DNA from: a virus
Direction: 5' to 3' (one strand)
IMG/VR virus record: IMGVR_UViG_3300045997_000112
Coordinates: 41,426 to 105,425 of that record
DNA length: 64,000 bases
In this document: positions 1 through 64,000 of the stretch, piece after piece
Layout of the letters: each line of letters opens with the position of its first letter
Numbering within the stretch: position 1 is the stretch's first letter
The notes under the pieces: model-generated
Told to the model about the DNA's origin: nothing
The model's database searches: none
The model's input: the letters and a program-made list of their open reading frames with translations, nothing else
Translations under genes and position numbers: made by a program

Positions 1-530
1 AACTGCTGGGGCTGGAGCCCCAACGTTGCCTTGTCGATGGTGGGGAACCCGGTGGAGATGCCGAGGAGCCCGCCCGGCCGGTTCTTCCGGGCCGTGTAGT
101 CGTGGTACCGCTGCACCGGGTCATCGGTCAGGTTGACGATGCCGGTGTCGGTCATCGCGCCCTCGATCTCGGCGATCGTCTTCATCGCCACCGCGAGGAT
201 GTCGTCGGCCGACCCGCGCTTCTCCAGCAGGGCCACCTGCCGCTCCACCATCTGGAACACGAGGTGGTGCCGGTGGTCGGCAAGGCTGGCATCGACAACC
301 GCGTCGAGCCCGTCCTCAACCTTGACCAGCCGCAAGCTGGGGAACTCCCGCTTGATCATGGCGCCCGTGGGCACCTCGCTGTACTTGGCGTTGTGGCGAC
401 AGATGAAGTCGAAGGCGTCCCGGTAGTCCGGGCTCTTGAAGGTGTCCTTGGTGACGCCCCGGCGCAGGGGCGTGTCCACATCCCGCTCGAGAGCGATCCT
501 GCTGATGAGCCGTGCATCTTGATCCGACAT
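1..530 (-). CDS. dnaB: DnaB-like replicative helicase (N-terminal part; runs off window edge)
   Basis: Not in ORF track (no stop in window). Read from ATG at 530: MSDQDARLISRIALERD...LLGISTGFPTIDKATLGLQPQQ. The G(I/V)xTGFxxIDxxTxGLxP segment precedes Walker A in DnaB helicases. Confidence 0.85.
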   Translation of the reverse strand, partial: MSDQDARLISRIALERDVDTPLRRGVTKDTFKSPDYRDAFDFICRHNAKYSEVPTGAMIKREFPSLRLVKVEDGLDAVVDASLADHRHHLVFQMVERQVALLEKRGSADDILAVAMKTIAEIEGAMTDTGIVNLTDDPVQRYHDYTARKNRPGGLLGISTGFPTIDKATLGLQPQQ

Positions 531-541
531 TGATCCAACTC

Positions 542-925
542 CTAGACGTTGAGCGACCGGGCCCCGAACGCTAACGGACGGCGGCGGTCGATGATGTGCC
601 GCACGTCGCTCTGCATGGCCACGTAGTGCATGGCCTGGGTCAGGTCCGCGAACACCAACCACTCATTGAACGGGTGGCTGTAGTGGTCGATGAACTTGAT
701 GACCTCCTCTGGGGTTACCGGGTCGTCCTCGTAGCCGAAGAGGACCATCTTCAAGCCTCGATCCCGCAGGTCGTTCACCAGGGCGATGTCCACGTCGTGG
801 AGCATCATCTGGTGGCCAACCTTGGGGAAGAACCTGCCGGTGACGGCGGGCATCGCATCCACCACGGTGCTGGAGTGAACCAGGCACCGTGGTGGAGCGG
901 TGTCGTCGAGGTCGTTGTGCAGCAT
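542..925 (-). CDS. hypothetical protein in replication module
   Basis: MLHNDLDDTAPPRCLVH...; ATG overlaps upstream stop (TGATG); phage-like codon bias. Confidence 0.75.
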   Translation of the reverse strand: MLHNDLDDTAPPRCLVHSSTVVDAMPAVTGRFFPKVGHQMMLHDVDIALVNDLRDRGLKMVLFGYEDDPVTPEEVIKFIDHYSHPFNEWLVFADLTQAMHYVAMQSDVRHIIDRRRPLAFGARSLNV

Positions 926-1509
926 CAGTTGACGAAGATCGGGGCAATGCCCAGACCAAGGTCGATCCCATCCCACATCGAGTAGTTGCTCGGGGTGGCA
1001 TACAGGACCGTGATGTTCCGGTGAGCACGCTTGGACCGAGAGTCGATGAGTGCCCGCTGGGACGTGTAGTACATCCGGTCAGCGGGATCCCGAACCTCGG
1101 TGACCAGCACGCGAGCGGACTCCAACCACCGACGGACCTCCCGGTCATCCCGGTTGTCCCGACGATGAGCCGTCACCTGATTGGGATCGGTCCACGCGAG
1201 GTACTCCTCGAAGCCGTACCGGGCGTAGACGCCCTCCTGCCGGACGAGGTCCAGAACGAGGGCGGCCGCGTACTCGTCCGCGTGGTCGCCCACGAGGAAG
1301 ATGCTCTCGGTGAGGGACTGCGCGTTGGTGAGGACCCAGTCGTAGAGCTCGTCGGTCAGGTACTCAGAGCTGACCCACCGGCCCTTGTCCTTCCGGAGCA
1401 GGGTTGCGTTTCGGAGAGCGACCGGGATCTCCCAGTACCCCTGCCGACGGGCACCGGCCCAGTCCGACTCGGTACGGGCGAGCATGTCGCCGCGTGTCAT
1501 GGTGCTCAT
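925..1509 (-). CDS. degenerate DnaC/IstB-like helicase loader
   Basis: SIFLVG...AAALVLDL, Walker-B-like ARVLVTEV, ALIDSR...ITVLYAT; adjacent to dnaB; no GKT/S Walker A. Confidence 0.5.
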   Translation of the reverse strand: MSTMTRGDMLARTESDWAGARRQGYWEIPVALRNATLLRKDKGRWVSSEYLTDELYDWVLTNAQSLTESIFLVGDHADEYAAALVLDLVRQEGVYARYGFEEYLAWTDPNQVTAHRRDNRDDREVRRWLESARVLVTEVRDPADRMYYTSQRALIDSRSKRAHRNITVLYATPSNYSMWDGIDLGLGIAPIFVN

Positions 1510-2132
1510 GCTCCCTCCTCAATCCGCTGTCGTGTTCGATCTACGAGCAACTTTAGGGTAGCGATTGAGTTCTGTCCATGATTGGCCAAGTACAACTCTT
1601 CGTCTTCCAGAGCGACATCCAACCGGGTCTGGTACTCCTCCAACCTCAAACGGAGATCCTCCACGGATGGACCCTGGTTGGGGACAGGCTTCTCGGAACT
1701 CACCGAAGCGACATGCTGCTTCTCCTGCTGACGGACGTAGTCGTTCTCATCCTTGGGCCGAGTGTCCCGAACCTTCCAGAGCCACTTCTTCCACGCGGGG
1801 TACTCCCGCTTGCCGCGATCCAAGTGCTGAGCGTAGAAATCGTCGATCGCCCGCACCATGTGCTGGACGGTGACGCCCTCATTCCTCAGCTTGCCGAGGA
1901 TCTTCACCAGCGTGACGTAGTTTCCCAGTTCATCCGGGCTGTGCTGCGGGTACTTGTTCCGATACCGCTCGCGGAACTCGTCCACCGCGTCCTTGACCGA
2001 CCACTCTGACACAGGAAGGTCCTTCCGCCGAATGGACCTGAGACGTTTCCCGGCCGCCGCATCCCTGTCTCTGGCATAGCGCGGATCGTCCTTGAACACG
2101 TCGTAGGGCACTTCCCCTCCATCTCCTGACAC
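1506..2132 (-). CDS. hypothetical protein, possible replication initiator C-terminal-like
   Basis: 208 aa charged helical ORF upstream of DnaC/DnaB-like genes; alternative GTG start at 2111 with GGAGG RBS. Confidence 0.7.
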   Translation of the reverse strand: MSGDGGEVPYDVFKDDPRYARDRDAAAGKRLRSIRRKDLPVSEWSVKDAVDEFRERYRNKYPQHSPDELGNYVTLVKILGKLRNEGVTVQHMVRAIDDFYAQHLDRGKREYPAWKKWLWKVRDTRPKDENDYVRQQEKQHVASVSSEKPVPNQGPSVEDLRLRLEEYQTRLDVALEDEELYLANHGQNSIATLKLLVDRTRQRIEEGA

Positions 2133-2139
2133 CTCTGGC

Positions 2140-2305
2140 CAAACACCGGGGGTGAGCTTCGCTCACCCCGCTTCGCCTACCCGCTCCCGAAGGATCCGAC
2201 CAAGTTCACCACCCCCGTAACCGAAGGGCCCTCCGCCGCAGGCGGGGGCAGGTTTTCTTGGCGGGAGAGGACATAGCTCTCCTGCCGCGAGGTGGTGAAC
2301 TGAAT
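2140..2305. other. highly structured intergenic element (candidate replication origin or structured RNA)
   Basis: Hairpin GGGGTGAGC-TTC-GCTCACCCC; outer stem AGTTCACCACC/GGTGGTGAACT (2203-2301) enclosing further stems; two GCGAAGC and two C(TTCG)G loops on minus strand. Confidence 0.5.
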
Positions 2306-2380
2306 CAGCGCCGTGCCAGCGTCCCGGGTTAGTTGACTCGCAGCGCCTTAGCTGGCCCAGGGGGAACACGGAGGCATCCT

Positions 2381-2716
2381 TCAGAACCGGGTAGGCCCCC
2401 CATCCCTCGCAGCGGGCTTCGCGCTGTAGCCCGCCTTCGTGGGAAGCAAGTCTCGATCCCCCACCTGTACGGGGTATCCCGCGTCCAGAAGGATGGTGAC
2501 GATCTTCCGGGCATGCAGAACCGAGAGACTCACCTTGGCCTGCTTCAGCAGGTACTTGACCTGCGGAGTGGGGGCGGGTGCGCGGACCACCCATGTGTGC
2601 TCTTTCTTGTCCCACCAGCAGCCGTGCTGCTTCAACAGGGTGTTCACGTTCGGGTCGTAGGGGAAGTCCACCACCACTCGACCCATGTCATCCCGAAGGA
2701 TTCGTACTTGAGTCAT
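2381..2716 (-). CDS. stand-alone HARP-like domain protein
   Basis: VVVDFPYDPNVNTLLKQHGCWWDKKEHTWVV matches FPYDP...WD...W pattern of HARP-like annealing-helicase domains. Confidence 0.6.
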   Translation of the reverse strand: MTQVRILRDDMGRVVVDFPYDPNVNTLLKQHGCWWDKKEHTWVVRAPAPTPQVKYLLKQAKVSLSVLHARKIVTILLDAGYPVQVGDRDLLPTKAGYSAKPAARDGGPTRF

Positions 2717-2749
2717 GTACTATTGCTCCATTCAATCTTCGCGGATTGA

Positions 2750-2799
2750 GAAGAGGGACCCCGTCGGCGTGATGACCCGACAGAGTGGGGTCCCTCTTC
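2750..2799. terminator. intergenic stem-loop, probable terminator
   Basis: 13-bp perfect stem GAAGAGGGACCCC/GGGGTCCCTCTTC with inner GTCGG/CCGAC stem. Confidence 0.55.
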
Positions 2800-2821
2800 A
2801 TTTGTGCGGGTGAGACTACAC

Positions 2822-3097
2822 CTACTGGTCGTCCCGATCGAAGACGTGCCAGACCAGTGCGCCGCCGAAGGCGATCACGGTGCCCAGGAACGTCCCCAGA
2901 GGGCCGTCCGGGATGGGGTTGCCCGTCCCGAAGATGCTGATGTGACGGGTCTCGAGCTCGGGCTCATTGGTCTCGCAGCCGAACCAGAGGCAGATGGCCT
3001 CCCGCTGCTCGCCGACGGAGAGGATCACCGAGCCCTTGGGGATGGTGATCCACTGGTCGTCCACCACGTTCAGCACGATCTTGTGGATAGTCCTCAC
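2822..3097 (-). CDS. conserved phage hypothetical protein
   Basis: MRTIHK...IPKGSVILSVGEQ...LW...IFGTGNPIP...FLGTV...LVWHVF, a widespread small phage protein pattern. Confidence 0.8.
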   Translation of the reverse strand: MRTIHKIVLNVVDDQWITIPKGSVILSVGEQREAICLWFGCETNEPELETRHISIFGTGNPIPDGPLGTFLGTVIAFGGALVWHVFDRDDQ

Positions 3098-3306
3098 TGC
3101 TGCTCCCCCATGACCTTGCGGACGACCCGCTCGATGTCGGCGTCAGAAGGCATGGGCCCCACGATCCCTACAGGTCCGGGAGGGCCCTGTGCCCCCGTGG
3201 CGCCCGCCTGCCCGATGAGCCCGACAGGTCCGGTCTTGCCCTTCCAGATCACGTACCCGCTCAGGACGATCAGCCAGAGCAACATCAGGGCTACCAGCGC
3301 GTCCAC
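3094..3306 (-). CDS. small membrane-anchored collagen-like protein
   Basis: GTG start; N-terminal TM helix (ALVALMLLWLIVLSGYVIW) then about 9 Gly-X-Y triplets. Confidence 0.7.
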   Translation of the reverse strand: MDALVALMLLWLIVLSGYVIWKGKTGPVGLIGQAGATGAQGPPGPVGIVGPMPSDADIERVVRKVMGEQQ

Positions 3307-3545
3307 TAGAACCACACCCATTCCATCTTGACCCAGTTGAACCGCTCTGGCTGGAGCATGGCGTAGGTGGCCCATGCGCTCGCCTTCCCAGCGAGGTCGG
3401 ACAGCAGGTGCGCCTGATCCTCTCCGTCGTTGGCGTACCACTCCTCGCTGGTGATGAACCACTGGCGCGACCACTCCGGCTCCGGGGAACCGGGAACCAC
3501 GCCGACCATCACGTCCACTCCGCAGCGCGCTGTTGCCTCCGTCAC
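3306..3545 (-). CDS. hypothetical protein
   Basis: Trp-rich ORF; GTGA overlap with upstream stop. Confidence 0.7.
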   Translation of the reverse strand: MTEATARCGVDVMVGVVPGSPEPEWSRQWFITSEEWYANDGEDQAHLLSDLAGKASAWATYAMLQPERFNWVKMEWVWF

Positions 3546-3823
3546 TTGCCGCACCACCCGTCAGCGGAGGCGTCCCACTCCGGGACGCGCTGGAGGGCTG
3601 CCTGGGAGGCGTCGCGGGTCGTGGCCGCGAACCCGGCCCCGTGGACGCAGATCGCCACGATGTTGGGGAACTGGTCGACGTTGACGAACAACTCGACCTT
3701 CTCCGGGTCCTGCACCGGCACGCCCTCAAGGTCGCGCACGGTCTGGTTGCTGCACCCGGTGAGCTGAACCGTGAGGAGCAGCCCGGCGACGGCGGCGATG
3801 CCAATGCGATCTCGACGCCTCAC
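3542..3823 (-). CDS. lipoprotein
   Basis: Basic N-terminus, hydrophobic stretch, lipobox LTG-C. Confidence 0.75.
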   Translation of the reverse strand: MRRRDRIGIAAVAGLLLTVQLTGCSNQTVRDLEGVPVQDPEKVELFVNVDQFPNIVAICVHGAGFAATTRDASQAALQRVPEWDASADGWCGK

Positions 3824-4857
3824 TTGATCACGCCCCGAACGGACGCGGCGATCTGCCAGAGCTGGTCCTCGTCGGCCATCTCCAGCATGACGCCGATCAG
3901 GTCCCGAAGGATGGCGTCGATGCCCCGCTGCGGGCGCCAGGCGGGATCCCCGAAGTTGTACGTGACGTACCCCTCGGGGCGCACGCTCTCCGTGATGGTG
4001 GTCTCGATGACCACGTCCTTGGCCTTGTCGGCGATGCGCTCGGCCTCAACCATGCCGTCCACGTAGCCCTCAAGGTGGGCCTCCATGTAGACGTCGGTGG
4101 AGACGGGCAGGCGGCCCTTCTCGTCGCGGGTCTCGGCCTTGGCGGCTGCAGCGGCGGTCGTTCCACTGTCCCGGAACCCGACCTTGCCCTTCTCGCGGAT
4201 GCTGTCCACGGTGATCGCCTTCTCGACGATCGCCTGCGTGACCGGGAGGGTCTCCGGCTCCATCATCTCCTTGGACAGGGTGACGGGCTCGGCAACCTTG
4301 AGGGCCTCATCCACCGCCTTCTCGAACTCGGGGTTGGCCTCCTCGACCACCTTGGGCGCGGCCTTCTTGCGCGGCGCTCGGCGCTTCGGGACAGCGGGGA
4401 CTTCGGGCAGCACTTCGGCCACGGGGGGCTCCTCTTCCTTGGGGATGTCCATGTGCTCGGGACCATCGCTGTGGTCCCCCTCCTGGCCGACATCGGACGG
4501 GATGTCGGGGACGACCTCGACCTCCGGCTCGTCGGGGACGATCTCGAGCTCCATGAGCCCGTCGTCGAGGGCGAGGTAGGTGGCACCAACCTTGGTGGCC
4601 TCCTTGACCAGGTCCTCATCAGTGGGGCCGAGGACGACCCAGCCCTTCTCCAGGGTGTCGAAGTCGGTGACGACCGGGACGTCGATGACGTCGAAGATCT
4701 CCTGGGCCCAGGAGTCCAAGTTCTCGCCGTCGTAGTTGAAGAAGACGATCTCGTGACTCTCGCTCCAGAGGGAGGGATCTCCCAGCAGGTCGAACAGGGT
4801 AGCCGTGGCCAGTGCGCGGTCCACGGTCTGGGGTGCGCCAACAATGCAGTACTTCAT
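3820..4857 (-). CDS. hypothetical protein (acidic, low-complexity central region)
   Basis: ATG at 4857 with AGGAGA RBS; strong GC3 bias. Confidence 0.8.
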   Translation of the reverse strand: MKYCIVGAPQTVDRALATATLFDLLGDPSLWSESHEIVFFNYDGENLDSWAQEIFDVIDVPVVTDFDTLEKGWVVLGPTDEDLVKEATKVGATYLALDDGLMELEIVPDEPEVEVVPDIPSDVGQEGDHSDGPEHMDIPKEEEPPVAEVLPEVPAVPKRRAPRKKAAPKVVEEANPEFEKAVDEALKVAEPVTLSKEMMEPETLPVTQAIVEKAITVDSIREKGKVGFRDSGTTAAAAAKAETRDEKGRLPVSTDVYMEAHLEGYVDGMVEAERIADKAKDVVIETTITESVRPEGYVTYNFGDPAWRPQRGIDAILRDLIGVMLEMADEDQLWQIAASVRGVIK

Positions 4858-4913
4858 TGGTCTCCTATGGTGGGTTGGACTAGCCCACCATACACCCACC
4901 TATCCCATAGGCA

Positions 4914-6074
4914 TCAGACCGCGAGCCAGTTCACCTCGACCGTCTCAGCCTGGGATCCGATGTTCTCCAGGACCAGCACGAACCCCTGCGAGGTCACCTT
5001 GCGGACCCCGGCGAGCACCGGACGGGAGTTGACCTCCTGGGTGGAACCCGGCGTGGTGAGCGTGTAGGTGAGGGACACGGACACCGAGGCACCCACCACA
5101 CCGCCGTAGTTGGCCTCGTTCGCGGTGTCGTTGGGACCGAAGGCGATGGCGTTGTAGGTCCCGGCTGCGAACCCGGCCGCCCACTCGAGTGGAAGATCCA
5201 CGGTATGCGTGGTGCCCGACGCGAAGTTCTTCACCACGTTGAGCTTGGGCGTGGCTGCCGGGTTGAACGACCCGGGAAGCCCTGCCGCGACGTTGTTGTA
5301 CGGCCGGAAGGTGATGGAGTCCAGCGCATGCCCGGCCGCCGAGCCGATCTTGAACGTGACCTGGAGCTTGGTGGGCTGGGCTCCCGCAGGCAGGGCGAAG
5401 CCCCCGGGAAGGAGCACGAGGCCCCTCTGGTTGCCGTTGGACGTGGAGAACTGGCCGACGAGGAAGGTGGTCTTGTCGCCCTGCCAGGTGGTCGAGGCGC
5501 TCTCCCCGTAGGGCGAGTTGCCCGAGTAGCACCGGAAGGACCCCGCCGTGGCCGTCTTCACGCTGGAGGTGGTGCCCCCAGCGGACTGACCCACAGTCTT
5601 CTGCACCGGGGAGACCAGCACCTTGGGCGGCGTGGTGAACGATCCGGCTGGGAAGGAGACGTCGATGCCCTGAGGGCCAAGGTTGGGCGCCAGGAGGCGC
5701 TCCGCCAGTACCCCGGAGACGATCGATGCATCCTTGCCCGGGGCTCCGTTGGTGCCATCCCGACCTCGAGGGATCTCGAAGGTGAGCTGCCCCGTGGCTC
5801 CGTCCCAGAGGGCCTTCGCCGGGGAGGTGGCCTCAACACTGGTGGCCGACGCCCCATTGATGGGAGTGGCGGCCGCCTTCTCCAGCGCGTCGATGCGGAG
5901 ACGCAGGGAGCCCGTCTTCTCGCCCGCGATCTTGATGCCGATGTCCCGCTGTACAGCCAGGACCCAGTCGATCGCGTTCTGGTGCAGCGTGGTGTGCTGA
6001 GACGCGTCCAGCGTGGCGCTGGGAAGGAGTGCTGCCCCAGTCGGATCCAGGGCGTCGGGGAACCGGCTGGCCAT
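4914..6074 (-). CDS. tail fibre / receptor-binding protein with interrupted H-type-lectin-like domain
   Basis: N-terminal attachment-like motif (FPDALD...H...VQRDIG), short collagen, VSFPAGSFTTPPKVLVS...VTSQGF...VNWLAV; end of baseplate operon. Confidence 0.7.
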   Translation of the reverse strand: MASRFPDALDPTGAALLPSATLDASQHTTLHQNAIDWVLAVQRDIGIKIAGEKTGSLRLRIDALEKAAATPINGASATSVEATSPAKALWDGATGQLTFEIPRGRDGTNGAPGKDASIVSGVLAERLLAPNLGPQGIDVSFPAGSFTTPPKVLVSPVQKTVGQSAGGTTSSVKTATAGSFRCYSGNSPYGESASTTWQGDKTTFLVGQFSTSNGNQRGLVLLPGGFALPAGAQPTKLQVTFKIGSAAGHALDSITFRPYNNVAAGLPGSFNPAATPKLNVVKNFASGTTHTVDLPLEWAAGFAAGTYNAIAFGPNDTANEANYGGVVGASVSVSLTYTLTTPGSTQEVNSRPVLAGVRKVTSQGFVLVLENIGSQAETVEVNWLAV

Positions 6075-6077
6075 GTC

Positions 6078-6281
6078 TTACCCGCCTGCGGCTGCAGCCT
6101 TGAGGGCCGCGACGTCCGTCTTGAGGGTCTCGATCTCGGCGTTCATGGCCGCGATGTTGTCGTTGGCCTGGGTGACCCCGGCCTTGAGCCAGACCACGTA
6201 CTTGAAGTGGCCCGGCTGCCCGGCGACGGGGTCGGTACCGTCAGGGCTGCCCTTGTCCCAGGTCAGAGTGAGTGCTGCCAT
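6078..6281 (-). CDS. small coiled-coil tail-associated protein
   Basis: AGGAGG RBS; C-terminal heptads IAAMNAEIETLKTDVAALK. Confidence 0.7.
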   Translation of the reverse strand: MAALTLTWDKGSPDGTDPVAGQPGHFKYVVWLKAGVTQANDNIAAMNAEIETLKTDVAALKAAAAGG

Positions 6282-6300
6282 GGAGTCCTCCTAGATTGGA

Positions 6301-8172
6301 TCAACTGTATTCGACCTCGCCCACCCAGAGTTGGCTGAACTCCGGGTCGTCTGAGGTGATCATCTGAGCGCCCACCCCACTGGGGAGGTAGGCCGGGAGG
6401 GTCCCGTACAGCTTGGCGATGAGGACCCGCTCGAACGAATCCAGCGAGGACTCCCCCGAGGGGTCGCGCTCCCGAGCCTCCATGGTCACGTTGGGGTCGT
6501 CCATGACCGCGGTGGTGTCATCCATGACGACCATGCCGGACACCAATGTTGAGACCCCGGTGTCCATGACGACGGCAACCGACCGAGGGTCCCGGAACGC
6601 GTAGGGGCGCCCCGTCGACAGCGAGATGCACCCCAGGCTGACGACTGCGTCCCCGGTGACATTGACGCTCCACACCACGTACCGGCTGCCTGCCGGGGCG
6701 AGCACCGGCTCGAACAGCGCGCCATCCCAAAGGCCGTCGTGGACGGTGTCCACCGCCAGGTTCTCGCTGTACAGCGGATCTCCCTGATCATCGAGGAACC
6801 CGATGTCGGCCGAGATGGTGCACGGTGCCGAGGCGTAGTAGCGGAACCGGAACTGGTACAGCTGCCCGGGTGTGGCCTTGGCGGCGAACTCCGGGACGAA
6901 CTGGCCATTGATCTTCTTGGACCCGAACCGCAGGGTCTCCCCGGAACGGGGCTGGAGTCGGTGGACCCACCCCACCGCAGGCGACGGGAACCGGGAGTCC
7001 CACCACGGGTCGTCCACCCCGGGGATCAGCGGGGGATTGAGGAGCACGCCCATCGCGGGGCTGGAGTCGAACGAGTCCCACTCGTCGAACCACACGCCCT
7101 CGCCGTCGTAGACGTCCTCCCAGACGTCCACCCATTCATGCAGCCGGTTGATGGGCCACTGGCTCTGGAAGTTCTCCTCGTACCCCACGCACGGGATCGA
7201 GGTCCATTCCCCGCCCTCGGCCGAGACGCTGTACTCGTCTGCCGGGGTGTTGGACGGGATGTTCCACGGGTTGTCCGGGCAGGTGTCCGATCGGTCGAGG
7301 AGCAGGTTGAGCGGCCCCACCACCTGGGTGGGGAACCCGGTGACGGTCTCCACGTACCGCTCGAGCCCGGCGTAGCTGCCCTTGGCCATGGTGATCTGCC
7401 GGTAGTTGGCCAGGATGTGCTTGAGCCGGTGGCTGACCACCCGGTCGGTGAAGAACGCCTCCTCGGTGGGGCCCATGCCGAAGGACCTCAACAATGGGAG
7501 CACCATGTTCGGGTGGATCCGCTCCGGGGTGTCCACCATGAGCTCGCCATCGGTGATGATCGTGTCCAGGACGTACCCGACATCGGCCATGAACGAGGTC
7601 TGCGGGTTCATCATGTGCTCGCCGTAGATCATCCCGCCGGTCATGACGCCACGGGGCAGTGCGTCCATCCCGTTGATGATGCCGCCGTAGTTGCCGGGGA
7701 TGACCTTCCACCCACGCCCCCGGTAGTCCCAGGGGAGCCACTTCACGAAGTCGCCGGTGGCCGGGTCGAGCAGCGGCTCCGACACGTAGACGGACAGGTA
7801 CAGGACCGTTCCTGGCGCCACGGGTCCCAAAGACGCGTCACCGGAGCGGAAGGAGAAGGTGCGCCCCGACGGCAGCTCCTCGTCCACCAGAACCGGAGTC
7901 CGGTCCTCGAAGACCAGCTTCAGGTCCCCACCCTCGTCGGTCCAGTGAGCGAACCGGTCCGGGTTGGGCGGGAAGTACGTGGAGCTCTTCAGCACCACCA
8001 CGCGGGAGTTGCCCGGGTAGTCCCAGGAGATAGGGCCAACCTGAACCAGGACGTCGGCGCCGTTCAACCCCTCGGGGTCGTACCCAAGGTTGGTGATCTT
8101 GACCGCCACCTCAGGACGGACGCGGTCGCCATAGACGTCCTCGCCGTATCCGAAGTCCTGGTACTTGGCCAT
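6301..8172 (-). CDS. baseplate wedge / tail protein
   Basis: LPLLRSFG...KGSYAGLERYVETVTG resembles P2 gpI-like wedge motif; position after baseplate J. Confidence 0.7.
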   Translation of the reverse strand: MAKYQDFGYGEDVYGDRVRPEVAVKITNLGYDPEGLNGADVLVQVGPISWDYPGNSRVVVLKSSTYFPPNPDRFAHWTDEGGDLKLVFEDRTPVLVDEELPSGRTFSFRSGDASLGPVAPGTVLYLSVYVSEPLLDPATGDFVKWLPWDYRGRGWKVIPGNYGGIINGMDALPRGVMTGGMIYGEHMMNPQTSFMADVGYVLDTIITDGELMVDTPERIHPNMVLPLLRSFGMGPTEEAFFTDRVVSHRLKHILANYRQITMAKGSYAGLERYVETVTGFPTQVVGPLNLLLDRSDTCPDNPWNIPSNTPADEYSVSAEGGEWTSIPCVGYEENFQSQWPINRLHEWVDVWEDVYDGEGVWFDEWDSFDSSPAMGVLLNPPLIPGVDDPWWDSRFPSPAVGWVHRLQPRSGETLRFGSKKINGQFVPEFAAKATPGQLYQFRFRYYASAPCTISADIGFLDDQGDPLYSENLAVDTVHDGLWDGALFEPVLAPAGSRYVVWSVNVTGDAVVSLGCISLSTGRPYAFRDPRSVAVVMDTGVSTLVSGMVVMDDTTAVMDDPNVTMEARERDPSGESSLDSFERVLIAKLYGTLPAYLPSGVGAQMITSDDPEFSQLWVGEVEYS

Positions 8173-8173
8173 G

Positions 8174-9757
8174 TCAGGTCGCAATCTCCCCAGTGACCAG
8201 CGAGGTCATGAGCGGCTTGATGATGACGCGGCACCCGGACGCCTGGATCCACCGGAGGTTCCGCTCCGAGTACCCGGGGTCCGCAGCACGGCAGACCACC
8301 CGCAGCTGGTACTCCCGGCCTGGGGTCAGGCCGCCGACGACGTGGAAGTTCGCCGACCGGACCTGATCCACGTCCGTCTGCTCCGCCACTGCCCGGGCGC
8401 CATTGTTGACGCACCCGTGCCGATCGTTGGCAGCCAGGATGACGTTGGTGGGAGTGGCCTTCTCGAAGATCTCGTAGGACACCCAGGTGGGCCTCGAGAA
8501 CGAACGGATCTCCACCGACAGCTGGATCTCGACGGCACCAGTGGCCGGACCGACGAAGTCCATGACGATCTTGCGCCGGTAGTTGACGTTGCTGTTCTCC
8601 CGATCGGACGGAGACGCGTACCGGCCCTCGGCTGCAGCGGTGTGCCCGCCCGGGTTGTACGGCGGCACCGGGATGAACATCGTGCCCCCAACGTTGTAGA
8701 GCCACGTCTTCATGCCCCGGGCGATCATCCCGCCGGAGAACTCCGCGAGCGCGGTGTCGACGACGAGGTTCTTGTTCTTCGAGGTGATGCTGCCACCCTC
8801 GAGGGTCAGCGTGGTCGGGCTGAGCCCGCCGCCATCCTTGAAGACCAGCCCGTTCGGGCGGTACTCCCCGCCCGCGTGGAAGACCAGCCCATTCTTGTCC
8901 AGGGTCAGTCCATCGAACTCGATCGGCCGGTCGAGGGTGTCCCCGTTGATGCTCTTGCAGGTGACGTTGCCCTCGGAGTCGATCAGGAACACCGTGCTGT
9001 CCGACGCGTCGGCGATGCGGAACACGTTCCGGGCCCGACCCTTGATCAGGGCGTTGTTGAGGTAGATGGTCTCGTCGGTGCCGATCACCAGGGACAGGAC
9101 CGGAGCCGCCGTCCCAACCGTGAACGAGCTGCCGCCAACCCCGAGGGACCCCGGGGAGAGCAGGATCTCGTGCCCCACCCGGACGATCCCGGTCTTGGAG
9201 TCCAGGGAGATGGTGTGCTCGGAGTCGAGGACCACGGACTGCGCCGTGATCGCGCCCGAGCTCCACAGCGCCACCGCCGAGCTGGCGGACCAGTTCTTGT
9301 CCGAGGACCACCTCTTCGCATCCAGGATGGCGAGGGCAGGCTGGGCGTCCGCTGCCGACTGGAGGATGGCCACCCCACCGGTACCCGGAGGGCGGAAGTC
9401 GTTGCGAGTGGGATCCACCACCCCGGCGCCGAGGAGGGAGACGTAGTTCTGGTCCAGGTCCCTCAGGGCCGCCCGCTCAATGTTGGTGATCCGCTCGTGA
9501 AGAGAGGGCCACACGAGCGGGTCGCTGGTGCCGTCGTAGGAGATGAACAAGTTGGGCGTGCCCACCGGGTGGGCGCTCGTGCTGCCGTACCAGACCCGCT
9601 TGGCATCCTGCGGGGTCTCGTTGACGAACAGCCCGAGCGTGAACTGGGTGGCCTCGAGCTCGTACTGGAGCTTGTTGACGTGATCGGACTCGACCACCTC
9701 ACCCTGAATCTTGGGCTCCCACCGGGGGAACGCACCGGGGTACAAGGAGTTGGCCAT
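8174..9757 (-). CDS. minor tail / fibre protein
   Basis: N-term YPGAFP...HVNKLQYELEATQFTLG motif shared with 4914-6074; beta-rich body. Confidence 0.7.
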   Translation of the reverse strand: MANSLYPGAFPRWEPKIQGEVVESDHVNKLQYELEATQFTLGLFVNETPQDAKRVWYGSTSAHPVGTPNLFISYDGTSDPLVWPSLHERITNIERAALRDLDQNYVSLLGAGVVDPTRNDFRPPGTGGVAILQSAADAQPALAILDAKRWSSDKNWSASSAVALWSSGAITAQSVVLDSEHTISLDSKTGIVRVGHEILLSPGSLGVGGSSFTVGTAAPVLSLVIGTDETIYLNNALIKGRARNVFRIADASDSTVFLIDSEGNVTCKSINGDTLDRPIEFDGLTLDKNGLVFHAGGEYRPNGLVFKDGGGLSPTTLTLEGGSITSKNKNLVVDTALAEFSGGMIARGMKTWLYNVGGTMFIPVPPYNPGGHTAAAEGRYASPSDRENSNVNYRRKIVMDFVGPATGAVEIQLSVEIRSFSRPTWVSYEIFEKATPTNVILAANDRHGCVNNGARAVAEQTDVDQVRSANFHVVGGLTPGREYQLRVVCRAADPGYSERNLRWIQASGCRVIIKPLMTSLVTGEIAT

Positions 9758-11235
9758 CAGAATCGAGTCCTTCCAGTGGTGACGTTCTTGGTGACCGTGA
9801 CGACGACCGAGGATGGATCGGGCAGCACGGCGATCTCGTTCCGGTCGGGATCGATCTCCGCCACCGAGGACGTTCCGGTGGAGAACCCGATGACCCGGGC
9901 GAACTGGACCACCGACGTGGGAATGGCCTCACTGATCGCACGAATGATGTGGTCCGCCGACACAACCTCGCCGAACACCCCACTCTCGTAGGAGAACTTC
10001 GCGTACAGGGCCTCCTGGACGGCAAAGGCCACGTAGTCCACATCCACCGACGGGGCGGCGATGACCTCCACCTCCACCCCGAAGTCGAGGGTCCTGCCCG
10101 CCCGGACCACGGGCTCCACTCCCGCCAGGGCAACCTTGGTGAGGGAATCCTCTGTCACCCGGACCAGCTCCTCCAGCATCTCCGGAGACCCGTACAGGGA
10201 CTGGTCCCGAGGCGCGATCCAGATGGTGGGCCGGGACCACACCGAGGACTCGCACCGCGCGTCGAGGATCCGGGAGTCGGCACGAGCGATCGCCTCGTAG
10301 TCCCCGGCCGTCACCGCGCGACGCTGGGTCTTGGTCAGGTTCACCGTGCCGGAGCGGATGGAGTCCATCGACTCCAGGTCCCGTCCACCCGATGGGGAGG
10401 ACAGGGAGTGCACCGTGACGTCGGAGTACTGGGCGAGCGCCGGGTCGTCCCAGGAGACGAGGAACCGGGTGAGGTCTGCTCCTGGGGCGTTCCCAGCCGA
10501 GCCATTCGTGATCCGGTACATCACCCCGACGGTCCACCCCTTGATGGGCACCCGACCGGCCACCCCATCCCCGAACGCGATGTACGTGGTCCCATCCGGA
10601 TCCACCACCGCGCTGAACACGTAGTCCCCGGATGGGCTGTCCAGAAGTAGCTCGGTATGAGTCCAGAACTCGCGTCGGGTGGCGTCGTCGGGGTGCTGGG
10701 TGAGCACAGCGAGCGCGCCGAGGCGCCCATCCACCCCGGTGTCCTGAAGGAGGAACCGCTGGTTGCCGGTGCCATCGGACACCCCGAGCTCGACGTAGCG
10801 GGTGTTGCCCTCCCAGGCATCCAGCACCCGGGAGTCGCCCGGCTCGAGCGTCACCTCGGACTGGAGCTCATAGGCGAGGCCACCGGACTGCGCGCCCACC
10901 ATGGTGTGCTCGGCAACCGTGACGGTCTGGGTCCCATTGTTGGTGAGCTCCACCGGGCACCACGCGCTGACGGCCAGACCGGGGGAGTACCCGAACAGCC
11001 TGGCGAGGGCGTAGATGTTGCGCGGGCTGTTGGCCGTCAGGATGTTGGACTCCTGGGCCGCCCGGTCGACGTAGTAGCTCATCATGTCGCCGATGTAGGA
11101 CATGCCCTCGACCAGGGAGTAGGCGAAGTCCGAGGGATCCGGGCTCCACCCGGGAACCCGGTCCTTCAGGAAGGTGATCATCTGGTTGCGGAGGGACACG
11201 TAGTCACGGTCCGTGTAGTCGAAGGGGTTACTCAT
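9757..11235 (-). CDS. baseplate J-like wedge protein
   Basis: DYTDRDYVSLR, SYYVDRAAQES, FGDGVAGRVP, GGRDLES, RAVTAGDYE motifs. Confidence 0.92.
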   Translation of the reverse strand: MSNPFDYTDRDYVSLRNQMITFLKDRVPGWSPDPSDFAYSLVEGMSYIGDMMSYYVDRAAQESNILTANSPRNIYALARLFGYSPGLAVSAWCPVELTNNGTQTVTVAEHTMVGAQSGGLAYELQSEVTLEPGDSRVLDAWEGNTRYVELGVSDGTGNQRFLLQDTGVDGRLGALAVLTQHPDDATRREFWTHTELLLDSPSGDYVFSAVVDPDGTTYIAFGDGVAGRVPIKGWTVGVMYRITNGSAGNAPGADLTRFLVSWDDPALAQYSDVTVHSLSSPSGGRDLESMDSIRSGTVNLTKTQRRAVTAGDYEAIARADSRILDARCESSVWSRPTIWIAPRDQSLYGSPEMLEELVRVTEDSLTKVALAGVEPVVRAGRTLDFGVEVEVIAAPSVDVDYVAFAVQEALYAKFSYESGVFGEVVSADHIIRAISEAIPTSVVQFARVIGFSTGTSSVAEIDPDRNEIAVLPDPSSVVVTVTKNVTTGRTRF

Positions 11236-11584
11236 GAGGACTCTCAATCCCGACCGTGGTCGTCAAGAGGCTGCTGTCCGGTGTCGTGTAGATGACCTCA
11301 ACCTCGTACGTGTCCTGGACCTGGTTCACGGACACCGACTCCACCTTGATGTGCGGGAGCCACTTCTTCAGCGCCTCCCGGACGGACTCCTCGGGCTGGA
11401 TCAGCGCGTTCTCGAACAATGAGGCGACGAGGTTGGTCCCGTAGTCGTCCCGCATGACCCGCTCACCCATGCGCGCACAGAGCACCTGGCTCACTCGTCC
11501 GGCCCACACCTCATCGGGAGTTCGGGCCACGACGAAGCGCCCATCAGGACCCAACTGCATGGGCCACTTCAGGTACGTCGCCAT
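11228..11584 (-). CDS. baseplate wedge protein gp25/GPW-like
   Basis: GERVMRDDYGTNL...ALKKWLPHIKVESV motif. Confidence 0.88.
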   Translation of the reverse strand: MATYLKWPMQLGPDGRFVVARTPDEVWAGRVSQVLCARMGERVMRDDYGTNLVASLFENALIQPEESVREALKKWLPHIKVESVSVNQVQDTYEVEVIYTTPDSSLLTTTVGIESPHE

Positions 11585-11603
11585 GGCGCCAATCCTCTCG
11601 TAC

Positions 11604-11861
11604 TCATGGGGCCCTCGTCCCATAGAACCCGACCCACACCGGGTACGCCCGGTCCCCGCCCTCGAACATGATCCAGACCCCGTCCCCGGTGCGTACCTCA
11701 GGTCGCTTCTTCGGATCGGGGTCCGAGAAGCACGGGAACGCCCACACCGATCCCGTCCCGGTGATGAGCGGGATGCTGACCTTGAGTCGGGCCAGACCGG
11801 AGTCATCCCGAGCGTCGGTCACGACCCCTCGATACAGCCCGGTCAGCGCTGTGCTCGCCAT
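11604..11861 (-). CDS. baseplate spike gp5/gpV OB-fold protein (short)
   Basis: YRGVVTDARD...RLKVSIP...WAFP...GDGVWIMFEGGDRAYPVWVG. Confidence 0.88.
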   Translation of the reverse strand: MASTALTGLYRGVVTDARDDSGLARLKVSIPLITGTGSVWAFPCFSDPDPKKRPEVRTGDGVWIMFEGGDRAYPVWVGFYGTRAP

Positions 11862-13000
11862 CGCGCCCCCTCCCGCCACATGGTCGCGCCCCGGACCCGC
11901 TGGGGCGGCACGTACAGGACCGGCTCGTTCTCAAGGTTGACGGCCTCCCCGAAGTCGCCCACCCGGTGAATGTTGCGCTCAGGTGCGAAGACCTCCGGGC
12001 TCAACCTCCGGAGGTCCTCGGCCCGGTGCAGCTCGAGGCTCATGTCGTAGGCGTTCTGCTCCATGTCGTACTCGTGGCAGACCGAGTTGACCAGCCACCA
12101 CGGTCCCGGATCCGATCCCCGGACGAACACCGGCTTCCCGGCCGTGATCCCGATGTGCCCGGTGCCCTGAGCCTGAGCCACATGCGTGACCGTGGATCCG
12201 GACAGACGATCGACCACGTTCCCATAGGACTGGGCGACGTATCCCGGGTACCGGGAGAACATGGAGTCGCCCTCCTCCCGCTGGGTCACTCGTGCGGTGT
12301 GCGGATCTACCCCAAAGGCAATGCGGTGATCAGGAACTACCCCAAGGGCACCGGTGTTGTCCGTGGTCGGGATCTTGAACTGGCGCAGCACGAACTGGTT
12401 GGTGGAGTGTGCGGCCCCGCCCATCCACACCAGCGTCACGGCCTCCTGCCGGTACATGTCGATGATGTCCTTGAGCTGCATCGCATGGACCGTGGTCCCG
12501 GTGGTGAACAGGTACTGGCTGTACTCCTTGGCCGTCTCGGCGAGCACCTCCCACTGGGAGCGCCCACCCAAAAGCATCTGCCGCTCGGAGTCCGGGCCCC
12601 GCACGATCGGCACCAGTCCGTTCCGGCGGATGATCTGACGCTGGCCATCCCGCACCTTGCCCGCCACAACATTGGTGGGCTCCTTGAGCGGGTAGGTGAG
12701 CCCCACCCCGACGACCCGGGTGTACGGGGCGTTCGATCCCGGCTCCTCGTAGGGCGTCACCGAGTCCACGTACCCGTGCCACCGGCGCCGCCCCTTGCGC
12801 GACGTGATCGAGACCGTCATCGGGGCGCCAGAGCGGAGGCTCTCCTGTGCGTACTTGGCGTGCCCGGCATGCCTGACCACGAAGATCGTGTGCTTGCCGC
12901 ACTCCTCCAACACCTGCAGATGGGTCGCCCCGCCCAGGAACCCGGTGGTCACTGAGGCGGGATAGCGAACCTCGCTGCGGAGATGAAGGCTGGGGATCAT
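11843..13000 (-). CDS. baseplate hub protein (gpD/gp27-like)
   Basis: Between LysM and spike genes; WHGYVDSV, SQWEVLAETA, ITAGKPVFV...WWLVNSVCH. Confidence 0.7.
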   Translation of the reverse strand: MIPSLHLRSEVRYPASVTTGFLGGATHLQVLEECGKHTIFVVRHAGHAKYAQESLRSGAPMTVSITSRKGRRRWHGYVDSVTPYEEPGSNAPYTRVVGVGLTYPLKEPTNVVAGKVRDGQRQIIRRNGLVPIVRGPDSERQMLLGGRSQWEVLAETAKEYSQYLFTTGTTVHAMQLKDIIDMYRQEAVTLVWMGGAAHSTNQFVLRQFKIPTTDNTGALGVVPDHRIAFGVDPHTARVTQREEGDSMFSRYPGYVAQSYGNVVDRLSGSTVTHVAQAQGTGHIGITAGKPVFVRGSDPGPWWLVNSVCHEYDMEQNAYDMSLELHRAEDLRRLSPEVFAPERNIHRVGDFGEAVNLENEPVLYVPPQRVRGATMWREGARWRAQR

Positions 13001-13266
13001 GTGACGATCCTCGGGATCTTGATCACGTCACCCGGCCGGATCATGGTGGGGCACCGAAGGGTGGGGTTGGCGTCGAGCACCATCCACCACTTCAGGCGTG
13101 GGATCCCCAGGGCCTGGGAGATCCAGTCGATGCGGTCCCCGGCCTTCCACCGGTACAGCAGGAAGTCTCCCTGGATGGGGAACTCCCGATCCACGGTGTA
13201 GACCACCTCACCGTTGAGGTCAGCAGACCTGACCGCCCCGGTCACGTAGCGCGAGTTCAGGTACAT
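12997..13266 (-). CDS. LysM / tail-X-like baseplate protein
   Basis: GDRIDWIS..LG...WWMVLDANP...IRPGDVIKIP. Confidence 0.85.
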   Translation of the reverse strand: MYLNSRYVTGAVRSADLNGEVVYTVDREFPIQGDFLLYRWKAGDRIDWISQALGIPRLKWWMVLDANPTLRCPTMIRPGDVIKIPRIVT

Positions 13267-13267
13267 G

Positions 13268-14773
13268 TCATCTCCTCAGGGCGTGCGGGCTCTTGTTGGT
13301 CCAACCTTGGGAGCTCTTGTTGAGCAGCCACATGGCCGGATCCTGGAACACGGACCAGGACTTCCTCCAGGCCACCTCGTTCCGGACCTCGAAGTGCAGA
13401 TGAGCTGCAGCTCCGGAGGACATCCCGGACTTGCCCACGAACCCGATGTGGCGCCCCTTCGTCACCGACATCCCAACCTTGATGCCCGATGCCACCCCCT
13501 GCATGTGCCCATAGCAGGCGTACGGGCCCGCCTTGGTCTTGAGCACGAGCTCGGTTCCCAGGGCCCCACCCTGGTGGATGGCCGCGATGGTCCCGTCATC
13601 GACGGCGTACAGGAGACCACCTGAGGAGTCGGCATTCTTGGGAGCCCAGATGTCGATCCCGGTGTGCGCCCCGAGGGCATAGTTGGTGGCGCCCCGGGTC
13701 TTGAACCCGAGGTAGACCAGCCAGTCCGACTTGGTCGGCATCGCCCAGTTCTGCCGGACTACGCCCGGGCCCTGGACCTGCCCCGCTCCGGTGCCCTGCG
13801 GGCCACTGTTGGGATCACCCGGAATGTTGCCCGCAACCGCGCTGTCTGATCCGGCGCCAACGGTGGTGTACCCGGCCAGGCCATACATGTCCGTGGTCCG
13901 GAGGAAGTTGATGGACAGGAAGGAGTAGACCGGGATCATGCCCGGCGCGTACTGCTGGTGCTGGACGCTCATGCTCGCCACGATGCCCCGGTACTTCCGG
14001 CAGCCCTCCGAGTCGCCCACGCTCATGATCACCGGGGTGGCCATGAGCATGCCCCAGTCGGACGTCTCCTCCCGCCAGGTGTTCACCGGGTCGAGGTTGA
14101 TCACCCGGAACAGGTACTCGATGTCGTACTGGGTGCCCCGCGCCAGGATCTCGGCCCGGTCCTCCTCCGTGGGCCGGTCCAACAATGGGTACTGCTGCTG
14201 CCAGTCGTCCCGGAGCAGGACGCGCATGTCCTCAGCTCGAGACAGCAGCAGCTTGACGGTGATCGTGGCCCCGGTGTTGCACGACATCAGCAGCAGGGGG
14301 TTGGCTGCGATGTCCCGGATGAAGTCGGCGTACGCGATGTCCATCGGAGCCGTGAACGACTCCTGGATCTCCGACGGGTTGTAGTGGAACTGGAAGCCCC
14401 ACCTACCTGAGGTGCTGGCCCATCCGGAGTCCGCCGCCTTGAGGCGCTCGTTCATGTTGAAGTCGCGGACGATCATCCCACGCTCGTTGAACCCGGCCTC
14501 CCGGTAGATGGGCTTGGCCCCGTTGCCGTAGGGGACCCGGCCCTTGTAGAGCGACTGGGAGTGCAGCTGCGTCGGGATGGCGGCGTTGAACTTGAGGTAC
14601 GCCCCGTCCTGCCTGCGAAGGTTGGTGTCCCCGGGGAGCGGGTACGCCTCACCCTCCACGGGCGCGGTGGGACTGGTGCCCGGCTGAGTGACCTCACCCG
14701 TCGGTGGATTGGCCCAATCGGGCGTGTTGATGGGATAGCTGGGCGCTGGTGTGTCCGGGAGGAAGTTGACCAT
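13268..14773 (-). CDS. tail tube initiator-like protein with C-terminal M23 peptidase
   Basis: FQFHYNPSEI initiator-like motif; HTGID, YGHM and HLHFEVR M23 motifs. Confidence 0.8.
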   Translation of the reverse strand: MVNFLPDTPAPSYPINTPDWANPPTGEVTQPGTSPTAPVEGEAYPLPGDTNLRRQDGAYLKFNAAIPTQLHSQSLYKGRVPYGNGAKPIYREAGFNERGMIVRDFNMNERLKAADSGWASTSGRWGFQFHYNPSEIQESFTAPMDIAYADFIRDIAANPLLLMSCNTGATITVKLLLSRAEDMRVLLRDDWQQQYPLLDRPTEEDRAEILARGTQYDIEYLFRVINLDPVNTWREETSDWGMLMATPVIMSVGDSEGCRKYRGIVASMSVQHQQYAPGMIPVYSFLSINFLRTTDMYGLAGYTTVGAGSDSAVAGNIPGDPNSGPQGTGAGQVQGPGVVRQNWAMPTKSDWLVYLGFKTRGATNYALGAHTGIDIWAPKNADSSGGLLYAVDDGTIAAIHQGGALGTELVLKTKAGPYACYGHMQGVASGIKVGMSVTKGRHIGFVGKSGMSSGAAAHLHFEVRNEVAWRKSWSVFQDPAMWLLNKSSQGWTNKSPHALRR

Positions 14774-14774
14774 G

Positions 14775-16676
14775 TCAGTACCAGTGCGGCTTCCGTGAGA
14801 GCCAGGTCGAGTAGGCGCGGGACGGGCGCCCGTACGGGGTGCCCTTGTTGGACTCGCGGGACTTCACCCGGATGTACTCCAGGCCCCAGGCGATCTGCTT
14901 GGCCGGGGTCTTCCTCCACGCGTCATTGTTGGTCTCCGGGTGCCACCGGGGAATGGCCTGCGGGATCCCGGTGGCGTTGGAGGACGGGTTCTTGGCCAGG
15001 TGGTTCCAGCTCGACTCCCCGTCCCAGAGCTTGATCAGGGCCGTCCAGTCGGCGTCGTTCCACCCGTACTTCGACCGGTAGGTGTCGAAGATGGGCTTGG
15101 CGATCGCAATGTTCTGGTCCCGACGGGATCCCGGCTTGCTGGATCCGTACCCGGGGACGTTGTCCGGCGTGGGCGCGGGGATGTGCACGCCTCCTGCGGG
15201 GCCCTCGACACCCGGCACCGTGACGCTGCCCGAGGACCCGGCGGCCGAGTCGTCCTTGCTCTCGCCCTCCGTGCTCTCGTTGGTGTACCAGGAGTCCGAG
15301 TGCCGGGAGATGCCCAAGGACACCTGGGTGCGGATCGGGATCATCCCGGGCGCGAACATCGTGTGGTGGAACGACGCCTGCATGATCGAGCCACGGATGC
15401 GCCGAACCTTGGGGCCGTCACCGATGGACACCAGCACCGGGTAGGGCACGAGCACCCCGAAGTCGGACGTCTTCCGGCCGTGCCACATGGTCGCTCCGGG
15501 CGGCTGGCCGTTGACGCAACGGAACAGGTACTCGAGGTCCCACATGGTGCCGTACTTGAGCAGGCCCTCGTAGTCGTCCTCGTTCCACCCCTGGATCCCG
15601 ATCGCCTCGTAGAACTTTTGAGTCCGTGCCCGGTCATTGATCCCGTAGAGGGAGAACATCTTGTGGTCCATCTGCCGGTCCAGCAGAAGGTTGAGCGTCA
15701 TGGAGGACCCGGTGTTCTGCACCACAGGTGGCGCGTCAGCTGCTGCCACGTCCGCGAGGTACTGGCCCGTGTCCACCCCGGACGGGGTGGCGTAGTTCTC
15801 CGAGTTGGTGCCCGGGTTGAACAGGAACCGGAACCCATACAAGGGCCCGGCGCTCGGTCGGTAGTTGTCGACGTGGATCACCTCGGTGCGGATGGTGCTC
15901 GGCGCGAACTCCTCCACCTCTCCGGTCTCCGGATCGATCGGGCCCTCGTAGTGGTCGTGCTCGGGGAGCCCCGCCACGCTCTCGAGCGCGGCCGGGTCAC
16001 GGGTGATCCACCCCTTGCCGAACGCCTCAGGACCGTGGATTCCGCTCCACCAATCTTGGGAGCCCTGACCCTCCTTGAGCTGGGCGTTGTACATCCGGGC
16101 CTGCCGGAGGTTGTCCCACAGCGGTGGGTTGAACACGGTCTGGCGCCGGAGGTGCTGGATGTCGATCAGGTCCCGAACCGCGTCGAAGTTCCCGGCCGCC
16201 TCGCTGGATCCCGCAGAGCCAGAGCCAGAGGACGACCCCGTGGACCCGGAGGCCGACCCGTCCTCCTCCGGAGGCGGCGGCAGGACCATGCCCTCCCGCC
16301 ACTTGATCGCACCGGCCGGGTTCACCGATCGACCGTTGATCTGGACCTCGAAATGCAGGTGGTTGCCCGTGGAGTTGCCCAGCGTGCCGACCTCACCCAG
16401 CTTCTGCCCGGCCTGCACCCGCTGCCCGGCGGAGACGGTCTTGGACCTCATGTGGGCGTAGATGTCCTTCTGACCGCCGCCAACATTGACGATCACCATG
16501 TTGGGTCCGGCCCACCCCTGGGGCTTGATCTCCACGATGCCCGGGCGCGCGGCCACCACGTTGCGACCTGCGGGCGCCGCGAAGTCGCACCCCGTGTGGT
16601 ACCCGGACGACCATGACGAGCCCTTCTGCCCGTACGGCGTGGTGATCCTCGTCTGGGAGGGGACCGGGGCAACCAT
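14775..16676 (-). CDS. virion peptidoglycan hydrolase: M23 peptidase + tube-initiator-like domain + lytic transglycosylase
   Basis: HTGCDF, YAHM, HLHFEV (M23); FRFLFNP; C-term LWDGESSWNHLAKNPSSNATGIPQA...QIAWGLEYI...HWY (SLT-like). Confidence 0.85.
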   Translation of the reverse strand: MVAPVPSQTRITTPYGQKGSSWSSGYHTGCDFAAPAGRNVVAARPGIVEIKPQGWAGPNMVIVNVGGGQKDIYAHMRSKTVSAGQRVQAGQKLGEVGTLGNSTGNHLHFEVQINGRSVNPAGAIKWREGMVLPPPPEEDGSASGSTGSSSGSGSAGSSEAAGNFDAVRDLIDIQHLRRQTVFNPPLWDNLRQARMYNAQLKEGQGSQDWWSGIHGPEAFGKGWITRDPAALESVAGLPEHDHYEGPIDPETGEVEEFAPSTIRTEVIHVDNYRPSAGPLYGFRFLFNPGTNSENYATPSGVDTGQYLADVAAADAPPVVQNTGSSMTLNLLLDRQMDHKMFSLYGINDRARTQKFYEAIGIQGWNEDDYEGLLKYGTMWDLEYLFRCVNGQPPGATMWHGRKTSDFGVLVPYPVLVSIGDGPKVRRIRGSIMQASFHHTMFAPGMIPIRTQVSLGISRHSDSWYTNESTEGESKDDSAAGSSGSVTVPGVEGPAGGVHIPAPTPDNVPGYGSSKPGSRRDQNIAIAKPIFDTYRSKYGWNDADWTALIKLWDGESSWNHLAKNPSSNATGIPQAIPRWHPETNNDAWRKTPAKQIAWGLEYIRVKSRESNKGTPYGRPSRAYSTWLSRKPHWY

Positions 16677-18574
16677 CAGACGCTCGCAAGCGCGTTGAGG
16701 GACTGGGAGGTCTCCACAGCCTCCTTGACCGTCTGCACGAGCCGCTGGGCCTCACCCCAGGAGGCGTTCTTGAGCTCGACGTACACGTTGACCTGACCGG
16801 ACCGCTGCTGCTGGTCTCCACCGCCCATGTGCTTCTGGACAGAAGAGCGGAAGCTCTCGGCGACATCAGCGGGCAGGATCGTCTCGCCCTCGTGGATCTT
16901 GGCCAGATGAGCACGGGAGACGTTCCACACGCCCTCGGCATGGCGCTGGGTGCCCATGCCCGTGCCGTCGGAGGCCGCCGAGTAGTCCGCCCCGCCGTTG
17001 AACAGAGATCCGGCCGCGTAGCCCGCGCTGTGGCTGACGAACCCACCCGCCGCGCCACCGAGGGCACCCAGGGCCATGCCTGCGGGCCCGCCGGGGATCC
17101 CCAGGAGCATGCCGCCGAGCGCCCCGCCGAGGGTGGAGCCCAACGCCCCGCCCCAAAAGCCCTCCCCATTCTTGGCGTCCATGAAGCCGAACCCGCCGCT
17201 GACCAGGGCGCCCAGGCCGGGGATGGCCCGGGATCCCAGCTTCCCAGCTGTCTTCCCCGCTGCCTTTAGGCCAGCTCGACCGCCAACTTTGGCACCAATC
17301 TTGGACACGAGGCTGCCTGCCGCCTTGCCCGCCCGGCCGCCGCCCTTCCCCTTCATCATGGAGCGAAGCATCATCACGTCGGCCACGTCCCCGGCAGCGT
17401 CCAGCAGGTTGCCTCCTGCACCGCTGAGCGCGTTGCCCATGAAGGAGTTGTTCCACCCCACGCCCGCGCCATTCAGCTGCTGCAGCAGGGCCGTGGCCGG
17501 ACCCAGCGCCTGGTAGAACGCGGTCAGCCCCTCGGTGGCTGTCTCGAGCGCCCCGTTCATGATGCCGAAGCCCGCCACAGCGTCCTTGGTGCCCGCCTCG
17601 ACGTACTTGTCCTCCGCAGTCACCCGGGACAGAATCCCGGCCAGCGGGTTGACGTTCCGGTCGGTGGCCTCCTTCCCCGGGGTGGCCATCGAGTAGCCCG
17701 TGCCCTGGGAGCGGCGGTTGAGCATGTAGGTCTTGGCCATCTCCAGGTCCTCGCCCTGGAAGACCTGCGAGAGGGAGTAGTGGCCCGCGCCACCCACCTG
17801 CAGGGAGCGGCGCATCTGCTCCGGCGTCATGTTCTCGAAGCCGAGGCGCCGGTACCAGCTGGCGTATGCCTGCTCCCCAACGATGCGGTTGCCCTGAGCG
17901 TCGGTGGTCCGCACGCCTGCCATCAATGAGGCGTTCTGGTACTGCGCGCTGCTCACCGAGTTCAGGTGGGCCTGAGCGGCGGCGCTGTTGTCGTACCCGA
18001 GGGTCAGCGCAGCCCATCCGCCGAAGTTGCCCAGGTTCTGAGCCTGGGAGCTGCCGAGGAACGCTCCGGAGGCGACGGCCGCTGTCCGCTGGATCTCATT
18101 GATCCCGCTGACCCGGTTGCCGATGCCCGCCTGCACTCCGGACTCGTACCCGAGGCCCGCCTGGTAGCCCCCGGCCATGACCCCGGTGTGGTACCTGATC
18201 TGCTGCCGGTTGATCCCGGACACCGCGTTGGGCAGGAGACCGACCCCGGCCGCCACCGCGTTGGCGCTCGCCGACATGATCCCGGCGGCCATGGATGCCC
18301 GATACGCGCCCGGCGACATCCCGGCGGCAGCCGGTCCCACCGGGGGTGGCATCGCGGGGCCCCCACCATTGGGGCCGCCCATGATCATCTGGGGAGTGGC
18401 GAACCCGCCGCGCCCGCCCGCGCTCTGCCCGAGCATCCGCTGGACTTCGCGCGCGTCCTTCTTGGCCTGCGCGAGGTTGTCCTTGACCTTCTCGGAGTTG
18501 TTCACCAACCCCGTGGTGCTGTTGATGGGCTGCATGGCGGAACTGGCCCGAGCGGCTGGGAGGTTGTCAGCCAT
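16676..18574 (-). CDS. tape measure protein
   Basis: Gly/Ala-rich 632 aa after tail chaperones; HAEGVWNV...AKIHEGETILP motif typical of TMP C-termini. Confidence 0.8.
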   Translation of the reverse strand: MADNLPAARASSAMQPINSTTGLVNNSEKVKDNLAQAKKDAREVQRMLGQSAGGRGGFATPQMIMGGPNGGGPAMPPPVGPAAAGMSPGAYRASMAAGIMSASANAVAAGVGLLPNAVSGINRQQIRYHTGVMAGGYQAGLGYESGVQAGIGNRVSGINEIQRTAAVASGAFLGSSQAQNLGNFGGWAALTLGYDNSAAAQAHLNSVSSAQYQNASLMAGVRTTDAQGNRIVGEQAYASWYRRLGFENMTPEQMRRSLQVGGAGHYSLSQVFQGEDLEMAKTYMLNRRSQGTGYSMATPGKEATDRNVNPLAGILSRVTAEDKYVEAGTKDAVAGFGIMNGALETATEGLTAFYQALGPATALLQQLNGAGVGWNNSFMGNALSGAGGNLLDAAGDVADVMMLRSMMKGKGGGRAGKAAGSLVSKIGAKVGGRAGLKAAGKTAGKLGSRAIPGLGALVSGGFGFMDAKNGEGFWGGALGSTLGGALGGMLLGIPGGPAGMALGALGGAAGGFVSHSAGYAAGSLFNGGADYSAASDGTGMGTQRHAEGVWNVSRAHLAKIHEGETILPADVAESFRSSVQKHMGGGDQQQRSGQVNVYVELKNASWGEAQRLVQTVKEAVETSQSLNALASV

Positions 18575-18728
18575 TCCGCCACTCCCTCTCTGCTATCCGG
18601 TAGGCAGCCCATGCCACCCACTCCCTGCGCTCCCTGATGGTCAGGGCCTTGCACTCACTCGGTGTCCAGCGGTAGATCTTGGTGATCGCCTCGATCTCCT
18701 CGAACAGCGACCCGTACTCAGAGTGGAA
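18567..18728 (-). CDS. tail assembly chaperone C-terminal extension (via probable +1 frameshift)
   Basis: FHSEYGSLFEEIEAITKIYRWTPSECKALTIRERREWVAWAA...; no ATG/GTG/TTG start near its 5' end; overlaps end of 18718-19485 at TTTC. Confidence 0.75.
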   Translation of the reverse strand, partial: FHSEYGSLFEEIEAITKIYRWTPSECKALTIRERREWVAWAAYRIAEREWRNG

Positions 18729-19485
18729 ACAGATCTCCGACCGTCAGGACGGCGGAGACCTCCTTCCCGCAGGACGGACAGTTCGCCGTCGTGAGGTCGA
18801 ACCGGGGTCCCACCACGTTCTTCTGGATTGCCTCCACCAGCTCCTTCCGGTCCCGCACCGACAGGGTCCGAGCGGCATCCCCCAACAGTGGGATCCCATC
18901 CAGCTCATCGACGCACCGGTTGATCAGCACCGTCCGGAACTCCGCCTGGTTGTCCATGTCCGCGTGCGCCAGGGCCTCCTGCACATCTCCCTTGGGCCAG
19001 TGGCACGAGGCCAACTTCCCCGACTTGAGCCGGATGTCGAAGTACCCCTCCCTCGGTGACCCCAGGACGACGGACAGATCGTTGAGGTCGTAGTCGATCT
19101 CGTTGTTCTCCGAGCAGAAGGGACAGGCCAGGTCGATGACGACATTGGCGCCCCAGGTGCACCGACTGATCCCCACGAGGATGGCCAGACGATCGCCGAG
19201 GAACAGCTCCCGGAGCAGCGCCGGAGATGAAGGCTCATCCCCGATCCGAACAGTGGCGCGCTCCAAGATTGTGAGCAGCGCGGCCCCGATGGTCTTGGAC
19301 CGCGCCACCGCCTCCTCGTCGAATCCGTTCAGTTCCCTCACCTGCACTCGAGTGACAACCCCGGCCGGTGTCTGAAGCCCCACGGGGAGCTCGAGCCAGT
19401 CCGGCTCGGGCGCCATCGGGATGGGGGTCTCAGGCTTGGTTGCCGCTTCGATCGCCTGCAGGTCCTCTTCAATGCCAGTGGACAA
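18718..19485 (-). CDS. tail assembly chaperone (T4 gp26-like, Zn ribbons)
   Basis: VRELNGFDEE, CPFC and CPSC, between tube and TMP. Confidence 0.8.
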   Translation of the reverse strand: MSTGIEEDLQAIEAATKPETPIPMAPEPDWLELPVGLQTPAGVVTRVQVRELNGFDEEAVARSKTIGAALLTILERATVRIGDEPSSPALLRELFLGDRLAILVGISRCTWGANVVIDLACPFCSENNEIDYDLNDLSVVLGSPREGYFDIRLKSGKLASCHWPKGDVQEALAHADMDNQAEFRTVLINRCVDELDGIPLLGDAARTLSVRDRKELVEAIQKNVVGPRFDLTTANCPSCGKEVSAVLTVGDLFPL

Positions 19486-19504
19486 CGGATTCTCCTAGAT
19501 GTGG

Positions 19505-20143
19505 TTAGACATCCCCACGCGGAATGGCATTCCATGTCGGGTCTGTTGAGCTGATGGGCTTTGCCCATTCAACACTAAGCCCCTCGTGGACCAGCGTGAT
19601 CTGCTCGACCAGCACGGCGTTGTCGGCCGCGTTGAGGTCGGAGTAGGAGATGTTCGTGATCCAGGAGTTCATGAGGTAGAACTTCTGGACCACCGGATCG
19701 TTGCCCCGGCCATCGTTGTAGCCCCGGTCATTGATCAGCGGCTGTGGGTGCCCGAGCACCGAGATGCTCACCGTGCACCGGAAGTTGCCGGTCAGCACCC
19801 CGGAGTCGGCCTTCTTGCCGTAGCCGACGTCGAAGAGCTGCTGGAACCACTTCCAGTTCTGGGCGCTGCCAAGGTTGACGCCGCGCTGGAGGCTGACCGG
19901 GGAGAAGGTCTGCTGACCCGGGAGGTAGTGGACCGTGGTGTTGAACCCACCCTCGCGGTACGGGATCGCCTCCGTGGTCATGGCCAGACCGGAGACCGCC
20001 ATGAAGCCCAGCGTGGCGCTGAACTTCACCGCGTCCTTCAGGGCGTCGTCCGGCGGGGTGAACTTCACGATGAACCGGAAGTTCCGGATGGGGTCAGACG
20101 CCGCGTGCGACCTCTGGTTCAAGTAGAGCTGCTGAGTGGCCAT
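19505..20143 (-). CDS. tail tube protein (gp19-like)
   Basis: DPIRNFRF, GFMAVSGL, YREGG, LPGQ, SDLNA, EQITLVHEG. Confidence 0.95.
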   Translation of the reverse strand: MATQQLYLNQRSHAASDPIRNFRFIVKFTPPDDALKDAVKFSATLGFMAVSGLAMTTEAIPYREGGFNTTVHYLPGQQTFSPVSLQRGVNLGSAQNWKWFQQLFDVGYGKKADSGVLTGNFRCTVSISVLGHPQPLINDRGYNDGRGNDPVVQKFYLMNSWITNISYSDLNAADNAVLVEQITLVHEGLSVEWAKPISSTDPTWNAIPRGDV

Positions 20144-20153
20144 TCGCTATCTC

Positions 20154-21740
20154 CTAGTCGACTCGGACCGAGGTCTGGTTGTGGGTGAGCTTGATGACGA
20201 TGAACTCGGCCGGGTACTCGATGGCCACGCCCACCTCGATGTGCACCTCGCCTGCCGCGATGGTGTTCGAGTTGTTGTTGGTGCCGTCGCAGAGGACATA
20301 GAACGCCTCGTACTCCCGCGCGCCCCGGAGCGCACCCTGCTGGTAGTACAGGCCGAGGAAGTTCTCGAGCCGAATGTTGATGGTCTCCCACAGGTCCGGG
20401 CCATTGACCTCGAACACCGCGAACTCGGTGAGCGCCTGCAACCGCGAGCGGATGTAGGAGAACGACCGGCGCACGCCCACGTACCGATCGGCGTGGGTCT
20501 GGTCCAGCGTGCGGCCGCCCATGATGCACGGGCCGACGCCGGTGACCACCCGGATCGGGTTGACCGGGTGGATGAGCGTGTTCAGCTCGTCCAGCTGCGG
20601 GTTGGTGAACCGGTAGGCCGGGGTCACGATGCCCCGGATCCCCGCCGTGACCCCGGCCGGGGTCTTCCACATGCCGTAGCTGGCGTCGTTGGAGGCGAAC
20701 ACCCCGAGCACCGCACCGCCGCAGGGAGCCTGGCGGCGAATGTTGTTGGGGCCCGCTGCCGGGTCGTTGATGATGACCGGCGGGTAGTACGCGGCCGAGT
20801 AGGCGTTCTTGTCGTTCAGGTCGTTGACCCAGTCCGCCACGTTGCTGACGCTGGAGCCCAGGTCAGGGGTGTCGATGACGTGGAACGAGTCGCCCCGCTC
20901 CTTGCAGTACTGCGAGACCAGCGCCAGGTCGGCCTGGTTCCAGTGGCCGGAGTACGAGATGGCCAGCGCGCCCTCGTAGAAGTCCAGGGAGTGCAGCGTC
21001 TCGGCCAGGTCGGCCGGGTTCTGTCCGTCGCTGCCGCCCCGGAGGACGACCTCACGGTTGTCCGTGATCTCCAGCTTCCCGGCCCCAACCTTGAGGTCGA
21101 TGTACGACGAGGCGCCGGTGACGACGAACTCGGCGTAGCGCCGATCGGTCTGATCCAGGCTCAGCCCGGGGAAGCGCTCGACGACCTGGTCGACGCCGTA
21201 CTTGTCCTTCAGCGAGACGACGACCTCCAGCGTGCCCACGCCATACCCGGACGGGGTCTTGAAGTCGGCGTTGGTGAAGTCGGCCGGGTCGAACGGACCG
21301 GCGACGCCGTAGTTGCCCGACAGCGTGACCTTCAGCCGGTCTCCCCACAGTCCGGGGGCGATCGCCGTCGCGCTCACAACCACCTGACCAGTGGTGTCGA
21401 GGATCTCCCCACGGGAGAACTCGGCGTCCCGGTTGGCCACGCGGAGCACGGTCAGCGGGGAGCCCCCGGCCGAGCCGTTGGCGAAGAACAGGAACGCGGC
21501 GTCCACCGAGGCGTTCCGTCGATGCCCGAACGCAGTCCGGGGCTGGTTGTCGACCCAGTCCCCGAAGATGGTGCGGAACTCGTGCCACGACCCCACCGTG
21601 GTGGGGATGACGGGACCCCGGTCGAGGTCGGCCAGCAGCACGGCCCGGGAGGCGAGGTTGGAGGTGAACCCGGTGTCACGAGGAGCCTGAACCTCCGTGA
21701 TTGTGACCCCGGGACGCCCGTAGGTGTTGGTCATGTTCAT
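20154..21740 (-). CDS. tail sheath protein
   Basis: PGVTITE, AAYYP, WKTPAG, VNPIR, GGRTL, YVGVRR, AVFEVN, PAEFIVI. Confidence 0.97.
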   Translation of the reverse strand: MNMTNTYGRPGVTITEVQAPRDTGFTSNLASRAVLLADLDRGPVIPTTVGSWHEFRTIFGDWVDNQPRTAFGHRRNASVDAAFLFFANGSAGGSPLTVLRVANRDAEFSRGEILDTTGQVVVSATAIAPGLWGDRLKVTLSGNYGVAGPFDPADFTNADFKTPSGYGVGTLEVVVSLKDKYGVDQVVERFPGLSLDQTDRRYAEFVVTGASSYIDLKVGAGKLEITDNREVVLRGGSDGQNPADLAETLHSLDFYEGALAISYSGHWNQADLALVSQYCKERGDSFHVIDTPDLGSSVSNVADWVNDLNDKNAYSAAYYPPVIINDPAAGPNNIRRQAPCGGAVLGVFASNDASYGMWKTPAGVTAGIRGIVTPAYRFTNPQLDELNTLIHPVNPIRVVTGVGPCIMGGRTLDQTHADRYVGVRRSFSYIRSRLQALTEFAVFEVNGPDLWETINIRLENFLGLYYQQGALRGAREYEAFYVLCDGTNNNSNTIAAGEVHIEVGVAIEYPAEFIVIKLTHNQTSVRVD

Positions 21741-22543
21741 ACTCCTTCGTAGGGGTCGATTTCCTCAGGACGCTCATTGATCCACCCGCCCTTGATGACG
21801 GTGGGTCCGTACTCCGGGTCACGCTCGCGCATGAACAGGGTGCCGAGGACCCGCAGGACGTCTGCGCCCTCGACCACCAGCACGTCACCGGCGGGCATGA
21901 ACGAGTCCACCCGGACGGTGAACACGCTCATGAACAGTCGCTTGCCCATCTCCATGGTCTCGGAGTGGCCAACATTGAGCAGCTCCATCCGGCGGTTGGT
22001 GCCGTCGATGTCGGCCATCGGCAGCCACGAGTACCTGTAGTTGAGCTTCCGGCTCAGGAACTGGCCGATGATCTCCCGGTCATGACGGGGGTGCCTCGAG
22101 TACGCCCGGACGGTGTAGTCGATCTGCACCGGGATGGGCTTCTCCGCGAACATCTTCAGCGGGTAGGAGCTCTTGTCGTACCAGATGTCGTTCCAGAGCC
22201 CAGCTCCGTTGTAGACCTGCCCGTCCTCCCCGACGAAGGCACTCTCCGGGAGGGCCCAGAGCGGGACGCTCGCGTTCTCCCAGGTCCGCACGCCGGACAT
22301 GGTCCGGTTGCTGGCCTCGGTGATGTCGATGAGCGAGATGATCATGTACGGGTAGCGCTGCTCCCGGATCTCCCGATCAGGATGGCCGAACCAGACCCCA
22401 ACCTTGCGCGGGTTGCCCGTGGCATCCCAGACCTGCAGGGCGGGCTCCTTCAGGTACCGATGCAGTGCCCGGTCCTCATCGAGGACGAAGCCCTCGGACA
22501 GGTTGGGGTACAGCGGCGCCTGGAACTTCTCGGGGATCCTCAC
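21737..22543 (-). CDS. tail terminator / sheath stabiliser-like protein
   Basis: Upstream of sheath; YPYMIISLIDI, PIPVQIDYTV motifs. Confidence 0.65.
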   Translation of the reverse strand: MRIPEKFQAPLYPNLSEGFVLDEDRALHRYLKEPALQVWDATGNPRKVGVWFGHPDREIREQRYPYMIISLIDITEASNRTMSGVRTWENASVPLWALPESAFVGEDGQVYNGAGLWNDIWYDKSSYPLKMFAEKPIPVQIDYTVRAYSRHPRHDREIIGQFLSRKLNYRYSWLPMADIDGTNRRMELLNVGHSETMEMGKRLFMSVFTVRVDSFMPAGDVLVVEGADVLRVLGTLFMRERDPEYGPTVIKGGWINERPEEIDPYEGV

Positions 22544-22956
22544 ATCATCACCGCCAACTGGGAGTCGACGAGTGCCTGATCCTCAGACAGCCGGTCGAGC
22601 TCGAGCGCGTGGGCGTTGGTCCACCGCTGGATGGCGCCCTTCAGCTCTGACTCGTACTCGTAGAACGCGACCTTCTCGTGCAGGTACCGAGGAGCCATCG
22701 GGACGTAGCTCAGGCCGTCGAACATGATCCGCACCCGGAAGGCGATCTCCGAGGGCCAACCGTTGGCGACGAGATGCCCGAACAGGCTGTGCTCGAGACG
22801 CTGGTCCTCCCGAATGTTGGAGAGCCGGTCGAGCGTGCTGGTCTGGGACATGGACCGGAACTCACGGATTCGGTCCTGGATGAGCAGGTAGTCGGAGCCG
22901 TCGGGGACATCTTCAGGCACGAGCTCGGGCGCGCTACCGCCGAAGTCCTGTGCCAT
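22540..22956 (-). CDS. hypothetical neck/tail-associated protein
   Basis: ORF with GC3 bias in structural operon. Confidence 0.7.
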   Translation of the reverse strand: MAQDFGGSAPELVPEDVPDGSDYLLIQDRIREFRSMSQTSTLDRLSNIREDQRLEHSLFGHLVANGWPSEIAFRVRIMFDGLSYVPMAPRYLHEKVAFYEYESELKGAIQRWTNAHALELDRLSEDQALVDSQLAVMM

Positions 22957-23012
22957 GGCCACGCTCCGCATCTACAGCGATGGGCCGACCGCAGTGCCCG
23001 CCCAACGAGATC

Positions 23013-23041
23013 AGCGTATTGGCCCAACAGTGGGATGTCAG
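23013..23041 (-). promoter_or_regulatory. sigmaA-like promoter CTGACA-N17-TACGCT
   Basis: -35 at 23036-23041, -10 at 23013-23018; CCCAACAGTGGG lies in the spacer. Confidence 0.55.
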
Positions 23042-23043
23042 GG

Positions 23044-23751
23044 CTATCCCTCGTAGATGTCGTGCTCGTAGACCACATGGGCGCCCCAGCGCGGGATCTG
23101 CTCCACCACGTCGATCTCGCGCCTCGTGGTGTCGAAGTCGTCCGGGTCGAAGTCCTGGCTGAACTCCGATGGAGGCGGGAACACCTCGGACTCGAACTCC
23201 CGAGGAGCGAACTCGTCCGAGAACGGTGCCGGGTACACCCGGGTGCCATTGAACTGCGGATCGTTGACGACCTCTTCGTCCTTGATCTGCTCGGCCTCCA
23301 CCTGGATGACCACCATGTCGTGCTGGACGTGGCCTTTGGGATAGATCGTGGTCGGCTGGAACAGGGCGCCCCGGTACTCGATGCGGTCGAGCAGGTGCTT
23401 GTCCGGCTCCATCACAATGTTGGGCAGGTACGGCAGGACCTCCGGGGTGTTGATCACCAGGCGCAGGAAGTCGACCGTGTACATGCCCCGCTCGTTGTGG
23501 CCGCCGGGGCCCTGCTCGATGGTGGCCAGCACGACGGGGAGCTCGATCGGCGTGAACCAGACCCGCCCACGGTTCCAGTAGTCGCCCACGTCATAGGTGG
23601 GATCGACATGGGTGCCATCGGGGTTGAACACCCACCACAGCACGGACTGCCCCACCGGGTTCTGCAGATCCTGGGTGATGCCCTGCCCGATGGACTCCAC
23701 CTCGAAGGTCGTGGTGAAGCGGCCCGTCAGGTTGCCGCCGCCGCCCCTCAC
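23044..23751 (-). CDS. head closure / neck protein
   Basis: GTG start overlapping upstream stop; DRIEYRGALF motif; acidic C-tail with FSDEF and FSQDFDPDDF. Confidence 0.65.
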   Translation of the reverse strand: MRGGGGNLTGRFTTTFEVESIGQGITQDLQNPVGQSVLWWVFNPDGTHVDPTYDVGDYWNRGRVWFTPIELPVVLATIEQGPGGHNERGMYTVDFLRLVINTPEVLPYLPNIVMEPDKHLLDRIEYRGALFQPTTIYPKGHVQHDMVVIQVEAEQIKDEEVVNDPQFNGTRVYPAPFSDEFAPREFESEVFPPPSEFSQDFDPDDFDTTRREIDVVEQIPRWGAHVVYEHDIYEG

Positions 23752-24935
23752 AGCCCGGGCCCTGCGGGCTGGGGAACCCACGAGGCACCGGTACTGATCG
23801 GCGTCACACCCGGCTCGATGGCCAGGCTGGGCTCGTCGTAGTCGGTCATGCGCGGGACGGTCACATCCTTGGGCACGTACAGCCACCCGCCCACCAAGGT
23901 TGTGATCACCCGCTTCTCGAAGTCATCCCCGAAGTCAGAGCTGAGTCCTCCGCCATCGGGCGGGAGCTCCATCTGCAGGTCCCAGACCATGTTCTCCGGG
24001 AACTGCTCGGACCGGTTGGCCGGGAGGGTGAGCACGACGTTGTGCTCGTCCACCCGGGTGACGCCGAACTCAGCCACGATGACGCTCGAGCCCCGGTAGC
24101 GCTTGATGTGCGCGCGCAGCCGGGCCTTCTCGGGGATGTAGGTCTCGATCTTGATGGGCTCCACCACGGTGTCGCCCCGCAGCATGGTGATGTCGTGGTT
24201 GGGGATCCCGTCGTCCACGATCTTGCCGCCGTACGTCGGGATGGGCAGCCGCACCCGCTGAGGCATCGAACGGTCGTCGATCTCCTGCGGCCGGAAGACG
24301 GGCACGTACCGGTTGGTGCGCTTGGAGATCCGCCGGAAGGTGAAGACCTCCAGCGCGTACATCCCAACATTGAGGTTGGAGGAGAGGTCCCGGTAGCGGG
24401 CCTCCAGCAGCTGGAGCAGCTCGTACAGCTGGCGGTACCGCTCGGACCGAGGGATGTTGACGCCGTCGGGAGCGTTGATGTCGATGTCGTATGAGGCATC
24501 GGTGAGCAGCACGTACAGGCACTGGATGGCGCAGAGGATCTGCAGCGGGAGGTCCTCGAGCGGCTCAAGGTTGTACAGGGTGAGCGTCCGACCCAAAACG
24601 TCCGTCCGGTTGGCCGTGTGCATCTCGAACGAGTCCTGGCAGATCTTCTCCAGCTCACTGTCGGTGAAGAACCGGGTGTGCACTCCAGCAGCGGCGATCG
24701 TCACGCCCTTCTTCGGCGGGTGATCAAAGATCAGGGTTCCGGTGTGCTCCTCGACTGCCACATCCTCGGAGACTTCAACCCCATCCAGGTGCACTGCCAC
24801 CGAGTTGGCGCGGACGGGCGAGTAGTCCAGGGTGTACCGGTTGGTCCCGCCAACGGCAACGATCGTCTGCAGGAACGACTTCTCCGGATCGGAGATCTGG
24901 CGCCGCACGGCGAACAGCAGGTCTGACATCTCCAT
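23748..24935 (-). CDS. head-tail adaptor / neck protein
   Basis: VRRQISDP...FFTDSELE pattern of head-to-tail adaptors; C-terminal RGDT...VWDLQ domain. Confidence 0.7.
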   Translation of the reverse strand: MEMSDLLFAVRRQISDPEKSFLQTIVAVGGTNRYTLDYSPVRANSVAVHLDGVEVSEDVAVEEHTGTLIFDHPPKKGVTIAAAGVHTRFFTDSELEKICQDSFEMHTANRTDVLGRTLTLYNLEPLEDLPLQILCAIQCLYVLLTDASYDIDINAPDGVNIPRSERYRQLYELLQLLEARYRDLSSNLNVGMYALEVFTFRRISKRTNRYVPVFRPQEIDDRSMPQRVRLPIPTYGGKIVDDGIPNHDITMLRGDTVVEPIKIETYIPEKARLRAHIKRYRGSSVIVAEFGVTRVDEHNVVLTLPANRSEQFPENMVWDLQMELPPDGGGLSSDFGDDFEKRVITTLVGGWLYVPKDVTVPRMTDYDEPSLAIEPGVTPISTGASWVPQPAGPGL

Positions 24936-24986
24936 GCCGCCCATCATCCCTCAGACGACGGGCCCCATGGGGGCCTTACATGGATG

Positions 24987-25014
24987 AGGACCCGGTGCGT
25001 CAACACCGGGTCCT
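24987..25014. terminator. stem-loop downstream of Acb2-like gene
   Basis: 11-bp perfect stem AGGACCCGGTG/CACCGGGTCCT; no clear U-tract. Confidence 0.4.
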
Positions 25015-25094
25015 GCCCAAGGGCCTCGTCTATCCAACTCGCCAAAGTCCGACCCCGGGCTTTCACCCACCCTTGTCTAGAAGGCGGACACAGC

Positions 25095-25328
25095 CTACTC
25101 CCGGTAGGCCACCGCTGCGTTGAGCCACATCATTGACTCCTGCAAGGCAGTGAGCGCGAGGCTCCGCTCCCGGCAGTCCGGGATGTTCTCCAGGATCCAC
25201 GCGGCGAACTGCCGGGACTCCGCGCGCACCGCGTCATGACGCGGACCCGTCTGGGGTGTGGCCGGATGGAAGGTGAAGCGCTGCAGCACCTCGAAGCCCG
25301 GGTTCAGCGGGGAGAGCCTCTCCTCCAT
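25095..25328 (-). CDS. Acb2/Tad1-like helical-hairpin protein (putative anti-CBASS/Thoeris nucleotide sponge)
   Basis: RFTFHP...VR...A..I....PDCRERSLALTALQESMMWLNAAVA. Confidence 0.7.
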   Translation of the reverse strand: MEERLSPLNPGFEVLQRFTFHPATPQTGPRHDAVRAESRQFAAWILENIPDCRERSLALTALQESMMWLNAAVAYRE

Positions 25329-25329
25329 G

Positions 25330-25911
25330 TCATGTTCCTCTCGTCAGGAGAGCTTGATGAATGGCCCGATGCGTGACCCCGAACTCACGTCCGAGCGCCC
25401 GCAGGCTCATCCCACCTTCTCTCAGTTCTCGGAGCCGAGGTAGGTCCTCGTCCCGAATCTTGGTCGCATGGTGCTGGTTGCCCCTAGGGACGTTGCCGTC
25501 CTTCTCACGATCGTCCATGTTGTCCTGTGGAGTGCCCGCCCGAAGGTGGTCCGGGTTCACACATCGGCGGTTGTCCTTGCACGAGTGCAGGACCATCTTG
25601 CCCTCAGGTACCTCACCCTTGTGAAGCCGATAGGAGTAGACGTGCGCGCGTTTGGACTGTCCCGCGCCCGCCGCGAACTCACCGTACCCGGAGGGCGTCA
25701 GCCGCCCGGTCCAGTTCCAGCAGGTTTCCGTCTTGTCGACTCGAACCCAGAATCGCTCCTCCGTGGAGAGCTTGGCGTAAGGGCGCTGAGAGGGAGGGGC
25801 ACCCGCAGTCCCGTACCGACCCCGATGCTTGGGGCACATCCCCCGGTTCAGTCTCCATGAACCGGGGGAAGAGCAGTCACCGTCGTCTTCGTGGATACAT
25901 ACCCTAACCAT
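25330..25911 (-). CDS. HNH homing endonuclease
   Basis: RFWVRVDK.ETCWNWTG...GYG...AHVYSY...VLHSC.DNRRCVNPDHLRAGTPQDNMDD; C-terminal HTH. Confidence 0.92.
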   Translation of the reverse strand: MVRVCIHEDDGDCSSPGSWRLNRGMCPKHRGRYGTAGAPPSQRPYAKLSTEERFWVRVDKTETCWNWTGRLTPSGYGEFAAGAGQSKRAHVYSYRLHKGEVPEGKMVLHSCKDNRRCVNPDHLRAGTPQDNMDDREKDGNVPRGNQHHATKIRDEDLPRLRELREGGMSLRALGREFGVTHRAIHQALLTRGT

Positions 25912-25930
25912 GAGGTATGTATATCACATC

Positions 25931-26314
25931 CTACATACGACCTAAGAGGTACCCGCACTGGTCCAGATGGTCGGCGACATGCTTGTCGACCTTGTACTTC
26001 TGGCCCGCCTTGAACGTGTAGTGGTTGCCGACACCGAGGACCATGTCATCGATGTCCTCGATGACGCGAATGATCACCTGACCGTCCTCCTTCTTGCCGG
26101 TGACCGGAGACATGATCTCCATCTCCACCACCTCGAAGGCACCGAGGCTCTCGTTGGTCTTGGGGTCGAACACGTCGGTCTCGATGATCTCCATCTCGGC
26201 CTGCTGGGCGAGGGCGATCTGGTCCTTGCGCGCGAGCAGCTCTTCCTGCGCGGCAGCGGCCGCCTGCTCCGACTGACGCCCGGTGAAGTCTCCAGGGGAC
26301 TTACGTGTTGCCAT
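25931..26314 (-). CDS. hypothetical head-associated protein
   Basis: GAGGAG RBS; FKAGQKYKV...VADHL motif; after major capsid. Confidence 0.75.
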   Translation of the reverse strand: MATRKSPGDFTGRQSEQAAAAAQEELLARKDQIALAQQAEMEIIETDVFDPKTNESLGAFEVVEMEIMSPVTGKKEDGQVIIRVIEDIDDMVLGVGNHYTFKAGQKYKVDKHVADHLDQCGYLLGRM

Positions 26315-26372
26315 GCGTTTCTCCTCTATTGGGGGGACAAGAGGATGCTACATGGGTCCATAGAGCATTGGG

Positions 26373-26445
26373 CTCCCCCGCATGGACTCGAACCACGCAC
26401 CTCTCCCGTAACAGGGGAGCGCTCTGCCAGATGAGCTACAGGGGA
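26373..26445 (-). tRNA. trnN: tRNA-Asn (GTT)
   Basis: Cloverleaf: acceptor TCCCCTG/CGGGGGA, D arm GCTC/GAGC, anticodon stem CTCCC/GGGAG with loop CTGTTAC, T loop TTCGAGT. Confidence 0.93.
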
Positions 26446-26468
26446 TCAGGGTAGGCACACCATACACA

Positions 26469-26503
26469 TGAAGAAGCCCCGAGGGCCGCCTCGGGGCTCT
26501 TCA
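26469..26503 (-). terminator. intrinsic terminator after major capsid gene
   Basis: GC stem AGCCCCGAGG/CCTCGGGGCT followed by pyrimidine run TCTTC on minus strand. Confidence 0.65.
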
Positions 26504-26587
26504 TTGGGGAAAGTGGTCCCCCGCTCCCCGTCCGGACTGGCGATCAACCCAGTCTCGACGGGGAGCGTTCCCGGCGCTACCGGGGGG

Positions 26588-27562
26588 CTAGTTGGTCTTG
26601 ATCCGGACGATCGCGTCGTCGGTGATCTTGCCCAGACCCCAGATGCTGTACCAGGCGAGGGCATGCTCTCGGCCGAAGTCGAGGATCCCGCCGTCGCGCA
26701 GCTCCACGGGGAGGCTGATCGCGTGACCGAACGCGTTGTCACCGATCACGATGGCGTCGTAGACGCCACCATTGTTGGCGACCTGGGTGGTCTCGATGAA
26801 GACCACGTCGTAGAGCCGGCCGATCTCGCCGATCATGAAGTTGCCCGGGGCCGCGTACTTCGAGACCTCGATGAACTCCGGCGTGTCGCGCAGGCGGCGG
26901 GACTGGTGCGGGTGCACGAAGCACACGTAGGTCTCGCCCAGACGCGGCATGTTCTTGCTGGCCAGGGTCTCCACGGCGTCCTTCACCGCGTGAGTGGTCA
27001 GGTTGAACGGATCGGTCGCCGTCCCGACGACCGTGGTGGCATCGCCGACCTCACCCGGGTCGTACCAGTTGTTGACGGCACCGAGCCCCTTGCGGTTGTA
27101 GCCGTAGACGACCGAGGTGCCGGTCATCAGCGTGTCGCGGGCCTGGGTGTCCAGGTACAGCGCCATGTTGCGGCCGAGCAGACGGGAGGCGGAGGCCATC
27201 ACGTCGTCGAACGAGGCGTTGAGCAGGAGCTCCGACACCGAGACGGCGAAGCCGTGCTCCGAGACCGTGATGCTGTACTGCGAGGCAGTCAGCGCCGAGG
27301 TCTGCATGCGGATGCCCTCGACCAGCGGCGTGGCGCTGGGGAGGTTGTTGTACCGCATGAAGTTGACGGTGAGGCCGGGGGCGACGCCGAGTTCGGTCTT
27401 CTTGACGGCGAACTGCTCGAACCGAAGGATCGGCATCGCCTGGAAGAGGATCTCCTTGGACCAGATGGTCTGGATCGCCTGGGTGAGCTGTGCGTTGGCG
27501 CCTGGGTAGGCGGTGGGGGCAGCGGCGAGATTGCCGGTACCGGTGATGGCTGAACCTGCCAT
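26588..27562 (-). CDS. major capsid protein (N4-gp56-like, HK97 fold)
   Basis: QAMPILRFEQFAVKKTELG, FVHPHQSRRLRD, GEIGRLYDVVFIET, LRDGGILDFGR; follows scaffold. Confidence 0.93.
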   Translation of the reverse strand: MAGSAITGTGNLAAAPTAYPGANAQLTQAIQTIWSKEILFQAMPILRFEQFAVKKTELGVAPGLTVNFMRYNNLPSATPLVEGIRMQTSALTASQYSITVSEHGFAVSVSELLLNASFDDVMASASRLLGRNMALYLDTQARDTLMTGTSVVYGYNRKGLGAVNNWYDPGEVGDATTVVGTATDPFNLTTHAVKDAVETLASKNMPRLGETYVCFVHPHQSRRLRDTPEFIEVSKYAAPGNFMIGEIGRLYDVVFIETTQVANNGGVYDAIVIGDNAFGHAISLPVELRDGGILDFGREHALAWYSIWGLGKITDDAIVRIKTN

Positions 27563-27600
27563 GAGGGACGACTCCTATGTCGAAGGAAGAAGAGTGGGGT

Positions 27601-28374
27601 CTAGCTGAACATCCCCCGCCCGCCTCCGGACATCCCGAAAGCTTGGCGGTATTGCGCGTACTCTTCGACCGACATGGCCCGGATCTGCTCCGGTGTGAAC
27701 GACTGCTGCCCCGAGTAGTTGTCCAGTGGATCTGTGGCGGGAGGTGCGGTCACCCGCGCTCCCGTCGCCTCGCGCCGAACACTACCGGTCGCCTGGCGAG
27801 TCGCGTCAAGGATACGGGCACTGCGCTCCTTGAGTCCATTGATTGAGGCATCGATCTGCTCGGGTGTATCCCCGGCTACGAGGTCCAACAGCTCTGGCAG
27901 GATGTCATCGCGTGCCAAGTCGATCTGCTGGGCCCGGTATTGCTGCACGGTGGTGTACTGCCGCTCCTTCTCGAACAGGGCGAAGGCGCGCTCCCGCTCC
28001 TCCTGCTCCGCGCGCAGCTTCTGCTCCCACTCGACCTCCTTCTTGGCGAGGAGGGCACGCACGTCCATCTCCTCCTCCTCCTTGCGCCGGGCCTCCTCGG
28101 CCTCGCGCTGGGCGGCCTCCTGGGCCTGACGCTCTGCCTCCTCGCGGACCTTCCGAAGCTCGGCAACCTCTTCACGAAGCTTGGTGATCTCGGGGTAGAG
28201 CTTGTCCTTCTCCTGCTGACGGGCCTTGGTCACGTCCTCGCGGGTGAAGGTCTTGACGGGCTTGGGATCCGCTGGAGGCTCCTCCGTGGCTTCGAGCTGC
28301 AGCTCGGCCTGGAACTCCGGGGGAAGGGACTGGTCGTTCTGGGCGTCAAGCGCGGCCTGAAACTCTGGAGGCAT
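27601..28374 (-). CDS. capsid scaffolding protein
   Basis: Coiled coil; ARQQEKDKLY; C-term IRAMSVEEYAQYR; between portal and capsid. Confidence 0.85.
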   Translation of the reverse strand: MPPEFQAALDAQNDQSLPPEFQAELQLEATEEPPADPKPVKTFTREDVTKARQQEKDKLYPEITKLREEVAELRKVREEAERQAQEAAQREAEEARRKEEEEMDVRALLAKKEVEWEQKLRAEQEERERAFALFEKERQYTTVQQYRAQQIDLARDDILPELLDLVAGDTPEQIDASINGLKERSARILDATRQATGSVRREATGARVTAPPATDPLDNYSGQQSFTPEQIRAMSVEEYAQYRQAFGMSGGGRGMFS

Positions 28375-28445
28375 TAGTCATCCTTTGTCCGTTGGGTTTC
28401 TCCAAGGGAGACTATATGACCCAACATTGGGGATCGCCATACAGG

Positions 28446-30188
28446 TCAGGACGTGGCGCCGCGATCGTCCTGCCCCGGGGACTGCCGTGCAGGGAGCTTG
28501 GTTCCGTACGCCTTGGTGACCAGCGTGTTCCGAATGTTGGCCTCGGCCTCGAGATTGATCATGGCGGCCTGATCCTGGACGCCGTACGCCGGGTTGCCCA
28601 CCATGCCGTCGCCGAGCACGTCGCCGTCTCCGGTCATCGCCATCGTCGGGTCCAATGGCATAGCGGGGCCGCCTTCGAGCCCCGGCATCATCCCGGTGAT
28701 GTCCATGACCTCCTTCTGGATCTGCGTCTTGAGCAGGTCCAGGGCACCGTCGGCCAGGGCGTCGTCCATCATCTCCTTGCGGATCTCGTTCAGCTTCTGC
28801 TCGGGGAACTCCTCACCCAATGTTCGGAGCGCCCCCTCACGAGACTCGAGCCCCATCTGCATCTTCATCTGGATCTCGTTGAGGAGCACGAGCTTGTCCA
28901 GGGGCAGCGGCGGCGGGAAGTGCACGGTGGACTGGTAGGAGATCATGTCCGCCGGGTCGAGCTTCGGAACCTGGCCCTCCTCCAGTGGGAGGTCCCGAGT
29001 CGGATCCCAGACCAGGATCTCGGGCTCCTTCACCACCAGGGTGAGCAGGATCATCTCGTTGATGCGCTGCAGGCCCTCGGCGTACTGGGCGATCTTCTGC
29101 TGCCAGCGGTTCATCAATGGCTGGAACTGGATGCTCAGCGCCACGCCGGAGGTGTTGGAGATGGGCTGTGCCTGACCGAGTGCGGTCTCAGGGACGCCCA
29201 CCATCTCGTGCATGGAGCGCTTGATCATCTCCAGGTACTTCAGCGCGCCCTCGAGACCGGGCCCACCACCCTCAAGGTTGAAGACCTGGGCCTCCTTGGG
29301 GAGACCACCCCAGACCTTCTTGGCGCCCTTCTCCAGCTGGGACGCCTTGGCGCCGACGATGACCGTGATCGGCGCCGCGTGGTAGTTCACGATGTCGGCC
29401 ACGTCGGTGGCGACCTCGTTGTAGTGCATGTTCAGGTTGATGATGTCCTGGCAGTCGCTCAGACCCCACGGGCTGTTGGGCACCGGAATGTTGGGGATGT
29501 GCACCACCGGGATCCGACCCAAAGGATTCGGGCGGCTGTCGATCAGCTCGTCGTTGACGTACTCCTCGATCGCGTTCTCGGTGAGGATCTCGACGTAGGT
29601 GTAGACCGACCGGGTGCCCTGGGGGCTGGTGCCGTAGAAGCGGTACTTGATCTTGAACCGGATCAGCCGCGACCGATCGTGCGGGTGGTACTCCGGGAAG
29701 CAGTAGGCCGCGTTCAGCGGGAGCAGGCGCACCCGGCCGGGGTGGGTCATCCCGACCGAGTCCTCCCAGGCTTCCTCGTAGGCGATCTTCACGAAGCAGT
29801 CGCCCGAGACGGCACCCGAGGTGCCCATCTCGAAGAGCACCTTCATCTTGTCGTTGTCGGTCTCCCACACGCGCTTGAGCGCGTCGGGCACGATCGCGTC
29901 GGTCTCCTTGGGGCTGGAGAACTGCACGCCCCTGCCGAAGGTGAACCGGGTGATGAAGTCCGTGAAGGCCCGGTAGTAGTTGTAGGTGTTCTGACTCTCG
30001 CCGGTCTCCCGCCGGTACCCGAAGTGGTGGCCGAGGTACATCGACCAGTTCAGGCTGTACCGGTTGAGCCGGGGCCCGTGGATCTCGAACTCCTCATCGG
30101 CCAGCTCGACGAGCCCCAATGGTGAGATGGAGACCGTCAGGTCCTGAGAACCGGCCCTGAATGATGGAGACGCGAAGTCAATGGACAT
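28446..30188 (-). CDS. portal protein (SPP1 gp6-like)
   Basis: PNPLGRIPVVHIPN...WGLSD, NTSGVALSIQFQPL; position after terminase. Confidence 0.93.
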   Translation of the reverse strand: MSIDFASPSFRAGSQDLTVSISPLGLVELADEEFEIHGPRLNRYSLNWSMYLGHHFGYRRETGESQNTYNYYRAFTDFITRFTFGRGVQFSSPKETDAIVPDALKRVWETDNDKMKVLFEMGTSGAVSGDCFVKIAYEEAWEDSVGMTHPGRVRLLPLNAAYCFPEYHPHDRSRLIRFKIKYRFYGTSPQGTRSVYTYVEILTENAIEEYVNDELIDSRPNPLGRIPVVHIPNIPVPNSPWGLSDCQDIINLNMHYNEVATDVADIVNYHAAPITVIVGAKASQLEKGAKKVWGGLPKEAQVFNLEGGGPGLEGALKYLEMIKRSMHEMVGVPETALGQAQPISNTSGVALSIQFQPLMNRWQQKIAQYAEGLQRINEMILLTLVVKEPEILVWDPTRDLPLEEGQVPKLDPADMISYQSTVHFPPPLPLDKLVLLNEIQMKMQMGLESREGALRTLGEEFPEQKLNEIRKEMMDDALADGALDLLKTQIQKEVMDITGMMPGLEGGPAMPLDPTMAMTGDGDVLGDGMVGNPAYGVQDQAAMINLEAEANIRNTLVTKAYGTKLPARQSPGQDDRGATS

Positions 30189-30197
30189 GGCTGGAGG

Positions 30198-30569
30198 CTA
30201 CCGCTTCTTCTTGTGGGAGCGGCTGGGATTCTTGCGCCCGCTGGCCCTCTCGTCCTTCGTCTTCTTGTCCGCGTCGCCGCCGTCGTCCTTGGCCTTCTCG
30301 ATCTTCTGATGGGAGGCCAGCTTCTTGGCCCTCTCATCAGTGTCGTCGTCACCGGACTTGAACCGGCCGCCCATCTGCTTGTACTTGTCGTGGGCCCAGT
30401 GCGACGCAGCCGGGGATGGCCACTTGTGGAACTTGGCCTTCGCCTGCATGACGACGATGTTCCACAAGCGCGGATTGGTGGGCGTCAGCTCCTTGTGCTT
30501 CTGCCCCACACCGGTGACCCCCGGCTCCGGCTGGCGGATGGAGGAGTTCCGGGTGTTGACCATTGCCAT
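30198..30569 (-). CDS. basic hypothetical protein
   Basis: PTNPRLWN...AKAKF..WPSPAAS.W...YKQMGGRF; Lys-rich tail. Confidence 0.75.
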   Translation of the reverse strand: MAMVNTRNSSIRQPEPGVTGVGQKHKELTPTNPRLWNIVVMQAKAKFHKWPSPAASHWAHDKYKQMGGRFKSGDDDTDERAKKLASHQKIEKAKDDGGDADKKTKDERASGRKNPSRSHKKKR

Positions 30570-30583
30570 GGCCAACGCCCCTG

Positions 30584-30982
30584 TCAGTCGCGGACGACGT
30601 TGGGCGCGGCGCGGTGCAGGCGGGTCTCGGAACCCATCTCGAGCTCCCACTGCGGGGAGTCGTAGTTGGTGAACGACCCCTGCACGAACTCCCGCAGGAA
30701 CGTCGGGGCCTCGACCCAGGACGCCGAACCTGCGTGCGCGCGCTGCTTCATCGTCTCAGCCGGGGGCTTGATGAAGACCGGGGCGTTGCGGTTGGGGCGG
30801 CCGGGAGCCGGGGTCTCGCCCTGGCGGATGCCGGTCACGAAGTCGGCCGGGATGTCCGGGTCAGACCCGAGACCCTCCTGGAACAGGTGGGGACCCTCGT
30901 TGCCGGGGATGGACTCCCCGACCTTCTGGTCGAAGAAGGTGGGGGTGCGCTCGGGGAAGCTGGGGACCGGAGCGATGGCCAT
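30584..30982 (-). CDS. hypothetical virion-associated protein
   Basis: AAGGAG RBS; RAHAGSASWVEAPTFL motif. Confidence 0.8.
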   Translation of the reverse strand: MAIAPVPSFPERTPTFFDQKVGESIPGNEGPHLFQEGLGSDPDIPADFVTGIRQGETPAPGRPNRNAPVFIKPPAETMKQRAHAGSASWVEAPTFLREFVQGSFTNYDSPQWELEMGSETRLHRAAPNVVRD

Positions 30983-31014
30983 TTGGTACTCCTTGGACGT
31001 AGGGTCTCCGCCCC

Positions 31015-31043
31015 ATTCTGGCGCAGACGACTGGATGTGTCAG
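31015..31043 (-). promoter_or_regulatory. sigmaA-like promoter CTGACA-N17-CAGAAT
   Basis: -35 at 31038-31043, -10 at 31015-31020; CCAACCTTGG immediately upstream. Confidence 0.45.
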
Positions 31044-31192
31044 CCCTTAGCCCCAACCTTGGCAGCAGCGATGCACTCCTCGCAGAGCCGACCCGCGTGT
31101 TTCTGGTCGATATCGACGTACCCGCACGCGGGCCACTTGCCGCACGACCTGCAGAACGCCGACCTGGATGGTTGGTTCACCACTGCCTGCAT
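31040..31192 (-). CDS. small zinc-finger protein (50 aa)
   Basis: Below ORF-track cutoff; MQAVVNQPSRSAFCRSCGK...LCEECIAAAK; GAGGAGAG RBS. Confidence 0.65.
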   Translation of the reverse strand: MQAVVNQPSRSAFCRSCGKWPACGYVDIDQKHAGRLCEECIAAAKVGAKG

Positions 31193-31201
31193 CGTCTCTC
31201 C

Positions 31202-33538
31202 TCAGCTGAACCATGGGGCGACGGATACGTCCACATGGGGGATGTGCATCTCGGCGGTGCAGTAGGCCGCGATGGCCAGACTGTCCACGAAGTCGTCGTG
31301 GGCCCCGGTCTCATTGGGGGCCTCCACGGTGAAGTACTGCCCGGAGAACTTCTTCTCCGCGTCGAGCATCTGCTGCATGAAGCGCTGGTACACCTTCAGC
31401 CGCCGGGTCTTCGCGTGCGCGGGCCATCCGATAGAGCGTCGCTGGATGAGGGAGGTGAGGTGCTTCCAGCGCTTGGCCTGCTCCGCCTGGTTGGAGCCGA
31501 AGGACAGCACCTCCGAGCGGGGGAGCAGGAGCTTGAGGCGCTGGGCCACCGCATCGCCGACACCCGTGGAGTCCACGCCCACGGCAAGCACGTCGTAGGG
31601 CGCGAGGAAGTTCACGATCTGGAAGTACTGCTCCTCCCAGTCGTCACCCTGGATCTCGAGCCAGTTCAGGACCCGGTGGTCGAAGAAGCCGAACTCATCC
31701 GGGGCGTCCCAGTTCACCCACAGGACGGTCACCACTGTTGAGTCAACCTTGCGCGCGGGGTCCACGCCCACCACGACCGGGCTCTGGTTCCAACCCCGGA
31801 CGATCTGCTGGCTGGTGTCGCCCAGCGACTCGAAGGCCGACTGGCTGATGAACATGCCCCGGTCGAGCATCCACTTGCAGTTGTGAGAGGCGAGACCCTC
31901 GGCTATGAAGGTCTTGGTGGTGGTCTCCAGGGCGACCAGCTCGATCTCGCCCACGAACTCCTTCGACACGACGAGTGGGTGCTCAAAGCGCTGCGACACG
32001 TGGTCGTGCCTGCCGATGGACCCTAGGAGGTCGATGTTCAACTTGTCCAGCAGACGCTGCGGCCTGATCTGGCCGAGAAAGCGGAGAGCACCGGCGCGAC
32101 CGCCTGCGACAAACACGTTGTGGACGTCACCGTTGGTGCCGTTCGGCTTCACGCGGTCCCACGTCGGCACACCCTTGGCGGCGAGGTGCTCGCGCACATC
32201 GGCCAGCATGAGGTTGTCCTTCTGGGAGAACCCGATGACGGTCTGCCCCTTGCGCTGGAGGAAGTGGCCCTCCCCGTCGAACGCCGCCGCGAGGTACCCG
32301 GTCTCGTAGTCGTGGTCGTGTCCCCACACATCGACCAACTTGAAGATACGGTCGGTGGTGAGCAGGTCCTCGGTGGTCTTCCACTCGGTGCGCCTCCCAG
32401 CGGTGGAGACCAACCAGAGGTGTCCGCTGGATGACGTGACCTCGGTTCCGTCGTCCAACGTCACCTGGTAACTTGGCCGGATCACGCGAGCGGTGCTCGT
32501 CACGACCGACTCCCGAAACTGCCGATGGGCCCCCTTCTCGGGGCGCTCTTCGTCGAACCCAACGAGCCTGTCACCCACGACGAGGTCACCAGCAGGTACG
32601 TATCGTAGGTCAGCGGTCAGGACTCGGGTCTCAGCCACTACGCAATTGTAGGACATCTGGAACTCGTCCGAGTCCTCGCCCAGCTGCAGCATCTCCTTGC
32701 GGATGTACTTCTTGTAGTTGGGGTTGACCTTCACCACGTCCCGCCAGTTCCACTCGAAGTGGTTCCTGCGGCTGGCCTTGGCCACGGCGGTGCGCTTGTT
32801 GATCTGGATGCTCTTGTAGAAGTTGTTCTTCTTGGTGGTTGGCGTCCCGGTCTTCACCATGGTGGCGTTGTAGTAAGCGCCCATCGGGGAGATCGACTTG
32901 GAGACGATCAGGTCGTCGGCGTCCTGACACTCGTCGATGATGATCAGGTGGAACGACTTCGACTCAATCTTGGCGCGCGGGTTGGCGGTCATCATCATGA
33001 GCACCGAGCCGGACCTCTTGAGCTGCACGCCCCGGGTGACGCCCGGGTTCTTGGCCGTCACGTCGTCGATCTCCGGGTCCCCGAGAATCTCGAGGGCCCG
33101 CTCCGAGCTGAGCCGGGTGACCGTGCGGCCGAACAGCGTCTCGGCCTGGGCCTCGATCGGGGCGAACATGCCGACCCAAAAGCCAGTGGCGAACTTGCCG
33201 AGGAGGTCCGGGTAGATCTTGGCCAGCCTCGGGAGGAGCACCATGAGCGCAGCGACCACGTTGGCCAGGATCTCGCTCTTGCCCGACTGCCGGGCCGCCA
33301 GAGCGGTGAGGAGGCTCCCATCATTGATGACGACCGAGCGGATGATGCGCCGGGCGAACGGGACCTGGTAGGCGTGCAGCTGGTGCCCGGCCAGCAGGTA
33401 GGTGAAGGCGAGGATCTTGTCGATGAGGTCTTCGACGAACTCTTCGGAGAACTCGTCCAGATCCTCTTCGGAGGAGAATCCCTCACCCTCCTGGATGGTG
33501 GCCTCTTGGTCCGCGTCAAGAACGAGGGTCTCATCCAC
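31202..33538 (-). CDS. terL: terminase large subunit (intein-containing)
   Basis: Walker A AARQSGKSE, Walker B IIIDECQD, TGTP, nuclease VGVDPAR and HDDFVDSLA. Confidence 0.95.
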   Translation of the reverse strand: MDETLVLDADQEATIQEGEGFSSEEDLDEFSEEFVEDLIDKILAFTYLLAGHQLHAYQVPFARRIIRSVVINDGSLLTALAARQSGKSEILANVVAALMVLLPRLAKIYPDLLGKFATGFWVGMFAPIEAQAETLFGRTVTRLSSERALEILGDPEIDDVTAKNPGVTRGVQLKRSGSVLMMMTANPRAKIESKSFHLIIIDECQDADDLIVSKSISPMGAYYNATMVKTGTPTTKKNNFYKSIQINKRTAVAKASRRNHFEWNWRDVVKVNPNYKKYIRKEMLQLGEDSDEFQMSYNCVVAETRVLTADLRYVPAGDLVVGDRLVGFDEERPEKGAHRQFRESVVTSTARVIRPSYQVTLDDGTEVTSSSGHLWLVSTAGRRTEWKTTEDLLTTDRIFKLVDVWGHDHDYETGYLAAAFDGEGHFLQRKGQTVIGFSQKDNLMLADVREHLAAKGVPTWDRVKPNGTNGDVHNVFVAGGRAGALRFLGQIRPQRLLDKLNIDLLGSIGRHDHVSQRFEHPLVVSKEFVGEIELVALETTTKTFIAEGLASHNCKWMLDRGMFISQSAFESLGDTSQQIVRGWNQSPVVVGVDPARKVDSTVVTVLWVNWDAPDEFGFFDHRVLNWLEIQGDDWEEQYFQIVNFLAPYDVLAVGVDSTGVGDAVAQRLKLLLPRSEVLSFGSNQAEQAKRWKHLTSLIQRRSIGWPAHAKTRRLKVYQRFMQQMLDAEKKFSGQYFTVEAPNETGAHDDFVDSLAIAAYCTAEMHIPHVDVSVAPWFS
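31880..32644 (-). mobile_element. intein (255 aa) with LAGLIDADG-type endonuclease domain in terL
   Basis: N-junction SYN|CVVAETRVLTAD, block B SSGHLWL, GYLAAAFDGEG, C-junction TFIAEGLASHN|C. Confidence 0.92.
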
Positions 33539-33737
33539 GGGCCTTGACCTCCCTCACGATCACCACGAGCACCTCCGAGTAGAACTCGGCCTCGTCAACA
33601 TTGCCTGATCGAAGGTTACGGCTAACCGAGCTCATTGCACTCTGGGCAGAATCCAGAAGGTCCGAAGTCGACAATTTCTTCGCACGCCTCGCAGCGACGT
33701 CGTGTGTGACCTTCAGCGGCTTCTTCCTCCACCACAT
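33531..33737 (-). CDS. hypothetical protein upstream of terL
   Basis: GGAGGA RBS; stop overlaps terL start. Confidence 0.6.
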   Translation of the reverse strand: MWWRKKPLKVTHDVAARRAKKLSTSDLLDSAQSAMSSVSRNLRSGNVDEAEFYSEVLVVIVREVKARG

Positions 33738-34023
33738 CGAAATCCTCCTCCGCCTGCTCCCGGCTGTAGTCCCTCGTGGGCGTGTACCCGATCAGCGCCC
33801 CACTGAGTGCGCGATCCATGGCCACATCCTCGGGCAGGCGGGGACCCCACCAGCCGAGGACGAAACCGTGGCGAAGCTTGGGCAAGCGGAAGACGAGAGG
33901 GCGGGACACCCGATACGGCCAGGTGACCTCCTGGGTCTTGCCCCGATCGATCAGCGGGAAGTCCGTGCTGGGGTAGCTGAACTTGTGCGTGAACAGCCGT
34001 CCAATGTTGTGGACCTCGGGCAC
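33622..34023 (-). CDS. hypothetical protein
   Basis: GTG overlapping upstream TAG; TQEVTWPYRVSRPLVFRLP motif; C-terminal CxxC...CxxC. Confidence 0.65.
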   Translation of the reverse strand: MPEVHNIGRLFTHKFSYPSTDFPLIDRGKTQEVTWPYRVSRPLVFRLPKLRHGFVLGWWGPRLPEDVAMDRALSGALIGYTPTRDYSREQAEEDFDVVEEEAAEGHTRRRCEACEEIVDFGPSGFCPECNELG

Positions 34024-34790
34024 TAGCTGACCCTTCGCCTCCGAGTCTGGCGAGGCACCTGAACAGTGCGCTTGCCGGACGCCCGTGGACGCTGCTTGTG
34101 CAGAGTCTTCTGGGCAACTCTAGCGGCCTTGTGAATGGATTGCTTTTGAGGCACGGAGCCAGCGTTGGCAATGCCACGCGTGTGACTGTCCAGGAACGTC
34201 CGGATGAACCGCCCCTTGGACGGTGCGGCCTTGAACGCCTGCCACGTCGTCACCGCCACGTCGTAGTAGTTGTAGAAGGTGCCGTCCCGGAAGATCACCG
34301 TCAGCTTGCCGTCCGACTGGCTGCCCGGGTTGAGGGTGTAGCCCGCCGCCACTGTTCGCGGCCGATCGGGATTGATGGTGGACGTGGGTGCGATCGAGAT
34401 GGGCGCCGGAGTCTCATCGACCGGGGCCGTGCCCGTCCAGGTGGCGGGCCCGGTGTCCGGGTTGTACTCCATGTTGTTGGCGTCGTAGTCGTCGCCGATG
34501 GTCACGTAGTCGGTCATGCCCTGCCGGTCGAGGCCCAACTCGAACGGGGTGGTGCGCGTGCCATCGGCATAGGTGTCGAACACCTGAGCGGTGTGCAGGT
34601 CCTGCAGCACCTGGGAGCCGTAGGACTTCTCGGGAGTGACCTTCTCGTTGGGGAAGAACTGCGCCTTGGAGACCTTGCCACCAGCTTGGCGCGCCTGCGC
34701 CTGCTTGAACGTCTCCCCACCGGGGGTGACACGCATACCGGGGCCCACATTGCGGGCCCCGGTCGGCGTGAAGGTGGCCTTGCGGGCCAT
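34023..34790 (-). CDS. KTSC domain protein
   Basis: KLTVIFRDGTFYNYYDV...WQAFKAAPSKGRFIR; ATG at 34790 with AGGAG RBS. Confidence 0.85.
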   Translation of the reverse strand: MARKATFTPTGARNVGPGMRVTPGGETFKQAQARQAGGKVSKAQFFPNEKVTPEKSYGSQVLQDLHTAQVFDTYADGTRTTPFELGLDRQGMTDYVTIGDDYDANNMEYNPDTGPATWTGTAPVDETPAPISIAPTSTINPDRPRTVAAGYTLNPGSQSDGKLTVIFRDGTFYNYYDVAVTTWQAFKAAPSKGRFIRTFLDSHTRGIANAGSVPQKQSIHKAARVAQKTLHKQRPRASGKRTVQVPRQTRRRRVS

Positions 34791-34798
34791 CGGTACTC

Positions 34799-36088
34799 CT
34801 AGATCTCGGGAATGTCTTCCTTGATCTCGGCGTCGGAGTTGCCATCCCCGAGAACCAGGTTCCCACCGTCGTAGAGACCGAACGGCTTGATGTCCTGGAC
34901 AGGAGCGACCGCCCCACCCTTGAGATCGCCGGTCAGGCCGACGTCCTTGGCGATCGCAGACTCGGTCACGCCCGTGAGGTACACCGCTGCATCCCCGGCC
35001 TTGTTGAGGACCACAGCGTCGGGCCGGGCGTCCAGGGTCTCGTAGAACGCGGCGATGAGCGCGCTGACCGCCGAGGGATGGACGGTTCCCGGCTTGGCCG
35101 GGAACTGCGGAGAATCCGTTGTTCCAGTCCCGATCACGGCAGCCGTCTTGCCCTTGACGTACATCTGCTCGAACTTGGCCGCCCACTCCGCGTCCGTGTC
35201 GCACTTCTTCAGCGGAACCGCACCACTGACGAAGGTGGCATCCGTCGGGAGGAGACGCTTGGCCGCACCCGCCACCACAGCTTCATCCCACGATCCGAAA
35301 TTGGACGGGTCTGCCGGGAGGGTAACGGCCACCGAACGCGCCCCGACAGCGGTGAAGCTCTTGGTCGCCGCCGCCTCGTAGTCGAACGAGGGACCCTGCG
35401 GCGCCCAGACCTTATCCCAGTCGTCCAGGTTCTCCTTGACGACCGGGGGGTACGCCTTGAACTGCGGGAGGGTGCGGTTGGCGGTCCCGTCCTTGATGGG
35501 ATCCCCGGCAGTGGTGACGATCCAGTAGAGCCCGGTGGAGAGCTCGAAGAACGCGTCGTTCAGCTCCAGGTTCCGATCTCCGATGGCAGGCATCTGCGCG
35601 ATCTTGTGACCGACTCCGCTCTCGGTGGGAACTTGACCCTCCCGAACAACCCCGGACACCGTGTCGATGAATGGCACGTACGCCGTGTTCACGGCGGGCT
35701 TGAGCACGCGCTCCTTGGACTTCGCCACCGTCGCCACCGGGAAGTTGAGCACCGTGGCGAGAACGTTCACCAGCGCGGGATCGACTCCGTCCTTGGAGGG
35801 GAAGGACACGACCGCGTTGCCGACGATCGAGGGGCCATCAGCTGCGACAACCGCTGTCGGAGCCGCGACGGCCTTGCCGTCCTCATCCAGGATCTGACCC
35901 GTCGCGGTAACTTCCATGAGCTGGCCGAGAAGAGCAACGTCGGCGAGCTCCAGGTTGTCGTCGTCCACGAGGTCTGCCCCGGTGGCGTCCGCGCGCGCTT
36001 CGACCTTGGTCTCGAGCTCGTCGGCGGTGTCGGTGGCATCGGCACCGGCGTCCAGAGGAAGCTCGCCGCCACGCTTGGTCTGTGCCAT
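34799..36088 (-). CDS. hypothetical structural protein (possible divergent capsid fold)
   Basis: AAGGAG RBS; VREGQVPTES..HKIA, PDAVVLN, GNLVLGD fragments. Confidence 0.7.
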   Translation of the reverse strand: MAQTKRGGELPLDAGADATDTADELETKVEARADATGADLVDDDNLELADVALLGQLMEVTATGQILDEDGKAVAAPTAVVAADGPSIVGNAVVSFPSKDGVDPALVNVLATVLNFPVATVAKSKERVLKPAVNTAYVPFIDTVSGVVREGQVPTESGVGHKIAQMPAIGDRNLELNDAFFELSTGLYWIVTTAGDPIKDGTANRTLPQFKAYPPVVKENLDDWDKVWAPQGPSFDYEAAATKSFTAVGARSVAVTLPADPSNFGSWDEAVVAGAAKRLLPTDATFVSGAVPLKKCDTDAEWAAKFEQMYVKGKTAAVIGTGTTDSPQFPAKPGTVHPSAVSALIAAFYETLDARPDAVVLNKAGDAAVYLTGVTESAIAKDVGLTGDLKGGAVAPVQDIKPFGLYDGGNLVLGDGNSDAEIKEDIPEI

Positions 36089-36129
36089 GTCAGTCTCCTT
36101 GTTGAGGCGTTCTGCCGCTCATTGTTTCG

Positions 36130-36396
36130 TCAGTCGTCGTCATCTGTCTCGGCTAACCCACAATCATGGAAGGGGATCTCCGTCTCAGCGACGACCTCTC
36201 CACAGGAGTCACAGGAGAACAGCGGCACGCCCTTCATGCCGTTCTGCACCGTGGCCCCCGGAGGGAACCCCTCAGGTTGCGCGGGCGCCATGCGCTCTGG
36301 CCTATGGAATAGCTGGGGCTCCCAGGGAACCCCGGCCGACCCGATCACCTTGGGTACCGGGTGGGCCTGCACCGTCTGGATCCGCTGGAGTCCCAT
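36130..36396 (-). CDS. hypothetical protein with Zn-binding motif
   Basis: CDSC...HDC. Confidence 0.7.
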   Translation of the reverse strand: MGLQRIQTVQAHPVPKVIGSAGVPWEPQLFHRPERMAPAQPEGFPPGATVQNGMKGVPLFSCDSCGEVVAETEIPFHDCGLAETDDDD

Positions 36397-36578
36397 CAGG
36401 ACTTGGTCACCGCCCCATCATTGGAGATGTTGCGATCACCATACGTGGCGGGCATCTCGAACTGTGGCGGAGGTGTGCCCACGTCCTGGGAGTCCTTGAG
36501 CTCGTGCACCCGGTAGCGCAGTGGATCCTCGCGGCCCCGCATCTCGGCCGCGTACGTCAGGAACTCAGCCCACTTCAT
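36396..36578 (-). CDS. hypothetical protein
   Basis: MKWAEFLTYAAEMRGREDPLRY; GGAGG RBS. Confidence 0.65.
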   Translation of the reverse strand: MKWAEFLTYAAEMRGREDPLRYRVHELKDSQDVGTPPPQFEMPATYGDRNISNDGAVTKS

Positions 36579-36819
36579 CCAGGGCCTCCGGTTCAGGCTC
36601 AGGATCGGGAGCCTTCTTGAGCACGCGGTCCATCCGGTACACCTCCACACCCGCCCACACCCCAAGGATGACCAGTCCCGCGCCAATGAGCGCGGCCGGA
36701 GCCGCACCGTTGACGGCGTCCTGCTTGTAGACGTAGGCACCCCCGAGCATGAGGAGCACTGCGAGCACCAATACCGGCAGGCTGCGGAGCCACCTCCAGC
36801 CTTCCTCGGAAATGGTCAT
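36565..36819 (-). CDS. two-TM membrane protein, holin candidate
   Basis: Two hydrophobic helices and charged C-tail. Confidence 0.55.
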   Translation of the reverse strand: MTISEEGWRWLRSLPVLVLAVLLMLGGAYVYKQDAVNGAAPAALIGAGLVILGVWAGVEVYRMDRVLKKAPDPEPEPEALDEVG

Positions 36820-39134
36820 AGTGCCGCCACCGCCGTCTGGAACGTGGCCCAGTCAGTCGCCCCAGCGACCAGGGCCTTGAACTCGGTCTTCGTGAGCGCG
36901 TTCAAGCTGGACCCAGCTGCTGTTGGCTGAGCGACCTTGTCCACCACGAGCACCGGGTTCGCCGGGTCGGTGTTGTTCTGGTGGACGGTCAGGACTGAAG
37001 CCCGACGGATCCACTCCTTGAGCGTGGAGCCGTACACATTGGCTCCGTCAGAGGTCTGCATGCGTCCCAGCTTGAAGTTGCCCGGTGAGCTCTCCATGCT
37101 GGCCCAGACCGCCGCGCCCCCGGAGATGGCTGCGAGATCCGGGTAGATCTGCCCATTCGTGCCTGGAGTGGTTGCCAGCGCCAGATCGATGTCCTGCGAC
37201 CCAGCCGGAAGGGCGTCCGCCCGGACACAGATGTAGTTCGGGTCGTACTTGTCCACGAACAGGTGCAGATCGGCGGCGATCTCAACCGTGGTCGCCTCGA
37301 CGGCCCCGACCCGGGCATCCAGCTCGCTGATGTAGCCCACAAGATCGGTGTGCACGGACACCGCACGCGGATCGCCGATCTGCTGCTGCAGCGGGGTGAC
37401 GATCTGCTCCTCGATGTACGCCAGTGACAGCGGCTCCCACACACCCTCACCGGACGTGCCCAGCACATTTCCCGCCGGGGTATCGGCCGGGGCCGCAACG
37501 TCGGTGAGCCAGTTCAACGGACGGGCGGGCAGCGGAGATCCGACCCAGTCGCCTTCCGTGTTCTTGCTCAGGAGCATCCCTGGCACAGCAGTCGAGACGT
37601 CGACGTCGGACAGGTCATCAAGCGCTCCGGCCACACCGGACGGCCCCTGCTCTCCAGGGACGCCCTGTGGTCCCTGCTCGCCGGGAGGCCCCTGCGGCCC
37701 GGTTCCCCCCGACCCTCCGGAGCCCCCAGAGGAGGCGGGGACGAAGATCAGGTGGTCGCTGCCGAGGATGGCAATGTTGCCCGGATCCGCACTGACCTTC
37801 TTGGCGGCCGCCGTCTCGAGATCCCGGACCTGGAGCTCGATCTTCTCGACCTTGGTGATCGCGGCGCCGGTCAGGTTGAGCACGTCCAGGCGGAAGGTGC
37901 TCAGATCCGTGTCCAGACGGACCTGGGTCTCGCCCTGAGCCTCGATGATCTTCTCGTCGACGTACTTCTTGTTGGTCAGGTGCAGTGGGGTGGTGGGCGC
38001 GGCGAAGCCAACAATGGGGCCCCGGGACTCCAGGCTGGCCTGGCCGGACACCGGGGCGGCCAGGGACCAGACACCGGTGCCCCCGTCCCAACTGAGTGCG
38101 CGATCGGGATCGTTGTCGGGGATCAGCGAGAAGGTGGCCTTGTCGGGAGCCGAGAGGACCACCGGCCCGAACTGGAACGTCCCCACGAGGGAGAAGCTGC
38201 CCTCGAGCTCGTCGCCGGAGTTGAGCACCCCGGTCTGGTCGGTGAGCATCCCCGGATGCGTGTGATCAATGGGAGAGAACACACCCTCGGCCTGTGCCAA
38301 TGGGATAGCGTCATCCGGAGCAGTGGCCTCCCGCACGCGCAGGGCCACGGGCTCCTCAACGTGAAGGGTCTGCACCTCCAGGCTGTCGGCCACCAGGGCC
38401 GCGTTGTCCTTGGGGAAGGTGTGCTCGTCCACGTAGCTCCGAGTCACCAAGGTGGTCTCGGGATCCTGCTTCGTGGTTCGGGGCGCCTGGACTGAGCCCG
38501 TGAGCGTTCCGCCGTACAGCGGCAGACGATCGGCGATCAGCTGCTCGAGCTGTGCCTGAACGGTCGCCGCGTCCAGCCTGGTCTGCAGCCCCTGGTGATC
38601 GGAGTCGGTGTGCAGCAGCGATGCGTCGTCGTCGACCTGGAGGACGTTGGCCGGATCCTCCGACAGCCTCCAGGTGTTGAGGCCGCCAATGTTGAGCCAG
38701 ACGCCGTCATGCTTGACGACCAGATCACCCGAGCCCGCATCTCCCGCCCAGCTCGGAGCGGGGCCCACCACGAGGTAGACCTTGTCCGCGTCAGCGGGCT
38801 CCGGGGATGCAGCTGCCACGATCCCCGAGATGGCGTCGGTGGCCAGACCCACCGGGCCCCGAGGCCCTGCCGGACCGGTGGGGCCCTGATCACCCTTGGG
38901 TCCGGGATCCCCGGGGTCGCCCTTGCCGTGGACACCCTGGGGTCCCTGGGGCCCCGTCTTGCCTTGCAGGCCGCGCTTGCCCTGCGGACCGGGCCGCCCG
39001 ACCCCAGGAGGGCCGGGCTGCTTGTCCGCGTAGATGAGCTCGACCATCTTCTGGAGGTCGCGGCGAGTGATGTACCCGTACTCCGGGTCACTCGGTGACT
39101 TGTCCAGGAGCGCGAGCGCGTCCTTCAGAGACAT
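36816..39134 (-). CDS. collagen-like fibre protein with N-terminal docking domain
   Basis: GYITRRDLQKMV motif, two Gly-X-Y tracts, TNKKYVD and TRSYVD fibre motifs. Confidence 0.8.
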   Translation of the reverse strand: MSLKDALALLDKSPSDPEYGYITRRDLQKMVELIYADKQPGPPGVGRPGPQGKRGLQGKTGPQGPQGVHGKGDPGDPGPKGDQGPTGPAGPRGPVGLATDAISGIVAAASPEPADADKVYLVVGPAPSWAGDAGSGDLVVKHDGVWLNIGGLNTWRLSEDPANVLQVDDDASLLHTDSDHQGLQTRLDAATVQAQLEQLIADRLPLYGGTLTGSVQAPRTTKQDPETTLVTRSYVDEHTFPKDNAALVADSLEVQTLHVEEPVALRVREATAPDDAIPLAQAEGVFSPIDHTHPGMLTDQTGVLNSGDELEGSFSLVGTFQFGPVVLSAPDKATFSLIPDNDPDRALSWDGGTGVWSLAAPVSGQASLESRGPIVGFAAPTTPLHLTNKKYVDEKIIEAQGETQVRLDTDLSTFRLDVLNLTGAAITKVEKIELQVRDLETAAAKKVSADPGNIAILGSDHLIFVPASSGGSGGSGGTGPQGPPGEQGPQGVPGEQGPSGVAGALDDLSDVDVSTAVPGMLLSKNTEGDWVGSPLPARPLNWLTDVAAPADTPAGNVLGTSGEGVWEPLSLAYIEEQIVTPLQQQIGDPRAVSVHTDLVGYISELDARVGAVEATTVEIAADLHLFVDKYDPNYICVRADALPAGSQDIDLALATTPGTNGQIYPDLAAISGGAAVWASMESSPGNFKLGRMQTSDGANVYGSTLKEWIRRASVLTVHQNNTDPANPVLVVDKVAQPTAAGSSLNALTKTEFKALVAGATDWATFQTAVAAL

Positions 39135-39144
39135 GGTGGGTTCC

Positions 39145-39411
39145 TCACGGAGCGGTGGTGGCGGCCTTCACGGCGTCAATGAACGCGGTGTCTGCGATCA
39201 GCGCATCCTTGACGGCGGCGATGGTGGTGGGATCTGCCGGATCCATCGGGGGACCGGTGGGACCGACGGCGCCCTGCACTGCCTGATCGAAGAGCGCCAT
39301 GAACAGGGCTCGGAGATCCTCCTTCGTGATGTACGAGTAGGACTCTCCTGGACCGGGCTCCAAGTACGCATCGAGCGTCTCGGTCCAGAGCTTGTCATTC
39401 TTGTCAGCCAT
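39145..39411 (-). CDS. short paralogue of fibre N-terminal docking domain
   Basis: SYITKEDLRALFMALFD followed by 3 collagen triplets. Confidence 0.75.
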   Translation of the reverse strand: MADKNDKLWTETLDAYLEPGPGESYSYITKEDLRALFMALFDQAVQGAVGPTGPPMDPADPTTIAAVKDALIADTAFIDAVKAATTAP

Positions 39412-39419
39412 TGCGTCTC

Positions 39420-40874
39420 CTAGATCTGGAACCAGACGGAACCCTCGGCCGGTGCCGTGGGCTGGGTGGCTTGGACGACGATCCGGTCGTCGACGTACTT
39501 CTTGGTCGCGGCGTGATCGGCAGAGGTGGGCGCCGCCACCTGAAGGTTGCCGAACCCACTGTCCCCCACGTTCCGAACCGCCAGAACACCGACTCCCGCC
39601 GACTGAAGAAGGGCCACCCCGTCGAACCTGATGCGCCCACGCCCTCCGGGAGCCACCTGCAGGAACAGCTCTGCGGTGGGGTCATTGATGATCCGCAGGG
39701 CGGGGAACGAGGTCGTCCCGTCCGCCTTCGCCAGATCGGCGTGGCCGTGGTTCCCGGCCGCCACCTGAGTGCCGGTGGTGCCCACATCGACGGCGACCTT
39801 GTTGGCCACCAGCTTGAGACCGCCGCCGATGTCCACCCTGAGCTCGGGGTCGGTGGACAGCGCCCCTCCGCCCGCCAGACCAAGACCGGCTCGGACCTGC
39901 TTGACGCCCAGGTCAGCCACGTACAGCCGACCGGCAGAGATCTTGGCCGCGTTGGCCGCCTCGGACGAGAGCATGTCCTGAGGGAGCGGAACCACCGCAC
40001 CGGCAGGACCCTGCGCGCCCGTATCGCCCTTGGCGCCCGGCGCACCATCGACACCCTGGCGCCCGTCAGCACCCGGCTCGCCCTTGTCTCCCTTGGGCCC
40101 CTGGATGGCCCCAACATTCACCCAGTCCGGATCCTCGAACAGAAGCCCGTCGCCAGTGTTGGGAGTCAAGCCCCCCGGCCAACCACCCGCGGGGACAGTC
40201 GCCCCGGCGATGTACATGTCACCGCTCTTCGGAGCCGGAGGCACCGGACGTGTGGCGTCCAACGTGCCCTTGATCGTCACCCCAGAACCAGCAGGTCCCT
40301 GCTCACCGGTGAAGCCTCGGGGACCCTGAGGTCCGGTGGCGCCGGTGTCACCCTTGGGGCCGAGCGGGCCCTGCAACCCGGGCGCGCCGATCGGACCACG
40401 ATCACCCTGGATGCCCTGCGGTCCCGTAGGGCCAGCCACCCCGGTGTCACCCTTGGGCCCCTGAGAACCCTGAGGGCCGATCGGACCGACATCTCCCTTG
40501 GGGCCCTGCGGCCCGGCGGGTCCGTCAGGCCCACGTGCACCCGGAGGTCCCTGGGCTCCCAGGTCTCCCCGGTCTCCCTTGGGACCCTGCGGACCGATCG
40601 GGCCGATGGTGCCGCCCGCAATCATGGGCTGGAAGGAGGAGCCATCCCAGACGTAGGCCAACTTCGTCTCCGTGACGAAGATGATGTTCCCGAGGGCGTC
40701 ACTCGTGGGGATCTCAGACTCGAACTGGAACACCGGGATGATCTCGACGTGCGAGAGGTCGATGTCGTCGAAGACGAGGTCCATGGCCTGACGAAGGTCA
40801 TTGGCACTGAGGTACGCGACAGTCTCCCCGGACGTTGGCTTGAGAAGCCCGAGAGCCTTATCCCGATTGGACAT
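39420..40874 (-). CDS. collagen-like fibre protein
   Basis: [12 protein letters not shown] motif, long Gly-[12 protein letters not shown]-term [14 protein letters not shown]. Confidence 0.85.
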
Positions 40875-40904
40875 GCGCCATCCCTCCAGACTGATGGGCC
40901 CAGA

Positions 40905-41030
40905 CTAACGGCGCGGGCCCGCCTCACGAGGGCCTAAATCCTCGTCGTCCTCATCGAAGGGGAGGAACAGGACCCGAGACACAACATTGGCCGCCCCGAC
41001 GAGCAGGGCGGCCAACGCGCGGCGGAGCAA
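40905..41030 (-). CDS. small hypothetical peptide (41 aa)
   Basis: TTG start after AGGTGA; MLRALAALLVGAANVVSRVLFLPFDEDDEDL...; GC3-biased codons. Confidence 0.35.
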   Translation of the reverse strand: MLRRALAALLVGAANVVSRVLFLPFDEDDEDLGPREAGPRR

Positions 41031-41033
41031 GGG

Positions 41034-41474
41034 TCACCTGTCGCCGATGATCTTGACTTCCCTGGTCTCGAGCTCGACCTCGAAGTTCATCAGGTTCCCG
41101 TGAGCGTCGAAGGCGTAGAGCCGCAGGCAGAACTCCCAGTTGCTGCGGTCCACGGTGTGCGGCCAGGTGTGTGCGATCAGCTGGTGCTGGTCTCCGAACC
41201 GAGCACAGGGGATCGGACCGTTCAGCCCGGTGATGTCGTTCTCCGGGATCTGGTTGTACCAAGTGCGGATCCCGCCGTACCAGAGCGCGTCGCGCTGCGT
41301 CTGGTTGAGCATGTGCAGATCGACGTTGGCGTAGAGCGCCAGCAGGTGCCGCCCGCTGGGGACCTCGGCCTCCCAGTTGGTGTGCCCGGCGATGTCGATG
41401 TGCACGTCCGTGTTGGTGCGGATCTTGTGGACGCCGGTCTCCTTGAGGGAGATGAAGTCGTCGGTGGCGGTCAC
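41034..41474 (-). CDS. hypothetical protein
   Basis: GC3-biased ORF; GTGA overlap with upstream stop. Confidence 0.75.
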   Translation of the reverse strand: MTATDDFISLKETGVHKIRTNTDVHIDIAGHTNWEAEVPSGRHLLALYANVDLHMLNQTQRDALWYGGIRTWYNQIPENDITGLNGPIPCARFGDQHQLIAHTWPHTVDRSNWEFCLRLYAFDAHGNLMNFEVELETREVKIIGDR

Positions 41475-42247
41475 ATCTTCTCCTTGCTCTGGGACGGGAC
41501 GTCCTTCTCGCCGGGGTTGGTGTCCTTGTCAACCACGGCACCCTCGGGACGGTCCTTGACCGGCGCGGTGAGGTAGCCCACGTCCGGATCCTGGTCCACG
41601 CGCATCGGAACATCCACGGGGAGGTTCGAGGGAGCAGGGTCGGACACCAGCTCGGGAGCGATGCGCCCGGGAACCAGCACCGGGGTGCTCTGCGGGTTCA
41701 CGATGGGCGGCGGCACCACGTAGGGCAGCGGGGGCACGTTGCTCGGCGGGACCACCCATGCGGCAGGCACGTTGTGGGACTGCTCCGGCCAGATGTACGG
41801 AATGGCCTCAGGAACTTCCGGGTTGGGAACCGGCACCTTCATCGGGACCAGCCCGGGAATCTGCTCCACCTGCTCCGGGGTCATGTACGGCACCAGCTGG
41901 GGCACCAACATTGGACCCGGAACCGGAACCTTGTACGGAGTCTGCTGTGGAACAGACACGGGTGCCACGGGGATCGTGTACGCGTATCCCGGAACGGCGC
42001 CCGGGACTGCCTGGGGCACTGGGTTGGGAACGGGGAACGGAATCGCCTGGGCGATCTCCGTCGGCGTGGGAGCTTCCTCCAGCAGCAGGGCGTGGATGCT
42101 GCCCAGGCGCACGGCAGCCTGGTCCTCGACGGGAAGCAGGATCACCTCGGCACCCTGGCCGGAACTGCGCTCGTAGGTGGCGAACATCTTGCCGTCAGAG
42201 GAGGTGAGGGACTTGGCGAGATACGTGGCGAGTACGGTGACCATCAC
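41471..42247 (-). CDS. Pro/Val-rich hypothetical protein
   Basis: AAGGA RBS; about 130 aa of VP/IP repeats. Confidence 0.7.
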   Translation of the reverse strand: MMVTVLATYLAKSLTSSDGKMFATYERSSGQGAEVILLPVEDQAAVRLGSIHALLLEEAPTPTEIAQAIPFPVPNPVPQAVPGAVPGYAYTIPVAPVSVPQQTPYKVPVPGPMLVPQLVPYMTPEQVEQIPGLVPMKVPVPNPEVPEAIPYIWPEQSHNVPAAWVVPPSNVPPLPYVVPPPIVNPQSTPVLVPGRIAPELVSDPAPSNLPVDVPMRVDQDPDVGYLTAPVKDRPEGAVVDKDTNPGEKDVPSQSKEKM

Positions 42248-42274
42248 TGTTCCTTGTCTTTGGGTGAGTTGTGC

Positions 42275-42970
42275 TCAGGTTACGTGCAGGCCCAGGGCCT
42301 GCGCTTGCCGAGGACCGACGTAGGAGTGGCCCTTTGGGTCGGCGGCCCAGCCACGGGAGCGCTGGTCGGCGCGAACCGCATCATCGGTCTGCGGCCCGTA
42401 GTACCCGTCGGCAGTGATGTGCAGCGCGTGCTGCAGGTCCTTCACGTCGTCGTTGCGCGCCCCGAACTTGAGGTTGGACAGCTTCACGGCCGCCCCCGAC
42501 GAGACATGCGTCGATGACGAGCCGCCCATCTCGAAGTGGTGCTGGGCGGGACGGGGGAACGGATCGTGGGCGTGGGACGCGAGGCCGTTCTGGCCACGGT
42601 TGTACGCCGCCACCTGATTCTTGGCGCCCGAGGACAACCCCGGCTCATCAGCCACGATGACGTGGATGTGCGGTCCCCCGAGATGGGACGGCCAGCCGTA
42701 CTTGGGAGAGCGGAACCAGGCATCCCCGAACCGCTTGCGAAACGCGGTGCACACCTTGATCGCGGTGGACTCACTCATCCCGTGGACGCTGACGTCGATC
42801 GCACCAGCTCCATCGTGGGTCCCAGCAGAGGCGGACGTGCCGGAGTGGTAGGACCCCTGGAGCACGGTCAGCTGCAGCCCGACCTCCTTCTCCACGTCCT
42901 CCAGCAGCGCCCACACGCGTCGGGACAGCGTCTTTCCGGACCGGGTGATCCGGTCATGCGGGCTACTCAT
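42275..42970 (-). CDS. endolysin (Zn peptidase + peptidoglycan-binding domain)
   Basis: QGSY...SAGTHDGAGAID...HIH (LAS/M15-like ligands); DVKDLQHAL..ADGYYGPQTDDAVR (PG_binding_1-like). Confidence 0.85.
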   Translation of the reverse strand: MSSPHDRITRSGKTLSRRVWALLEDVEKEVGLQLTVLQGSYHSGTSASAGTHDGAGAIDVSVHGMSESTAIKVCTAFRKRFGDAWFRSPKYGWPSHLGGPHIHVIVADEPGLSSGAKNQVAAYNRGQNGLASHAHDPFPRPAQHHFEMGGSSSTHVSSGAAVKLSNLKFGARNDDVKDLQHALHITADGYYGPQTDDAVRADQRSRGWAADPKGHSYVGPRQAQALGLHVT

Positions 42971-43091
42971 CGAGGTCACCCTCCACGTCGGACTCGTGGA
43001 ACTCGTCCACGACGTCGTCACCCTCAGTGGTCAGGGGATCGAAGTCGTCCCAGAGGTCGTCCTTGACCTCCACCACGGTCTCGTCACTCAC
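42963..43091 (-). CDS. small acidic peptide
   Basis: MSDETVVEVKDDLWDDFD...; overlaps flanking genes. Confidence 0.55.
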   Translation of the reverse strand: MSDETVVEVKDDLWDDFDPLTTEGDDVVDEFHESDVEGDLDE

Positions 43092-43303
43092 GGAACCTCC
43101 TCGATTCGGTCGGCCGACAGGAACAATGGTGAGTAGCTCTCCAACTCGGCATCCCAGAACTGGACGAACTGGTCGCCCAGAGGAACCCATAGGTCGTCCG
43201 GGCGGTCCGGGCTCTTGGACTGGATCACGTCCACCGTCATCGTGGAGTTCGACTCAGCCCACTGGACGACGACCCGGGTGCCGGGAGAGAACGGTGATGC
43301 CAT
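43088..43303 (-). CDS. hypothetical protein
   Basis: GGAGG RBS; 71 aa. Confidence 0.65.
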   Translation of the reverse strand: MASPFSPGTRVVVQWAESNSTMTVDVIQSKSPDRPDDLWVPLGDQFVQFWDAELESYSPLFLSADRIEEVP

Positions 43304-43313
43304 CAGGGCCTCC

Positions 43314-43886
43314 TCATCGTGGTGCCACCGCGAAGTAGTCCACGAGGCAGTCCGTCGCGTTCGTGCGGTTGACGTGGGCTGTGAATCCGGCAGCGTCCAC
43401 CGCGCTCACAGTAGCGTTGACGTAGATGTCGCCGGGTGTGCTGGTCCTCATGCTGACGACGACGACGGGGACGCTGTTGAACGGACTGGAGAAGTTGACC
43501 CGCGCCTCTCGGTTACCAGCACCACCGTTGACCCATGCCATGCCTGCTCGGATCGAGTACGGGTGGTTCGGCCCAGCCGGACCCGTTCCTCCTGCTGGAC
43601 CTTGCCCGCCTGCTGGACCTTGCCCGCCTCCGGGGCCTTGAGGTCCCTGGGAGCCCACGGGACCTACTCCACCGGCAGCACCGCGATCACCTTCCGGTCC
43701 CGTCGGACCTTTGTCACCCGTCGGCCCTTTGTCACCCGTCGGACCCTTGATGGTCCCGCCACTGGGGCCAGTGGGACCGGTGTCACCCTTCGGCCCTATC
43801 GGACCCCGTTCCCCACGCGAACCGGGAGCCACAGGTATCGGGACCATCTGTCCCGTTGTTGGGTCGCGGTACTCAATGTTGGCCAT
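43314..43886 (-). CDS. collagen-like fibre chain with H-type-lectin-like head
   Basis: [11 protein letters not shown], 7+20 Gly-X-Y triplets, [16 protein letters not shown]...GF...VDYFAV. Confidence 0.8.
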
Positions 43887-44476
43887 CAGCCAACCCCAAT
43901 CGCAATCCAGTTGACCCGAGTGTTCGTGCCGTTCGTGCGGTACACCCACACGGTGCCGCCGGACACGGACGGGCCTGTGCTCACCCCGACCGCCTTCACG
44001 GTACCGGGCACCGTGGAACTGGCGCAGGCGATGAGCACGGGGGGCTGGGCGAATGGCGGGTTGAACGACACGTTGGCCGAGGTGGGGGTGTTCGCCGTCG
44101 GGTTGACGTCCACGTACCCCATGCGGAACGTGACGCCCTGCGGTTGCCCGGCCGGGCCTTGTGCCCCTCCCGGTCCTTGGATCCCTGTTGGCCCTGCACC
44201 ACCAGTCGGGCCCGCTGGCCCCTGATCCCCAGCGGGACCCTGCGGTCCCACGGCACCGGGAGCTCCGGTGTCGCCCTTCGGTCCCACATCCCCAGTCGGT
44301 CCCTTGTCCCCAGTGGGCCCCTTTGCTCCCGGCGTGTCACCAGATCCAGTTGCCGCATCCCCCGGTGGCCCGACGGGACCCTTGTCCCCGATCGGGCCCT
44401 CGATCCCGGGAAGCCCAGTGAGATCGATCTCCACGAAGTTCCCATTGACGTCCCGCGCCATGATGATGTTGGTCAC
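43886..44476 (-). CDS. collagen-like fibre chain with H-type-lectin-like head
   Basis: 7+21 Gly-X-Y triplets, [11 protein letters not shown]...VNWIAIG. Confidence 0.8.
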
Positions 44477-45753
44477 GAGATCGCCCCCCAGACCACCCAG
44501 TGAATCCACGTCGAAGTGTTGTTCGACCGCAGCACGCACACCCGGAACCCAGTCGCCCAGTGGGTGTCCACGCTGACACCCTTCACCGTGGAGCCCATGA
44601 CGGTGGACGCCCCAGTGATGACCAGCCCCGGGTCGCCGGACGGGTAGTTGTTGCCACCGTAGGACTCGTCCTTGTAGGTGTAGGTGTTGGCGATCGGGGT
44701 CACCATGGTCGAGCCCATGGCGATGCGGTACCGCTGGGATGCGTCGCCGGACGGGCCCTGCCCACCGCCCGGACCCTGCGGTCCCTGCGGACCGGCCGGA
44801 CCTGTCGGCCCCTGCGCTCCGGTCGGGCCCTTCGCTCCGGCCACCGTTCCGGTGGCACCGACGGCGCCCGTGGGTCCCTTGTCCCCGGTCGGTCCCTTGT
44901 CGCCGACGGGTCCCTTGTCGCCGTCCGGGCCGACACCGGGCGCGCCGGGAGGTCCCTTGTCACCCTGGGGCCCGGTCGGACCCTTCGGACCTTGGGCGCC
45001 CTGTTCGCCAGCGAGAGGGACCAACCGCCCAGTGGTCGGATCGAGATAGGAGGCGCGGATGCTTGTGGACTGCGGCTCTGTCGGTGGTGGCTCCACGGGC
45101 GGGGGTGCGGGCAGCCACGGAAGCAACGGTTCGGCAGACCCGATGTTGCACTGGAAGTCATCGAAGACGCTCGGGCCCGGGTCATAGGACACCGGGCGCA
45201 CGAACCTGAAGACCCTGAAGTCGGCGAAGGGCGGCGTGATGGCAACGGCCCCGGAGTCGTGCAGGGGGGCTCCGTCAGTGTCGTAGACCCTGAGCCGGGC
45301 GGTCCTCGCGTCGGTGTCCCAACCCATCGTGACCCAGTACCAGACCCCGGGCGGAAGGTGCGGTGACTGACCGGTGGCGAGTCCGGAGGATCCCTGCATG
45401 ATCCGGAACCGCTGGTTTGCCCCGGTGGTGTAGAGCACCCCGCCCACGGTCCCAGCGGAGGAGGAGTTGCGTATGTCGCACAGCCGCGCATCCACCGACG
45501 GTGCCGCTCCGGGCTTGAACCAGAACCCGATCGCCGTCTTGGTCACCGGGGCTGCCATGTTCCACTGGAGGAGCCCGGTCGCGTTGCCCTCGGCCTTGAC
45601 CCCGATACCGTTCTTGCCGTCCGCCGTGTACGGCACGAGGTTGGGACTGACCGTAGTCCACGGCGTCCCCGAACCCTGTTCGTCCGCGGTGACGAACTGC
45701 CCGGGCGTGCCGCCCTCGCAGTCGTTCCAGAGCGTCGTGGTCGGGGTGCTCAT
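44473..45753 (-). CDS. LamG-like domain + collagen + H-type-lectin-like head fibre protein
   Basis: IGFWFK...WYWVTMGWD...LRVYD (LamG-like), [11 protein letters not shown], 8+20 triplets, GFRV...IHWVVWG. Confidence 0.8.
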
Positions 45754-45754
45754 G

Positions 45755-46114
45755 TCAGACCTGCGGTGCCGCCGGTCCGGAGGGCTCCTCCACCGGGGCG
45801 GGTGGTGCGGCAGGAGCCGGGTTGGTGTCCATCGGGACCACGGTGGGGTTGCCCATGATCCCCTGCACCGCCGACAGGATCATCCCGTCGGTGATCACTG
45901 CGGGCTCCCATCCCGGGCGGTCCATCAGCGCGGCGACCGCCGATGCGTACGCCTCACCCCATCCCGGCTGTCCGGCACACTCCCACTGCACCCGATCGGC
46001 GAGCACCAGCGCGGGGATCCCCATCCGGGAGTACCCCTCCTGCGCCATGCACGCCGCGATCCTCGATCGCAGATCCATGTCAACCGCCGCAGCGGCGATC
46101 TCGTTGTAACCCAT
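45755..46114 (-). CDS. fibre-associated protein (possible chaperone)
   Basis: [13 protein letters not shown]...[10 protein letters not shown]...[12 protein letters not shown]; AGGAGG RBS. Confidence 0.75.
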
Positions 46115-46122
46115 CGCTCCTC

Positions 46123-47907
46123 CTAGACCTTCCACAGCTCGACTGAGTCAACATAGATCCTGTAGCGAGCCGTCGGGGATCCAAACAGTCCACCGGGCAC
46201 CATCCATCCCAGGTCGATCCCGCTCCCGGACCCAATGATGCTGAAGGCCCCAACAGAGGTGATGAACACTGGTTGGGCTGCGAAGTCCCCCACCGCAATG
46301 GTGGTGGCGTTGCCCAGCATCATCGTCATGCTGGCATTGCCGTCCGCCGCTCCCGCGAACAGGTCGGAGCGCCATGTCACTCGCAACTCGTAGTCCCCAC
46401 CGGCATATGTCCCGCCCATCGCGGCAGCCAGAGCGTCGCCCGGAAGGTGGATGATCCCCGGGCCCCCCATGAACGATGCCTCGGGAGTGTCCACCTGTGC
46501 GTGCCCGTTCGGGTGCCACACGATGTCGGGGTAGGTCCCGCCCATGATCCCGCCGGACCCCTTGACCCATCCGTCGAGTCCGGTGTTGAAGTCCCAGGTG
46601 TGGACCAGCCGCCGTGGTGGGGGCAACTCGTACTCAAGGTCGATGGCCACGTACCCGGGGCTCACCGCCTTCGGGATCACGAACGAGATGTCGTGCCCGA
46701 TCGCTGTCTTGATCACGTCCACCCGCTGGGACCCGACATGGCCTCCAGCCCACTGGAACATGCCCATCGACTCCAGCAGGAACTGGGCCCCGTCATGGGG
46801 CTGCGGGTGGGTGACGTGGAAGAGGGTGTCAACCGTCCCGGCCAAGGCGCGGGTGGGCTGCACCAGCCCAGTCACCTGCCACCTGCGGAAGTCCTGTGAG
46901 CAGCGCCAGCGGGGCCCCACCCATCCCGGGTACGCCTGGAACCCGGGCGCGTACTCCATCTTGACCAGCGACCCGGCGATCGCCTCGGTCCCCACGTTGA
47001 TCCACGGCCCCCACGTTGGGTCATTCGCACATGACCGGTGAACCCGCGCCAGTGAGAACCACATCTGGTTCGGGATCGACGGGGCCCCGGTGGTCTCAAA
47101 GGCAAGATAGTGGTGAGCGCCCGGGGTGTCGTCACGCCCACTGTCGATCCGGAACACGTCGCCCCAGGTTGCAATCAAACCCAGACCGCTGATCCCCCAG
47201 TGCATCATCCCGAACATGATCTTGGGCAGCGCTGGACCTGGGTCCATGAAGCAGACGATGGTCTTCTTCGACCCAGCCGCCATGTCCTCAGCCGGTTGAC
47301 ACAGGCCCCGGTACTCGATGTACCCCAGATCCGGGTCATACCGCCACGCTGGACGCTGGAACCCACCAGCTCCGTGGTCGTTGAAGAACGCCATCTCGGA
47401 GACCACAAACCAGTTCATCCCCAGTGCGTTCGGGCCAGTCTGCCGGGCGCGCCAGAACCGGGCGGTGTGGACGGACCCGATCTCAAGGCTGACCAGCGCG
47501 GACGCCGCCACCTTCTCGGCGGGGACCGTCGTGGTGGCTCCCGGGATCCACGTCACGCCGTCGTCGGAGTGGTCCACGGTGACGGTCTTGAAGAAGTGCC
47601 CGTTGGACGGTCCGGCCTGGGCAGCCGACCGCTGCCGGAGCGTGAACCCGGCGATGGTCGTCGGAGCCCCGAAGTCGATCCCGATCCAGCGCTCCGGGCC
47701 ATCGTCGGAGTGCCACTCGGTCTCGATGCTCCCATCCCGGGCCAGCGCGGGCACGCGGTCCAAAGCGCCGGGATGGACGCCGTTCGACAGGGCGGTCCCA
47801 CCCGTGATCCCACTCGCGTAGGGCACCCACCCGGACACGAACGTGGCGTACGGCTTCTCCCCGACATACCCGGCGGGCTTGACCGCCATCCATGGGCTCC
47901 ACGTCAT
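46123..47907 (-). CDS. receptor-binding protein with F5/8 (discoidin) domain
   Basis: DGSIETEWHS...WIGIDFG...SDDGVTW...ARFWR...SEMAFF; further beta-sandwich domains. Confidence 0.8.
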   Translation of the reverse strand: MTWSPWMAVKPAGYVGEKPYATFVSGWVPYASGITGGTALSNGVHPGALDRVPALARDGSIETEWHSDDGPERWIGIDFGAPTTIAGFTLRQRSAAQAGPSNGHFFKTVTVDHSDDGVTWIPGATTTVPAEKVAASALVSLEIGSVHTARFWRARQTGPNALGMNWFVVSEMAFFNDHGAGGFQRPAWRYDPDLGYIEYRGLCQPAEDMAAGSKKTIVCFMDPGPALPKIMFGMMHWGISGLGLIATWGDVFRIDSGRDDTPGAHHYLAFETTGAPSIPNQMWFSLARVHRSCANDPTWGPWINVGTEAIAGSLVKMEYAPGFQAYPGWVGPRWRCSQDFRRWQVTGLVQPTRALAGTVDTLFHVTHPQPHDGAQFLLESMGMFQWAGGHVGSQRVDVIKTAIGHDISFVIPKAVSPGYVAIDLEYELPPPRRLVHTWDFNTGLDGWVKGSGGIMGGTYPDIVWHPNGHAQVDTPEASFMGGPGIIHLPGDALAAAMGGTYAGGDYELRVTWRSDLFAGAADGNASMTMMLGNATTIAVGDFAAQPVFITSVGAFSIIGSGSGIDLGWMVPGGLFGSPTARYRIYVDSVELWKV

Positions 47908-49004
47908 GTCGGCTCATCTCCGAAGTAGAAGACCGCGTCGATCCCCATCCACGCCCCGACAGGCATGTGCTCCTGGCCGTTGAACCACCGCAGGTGCACG
48001 TCATGGTGGATGTTGTACGAGAAGATCGCATCCGGAGCCGGTGGTGGAGACGGGACTGCGTCGAAGCGCACCATCACCCCGGAGAACAGCGCGGTCTTGT
48101 CCGGGGAGGCCACCCCATAGGACATCGCGTTGACCGTCGGCTTCGGGATCACATCCTCGTAATGCCCGTTCGGATAGGACCCGACGTAGTGGGTTGGGAT
48201 CGAGCAGGAGATGATGAGTGACCGGACCACGGTGGGATTCAGCAGATCCACCCAGTCCTGGGTGAACTGGGCCAACCCCTGGTACTGGATCTTCTGGCCC
48301 TTGATCGAGTACCGCCACTTCACCTTCTGGAAACCCTTGTCATAGTGGGTCACCCCGGCTGTGAACCACGCCGCTGGGGCGGAGAACGACGCCGATGACC
48401 CCACCGTCATCCAGTCAGACCAGTCCTCCTCGTAGTGGGTCTCGGGGGCCCCCACCCAGCGGACCCCGTCGTGAGCCGCGATCGGCTCCCACGAGTTGCC
48501 GTCCCAGCCCTTCGGCTGCGGGACCCACTGGACCCCGTCCCAACCCGCCGGGGTCGGCTCGTCCCAGAGCGTGAGGTTGCGGACCTCGACCCAGCAGCCG
48601 TCCTTGTTGACCCCATCAGTGCCCCACCACCAGAGTTGGATGCCACCATCCATGAATGCCAGCGGTGCCTGGAACGGACGCCACTTGCTGTCGGCGACCC
48701 ACATCGGCTTGCTGACCCCGGCCAACTCGGAGGCGAACACACCCCCGATCGAACCGGGCGCGTCCCAGTTGGTCCGGTACTCCCCGCGAGCCCAGATCTG
48801 CTTGCCGTTCGCCGTCCCGGTGATCACGTTGAGCGGGATCATGTAGCAGAAGTTGAACCCGCCGCCCTGCAGCGTCCAGCGGTGCGCCGGAGTGCCGTCG
48901 GCCTGCAGGAAGGACACGCACTGGGTCTGGCGCTCCGGTGGGGCGAAGAACCCCCCGTTGACCGCCCAGACCAGACCGTGGTTGTACCGGTGCAACAGCC
49001 GCAT
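47904..49004 (-). CDS. minor tail / receptor-binding protein with WDG repeats
   Basis: GWDGVQWVP..KGWDGNSWEP...HDGVRW. Confidence 0.75.
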   Translation of the reverse strand: MRLLHRYNHGLVWAVNGGFFAPPERQTQCVSFLQADGTPAHRWTLQGGGFNFCYMIPLNVITGTANGKQIWARGEYRTNWDAPGSIGGVFASELAGVSKPMWVADSKWRPFQAPLAFMDGGIQLWWWGTDGVNKDGCWVEVRNLTLWDEPTPAGWDGVQWVPQPKGWDGNSWEPIAAHDGVRWVGAPETHYEEDWSDWMTVGSSASFSAPAAWFTAGVTHYDKGFQKVKWRYSIKGQKIQYQGLAQFTQDWVDLLNPTVVRSLIISCSIPTHYVGSYPNGHYEDVIPKPTVNAMSYGVASPDKTALFSGVMVRFDAVPSPPPAPDAIFSYNIHHDVHLRWFNGQEHMPVGAWMGIDAVFYFGDEPT

Positions 49005-51448
49005 CAGGTCACCTGTGGGACCCAGATCATCCCCGACTTGGGGGAGGCCGGTGCGGTTGGGGACACGACAGCCGCCGCCGCGTGGGAGTCCACGTACGCC
49101 TTGGTCGCGGCGTGCTTGGCGGCAGTGGGCTCGTTGACGAGGATCAGGTCCGTCCCGTTGAGCAGGCTGATGTGCCCGGTGCTCCGGTCGATCTGGAGGA
49201 CATCGACTTCCTTGCCGTTCGTGTAGATGCGGAAGCGCCGATTGGCGCCCGCACCGGTAGTGCCGAGCACGAAGTCCTGATTGCCGGTGTCCTTGCTGCG
49301 AAACTCGAACTGGGCAAGATCACCACCGTCGCCGCGCTCGATGGCGAAGAAGGCGTTGCCGTCGGAGTTGACCGTGATGCCGTGAGCGGCCACCGTCAAC
49401 TCGCCGGACAGTTCCCCACCGGTCAGTGGCAGGAAGCCGCCAGTACTGCCTGCCGCCGACGGGTTCACCCAGATCTTGATGTCTGGGCTCGTCGGCTCCG
49501 CGTCCTGGATCGCCACCTCTGCTGGGGTGAAGATCAGGCTGTCAGTACCCAGCTTCGACTGGTTCCCCGCATCAGTGGACACGGCCGTCGGGCCAGCGGG
49601 ACCCGTGTCACCGGTATCACCCTTCGGCCCGGTGGTGCCCTGCGGGCCCTGAGCCCCATCATTGCCCTGAGGTCCAGCCGGTCCCACTGCACCTGGGGCG
49701 CCAGCAGGACCAACGAGAGCACTCGTGTCGCCCCACACGGGCTGACCGTTGTCGAGGGTGAGCACAGAACCGTCGGGGACACCGCCGCTGAAGGTGACAT
49801 TGATCAGCGAGCTCGCAGGCGGGATCACCGTTGGCTTGGGCCGCGACGGGTCAAGGTAACTCGTCGTGGTCAGCGAGAAGTAGTCGCCAGACCCACCGCC
49901 ACTGATCCACGACACAGTGGCAGTAGCCACCTCGTAGGTGTCCATGCCGATGTAGTACGTCCACAGATGCTCGGTGCCGTCATCGGGGAACAGCGACTGC
50001 AACTCTGCTCGCGTCCAGATCCGACCATTCAGATCCTCCGAATGGAACGCGATGACACCGACCTGCGTACCTCCGCCGTGCAGTTCCAGCGTCGCCTCCC
50101 CGGGCTGACTGGGATTCTGGTTGGCGCTGATCCGCCACGTCCCCCCAAGCGGGCCGGGGATATCAGGCAGCCCGCTCGATGGTGCGTCCCACACGCTCGC
50201 GCCCGAGAGCGTCCACCACTGGTTGCTCACACCGTCAGCGGGCGGAAACTCCTGACCGTAAGAGCCATCAGCGATGCAGCGGTACATGCTCCGGGTGTCC
50301 CAGTCAACGACGTAATCCCCGACGGAGTAGCTGTTGGTGCTTTCCCAAATGCCGGGCATAGCCGCACTGAAGATTCCGTTGAGAGCCCTAGCGTTCTCAG
50401 CGGCGGTCTCCTCCAGGATGCTTACCCACTCGGCAAGCGAGTGGCCGGACAACTCGAACCAGATCGCACCGTAATCCGTGCCGGGCTCGGTGTCAGCGTT
50501 GTCGGACGAGAGGGCGAAGTAGTAGTCGCCGTTGTGCGTGACGATGGTGCCCCGGTCCACACCCGAGCCACTGACCCACGGGTCGATGGAGGTCTGGTCG
50601 AAGCCCATGCCGACGGGCATCCCGGAGACAGGCGGGTCGATCGGACCCCATGCGCCCTCTGCCGTCGTCCCGAGCACCTTGCCGGGCGGGGTGTCAGCCG
50701 GGGCGGTCACGTCGGTCAGGATGTCCAGCGGACCAGCGGGACCTGCAGGACCAGTGGCGCCATCAGCTCCAGGAACACCTTGGATGCCCTGAAGGCCCGT
50801 GGGGCCCTGTTCGCCCGTGTCACCCTTGGGACCTTGGGCCCCATCATTGCCAGGAGGGCCTTGGATCCCGGGGTTGCCCTGATCGCCCTTGTCGCCCTTG
50901 GGTCCCTGGGCACCCGTAGCGCCGTCGGCTCCGGCAGCTCCGGTATCGCCCTTGGGTCCCTGGGGACCGACTCCACCCGTGGCTCCCGATGGACCGACCT
51001 CGCCCTGGATCCCTTGGGCACCTGTGTCGCCCTTGTCGCCCTTCGGCCCGGCAGGGCCCTGAGCGCCAACCTCACCTTGGATTCCCTGGATCCCCGGGTC
51101 ACCCTTGTCGCCCTTGGGGCCTTGGAGTCCGGTGTTGCCCGTATCGCCCTTCGGACCGACAGGGCCCTGGCTTCCCTGAGGACCCTGGAAGTGGCCGATC
51201 GCCTGCCACTGGCCGTCGGTGTTCCAGATGTGCACATCACCAGTGGCCGTCACCAGATGGGCATCACCCGGCTGGTTCCCCGTGGTCGGAAGATCACCCG
51301 CTGTGGCGACCGCGCTGAGGATGCGGATGCCCTGACCCTGGATCCCTTGGGGCCCCTGAGGACCCGTGCCTCCAGGGGGGCCCTGGGGACCGGTGTCTCC
51401 GGTGTCTCCCTTGGGGCCCTTGATGTTGAGCTTCTGCTCCCATGCCAT
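49004..51448 (-). CDS. long collagen-like fibre protein
   Basis: MAWEQKLNIKGPKG, about 50-triplet collagen tract, HAATKAYVD, C-term PTAPASPKSGMIWV. Confidence 0.85.
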   Translation of the reverse strand: MAWEQKLNIKGPKGDTGDTGPQGPPGGTGPQGPQGIQGQGIRILSAVATAGDLPTTGNQPGDAHLVTATGDVHIWNTDGQWQAIGHFQGPQGSQGPVGPKGDTGNTGLQGPKGDKGDPGIQGIQGEVGAQGPAGPKGDKGDTGAQGIQGEVGPSGATGGVGPQGPKGDTGAAGADGATGAQGPKGDKGDQGNPGIQGPPGNDGAQGPKGDTGEQGPTGLQGIQGVPGADGATGPAGPAGPLDILTDVTAPADTPPGKVLGTTAEGAWGPIDPPVSGMPVGMGFDQTSIDPWVSGSGVDRGTIVTHNGDYYFALSSDNADTEPGTDYGAIWFELSGHSLAEWVSILEETAAENARALNGIFSAAMPGIWESTNSYSVGDYVVDWDTRSMYRCIADGSYGQEFPPADGVSNQWWTLSGASVWDAPSSGLPDIPGPLGGTWRISANQNPSQPGEATLELHGGGTQVGVIAFHSEDLNGRIWTRAELQSLFPDDGTEHLWTYYIGMDTYEVATATVSWISGGGSGDYFSLTTTSYLDPSRPKPTVIPPASSLINVTFSGGVPDGSVLTLDNGQPVWGDTSALVGPAGAPGAVGPAGPQGNDGAQGPQGTTGPKGDTGDTGPAGPTAVSTDAGNQSKLGTDSLIFTPAEVAIQDAEPTSPDIKIWVNPSAAGSTGGFLPLTGGELSGELTVAAHGITVNSDGNAFFAIERGDGGDLAQFEFRSKDTGNQDFVLGTTGAGANRRFRIYTNGKEVDVLQIDRSTGHISLLNGTDLILVNEPTAAKHAATKAYVDSHAAAAVVSPTAPASPKSGMIWVPQVT

Positions 51449-51457
51449 CGGGTGTCC

Positions 51458-52171
51458 TTACGAGACGAGGTTGTAGACGTCGCCAGTGGCCGTGTCCAGG
51501 TAGAGGTCGCCGACAACCGCGTTGGGAACATTGGTGGGTATCCCGGCCCCGATGAACCACCCGTTGCCTCGAGCTCCCGGAGCTCCCTGCGGACCGACGT
51601 TGCCCTGAGGACCGGCCAACGACAGACCAGAGCCCCACGCCCCAGATGTTCCGCCCGTCCGGGGTCCGTACAGCGTCTTGCCCGACAGGTCCAGGTAGTA
51701 GTCACCGTCCCTGCCGATATCGGCAGCGGGGACACCTGCACCCGAGAGGATCGTGGACCCGGCGTCACCCTGCGGTCCCTGGATCTGTCCCAGGTTCTGG
51801 TGCCCTGCAGCGCCAGCGGCCGCAACATCCGTGGAGATCCACATATCGCCGGTGCTGGTGACGAAGTAGATGTTCCCCGGCACGGAGTCGGCGGGAAGGT
51901 CCTCAACATTGGTGACCGACCCTTCGATCGAAAGACCGGGGCCCCGATCACCGGTCTCGCCCTTCAGGGAGATTCCGGAGAGTGGCCATGCGGTTGCGCC
52001 TCGAGGCCCGAACAGCACCTTGGTGGTCTCGGAGAAGAAGTAGTCGCCCTCTGCCCCCAGATCATGCGGGGGGAGGAGGGCCACATCGGTGTAGATCTGG
52101 GAACCGGGAGCTCCCGCTTGTCCAGGATCGCCCTGTGGGCCCTTGATGTTTCCTGCCTTGGCCCACGCCAT
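51458..52171 (-). CDS. collagen/knob fibre segment protein
   Basis: MAWAKAGNIKGPQG; repeated GxGxP..G..GDYY knobs; ends GDLYLDTATGDVYNLVS. Confidence 0.85.
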   Translation of the reverse strand: MAWAKAGNIKGPQGDPGQAGAPGSQIYTDVALLPPHDLGAEGDYFFSETTKVLFGPRGATAWPLSGISLKGETGDRGPGLSIEGSVTNVEDLPADSVPGNIYFVTSTGDMWISTDVAAAGAAGHQNLGQIQGPQGDAGSTILSGAGVPAADIGRDGDYYLDLSGKTLYGPRTGGTSGAWGSGLSLAGPQGNVGPQGAPGARGNGWFIGAGIPTNVPNAVVGDLYLDTATGDVYNLVS

Positions 52172-52172
52172 G

Positions 52173-53210
52173 TCAGTTCCCTCCGGTCAGCGAGATGATC
52201 TCGCGGGTGTACACGTCCCAGGTGGTCGTATCCAGGTAGGCGTCATTCTGATCCCCAATGGTGGGAGCAGGTGCGCCCCGACCGAAGATCCACTCGGATC
52301 CATCAACTCCGTCGACTCCCGGATCACCGGTGTCGCCCTTCTCTCCCCGAGGTCCTTGCTCCCCTTGTGGCCCGACGGGGCCTTGGGGTCCCCGGATGGG
52401 GCCGACGTTCTGCCACGCAGATCCGTCCCACACCACGCCATCGCCAATGGCGGCCGGATGATCCGGGCCCACTGGAGCGCCTGAGGTGTCGGTGAGGATC
52501 CACATGTCCCCGACAGAGCCCTGGAGCGTAGTGATGTAGGACCACGTCCCGGATCCCCGGATGGTGACCCCGGACCCGTCCGCACCGGGCGTGCCCTGGG
52601 GTCCGGTGGGGCCGACTCTCCCATCAAACCCACGGGGGCCCTGCGGTCCCGTGTCTCCCTTGGGCCCGGGAACACCCTGCTGGCCCTGGGGTCCCTCGGG
52701 ACCCACAAGGTTGGAGAGCATGTTCCACGCCGAACCGTCCGAGATGGCCAGCTCACCGGAGTCCGTCACCAGATAGGCGTCTCCGGCCGGGACGCCAGCA
52801 TTGGGCCACCCCGGGAGCATGGACTCGGACCGCACAACATTGGTGATGTGGATCCCCTGGCCCTGAACGCCTGGCGCGACCACGCCCTCGAGGGGAACCC
52901 ACCGACTTCCATCCCATACGACAACGGCATCGAACTTCGGAGCCGGGGACAGCAACGCCTTGTTGACGATCGCCATCACGCCTGCGGGGAGTCCACCCGC
53001 AGCTGCCTCGGCCTCCAGGCGCTCGTACTCCGGTCGGGTGCTGATCACTCGGACGTAGGGCCCGTACACCGCTGCGGCGTCCGGAACCAGCGCCATCAGG
53101 TCGAAGAGGACCCGGCGCAGGTCCACCACATCCACGTAGCCCTGATCCGGATCTCCCGGAAGAGGACCCAAGGGGATGAGTGCGACCTCAATCTTCCGAG
53201 GATCGATCAT
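52173..53210 (-). CDS. collagen/knob fibre protein with N-terminal docking domain
   Basis: [12 protein letters not shown] motif; knobs; ends [14 protein letters not shown]. Confidence 0.85.
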
Positions 53211-53222
53211 GGGTTACGCCTT

Positions 53223-53948
53223 CTAGATGATGACCAGTTCGAGATGAGCAAGGGTTGCGTTCCAACGGAATGCCTTGGACGCCCCCGTGACATCCTTGAC
53301 AGTGAAATCGGCCGAGCTGACCCCGCCCTGGAACCCGGCCCCATGGAGAACCTTGAGGTCGATCAGGTCCACATCGACGCACTGGAAGATGTCCCCGTCC
53401 TCCAGAGCCGTCGGGTCGCCCTTGTACTGCCCGGTCTCGGGAGCACCGGCGGGATCGACGATCTCGAATGCGACCCCGTTCCACCAGACGGTGGTGGGAA
53501 CGCCCGCGAGATCGAGGGTGGCCGTCCACGACGGATCCATGGTGGCCCAGTTGGTGGGGAAGTTCGAGCGCCGATCCGCGTTGAGCGCCCCGAGGCTGGA
53601 GTAGGCCGCACCCTCGCCCCGCTCCAGGAACGGTGCCGACGGGTTCCGGTATGCCGAGAGGACATGCACCAGCCGCGCCACCACCTCGTCGGTGGACAAC
53701 CCGGTGCGCGGCTGTCCGTTGGCGTCGGTAAAGGTCCGGATCAGCTCCCCGGTGATCTTCCGCTGGGCGGTCACGTAGTACTCGAGGATCGCCAGCTGGT
53801 CCCCGGTGGACGGGGCCGCTGCGAAGGTGTCGTAGAGGTCCCCGACGACCTTCTTGATGTCGGCGGCCGAGATGAACCCCGGGCCACTGCCGTCTTCCGG
53901 CTGCGGGTCCAGCGGCCGGAGGATCTCGATCTTGGTCAGGGCAGTCAT
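53223..53948 (-). CDS. protein with fibre N-terminal docking domain
   Basis: GFISAADIKKVVGDLYD; GAGGAGAG RBS. Confidence 0.75.
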   Translation of the reverse strand: MTALTKIEILRPLDPQPEDGSGPGFISAADIKKVVGDLYDTFAAAPSTGDQLAILEYYVTAQRKITGELIRTFTDANGQPRTGLSTDEVVARLVHVLSAYRNPSAPFLERGEGAAYSSLGALNADRRSNFPTNWATMDPSWTATLDLAGVPTTVWWNGVAFEIVDPAGAPETGQYKGDPTALEDGDIFQCVDVDLIDLKVLHGAGFQGGVSSADFTVKDVTGASKAFRWNATLAHLELVII

Positions 53949-53956
53949 CTCTCTCC

Positions 53957-54913
53957 TCAGGTCATGCTGTTCGTGGACTCGGACTCGTTGACGGACTCAT
54001 CATTGGCGCTGCCCATCGGGCGGGCGTGCCAGTGACTGTCGTGGCCCCGAACCTTCGAGGTCACCTGGAACTGCTGCCCCTGGTGGGTCACCTGCTTGCC
54101 CCGGTGGGACCCCGGGCCCATGTTGAACACCTGGCCGCCAGAGCTGTTGGGACCGACGTGCTCCGGACCTTCCCGACCGGGCAGGGCGATCGGCCCTCCC
54201 AGCGCGATCGGTCCTCCCATGGGGATGGGACGCTTCGGACCCGGACCCACGCTGGCCGGGACCAGCTTCCCCTCCAGGGGTGCCCCGGTGTCCGAGCTGG
54301 ACAGGCCGCCGACCGGGCTGAAAGTGTTCCCCGGGCCCCTCGTGGGTCCCGGGTGCGCGCGAGCCTGCTGCTCCTGTCGGGCCTGGGCCCGCTGCTGGTT
54401 GCCCTCATCCACCCGCTCGGCGTACGCCCTCTGGGCCGTCTCCTGCAGGGGGCTCGTCTTCGGTGACCGGGATGCTGCTCCCGGCATGCCGAGGTTCACC
54501 TGGCCGAACGGCTCCGTGTTGCGCGGGCCGACATCAGCCGGGGCGTGGTACGTGTGCGGGTGCGGATCGAGGCCCTCAACATTGTGCGCCCCGGCCAGTC
54601 GTGCTCCCTGGGCATGCCGGGCTGCCTTGTCCACCCCGTGGCCCTCGGTGCTGGTGTAGTCCCGGTTCAGGTTCTGCAGCGCCTCGAACTGGTAGGCCCG
54701 GAGCTGCTGGCCCTGCTCGTGGGCGTGCTGGTTGCCCTGCATCGTGAGCGAGAGCTCCCGATCGGCCATCCGCTCCGCGCGTCCGCCCCGAGACGCCGCG
54801 AACCGCTGCAGGAGCCCCGCTGCGTCCGGCAGGGCGCTCTCCCGGAGCGTCGCCTCCTTGCCGGGGATCACCCGAGTGGGCCTACCGGACCCTGAACTCG
54901 CCGTCGCCGCCAT
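53957..54913 (-). CDS. low-complexity hypothetical protein
   Basis: ATG at 54913 just after upstream stop; Q/G/P-rich. Confidence 0.7.
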   Translation of the reverse strand: MAATASSGSGRPTRVIPGKEATLRESALPDAAGLLQRFAASRGGRAERMADRELSLTMQGNQHAHEQGQQLRAYQFEALQNLNRDYTSTEGHGVDKAARHAQGARLAGAHNVEGLDPHPHTYHAPADVGPRNTEPFGQVNLGMPGAASRSPKTSPLQETAQRAYAERVDEGNQQRAQARQEQQARAHPGPTRGPGNTFSPVGGLSSSDTGAPLEGKLVPASVGPGPKRPIPMGGPIALGGPIALPGREGPEHVGPNSSGGQVFNMGPGSHRGKQVTHQGQQFQVTSKVRGHDSHWHARPMGSANDESVNESESTNSMT

Positions 54914-54914
54914 G

Positions 54915-55250
54915 TCAGTCCTTCCCGGCTTCGTGCTTGTTCCGCTTGGCCACATTCTTGCCATGGCTCATCGCCTGAAGGTTGGACTTCGAGTTGTTGT
55001 CCTTGTTGTTGTCCTTGTGGTCCACGTCGGTGTCCTTGTCGAGCTTGCCGTGGTCCTTCTCGTAGTCCGCCCGGGCGGAGTCCGTGGTCGTCGTCTTCTG
55101 AGTCTTCTTGTGGTACGTGACGTCCTGCTCGCGGCCGCCATTCTTGTCGGAGCCCTTGCAGCGGTAGACGATGATCTCGTCGGTCTCCCGGATCTTGCGG
55201 CAATGGCCGTGCGAGCCCTTGTGCCCCTGACGCGCCGCAACCTCACCCAT
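54915..55250 (-). CDS. small HNH-type protein
   Basis: DVDHKDNNKDNNSKSNLQAMSHGKN. Confidence 0.7.
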   Translation of the reverse strand: MGEVAARQGHKGSHGHCRKIRETDEIIVYRCKGSDKNGGREQDVTYHKKTQKTTTTDSARADYEKDHGKLDKDTDVDHKDNNKDNNSKSNLQAMSHGKNVAKRNKHEAGKD

Positions 55251-55289
55251 GAGAGCGAGTCTAGAGAACGGCGCCCAACCTTGGGGTGG

Positions 55290-57758
55290 CTAAACCCGCT
55301 GGAAGCTCTGCCCCCGGCGCCCCATCGGGGTCCGCTCATGTTGGGCCATCTGGATGGGCGCTTCACGGGCTGCCCCCTCTGCTGTCACCTCCGCTGCGGC
55401 CTTCTTCTGGGCGTGGAAGGCGGCGATGCCACCGGTGTGCAACTCCCCTCCCCAGGCTGACTCCGGGGCGTAGGACTTGCCCTCCTCGCGCGCCATCGTC
55501 TCCCGGGGAAGGTTCTCCCGTGCCAATGAGTCAGGAGGACGCGGGGTGATGATCGGGAGCCCTCGCCGGGGGTTGGCCGCCTGCGGGTGGTGCAGCGGGA
55601 TGACCACATGCTGTTCGTGCGCCCCGGCCGCCTGGTTCCGGGCTGCGGCGTCCAAGGCGGCCTGGCGGGATATGAAGACGTGCGGCTCCTTGGTCTTCGG
55701 GTCGTGCAGCACCGTGTTCGTCATCGGGTGGTACACGCCGAACGCCACCTGGCCCCGGTTCTTCTTGGCTCGAGACGCCTCTCCCTTGTCGGGTCGGTAC
55801 TGGGTGGTGTTGGGGTTGCCGCTGAGGTGCAGGGTCTTCGGACCTTCGGGGGTGTGCACCGTGGCCTCGATCAGTGCGGAGTGCGGAGCGACCCCGCCCC
55901 GACTGCGCTCCTCCGGGCGCGCACCGGCCGCTTCCTTCATGACGAGGGCCGGGTTGACCACGCGGGTGGACTTCAGGGCCTCGTGGAGCTCGCCGATCGT
56001 GGTGGCTCCCAGGATCTCCGGGTGCGACTCGGTGATGTCGAACGGCTTCGAGACCCGCTTGCCGCCCTCCGAGTGCTGAACGCGCAGGGTGCCGCCGTGA
56101 ACGGTGATCGGGGTCTCGTGGGGGAACGGCTCCGTGGGCTTGCGCCCCGGGGTGGCCCGCTCCTTCATCGGCTCCTCGATCTCGGGGGAGGCGTTGCGCC
56201 GCGCGCTGTTCTGGATGCGCGCCAGCCAGCTGCGCCCAGTGGTCCGTTGGTGTTCCTGGCCGCCCTCTGCAGTGATCTTCCGGAGGGCATCATTGGCAGA
56301 GGCCACCGTGTCGGGGTCGTACTTGTCCGAGTGCTCGGGGTTGGTGATCCGCCGCAGGGATCCCATGATCTTCTGCCAGTGGTAGTTGAGGTAGGGCTCC
56401 TGATCCATCCGGTCAGGGTCCACCGACCAGCCGCCACCCTCGTTGAAGTTGTTCGGGTGGAAGTCCTGGTGCTGACTGACCAGCTCGGCCAGCTTCTCCG
56501 CCCCGGTCTTCATCTCGTTCCTGCCCACGACGTCTCCGGTGAGCTTCGCCAGCCCGCCCGCCTCGTAGGTGCCCTCACCCATCTGGACGCCATGCTGACG
56601 GAGGCGGTGCACCGGGAGCGCGGTCATGGCCTCGGGCAGGCCGCCGTAGTCGCGGGCCTTGTCGAACAGCTCGTTGACCGGGGCCTCGGCCTCCTGGCGC
56701 TTCACGTCGGCGGCGTACGCCTCGTCGTTGTACTCCAGCATCCCGCGCGCCCGGGCACGCGCCTGCGACTCCTCGTACCGGGCCGAGACCTGGGGCGCTT
56801 CCGTTCCCTCCCCGATGTCGTGGCTGTCCACGTCCGAGGAGTAGTCCTGGCCGTCCTCGCCCGTGATGGTGAGCTTGTGCTTCAGGCCCTTGATGAACGG
56901 CTGCCGCTGGTTCCGGTGGACGTGCTCCCGCTCGTAGGTATGCGCCTCTCCTGGCTGACCCACCAGGTGGGGGACGTGCACCTTCCACCCCAAGACCTTG
57001 TATCCGGAAGTCCCGGTCTCCTCATTGTTGTACGGCTCGCCGAGTCGGTAGGTGACCTCGGATCCGTCGTCGTAGGGCACCGTGTGCGTCGAGTTGGCCT
57101 TGCCCTCGCCCACGATGTCCGAGCCGACCAGCATGTGCGCGTTGGCCCGCTGACCCACCATGTCGTTCCACGCCTGGGACTCCACCAGGTGCCGGGCCGG
57201 TGTTGCCGGGGCTGCCGGACCCTCCTCCCGACCGAACTGCTGGCCATAGGGATCAATGGTGGGCTGCCCGGGCGTGGGCTCGGGGGCGTAGTCGATCGGG
57301 ACGGTCTTGCCGCCCCTGTACTGGATCCCACCGGCGGCGGGGGTGCCCTGGAGGTTCTGGAGGGCGTCACTCACCGCCCGATCCCGATCCGGCCCCGGTG
57401 GCATGTCCTGCGCGGCCATGTACCGCTGCAGCAGCCGGATGGGAGACATCAGCTCCTCGGTCGTCTTCCCGACCGCCTGGATCTTGTCGGCGCCAACATT
57501 GCGGGTGGCGTACGCCTGCTCGTCCACGATGGTGCCGGGGGGCAGGGGAGTCCCCGCGCTGTCCGTGAGCGTGTCCGAGAGCGTGTCGAAGGTGTAGTCG
57601 TAGCCATGCGTCGGGCTGACGATCTTGAACCGACCGTCCTGCAGGTCGACGATCTTCGACTTGTCCCCGAAGGTGGCGCCGTTCGGGTACGCGTTCACCA
57701 GAGCGTACCCGGGCAGGCCACTACGGGCGTGCTCGTTGTACGCCTGCAGAGCTTCCAC
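55290..57758 (-). CDS. large hypothetical protein (candidate internal virion protein)
   Basis: 822 aa GC3-biased ORF; TAATCT 6 nt before GTG (leaderless). Confidence 0.75.
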   Translation of the reverse strand: MEALQAYNEHARSGLPGYALVNAYPNGATFGDKSKIVDLQDGRFKIVSPTHGYDYTFDTLSDTLTDSAGTPLPPGTIVDEQAYATRNVGADKIQAVGKTTEELMSPIRLLQRYMAAQDMPPGPDRDRAVSDALQNLQGTPAAGGIQYRGGKTVPIDYAPEPTPGQPTIDPYGQQFGREEGPAAPATPARHLVESQAWNDMVGQRANAHMLVGSDIVGEGKANSTHTVPYDDGSEVTYRLGEPYNNEETGTSGYKVLGWKVHVPHLVGQPGEAHTYEREHVHRNQRQPFIKGLKHKLTITGEDGQDYSSDVDSHDIGEGTEAPQVSARYEESQARARARGMLEYNDEAYAADVKRQEAEAPVNELFDKARDYGGLPEAMTALPVHRLRQHGVQMGEGTYEAGGLAKLTGDVVGRNEMKTGAEKLAELVSQHQDFHPNNFNEGGGWSVDPDRMDQEPYLNYHWQKIMGSLRRITNPEHSDKYDPDTVASANDALRKITAEGGQEHQRTTGRSWLARIQNSARRNASPEIEEPMKERATPGRKPTEPFPHETPITVHGGTLRVQHSEGGKRVSKPFDITESHPEILGATTIGELHEALKSTRVVNPALVMKEAAGARPEERSRGGVAPHSALIEATVHTPEGPKTLHLSGNPNTTQYRPDKGEASRAKKNRGQVAFGVYHPMTNTVLHDPKTKEPHVFISRQAALDAAARNQAAGAHEQHVVIPLHHPQAANPRRGLPIITPRPPDSLARENLPRETMAREEGKSYAPESAWGGELHTGGIAAFHAQKKAAAEVTAEGAAREAPIQMAQHERTPMGRRGQSFQRV

Positions 57759-57795
57759 GGGCCCAGATTACTGACGACGCGGAGACGACACCGGG

Positions 57796-60003
57796 CTAAG
57801 CCCCGCGCCACCCCTTCGGCTTCTGGGAAGCGACCCGCTTGGCCGGGAGCTCCGTCACCGAACCCTCGGCCCGGATGCGCTCCTGGTTGGCAGCCACCCG
57901 CTCCTTGGCTCCGACCCCGCTCACAACCTTGGTGGCTCGGGTGACCCGCTTGGGCTCCGAGGTGGCCTGCTCCAGGCGCCCGGACAGCTCGGTGTGCAGG
58001 GCGAGCGCGTCCGTGAAGTGCTTGCTCCGCGACCCGTGCAGCGCCTGCGCGGTGCTCATGGCCGCCGATGCCGTCTCCACCTGCTCGGCCAGGGTGTCCA
58101 CTGCGTTGCGGCGCTGCACGTACCCGGCCTGGGCCCGGTTCTCCGCCGCCTCGGACATCTCACCGCGACGACGGGTGGTGAGCGCCCGGGACGTGTTGAT
58201 CGAGCCGAGGGCGTGCTTGGCCGCCACGCTGGCATTCTTGGCGTTGCGCTGGCTGAGCTCCACGGCCGCTGCCTGACCAGCTGCCCGGACATCGAGCTCG
58301 CGGGCCTTGTTGTAGACGTCCTCGTGCCCGGGCACGTCACCGGCGAGGAAGTCCTCCTCGTGGGACAGCGACCCGACCGCCTGCTCCCGGGAGACCCCGG
58401 AGCTGGCACCCGGCTTGACCTTCTTGCCCATCCGGCCCGCGCCCACGGTCTCCTCGACCGGGGAGAACCCCGGGACGAAGCCCTCGCCCTTGAGCGCCGC
58501 CCTGGGATCGCTGCCCTCGGCCACCGCCGTGGCCACGCGCGCGGACGCGGCACGGGTCTGCCCGCGCTGCACCCGCTTGGCCAGGTTCTCGTCCACCTGG
58601 CCCAGCTGGGCCTCCGACAGGTGCTCCTCGGCCTTGCTCGGATCCATGCTCCGGATCTCGTCCGGGGTGTAGACGGTCTTGCCGCCCTCCCGCTTGGCCA
58701 GGTCGGTGTCCTCGAACTCGCGGGTGTCGTCCAGGCTGACGGTGCGCCGCTTGCCGCCCGAGGAGGCCGCATCCGCGCCGCCGCGCAGGCCGGTGGCCGA
58801 CGTGGGGTACCCGGCGGGCATGCCCGACTTGCCGAACCGGCCGCTGCCCCGCAGCCCGCTCAGGTCGACCGGGGAGGCATGCGGGCTGGTCGGCCGGTCC
58901 TTGGCCGACTCGAGCAGTGCGGCAGCCGTGTCCCGGGACTCCATGGCGCCCCGGGTGCGGAGCAGCCGGTCCTTGACGGTCTGCTCCTTCTCGAAGGACT
59001 CCTTGCGCGCCGCCTGGGTGTTGGCGTAGTCCCAGGTGGTGGCGTGGCCCTCCTCGACCAGCGACCGGGTGACCGTGCCCAGGTGGGCCGGGGACAGGTA
59101 CTGCGGGCTGACCTTGAGCGCCCGGGCCATCTCGTGCGCGCGGCCGATGAACGCCCGACCCGCCTCCGGGGACTCGAAGATGTTGCCCGCCAGGCCCGCC
59201 AGGTGCTCGTTGGCCGGGTGCTCCGGGATGGGGTCACCCACCTGGTGGCTGAGGGTGCGGGTCTTGAGCTCCTCGTTGACCCGGTTGGCGATGGACGTGG
59301 CCATGCGCCCGGTGCCGCCCTTGGTGGGCTCCTCAATGTTGGCACGGGACGGGTTGTGCGCCAGGGCCTGCGCCCGGTCCGGGTTGGCCCGGGCCTCGAG
59401 CATGGCGTCGATGCTGGAGAACACCCGGCCGCCATGGGCCTCGCCCTCGGTGGGACGGATCTCCGCCCCCATGCCCGCCTTGCTGGCCAGGTCCAGCTTG
59501 CGCCAGTGCGGGGAGTCCATCGGACCACGGGCGCGCCGGGGCCCGGGGCCGGGCGAGAACGGCTCGGCGTTGAACCCGGCCATCTGGGTGGGCGACAGCT
59601 CTGAGATGGAGCCCGCCCGGTCGATGTTGGGCTCCGGGGGCTCCACCCCACGCAGATGCAGCGGAGTGGGACCCGTTGACCGAGCCCGCACCTGACCGAA
59701 CTCGTTCTCGGTCAGGTGGCTGGCCGACCGGGCGGGCTGGGCCGCCTGCGCCCCCGGGGACACCTTGAGCAGCGCGTTCTTGGCCCGGTCGTCCAACGCC
59801 ACCGCCGGGTGCAGGTGGGTGGGCGACGCGGTGGGTGGCACCTCGGGCTGGGACAGCGGCTGGTGGTGCAGCGGGCGCTCGGTGCCGGGCATGGCCAGCA
59901 CCGGGGAGGGACCCGAGGGGAGTGCGGGCGTGTTCTTGAACATCCGGGAGAACCGGTCCGTCTCACCCGCAGGGGCGTTGCCGCGCACGTTGGTGGTTGC
60001 CAT
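57796..60003 (-). CDS. large hypothetical protein (candidate internal virion protein)
   Basis: 735 aa Ala/Arg/Ser-rich; leaderless promoter. Confidence 0.75.
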   Translation of the reverse strand: MATTNVRGNAPAGETDRFSRMFKNTPALPSGPSPVLAMPGTERPLHHQPLSQPEVPPTASPTHLHPAVALDDRAKNALLKVSPGAQAAQPARSASHLTENEFGQVRARSTGPTPLHLRGVEPPEPNIDRAGSISELSPTQMAGFNAEPFSPGPGPRRARGPMDSPHWRKLDLASKAGMGAEIRPTEGEAHGGRVFSSIDAMLEARANPDRAQALAHNPSRANIEEPTKGGTGRMATSIANRVNEELKTRTLSHQVGDPIPEHPANEHLAGLAGNIFESPEAGRAFIGRAHEMARALKVSPQYLSPAHLGTVTRSLVEEGHATTWDYANTQAARKESFEKEQTVKDRLLRTRGAMESRDTAAALLESAKDRPTSPHASPVDLSGLRGSGRFGKSGMPAGYPTSATGLRGGADAASSGGKRRTVSLDDTREFEDTDLAKREGGKTVYTPDEIRSMDPSKAEEHLSEAQLGQVDENLAKRVQRGQTRAASARVATAVAEGSDPRAALKGEGFVPGFSPVEETVGAGRMGKKVKPGASSGVSREQAVGSLSHEEDFLAGDVPGHEDVYNKARELDVRAAGQAAAVELSQRNAKNASVAAKHALGSINTSRALTTRRRGEMSEAAENRAQAGYVQRRNAVDTLAEQVETASAAMSTAQALHGSRSKHFTDALALHTELSGRLEQATSEPKRVTRATKVVSGVGAKERVAANQERIRAEGSVTELPAKRVASQKPKGWRGA

Positions 60004-60010
60004 GGGTCCA

Positions 60011-60040
60011 AAGTTACTGGCCGCACCCCGTGCTTGTCAG
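60011..60040 (-). promoter_or_regulatory. sigmaA-like leaderless promoter CTGACA-N18-TAACTT-N7-ATG
   Basis: -35 at 60035-60040, -10 at 60011-60016, ATG at 60003, no SD. Confidence 0.6.
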
Positions 60041-60046
60041 GGCTGC

Positions 60047-60619
60047 TCAGACGAACATGCGGTCCCAGAACCTGCCCCAGGCATCCACCCGATCGCCCTT
60101 CTGGGAGTTGCACGACCGGCACATGGCCTGCAGGTTGTGCATCTCGTTGGACCCACCCTTGGAGAGGGGGATGATGTGGTCGATGCTCCAGTTGTCCTCG
60201 TGCAGCGGGGTGTCGCACCACGCGCACGCATACCCGTCCCGGCGCAGCACCACCGGGGCCACGGCATCCCGCATCCGGTTCCACTCGGACCGGGCCCGAT
60301 AGGCCAGCCGATGGCTGAGGCGCACCTCGGGAACGGGCACCACCACCGGCTGCCCCTTGAACGTGGGACGTGGCAGCTCCCGGGTCTTGGAGACGTGGTA
60401 TCGCAGCCGGTAGCGCCAGGTGGGCCGGAGCTTGCGGTAGCTGGGCGTGTCCCGACGGAACCGACGCCACTCCAGGCCCACTCGGTACATGCGGTGCCGC
60501 AGCTTGCGATGGGCCAGCGCCAGCACCAGCGCTATCCGTAAGACAGGGGGCAACAGCACCAGCCCCACCACGTAGGTGCCGAACACCGCACCCGCATACC
60601 AGTACCACGGCCAGCCCAT
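60047..60619 (-). CDS. HNH endonuclease with N-terminal transmembrane segment
   Basis: WYWYAGAVFGTYVVGLVLLPPVLRIALVLAL; VLRRDGYACAWC...IDHIIPLSKGGSN..HNLQAMCRSCNSQKG; GGAGG RBS. Confidence 0.85.
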   Translation of the reverse strand: MGWPWYWYAGAVFGTYVVGLVLLPPVLRIALVLALAHRKLRHRMYRVGLEWRRFRRDTPSYRKLRPTWRYRLRYHVSKTRELPRPTFKGQPVVVPVPEVRLSHRLAYRARSEWNRMRDAVAPVVLRRDGYACAWCDTPLHEDNWSIDHIIPLSKGGSNEMHNLQAMCRSCNSQKGDRVDAWGRFWDRMFV

Positions 60620-60670
60620 TGATCCTCCAGAGTGTAGGAGTCCAATGTACTCCAACTCCTGCGCTTTGGG

Positions 60671-60919
60671 CTAGTAGAGGAACGCGCGTCCGAGCTGTAC
60701 CTGCACTGGTTGACCCACCATGCGGAACACCACCACGCCATAACCCGAGGGAACGAATCGCCCTGGGTGCACCACATGCTCCTGATGCCCGTGGTTGCGC
60801 CCCGACAACCGCGCCATCACCACCGGACCGGGGGCCTTGAGGACATGGTCCACGCCCGCACGCAGCTCCCGAACCACGCGCCCCTCCCGGAGCACCTCCA
60901 TCTCGCCCCACTGGATCAT
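60671..60919 (-). CDS. hypothetical protein
   Basis: ATGA overlap with upstream gene. Confidence 0.55.
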   Translation of the reverse strand: MIQWGEMEVLREGRVVRELRAGVDHVLKAPGPVVMARLSGRNHGHQEHVVHPGRFVPSGYGVVVFRMVGQPVQVQLGRAFLY

Positions 60920-61095
60920 CGGAACTGCCTGGGGTTGAGGTTGCGGTTGCGCGCGATGAACCGTGCCCGGCGTTCCTCCGTGGTGTACCGAGGTGCCCGG
61001 CGACTCTCCCATTCCTCCTTGGGCGCCTTCTCGGTGAAGTCCATCTGCGACCCACTGCGTTCCCGAGCCACCCGATCCCAGTTCATCTTGGCCAT
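60916..61095 (-). CDS. small basic hypothetical protein
   Basis: MAKMNWDRVARER...; first gene of the leftward unit. Confidence 0.6.
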   Translation of the reverse strand: MAKMNWDRVARERSGSQMDFTEKAPKEEWESRRAPRYTTEERRARFIARNRNLNPRQFR

Positions 61096-61316
61096 GCACC
61101 CAACATCCCACATCCTCTGCGCCCCTGTACCGGAGAACCACCTCGCGGTTCCGGGAAGCTGGAACAGTCCACTGGAACGTGCCCGTGTCAGCTGGGGTGT
61201 TTCCGAGGTGTGGTGGGTGCTGTGCCAATGTTCATATCGCTGGTTGGCGGGTGGGCGTGGTCTGTGAGTGGCTATCCTAAAGGCAACTGGGAGCGTGCAG
61301 GGCGCGGGCGTGGCCG

Positions 61317-61380
61317 GTATCGCGGCATACAGCTATACGAAAACGCATGTATCGCGGCATACACGGATCACGAAACGCAT
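61317..61380. repeat. tandem 32-bp direct repeat in strand-switch region
   Basis: GTATCGCGGCATACA...ACGAAA(A)CGCAT twice (61317-61348, 61349-61380). Confidence 0.8.
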
Positions 61381-61454
61381 TGAGCGTGGGTTCGCATTGG
61401 CAACACTCCAGCCAATTCTAACCTAATGGTGGGGGGTCCATACTGAATATTTAT

Positions 61455-61710
61455 GGAAGGGGAGGGAGAGACTCCCACGCGGAGGGCATCCGTCATGCCG
61501 CGCGGGGGTTTCACCGTGAAACTCTCACACTCTCCCCTAACAATGGGACAGCGGCACACACGCAACTATCCCATGCACAACACTGGCGGGCACACAGGGT
61601 GCTCGCGCAGTAACGCGTCTCCACACCGCGTGGGGCGCGCTGTGCTGTAGTGACCCCACAACAATGGGGGAACCTATGGCACAGCACCTGTTTCACTCTG
61701 AAAGGGTGAT
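61455..61710 (+). ncRNA. putative structured RNA / long structured leader
   Basis: Several consecutive stems with G-U pairs on + strand (AGGGGAG/CTCCCCT, GCGGGCAC/GTGCTCGC, GCTGTGCTGTAG/CTATGGCACAGC). Confidence 0.4.
61509..61521. promoter_or_regulatory. palindromic operator-like site TTTCACNGTGAAA (copy 1 of 4)
   Basis: Other copies at 61691-61703 (variant), 62275-62287, 63057-63069. Confidence 0.65.
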
Positions 61711-61711
61711 C

Positions 61712-62215
61712 ATGAACGACACCGTCCTCAAGGACTACGCCGTGGCGCGTGCTGCCCACACGGACAGCAAGAGCACGCTCCACACGCGGGAGGTCGCTGC
61801 CTTCCGCTACCTGCCCCAGTTCGCCACGGGCAACACCTTCACCACGGTGGAGCGCAAGCTCAAGGCGATTGACGAGTCGCTGCCCCGTCTGTTGGCTGCG
61901 AATCCGTCTGCCCTGACCCGGAACCTGCTTGTCGGTCTCGTGTCCACTGTGACCGATGCCGATGACCTGAGCCGGATCAAGTCGCTCACCAATCGCTACG
62001 CGAGCATGGGTCTGGGCATCCCCGCGCAGAAGGCGCTGCTCAACGGCTTCGCCGGTGATCTCGATGCGTGGGAGGACACGCTCAAGTCCCACGTCTCCGC
62101 TGACGATGAGTTGGATGCGCTCAAGGACAAGCTGGCCTCCCTTGCCAAGCAGGCCAAGAAGATCCGTGCGCGGATCGCCGAGCTGGAGGCTGGTGCCACC
62201 GAGACGGTGTTCTAG
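61712..62215 (+). CDS. hypothetical early protein with C-terminal coiled coil
   Basis: GAAAGGG RBS; GC3 bias; followed by terminator. Confidence 0.8.
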   Translation: MNDTVLKDYAVARAAHTDSKSTLHTREVAAFRYLPQFATGNTFTTVERKLKAIDESLPRLLAANPSALTRNLLVGLVSTVTDADDLSRIKSLTNRYASMGLGIPAQKALLNGFAGDLDAWEDTLKSHVSADDELDALKDKLASLAKQAKKIRARIAELEAGATETVF

Positions 62216-62221
62216 TCGATT

Positions 62222-62254
62222 GGGTCTCTCCCCTACGGGGGAGGGGCCCTTTCG
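62222..62254 (+). terminator. intrinsic terminator
   Basis: GGGTCTCTCCCC-TACG-GGGGAGGGGCCC then TTTCG. Confidence 0.7.
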
Positions 62255-62274
62255 CATGTCCTGTCTCAGTCGCG

Positions 62275-62287
62275 TTTCACGGTGAAA
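62275..62287. promoter_or_regulatory. palindromic operator-like site (copy 3)
   Basis: GTTTCACGGTGAAAC. Confidence 0.6.
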
Positions 62288-62352
62288 CCTGAGTCGTGTG
62301 CGCGATGGCCAACCCAAAAGTCAGCCCAACAGCCCGCCCTAGGAGGCATCCC

Positions 62353-62523
62353 GTGTGTACCCGTAAGCCGTGGTCCTGTACCTGTGCCGATTGCGCCGAC
62401 AAGATGGCCCATCGGTGGGACGGTCGGTGGCCCAATCCCTCTCGCGTCATCCTGCGTCACATGGAGCACATCGAGCCGACCCTGCTCGAGTTGCGCGATT
62501 CTGAGTCGATCGCAGTCGGCTGA
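62353..62523 (+). CDS. small Cys-rich hypothetical protein
   Basis: AGGAGG RBS, GTG start, CTCADC. Confidence 0.65.
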   Translation: MCTRKPWSCTCADCADKMAHRWDGRWPNPSRVILRHMEHIEPTLLELRDSESIAVG

Positions 62524-62532
62524 GTCGATCCC

Positions 62533-62787
62533 ATGGATCCCCTCGAAGTCGAACAGCTCCGCAACCATCGGAGACGTGACTTCAGGCGCGAGTACCTCAT
62601 AGCCGTCCTTGCTGATCAGAAGTACGGCACCAATGAGGCCGAAGCCGCTCTGGCTCGGTGGAAGTACGCCATGCACCTTGCTGGTCAGTCGGCACGGAGC
62701 ATTGAGCGCCAAGTCGCATCGCCAACCCAAAAGCCGCCCGTGTCCCTCACGGTGCTGCTCACCCTCAACACTCCCGATAGGAGATAA
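62533..62787 (+). CDS. hypothetical protein
   Basis: ORF filling gap between RBS-led genes. Confidence 0.55.
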   Translation: MDPLEVEQLRNHRRRDFRREYLIAVLADQKYGTNEAEAALARWKYAMHLAGQSARSIERQVASPTQKPPVSLTVLLTLNTPDRR

Positions 62788-62789
62788 CC

Positions 62790-63053
62790 ATGCTGGACAC
62801 AGCGCCCCAGTCAACCTTGGGCAAGTGGTACCAGGAGAACGTCGTCATGCCCCCGGTCACCGTGGCCGAGGCCATCACGCGCATCGAGCGCCGCATCCGT
62901 CACCATGCCTGGCTCAAGGAGCAGGCTCAGGAGCGCGGCGATCAGCCCGAGGTCGACTGGCAGTCGGACCGCATCTGGTCCTGCGAGTACGCCATCGGCC
63001 GTCTGCGCCACCAGTTCCCCCATCCCGAGACCAGCTACCTCAGCGATCTCTGA
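62790..63053 (+). CDS. hypothetical protein
   Basis: AGGAGA RBS; GC3 bias. Confidence 0.75.
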   Translation: MLDTAPQSTLGKWYQENVVMPPVTVAEAITRIERRIRHHAWLKEQAQERGDQPEVDWQSDRIWSCEYAIGRLRHQFPHPETSYLSDL

Positions 63054-63056
63054 CGA

Positions 63057-63069
63057 TTTCACCGTGAAA
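63057..63069. promoter_or_regulatory. palindromic operator-like site (copy 4), overlapping RBS
   Basis: TTTCACCGTGAAA-GGAGATGCC-ATG. Confidence 0.6.
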
Positions 63070-63078
63070 GGAGATGCC

Positions 63079-63309
63079 ATGAGGACGATGCTGCACAACC
63101 TCACCCATCGGCATGACCTGCTGAGCTCGCCCGATCGGGGCTGCTTCCAGTTCTGCACCAGCAAGCTGACGGGGAACACGTACATCTCGTACGCCCCGTA
63201 TGACGGGAGCAACTACCACCCGGTTCCGAAGCACCTGCTCCCCGAGATCATGAAGCTGAATCCCCTGACCCCAGAGGCCGTCATGGCCGTGATCCGGAGG
63301 ACACCATGA
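63079..63309 (+). CDS. hypothetical protein
   Basis: AAGGAG RBS; MRTMLHNLTHRHDLL. Confidence 0.7.
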   Translation: MRTMLHNLTHRHDLLSSPDRGCFQFCTSKLTGNTYISYAPYDGSNYHPVPKHLLPEIMKLNPLTPEAVMAVIRRTP

Positions 63310-63449
63310 ACGAGAAGCTCACCTGGGTCAGCATCATGCTCGCCACGGTCATCGTGATGCTGTGCCTGGGCCTCTACTTCATCACTCAGAACCAGACGGT
63401 CGAGGAGTGCATGCGGAAGGGCTACACCTGGGAGTACTGCACCCGCTGA
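63306..63449 (+). CDS. small membrane protein (47 aa)
   Basis: Below track cutoff; GGAGGA RBS; MNEKLTWVSIMLATVIVMLCLGLYFI..ECMRKGYTWEYCTR. Confidence 0.75.
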   Translation: MNEKLTWVSIMLATVIVMLCLGLYFITQNQTVEECMRKGYTWEYCTR

Positions 63450-63513
63450 TCCGGTCACCTGCCTTGGTGGAGGGCACGTCCCTCCACCTTGGGAGCCGAC
63501 CGGCTCGCCAACC
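63450..63513 (+). repeat. 64-nt structured intergenic repeat, copy A
   Basis: TCCGGTCACCTGCCTT + hairpin GGTGGAGGG-CACGT-CCCTCCACC + TTGGGAGCCGACCGGCTCGCCAACC. Confidence 0.8.
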
Positions 63514-63552
63514 GACTCCGATTGGGGTCACAACACAGAAAGGCCATCACCA

Positions 63553-63732
63553 ATGGCAAGTTCAAGCAGCAAGGGCGGCAACAGCCGTCCGTCCAGCGGC
63601 AAGGGTTCCGCGTCCTTCGGTCGTGGGGCCAGCCCGGCCCGCCTGAGCCAGCGCTCCGGCACCACCATGGGGGGCTGGACCAAGGTCAGCAAGGGTAGCG
63701 GCGGCTTCACCATGAAGAAGTCCGGCAAGTAG
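63553..63732 (+). CDS. small basic Gly/Ser/Lys-rich protein (59 aa)
   Basis: GAAAGG RBS; MASSSSKGGNSRPSSGKG...GGWTKVSKGSGGFTMKKSGK. Confidence 0.7.
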   Translation: MASSSSKGGNSRPSSGKGSASFGRGASPARLSQRSGTTMGGWTKVSKGSGGFTMKKSGK

Positions 63733-63796
63733 TCCGGCCGCCCGCCTTCGCACAGGGCATGTCCCTGTGCGTTGGGGGCCGACCGGCTCGCCAACC
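63733..63796 (+). repeat. 64-nt structured intergenic repeat, copy B
   Basis: TCCGGCCGCCCGCCTT + hairpin CGCACAGGG-CATGT-CCCTGTGCG + TTGGGGGCCGACCGGCTCGCCAACC. Confidence 0.8.
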
Positions 63797-63849
63797 CAAA
63801 AGTCGCCGCTGCCAATGGGGTAGCGGCATTGTCACAACGAAGGAGCACC

Positions 63850-64000
63850 ATGTACGTCAAGACCAGCAATGTCATCGAGGCCATCGAGGAGCGCCTCAAG
63901 ACCCGTGAGTCCAAGATCACGGAGCTCAACCTGCTCAAGGGCAAGGTTGCCGATCTCAGCGAGAAGGTCACGTCCAAGACCACTGAGGCGCTGGCCCGTG
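63850..64000 (+). CDS. hypothetical coiled-coil protein (partial, runs off window)
   Basis: AAGGAG RBS; MYVKTSNVIEAIEERLKTRESKITELNLLK. Confidence 0.75.
   Translation, partial: MYVKTSNVIEAIEERLKTRESKITELNLLKGKVADLSEKVTSKTTEALAR

Follow-up and report, generated by a model that had tools for sequence, protein, structure and literature searches.

CAWYMWTG, a lineage-private word spread evenly along the chromosome of a lytic actinobacterial phage

Why should a lytic, 105-kb phage of high-GC actinobacteria carry dozens of copies of one short dyad, and what might read them? The phage genome is 105,425 bp long, and the window analyzed here is a 64,000-nt stretch of it; coordinates are those of the window unless marked as genome positions. 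A first-pass annotation had claimed about 50 exact copies of CAANNTTG in the window, against about 5 by chance. Both figures held, as CAANNTTG occurs exactly 50 times, every listed coordinate was matched, and 100 dinucleotide-preserving shuffles gave 4.9 ± 2.7 copies (maximum 12). A synonymous-codon shuffle of the window predicted 13.1 ± 2.5. Across the whole genome we counted 82 copies, spread evenly over the 105,425 bp. Nulls built on 143 gene calls made for this analysis predicted 23.7 ± 2.6 copies under a synonymous-codon shuffle, 20.9 under a codon-order shuffle, and 9–22 under Markov models of orders 1–4. The excess outlasted all of these codon-shuffled and Markov nulls, against which the earlier claim was to be judged, including a synonymous shuffle that kept all codon-junction dinucleotides (34.6 ± 3.5, maximum 44).

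The word and its sites

Scanning the spacer of the dyad revealed enrichment at a 2-bp spacer only (z 18), and when 64 XYZ-NN-rc(XYZ) dyads were compared, no other was enriched, with the runner-up reaching only z 3.3. Of the near variants said to be common, CAACAATG (14 vs 1.9 expected) and GAATGTTG (11 vs 1.4) were enriched, but CAACAGTG was not clearly so (5 vs 2.8). The top enriched words in a genome-wide 8-mer ranking all belong to one family, CAWYMWTG. Together with its reverse complement, this family (16 words) has 160 copies in the genome vs 51.8 expected, while the remaining CAWNNWTG words, with other centres, are flat (26 vs 23.2). The window holds 95 such sites vs 26.1 ± 3.5 expected.

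21..63949: 50 exact CAANNTTG sites, 47 of them in class CAWYMWTG
21 and 8689 (CAACGTTG) and 17284 (CAACTTTG): the 3 of 50 CAANNTTG sites outside CAWYMWTG
317..63949: 95 CAWYMWTG/CAWKRWTG sites, starting at 317 817 1577 1748 4047 4293 4587 4839 5678 5729 5855 6519 6544 7133 7489 8085 8401 8833 8890 9478 10131 10935 11932 12667 13302 13474 13633 14180 14924 16051 16481 17167 17296 17921 18290 19264 19870 21086 21970 22399 23415 23864 23895 24365 24566 24979 25128 26770 28422 29112 29273 31054 31744 32965 33319 33322 33596 34002 36161 36416 36663 37772 38009 38687 39204 39396 39683 40619 40982 41906 43874 46233 47887 48647 48651 49657 50842 51904 52706 52835 53291 53998 54577 54953 55139 55276 56288 57023 57494 57924 58233 59334 61659 62812 63942

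The enriched word is therefore broader than CAANNTTG and is not a true palindrome. Versions with the palindromic centres CG and GC (e.g., CAACGTTG) show no enrichment in the genome, which makes the earlier reading as a palindrome for a symmetric dimer doubtful. At 8 bp and about 12 bits, with its W, Y, and M degeneracies, CAWYMWTG resembles a sequence recognized by an enzyme more than it does a typical operator for a dimer. Y/R flanks add almost no information and are present around null sites too.

The sites cover the whole chromosome at a mean density of about one per 660 bp. Their spacing is more regular than random (CV 0.80, P 0.0015; 1-kb index of dispersion 0.62, P 0.001), no 2-kb window of the genome is empty, and no region or gene is significantly site-poor. 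The suggestion of a genome-wide mark thus agrees with a coverage more even than chance. Relative to transcription, the two orientations are enriched 4.5-fold and 4.6-fold, without bias.

A location at promoters, also proposed earlier, is not supported, as 138 of the 160 CAWYMWTG sites (86%) lie within genes. Three of the four places cited for it fall in a 12.5-kb stretch where one sigma-70-like site was found vs 1.2 expected, so this single match (CTGACA-N17-CAGAAT, 31043 to 31015, minus strand) is at chance level.

31054..31061: intergenic site, 11 bp upstream of the sole sigma-70-like match in 22000-34500
55276..55283: intergenic site whose dyad extends into the flanks (minus strand, cccCAAGGTTGgg); it precedes the start of gene 54915-55250 (minus strand) by 26 bp

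The same data bear on the proposal of stoperator-type operators, through which a phage repressor would silence the genome in lysogeny or early infection. In its favor, the copies are numerous and scattered, about as dense as Cluster A stoperators, and a few (31054; a variant near 23023) lie close to promoter-like sequences. Against it, the sites are mostly intragenic and unbiased in orientation, promoter-like sequences are no commoner than chance, and neither a tyrosine or serine integrase nor a recognizable repressor-like domain was found in the phage. We regard this reading as largely refuted and its probability as very low.

Codons, relatives, and turnover

For frames 0, 1, and 2, observed over expected CAANNTTG counts were 4/0.4, 13/1.4, and 51/8.5 (6- to 10-fold), and non-coding DNA had 14 copies vs about 1 expected (about 14-fold). 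Though one frame holds 51 of the 68 coding sites, enrichment is similar in every frame and in non-coding DNA, so this bias reflects opportunity only. The word contains 8–15% of the genome's GTT, ATT, CTT, and AAT codons. As claimed at first pass, rare AT-ending codons are used in different frames; for the same residues, relatives have the GC-ending CTG/CTC, ATC, GTG/GTC, and AAC where this phage has CTT, ATT, GTT, and AAT. The third bases replaced at word sites are both C and G, and no single mutation type therefore explains the sites.

24365..24372, minus strand: rare-codon site, CTC AAT GTT GGG (LNVG) in this phage; AAC GTC or AAC GTG, with the same residues, in relatives
31744..31751, minus strand: site in the large terminase gene, CGC AAG GTT GAC (RKVD); AAG GTG GAC in relative L025
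32965..32972, minus strand: site in the large terminase gene, GCC AAG ATT GAG (AKIE); AAG ATC GAG in relatives L012, L021, and L026, with AKIE kept
28422..28429: intergenic CAACATTG between the portal gene and the next gene; CAATGTTG in relative L001
29273..29289: turnover in the portal gene, CAAGGTTG at 29273 in this phage being CAAGGTTC in L001

L001 is 84% identical to this phage. At 28422, two substitutions between the two yield the reverse complement, keeping the place and inverting the centre. In the portal gene, 9 bp further on from 29273, L001 has CAACCTTG where this phage has AGACCTGG. Overall, the comparison with L001 shows one site kept with an inverted centre, one shifted by 9 bp, and one gained or lost. 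Ordered by portal identity, word density is 1.49/kb in this phage, 1.21/kb at 95%, 0.36/kb at 83%, and 0 at 77%, with 0–0.18 sites/kb in other high-GC relatives. The word is thus confined to two phages, this one and a sibling of 95% identity, between which sites turn over locally while density is kept. This comparison at synonymous sites, proposed as a check at first pass, shows GC-ending codons in relatives and a lineage-confined word. Such confinement, together with the rare T-ending codons and the turnover, indicates a lineage-private word under selection on DNA, and the data support selection at the DNA level and not via codons or peptides.

About half of the related lineages have no private word at all, so the private-word system is not a constant feature of the phage group, and no gene of the conserved neighbourhood tracks word presence among relatives. 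In one sub-lineage of the group, with 45% GC, another word, CTTCTTTA(G), is dispersed in an analogous way (31 vs 8.2), with copies within genes, in several frames and in both orientations. It was enriched in none of 41 genomes of the candidate host family and therefore marks phage, not host, DNA there. The same analysis of the cultured phage BRock found nothing comparable (top z about 5), indicating that the method does not by itself generate such signals.

These comparisons also weigh on the idea of a functionless word that arose through context-dependent mutation, repair, or codon-pair bias. In its favor, repair of the very-short-patch type can raise the counts of certain words, and the coding CAANNTTG sites are concentrated in one frame. 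However, that concentration reflects opportunity, the excess survives the dinucleotide-preserving synonymous shuffle, site-creating substitutions are of several types, relatives of equal GC richness lack the word, and even spacing with local turnover indicates selection. We consider a functionless word extremely improbable.

Candidate readers of the word

Selection on the DNA itself best explains the word, presumably via a protein that reads CAWYMWTG. Our preferred reading, to which we give a probability of roughly 0.55, is that CAWYMWTG, private to its lineage, marks the DNA as phage along the entire chromosome and does not serve as a promoter or operator element. Selection would keep about one site per 660 bp evenly along double-stranded phage DNA, and a sequence-specific protein, most likely phage-encoded, would locate phage DNA or act on it at any place, whichever way the word is oriented. 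The benefit would depend on coverage, each stretch of DNA needing a site nearby. Candidate roles of the reader include protection, condensation or handling of replicating DNA, and the loading or halting of a translocating enzyme. The first-pass annotation saw no recognizable cognate regulator, and our domain scans agree: in about 80 of the 143 predicted proteins, Pfam, PHROGs, and NCBIfam revealed no HTH, RHH, or other sequence-specific DNA-binding domain. Nor was a DNA methyltransferase found in the phage.

A host factor might instead read the word, either as a Chi-like signal taming RecBCD or AdnAB or as a nucleoid-protein site, with the phage having converged on a host signal. Chi sites are short, species-specific, dispersed in genes, and locally acting, traits that fit the even coverage and lineage specificity. 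In addition, the phage's linear DNA has ends in need of protection, and the phage depends on recombination genes (RecA, a RuvC-like protein, and a Cas4-like nuclease). However, the word of the 45%-GC sub-lineage is unenriched in all 41 candidate-host-family genomes, complementary 3-bp arms are unexpected in a single-strand signal, there is no orientation skew, and, judging by composition, an AT-rich 8-mer should be rare in a high-GC host. We find this reading unlikely.

Another possibility, which we hold to be about as unlikely, is that CAWYMWTG is a sparse base-modification target, with marks every 1–2 kb labelling phage DNA as self. The putative writer is a conserved module, outside the window at genome 13905-16641, in which a Pol-beta-type nucleotidyltransferase and a small protein accompany a TGT/DpdA-fold protein. 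The C-terminal third of the 477-aa TGT/DpdA-fold protein matches PHROG 887 "queuine tRNA-ribosyltransferase" (E 5e-25), and its N-terminal 273 residues are predicted to form a TIM barrel (pLDDT about 88), which in structure most resembles TGT (Z 15.9) and the DNA preQ0 insertase DpdA 7ui4 (Z 15.5). It has an invariant four-Cys cluster, an atlas gave a weak pointer to viral DpdA clusters, depositors annotated its cultured-phage homologues as TGT or dpdA-like, and the adjoining gene has a G-S-x13-D-x-D nucleotidyltransferase signature. Bacterial DpdA acts within CAGCTG, a CA...TG palindrome, marking the chromosome about once per 10^3 nt (PMC10164549). The G at the 3′ end of the word on both strands and the sharp W/Y/M degeneracy, typical of enzyme sites, also fit. 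Against modification, the gene is a core gene of the group (>546 relatives) and most relatives are wordless; BRock carries the gene without the word, and we rejected the gene as a predictor of the word. The protein has no significant sequence match to Pfam TGT, PDB, or real TGTs, the Asp aligned with the TGT nucleophile is substituted in 3 of 9 family members, and no folE or queC/D/E was seen in gene scans. Known phage DpdA motifs, unlike the word, are 2–3 nt and saturating (PMC10484667). Finally, CCGCGG, GCCGGC, AGGCCT, and similar sites are almost completely avoided in the phage, which shows that its DNA is not broadly protected.

The word might also be a replication or recombination signal, placed once per Okazaki-fragment length as a DnaG-type primase start or as a recombination loading or resolution site. 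One site per 0.66–1.3 kb with even coverage is on the scale of lagging-strand priming, the phage encodes primase, DnaB, PolA, RecA, and a RuvC-like protein, and function in both orientations would suit recombination-driven replication. Known primases, however, read 3–5 nt and not 8, the word is missing from relatives whose replication genes are orthologous, and it is tied to no replication protein. This makes the reading very unlikely.

Comparison with known systems

With DpdA systems this phage shares a TGT/DpdA-fold protein; the bacterial system marks DNA about once per 10^3 nt in a CA...TG palindrome. DpdA targets are GA, GGC, or GGT in phages iggy and CAjan, and lie within CAGCTG for Salmonella DpdA (PMC10164549, PMC10484667). 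Such 2- to 3-nt phage motifs are not enriched by selection, whereas the word here is 8 bp and enriched; neither catalytic residues nor genes for preQ0 synthesis were identified here, and the gene does not predict the word.

Chi (RecBCD/AddAB) and the uptake sequences DUS/USS resemble CAWYMWTG in being about 8 nt, intragenic in any frame despite codon cost, species- or lineage-specific, and local in action, which makes coverage important. They are enriched in cellular genomes and read by cellular machinery, whereas CAWYMWTG belongs to a lytic phage, and candidate host genomes show no enrichment of the sister clade's analogous word. Chi also lacks symmetry and is skewed between strands; CAWYMWTG has complementary arms and no skew.

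Cluster A stoperators (sites of the L5 gp71 repressor) are likewise short phage-private words with dozens of copies at a density of the same order. They are bound by a phage protein, while here a reader is only inferred. Each stoperator is an asymmetric 13-bp sequence; most occupy short gaps between genes, and they keep one orientation relative to transcription, in temperate phages with a known repressor (PMC4351075 summary and established knowledge); none of these traits holds here.

Among other putative private words of actinophages, TTT[C/G]AAA, CGTGTAAACG, TACTG-N3-CAGTA, and GCTGGCCAGC differ from CAWYMWTG, which has a higher copy number and disfavors a palindromic centre. A SprT-like gene is absent from this phage genome. 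Cluster O mycobacteriophages carry a 17-bp dyad repeat, TGTTCGG-NNN-CCGAACA (Cresawn et al. 2015, PMC4351075). As here, this is an actinophage word with dyad symmetry and >30 copies genome-wide, its asymmetric centre points in no consistent direction with respect to transcription, most sites are off promoters, and the phages are not obviously temperate (PMC4351075). The Cluster O repeat has about 34 copies of 17 bp, is about one third to two thirds intragenic, and is denser at one genome end. CAWYMWTG has 160 evenly spaced copies of 8 bp (3-bp arms and a 2-bp centre, W/Y/M degenerate), is 86% intragenic, disfavors palindromic centres, and is confined to a single recent lineage.

The phage and its enriched word

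The virus record is 105,425 bp long, complete by CheckV and 65% G+C, with the window at its bases 41426-105425. Our own gene calls, 143 in number, account for 92% of the genome. The features referred to below are:

Window: tail sheath, portal, large terminase, collagen-like fibres and capsid protein
Window 4914-6074, - strand: 386-aa protein with an H-type lectin domain at its C-terminus
Window 46123-47889, - strand: 588-aa protein with an F5/8 type C (discoidin) domain at residues 46-122
Left arm, outside the window: DnaB, DnaG-type primase, SNF2 helicase, PolA, RecA, RuvC-like protein, Cas4-like nuclease, ligase, DenV and a sugar-polymer cluster
Genome 13905-16641 (the same coordinates in L029, the locus that is this genome), - strand, outside the window: conserved three-gene module, core to the phage group, encoding a 477-aa protein (TGT/DpdA-like barrel and four-Cys C-terminal domain), a 133-aa protein and a 283-aa protein

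The terminase is 46% identical to those of the Streptomyces phage BRock group, and a six-frame search of the phage for integrases (PF00589 and PF00239) returned nothing, with control genomes positive. Taken with the gene content, these results identify the phage as a lytic myovirus of a high-GC actinobacterium. Related contigs of about 100 kb number in the hundreds and come from freshwater and soil metagenomes; two were binned in MAGs, one of them labelled Ca. Nanopelagicaceae. The 588-aa and 386-aa proteins, with their carbohydrate-binding modules, are probable receptor-binding proteins. The fibre block (36816-53210) is dominated by collagen-like repeats, which in relatives give rise to strongly over-represented 9-bp-periodic words, and a collagen-like G-X-Y coding repeat missed by our gene caller (window 43542-43885, - strand) is probably a continuation of the fibre gene at 43886-44509. 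The large terminase (window 31202-33538, - strand) has 778 aa, some 270 more than many relatives. A LAGLIDADG domain lies between its ATPase and nuclease parts (residues 410-479), and its middle (residues 285-555) by itself matches Cluster C mycobacteriophage terminases; the protein probably contains an intein that includes a homing endonuclease.

The first-pass annotation had reported an excess of the dyad CAANNTTG, of the CAA-NN-TTG type, and this observation is right and robust. The window holds exactly 50 copies, with every coordinate it had cited correct, compared to 4.9 ± 2.7 in dinucleotide shuffles. The excess also persisted when coding constraints were preserved: the 82 copies in the genome compare with 23.7 ± 2.6 under a synonymous-codon shuffle, 20.9 under a codon-order shuffle, and 34.6 ± 3.5 (maximum 44) under a synonymous shuffle keeping all codon-junction dinucleotides, which is equivalent to a dicodon shuffle. 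These are the tests that the first-pass annotation had set as decisive. The window by itself gave 50 vs 13.1 ± 2.5. When CAA-N(0-12)-TTG and TTG-N(0-12)-CAA were compared, a spacer of 2 alone was enriched, and among all 64 dyads of the 3-NN-3 form this one reached a z of 18, the second best having a z of 3.3. Between 8 and 15% of the genome's GTT, ATT, CTT and AAT codons fall within the word.

We then ranked all 8-mers against the synonymous shuffle, and the top family comprised CAACCTTG, CAACATTG, CAACAATG, CATCATTG, CATCAATG and CAAGAATG. Position-by-position tables gave a CAWNNWTG total of 186 vs 75, with the excess confined to the centres CA/TG, CC/GG and TC/GA, all of which read Y-M on one of the strands. 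The 16 CAWYMWTG words and their reverse complements (CAWKRWTG), hereafter the word, account for 160 copies vs 51.8. Because the CG and GC centres were flat (15 vs 12.6 and 6 vs 5.2) and the remaining CAWNNWTG words occurred 26 times vs 23.2, the site is pseudo-palindromic, its centre being necessarily asymmetric, and the perfect palindrome proposed at first is not selected. Its arms, CAW and WTG, are 3 bp long with one degenerate position. We also considered an extended 10-12-bp palindrome, as CCAANNTTGG occurred 17 times vs 5.2, but its flank frequencies were those found at null sites. The flanking Y/R tendency was equal around sites arising in shuffled genomes, and therefore the information, about 12 bits, lies within the 8-mer. 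In sum, the over-represented word of the first-pass annotation stands, corrected to CAWYMWTG; its true palindrome and its promoter association (see below) do not. Since CAACATTG, CAACCTTG and CAACAATG are selected and CAACGTTG and CAAGCTTG are not, this sharp rule supplies positive probes (CAACATTG and CAACCTTG) and a negative one (CAACGTTG).

Placement and turnover of the sites

Most coding CAANNTTG sites (51 of 68) take the form xxC-AAN-NTT-Gxx. This frame excess reflects opportunity only, because enrichment was found in every frame and in non-coding DNA: 4 sites against 0.4 expected in frame 0, 13 against 1.4 in frame 1, 51 against 8.5 in frame 2, and 14 against about 1 in non-coding DNA. 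The signal sits in the DNA, not in the coding. A codon or peptide artefact was ruled out by the three coding-aware shuffles together with the equal enrichment in every frame and in non-coding DNA. The sole tRNA gene of the genome is a tRNA-Asn(GTT) (window 26371-26445, - strand), and the commonest in-frame form, xxC-AAY-NTT-G, uses the Asn codons AAC and AAT; the match may be a coincidence.

On the coding strand, YM-centred sites numbered 53 vs 11.7 (4.5-fold) and KR-centred sites 85 vs 18.4 (4.6-fold), and this equality excludes RNA-level, promoter-like or stoperator-like polarity. A position at promoters, as had been suggested, was not borne out: a sigma-70-type scan of 22000-34500, which spans three of the four cited places, found one site vs 1.2 expected. 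Furthermore, 138 of the 160 sites lie within genes, and several seemingly intergenic ones fall in coding sequence that our own caller missed. Stoperators, binding sites for a repressor as the first-pass annotation had envisaged, are highly improbable given both orientations alike, the lack of an integrase, promoter-like sites at chance level and the location within genes. Separately, the most over-represented 7-mer under a maximal-order Markov model was ACCCAAA (17 vs 3.9), found in the + strand early regions at genome 2018-2258 and 105158-105425 (window 63733-64000). It appears as gCCAACCCAAAAGTCG upstream of + strand genes and may be an early promoter or terminator element.

The sites are spread more evenly than chance. 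The gaps between the 160 sites had a CV of 0.80 vs 0.99 ± 0.08 for random placement (P 0.0015), and the index of dispersion at 1 kb was 0.62 (P 0.001). Empty 1-kb windows numbered 12 vs 22.8 expected, and there were no empty 2-kb windows vs 2.5 expected. From this even spacing, the benefit seems to depend on a nearby site, with clustered or cooperative sites not favoured. Cooperative site pairs were rejected, as short gaps were, if anything, in deficit (13 gaps below 100 bp vs 22 by chance). No gene or region of the whole genome was significantly site-poor, and motif-poor imported genes were rejected on the same result.

The word belongs to a single recent lineage. Across about 2.3 Mb of related contigs it was not enriched (596 copies, where an order-2 Markov model predicts 907), and the 14 relatives with more than 60% G+C had 13 copies vs 24. 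Ordered by portal identity, CAWYMWTG density fell from 1.49 per kb in identical contigs to 1.21 at 95%, 0.36 at 83%, 0 at 77% and 0-0.18 beyond. A metagenome scan for close relatives yielded nothing with the sheath as query and only 1-3 kb fragments with the portal. At orthologous codons with conserved residues, this phage uses CTT, ATT, GTT and AAT where relatives have CTG/CTC, ATC, GTG/GTC and AAC, in agreement with the earlier remark that the sites force rare synonymous codons. The replaced bases include both C and G, so a single mutational bias is insufficient to explain the sites, and it is extremely improbable that the word is a non-functional by-product. We then compared the genome with L001, a related locus 84% identical in DNA across 4.1 kb. 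The intergenic site at 28422 persists there in reverse-complement form, the result of two substitutions; L001 lacks the site at 29273 and has a new one 9 bp off; and a third site is found in L001 only. These changes amount to turnover while selection keeps a local presence.

Collectively, the shuffles, the enrichment in all frames, the even spacing and the turnover support the earlier proposal of a genome-wide recognition word under selection. About 110 extra copies have been fixed against codon preference over a short evolutionary distance and kept evenly spaced, which implies that each site brings a strong additive benefit and, in turn, that a sequence-reading activity works along the whole phage chromosome. 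The reading we favour, with a probability of roughly 55%, is that the word would serve as a landing or recognition site for a putative, probably phage-encoded protein (a reader), with recognition chromosome-wide and in either orientation and a benefit that would depend on coverage.

Candidate readers and the TGT/DpdA-fold module

Among the approximately 80 phage proteins scanned with Pfam, PHROGs and NCBIfam, none had an HTH, RHH or repressor domain, although a repressor of unknown fold may exist. No credible gene contained the DNA methyltransferase motifs [DNS]PP[YFW] or PCQ, and six-frame searches found nothing for the methyltransferase families PF01555, PF02086 and PF00145, nor for an SprT-like zinc protease gene (PF10263). 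A host enzyme might methylate the word instead.

We next examined the three-gene module of the left arm, which may be a nucleic-acid modification module. The 283-aa neighbour has the Pol-beta nucleotidyltransferase signature G-S-x13-D-x-D. The 477-aa protein (genome 13905-15338, - strand) matched PHROG 887, 'queuine tRNA-ribosyltransferase', at an E of 5e-25 over its C-terminal third only. An AlphaFold model, made with nine homologues, folds the N-terminal 273 residues into a (beta/alpha) barrel (pLDDT about 88), with its best structural matches to TGT (Z 15.9, rmsd 3.5 Å over 260 residues) and to the DNA preQ0 insertase DpdA (7ui4, Z 15.5). At the level of fold only, the modelled domain is thus a TGT-type (beta/alpha)8 barrel. 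A sequence-level link to TGT was non-significant by phmmer and hmmsearch against the PDB, by the Pfam TGT model in six frames and by hhalign against six real TGTs (probability 0.2%). The family conserves T-E-x-D (D94), F-D-T-V (about D189) and the four-Cys cluster; in three of the nine members another residue replaces the Asp that aligns with the TGT nucleophile. No folE, queC, queD or queE was present among the left-arm Pfam hits or in the genes flanking the TGT-like gene; the preQ0 base could be supplied by the host. The gene is core to the whole group, with a 65% identical homologue (P0003) on a 107.8-kb contig, and also occurs in cultured Streptomyces phages (BRock gp36 and the GiJojo 'dpdA-like' gene). 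BRock was considered as a cultured analogue and rejected, having the TGT-like gene and no private word: the identical analysis gave a top z of about 5, and CAWYMWTG occurred 67 times vs 59.

Restriction sites bear on the same question. A restriction target would be expected to be rare in a phage genome, whereas the word here is enriched 3-7 fold. Relative to the synonymous shuffle, observed/expected counts were 3/84 for CCGCGG, 1/92 for GCCGGC, 0/27 for AGGCCT, 1/31 for TCGCGA, 2/30 for CACGTG, 0/17 for TGCGCA and 0/30 for TTAA, and GATC (885 vs 752), CGATCG, GGATCC and TGGCCA were enriched. This near-total avoidance of 6-bp palindromes is restriction-site avoidance, pointing to an actinomycete host, and is the signature of restriction-exposed DNA, not of globally modified DNA.

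These results can be weighed against a reading in which the word would be the 8-bp target of a very divergent phage-borne TGT/DpdA-fold base-exchange or other base-modifying module, with genes recoded so as to carry a covalent 'self' mark every 1-2 kb. The fold and the PHROG 887 match speak for such sparse modification. It stays a minority hypothesis, and a decidedly unlikely one, owing to the non-significant sequence link, the lack of preQ0 genes, the presence of the gene in wordless BRock and the avoidance of restriction sites. If true, it would mean sparse-mark self-recognition by a lytic virus, and sister lineages would differ in the target.

Words in related lineages and comparison with known systems

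The idea that each lineage owns a 3-NN-3 dyad looked promising in a first scan, and was rejected when an empirical spacing null removed most hits. In relatives, the top words were mostly 9-bp-periodic collagen-like coding repeats, and about half of the related loci had no word. Two words survived. The first, CTTCTTTA(G), is dispersed in a 45% G+C sub-lineage (L221, L246, L255, L262 and about 8 further loci), where it occurred 31 times vs 8.2 ± 1.4 under the synonymous shuffle (4-fold, about 1.4 per kb), inside genes, in several frames and in both orientations. The second and weaker, AAGTWACTT, belongs to a smaller set of loci (L264, L268, L269 and L228). CTT-CTT-TA and CAW-CAW-TG have a common C-W-W-C-W-W-T-R layout, a resemblance that could be meaningful or not. 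A phyletic-pattern test found no genes near the conserved core that track word presence in relatives.

The sister-clade word CTTCTTTAG also allowed us to look at hosts. It was not enriched in the MAG holding a relative's contig (53 vs 43 in the control), and none of the 41 genomes from the candidate host family showed an excess. Host mimicry was rejected for CTTCTTTAG, which is 35-100 times denser in phage than in candidate hosts. This argues for a phage-private mark, not a mimic of a host signal. For the word studied here, recognition by a host factor or a Chi-like role is unlikely: Chi-like signals are asymmetric, with strand or orientation skew, whereas this word has complementary arms and equal enrichment in both orientations. 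A replication or recombination signal is very unlikely.

To our knowledge, none of the described phage systems accounts for such a word in a lytic phage. Discovery of the favoured reader would probably uncover a general mechanism, not described so far, by which phages mark or manage their own DNA. Such a mechanism would matter for telling self from non-self, for anti-defence and for designing recoded phages. The stoperators of Cluster A phages have one orientation relative to transcription and lie mostly in short intergenic gaps or at promoters, whereas the word here is without orientation bias and mostly within genes. Cluster A phages are also temperate and carry an immunity repressor together with an integrase or a partition system, unlike this phage, which has no integrase and no repressor domain among the proteins scanned. 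The published case that comes nearest is the 17-bp dyad repeat of Cluster O mycobacteriophages (PMC4351075), itself unexplained. That dyad has long, invariant 7-bp inverted arms in place of the 3-bp CAW/WTG arms described here, but shares with the word its dozens of genome-wide copies, its indifference to orientation and its position mostly off promoters.
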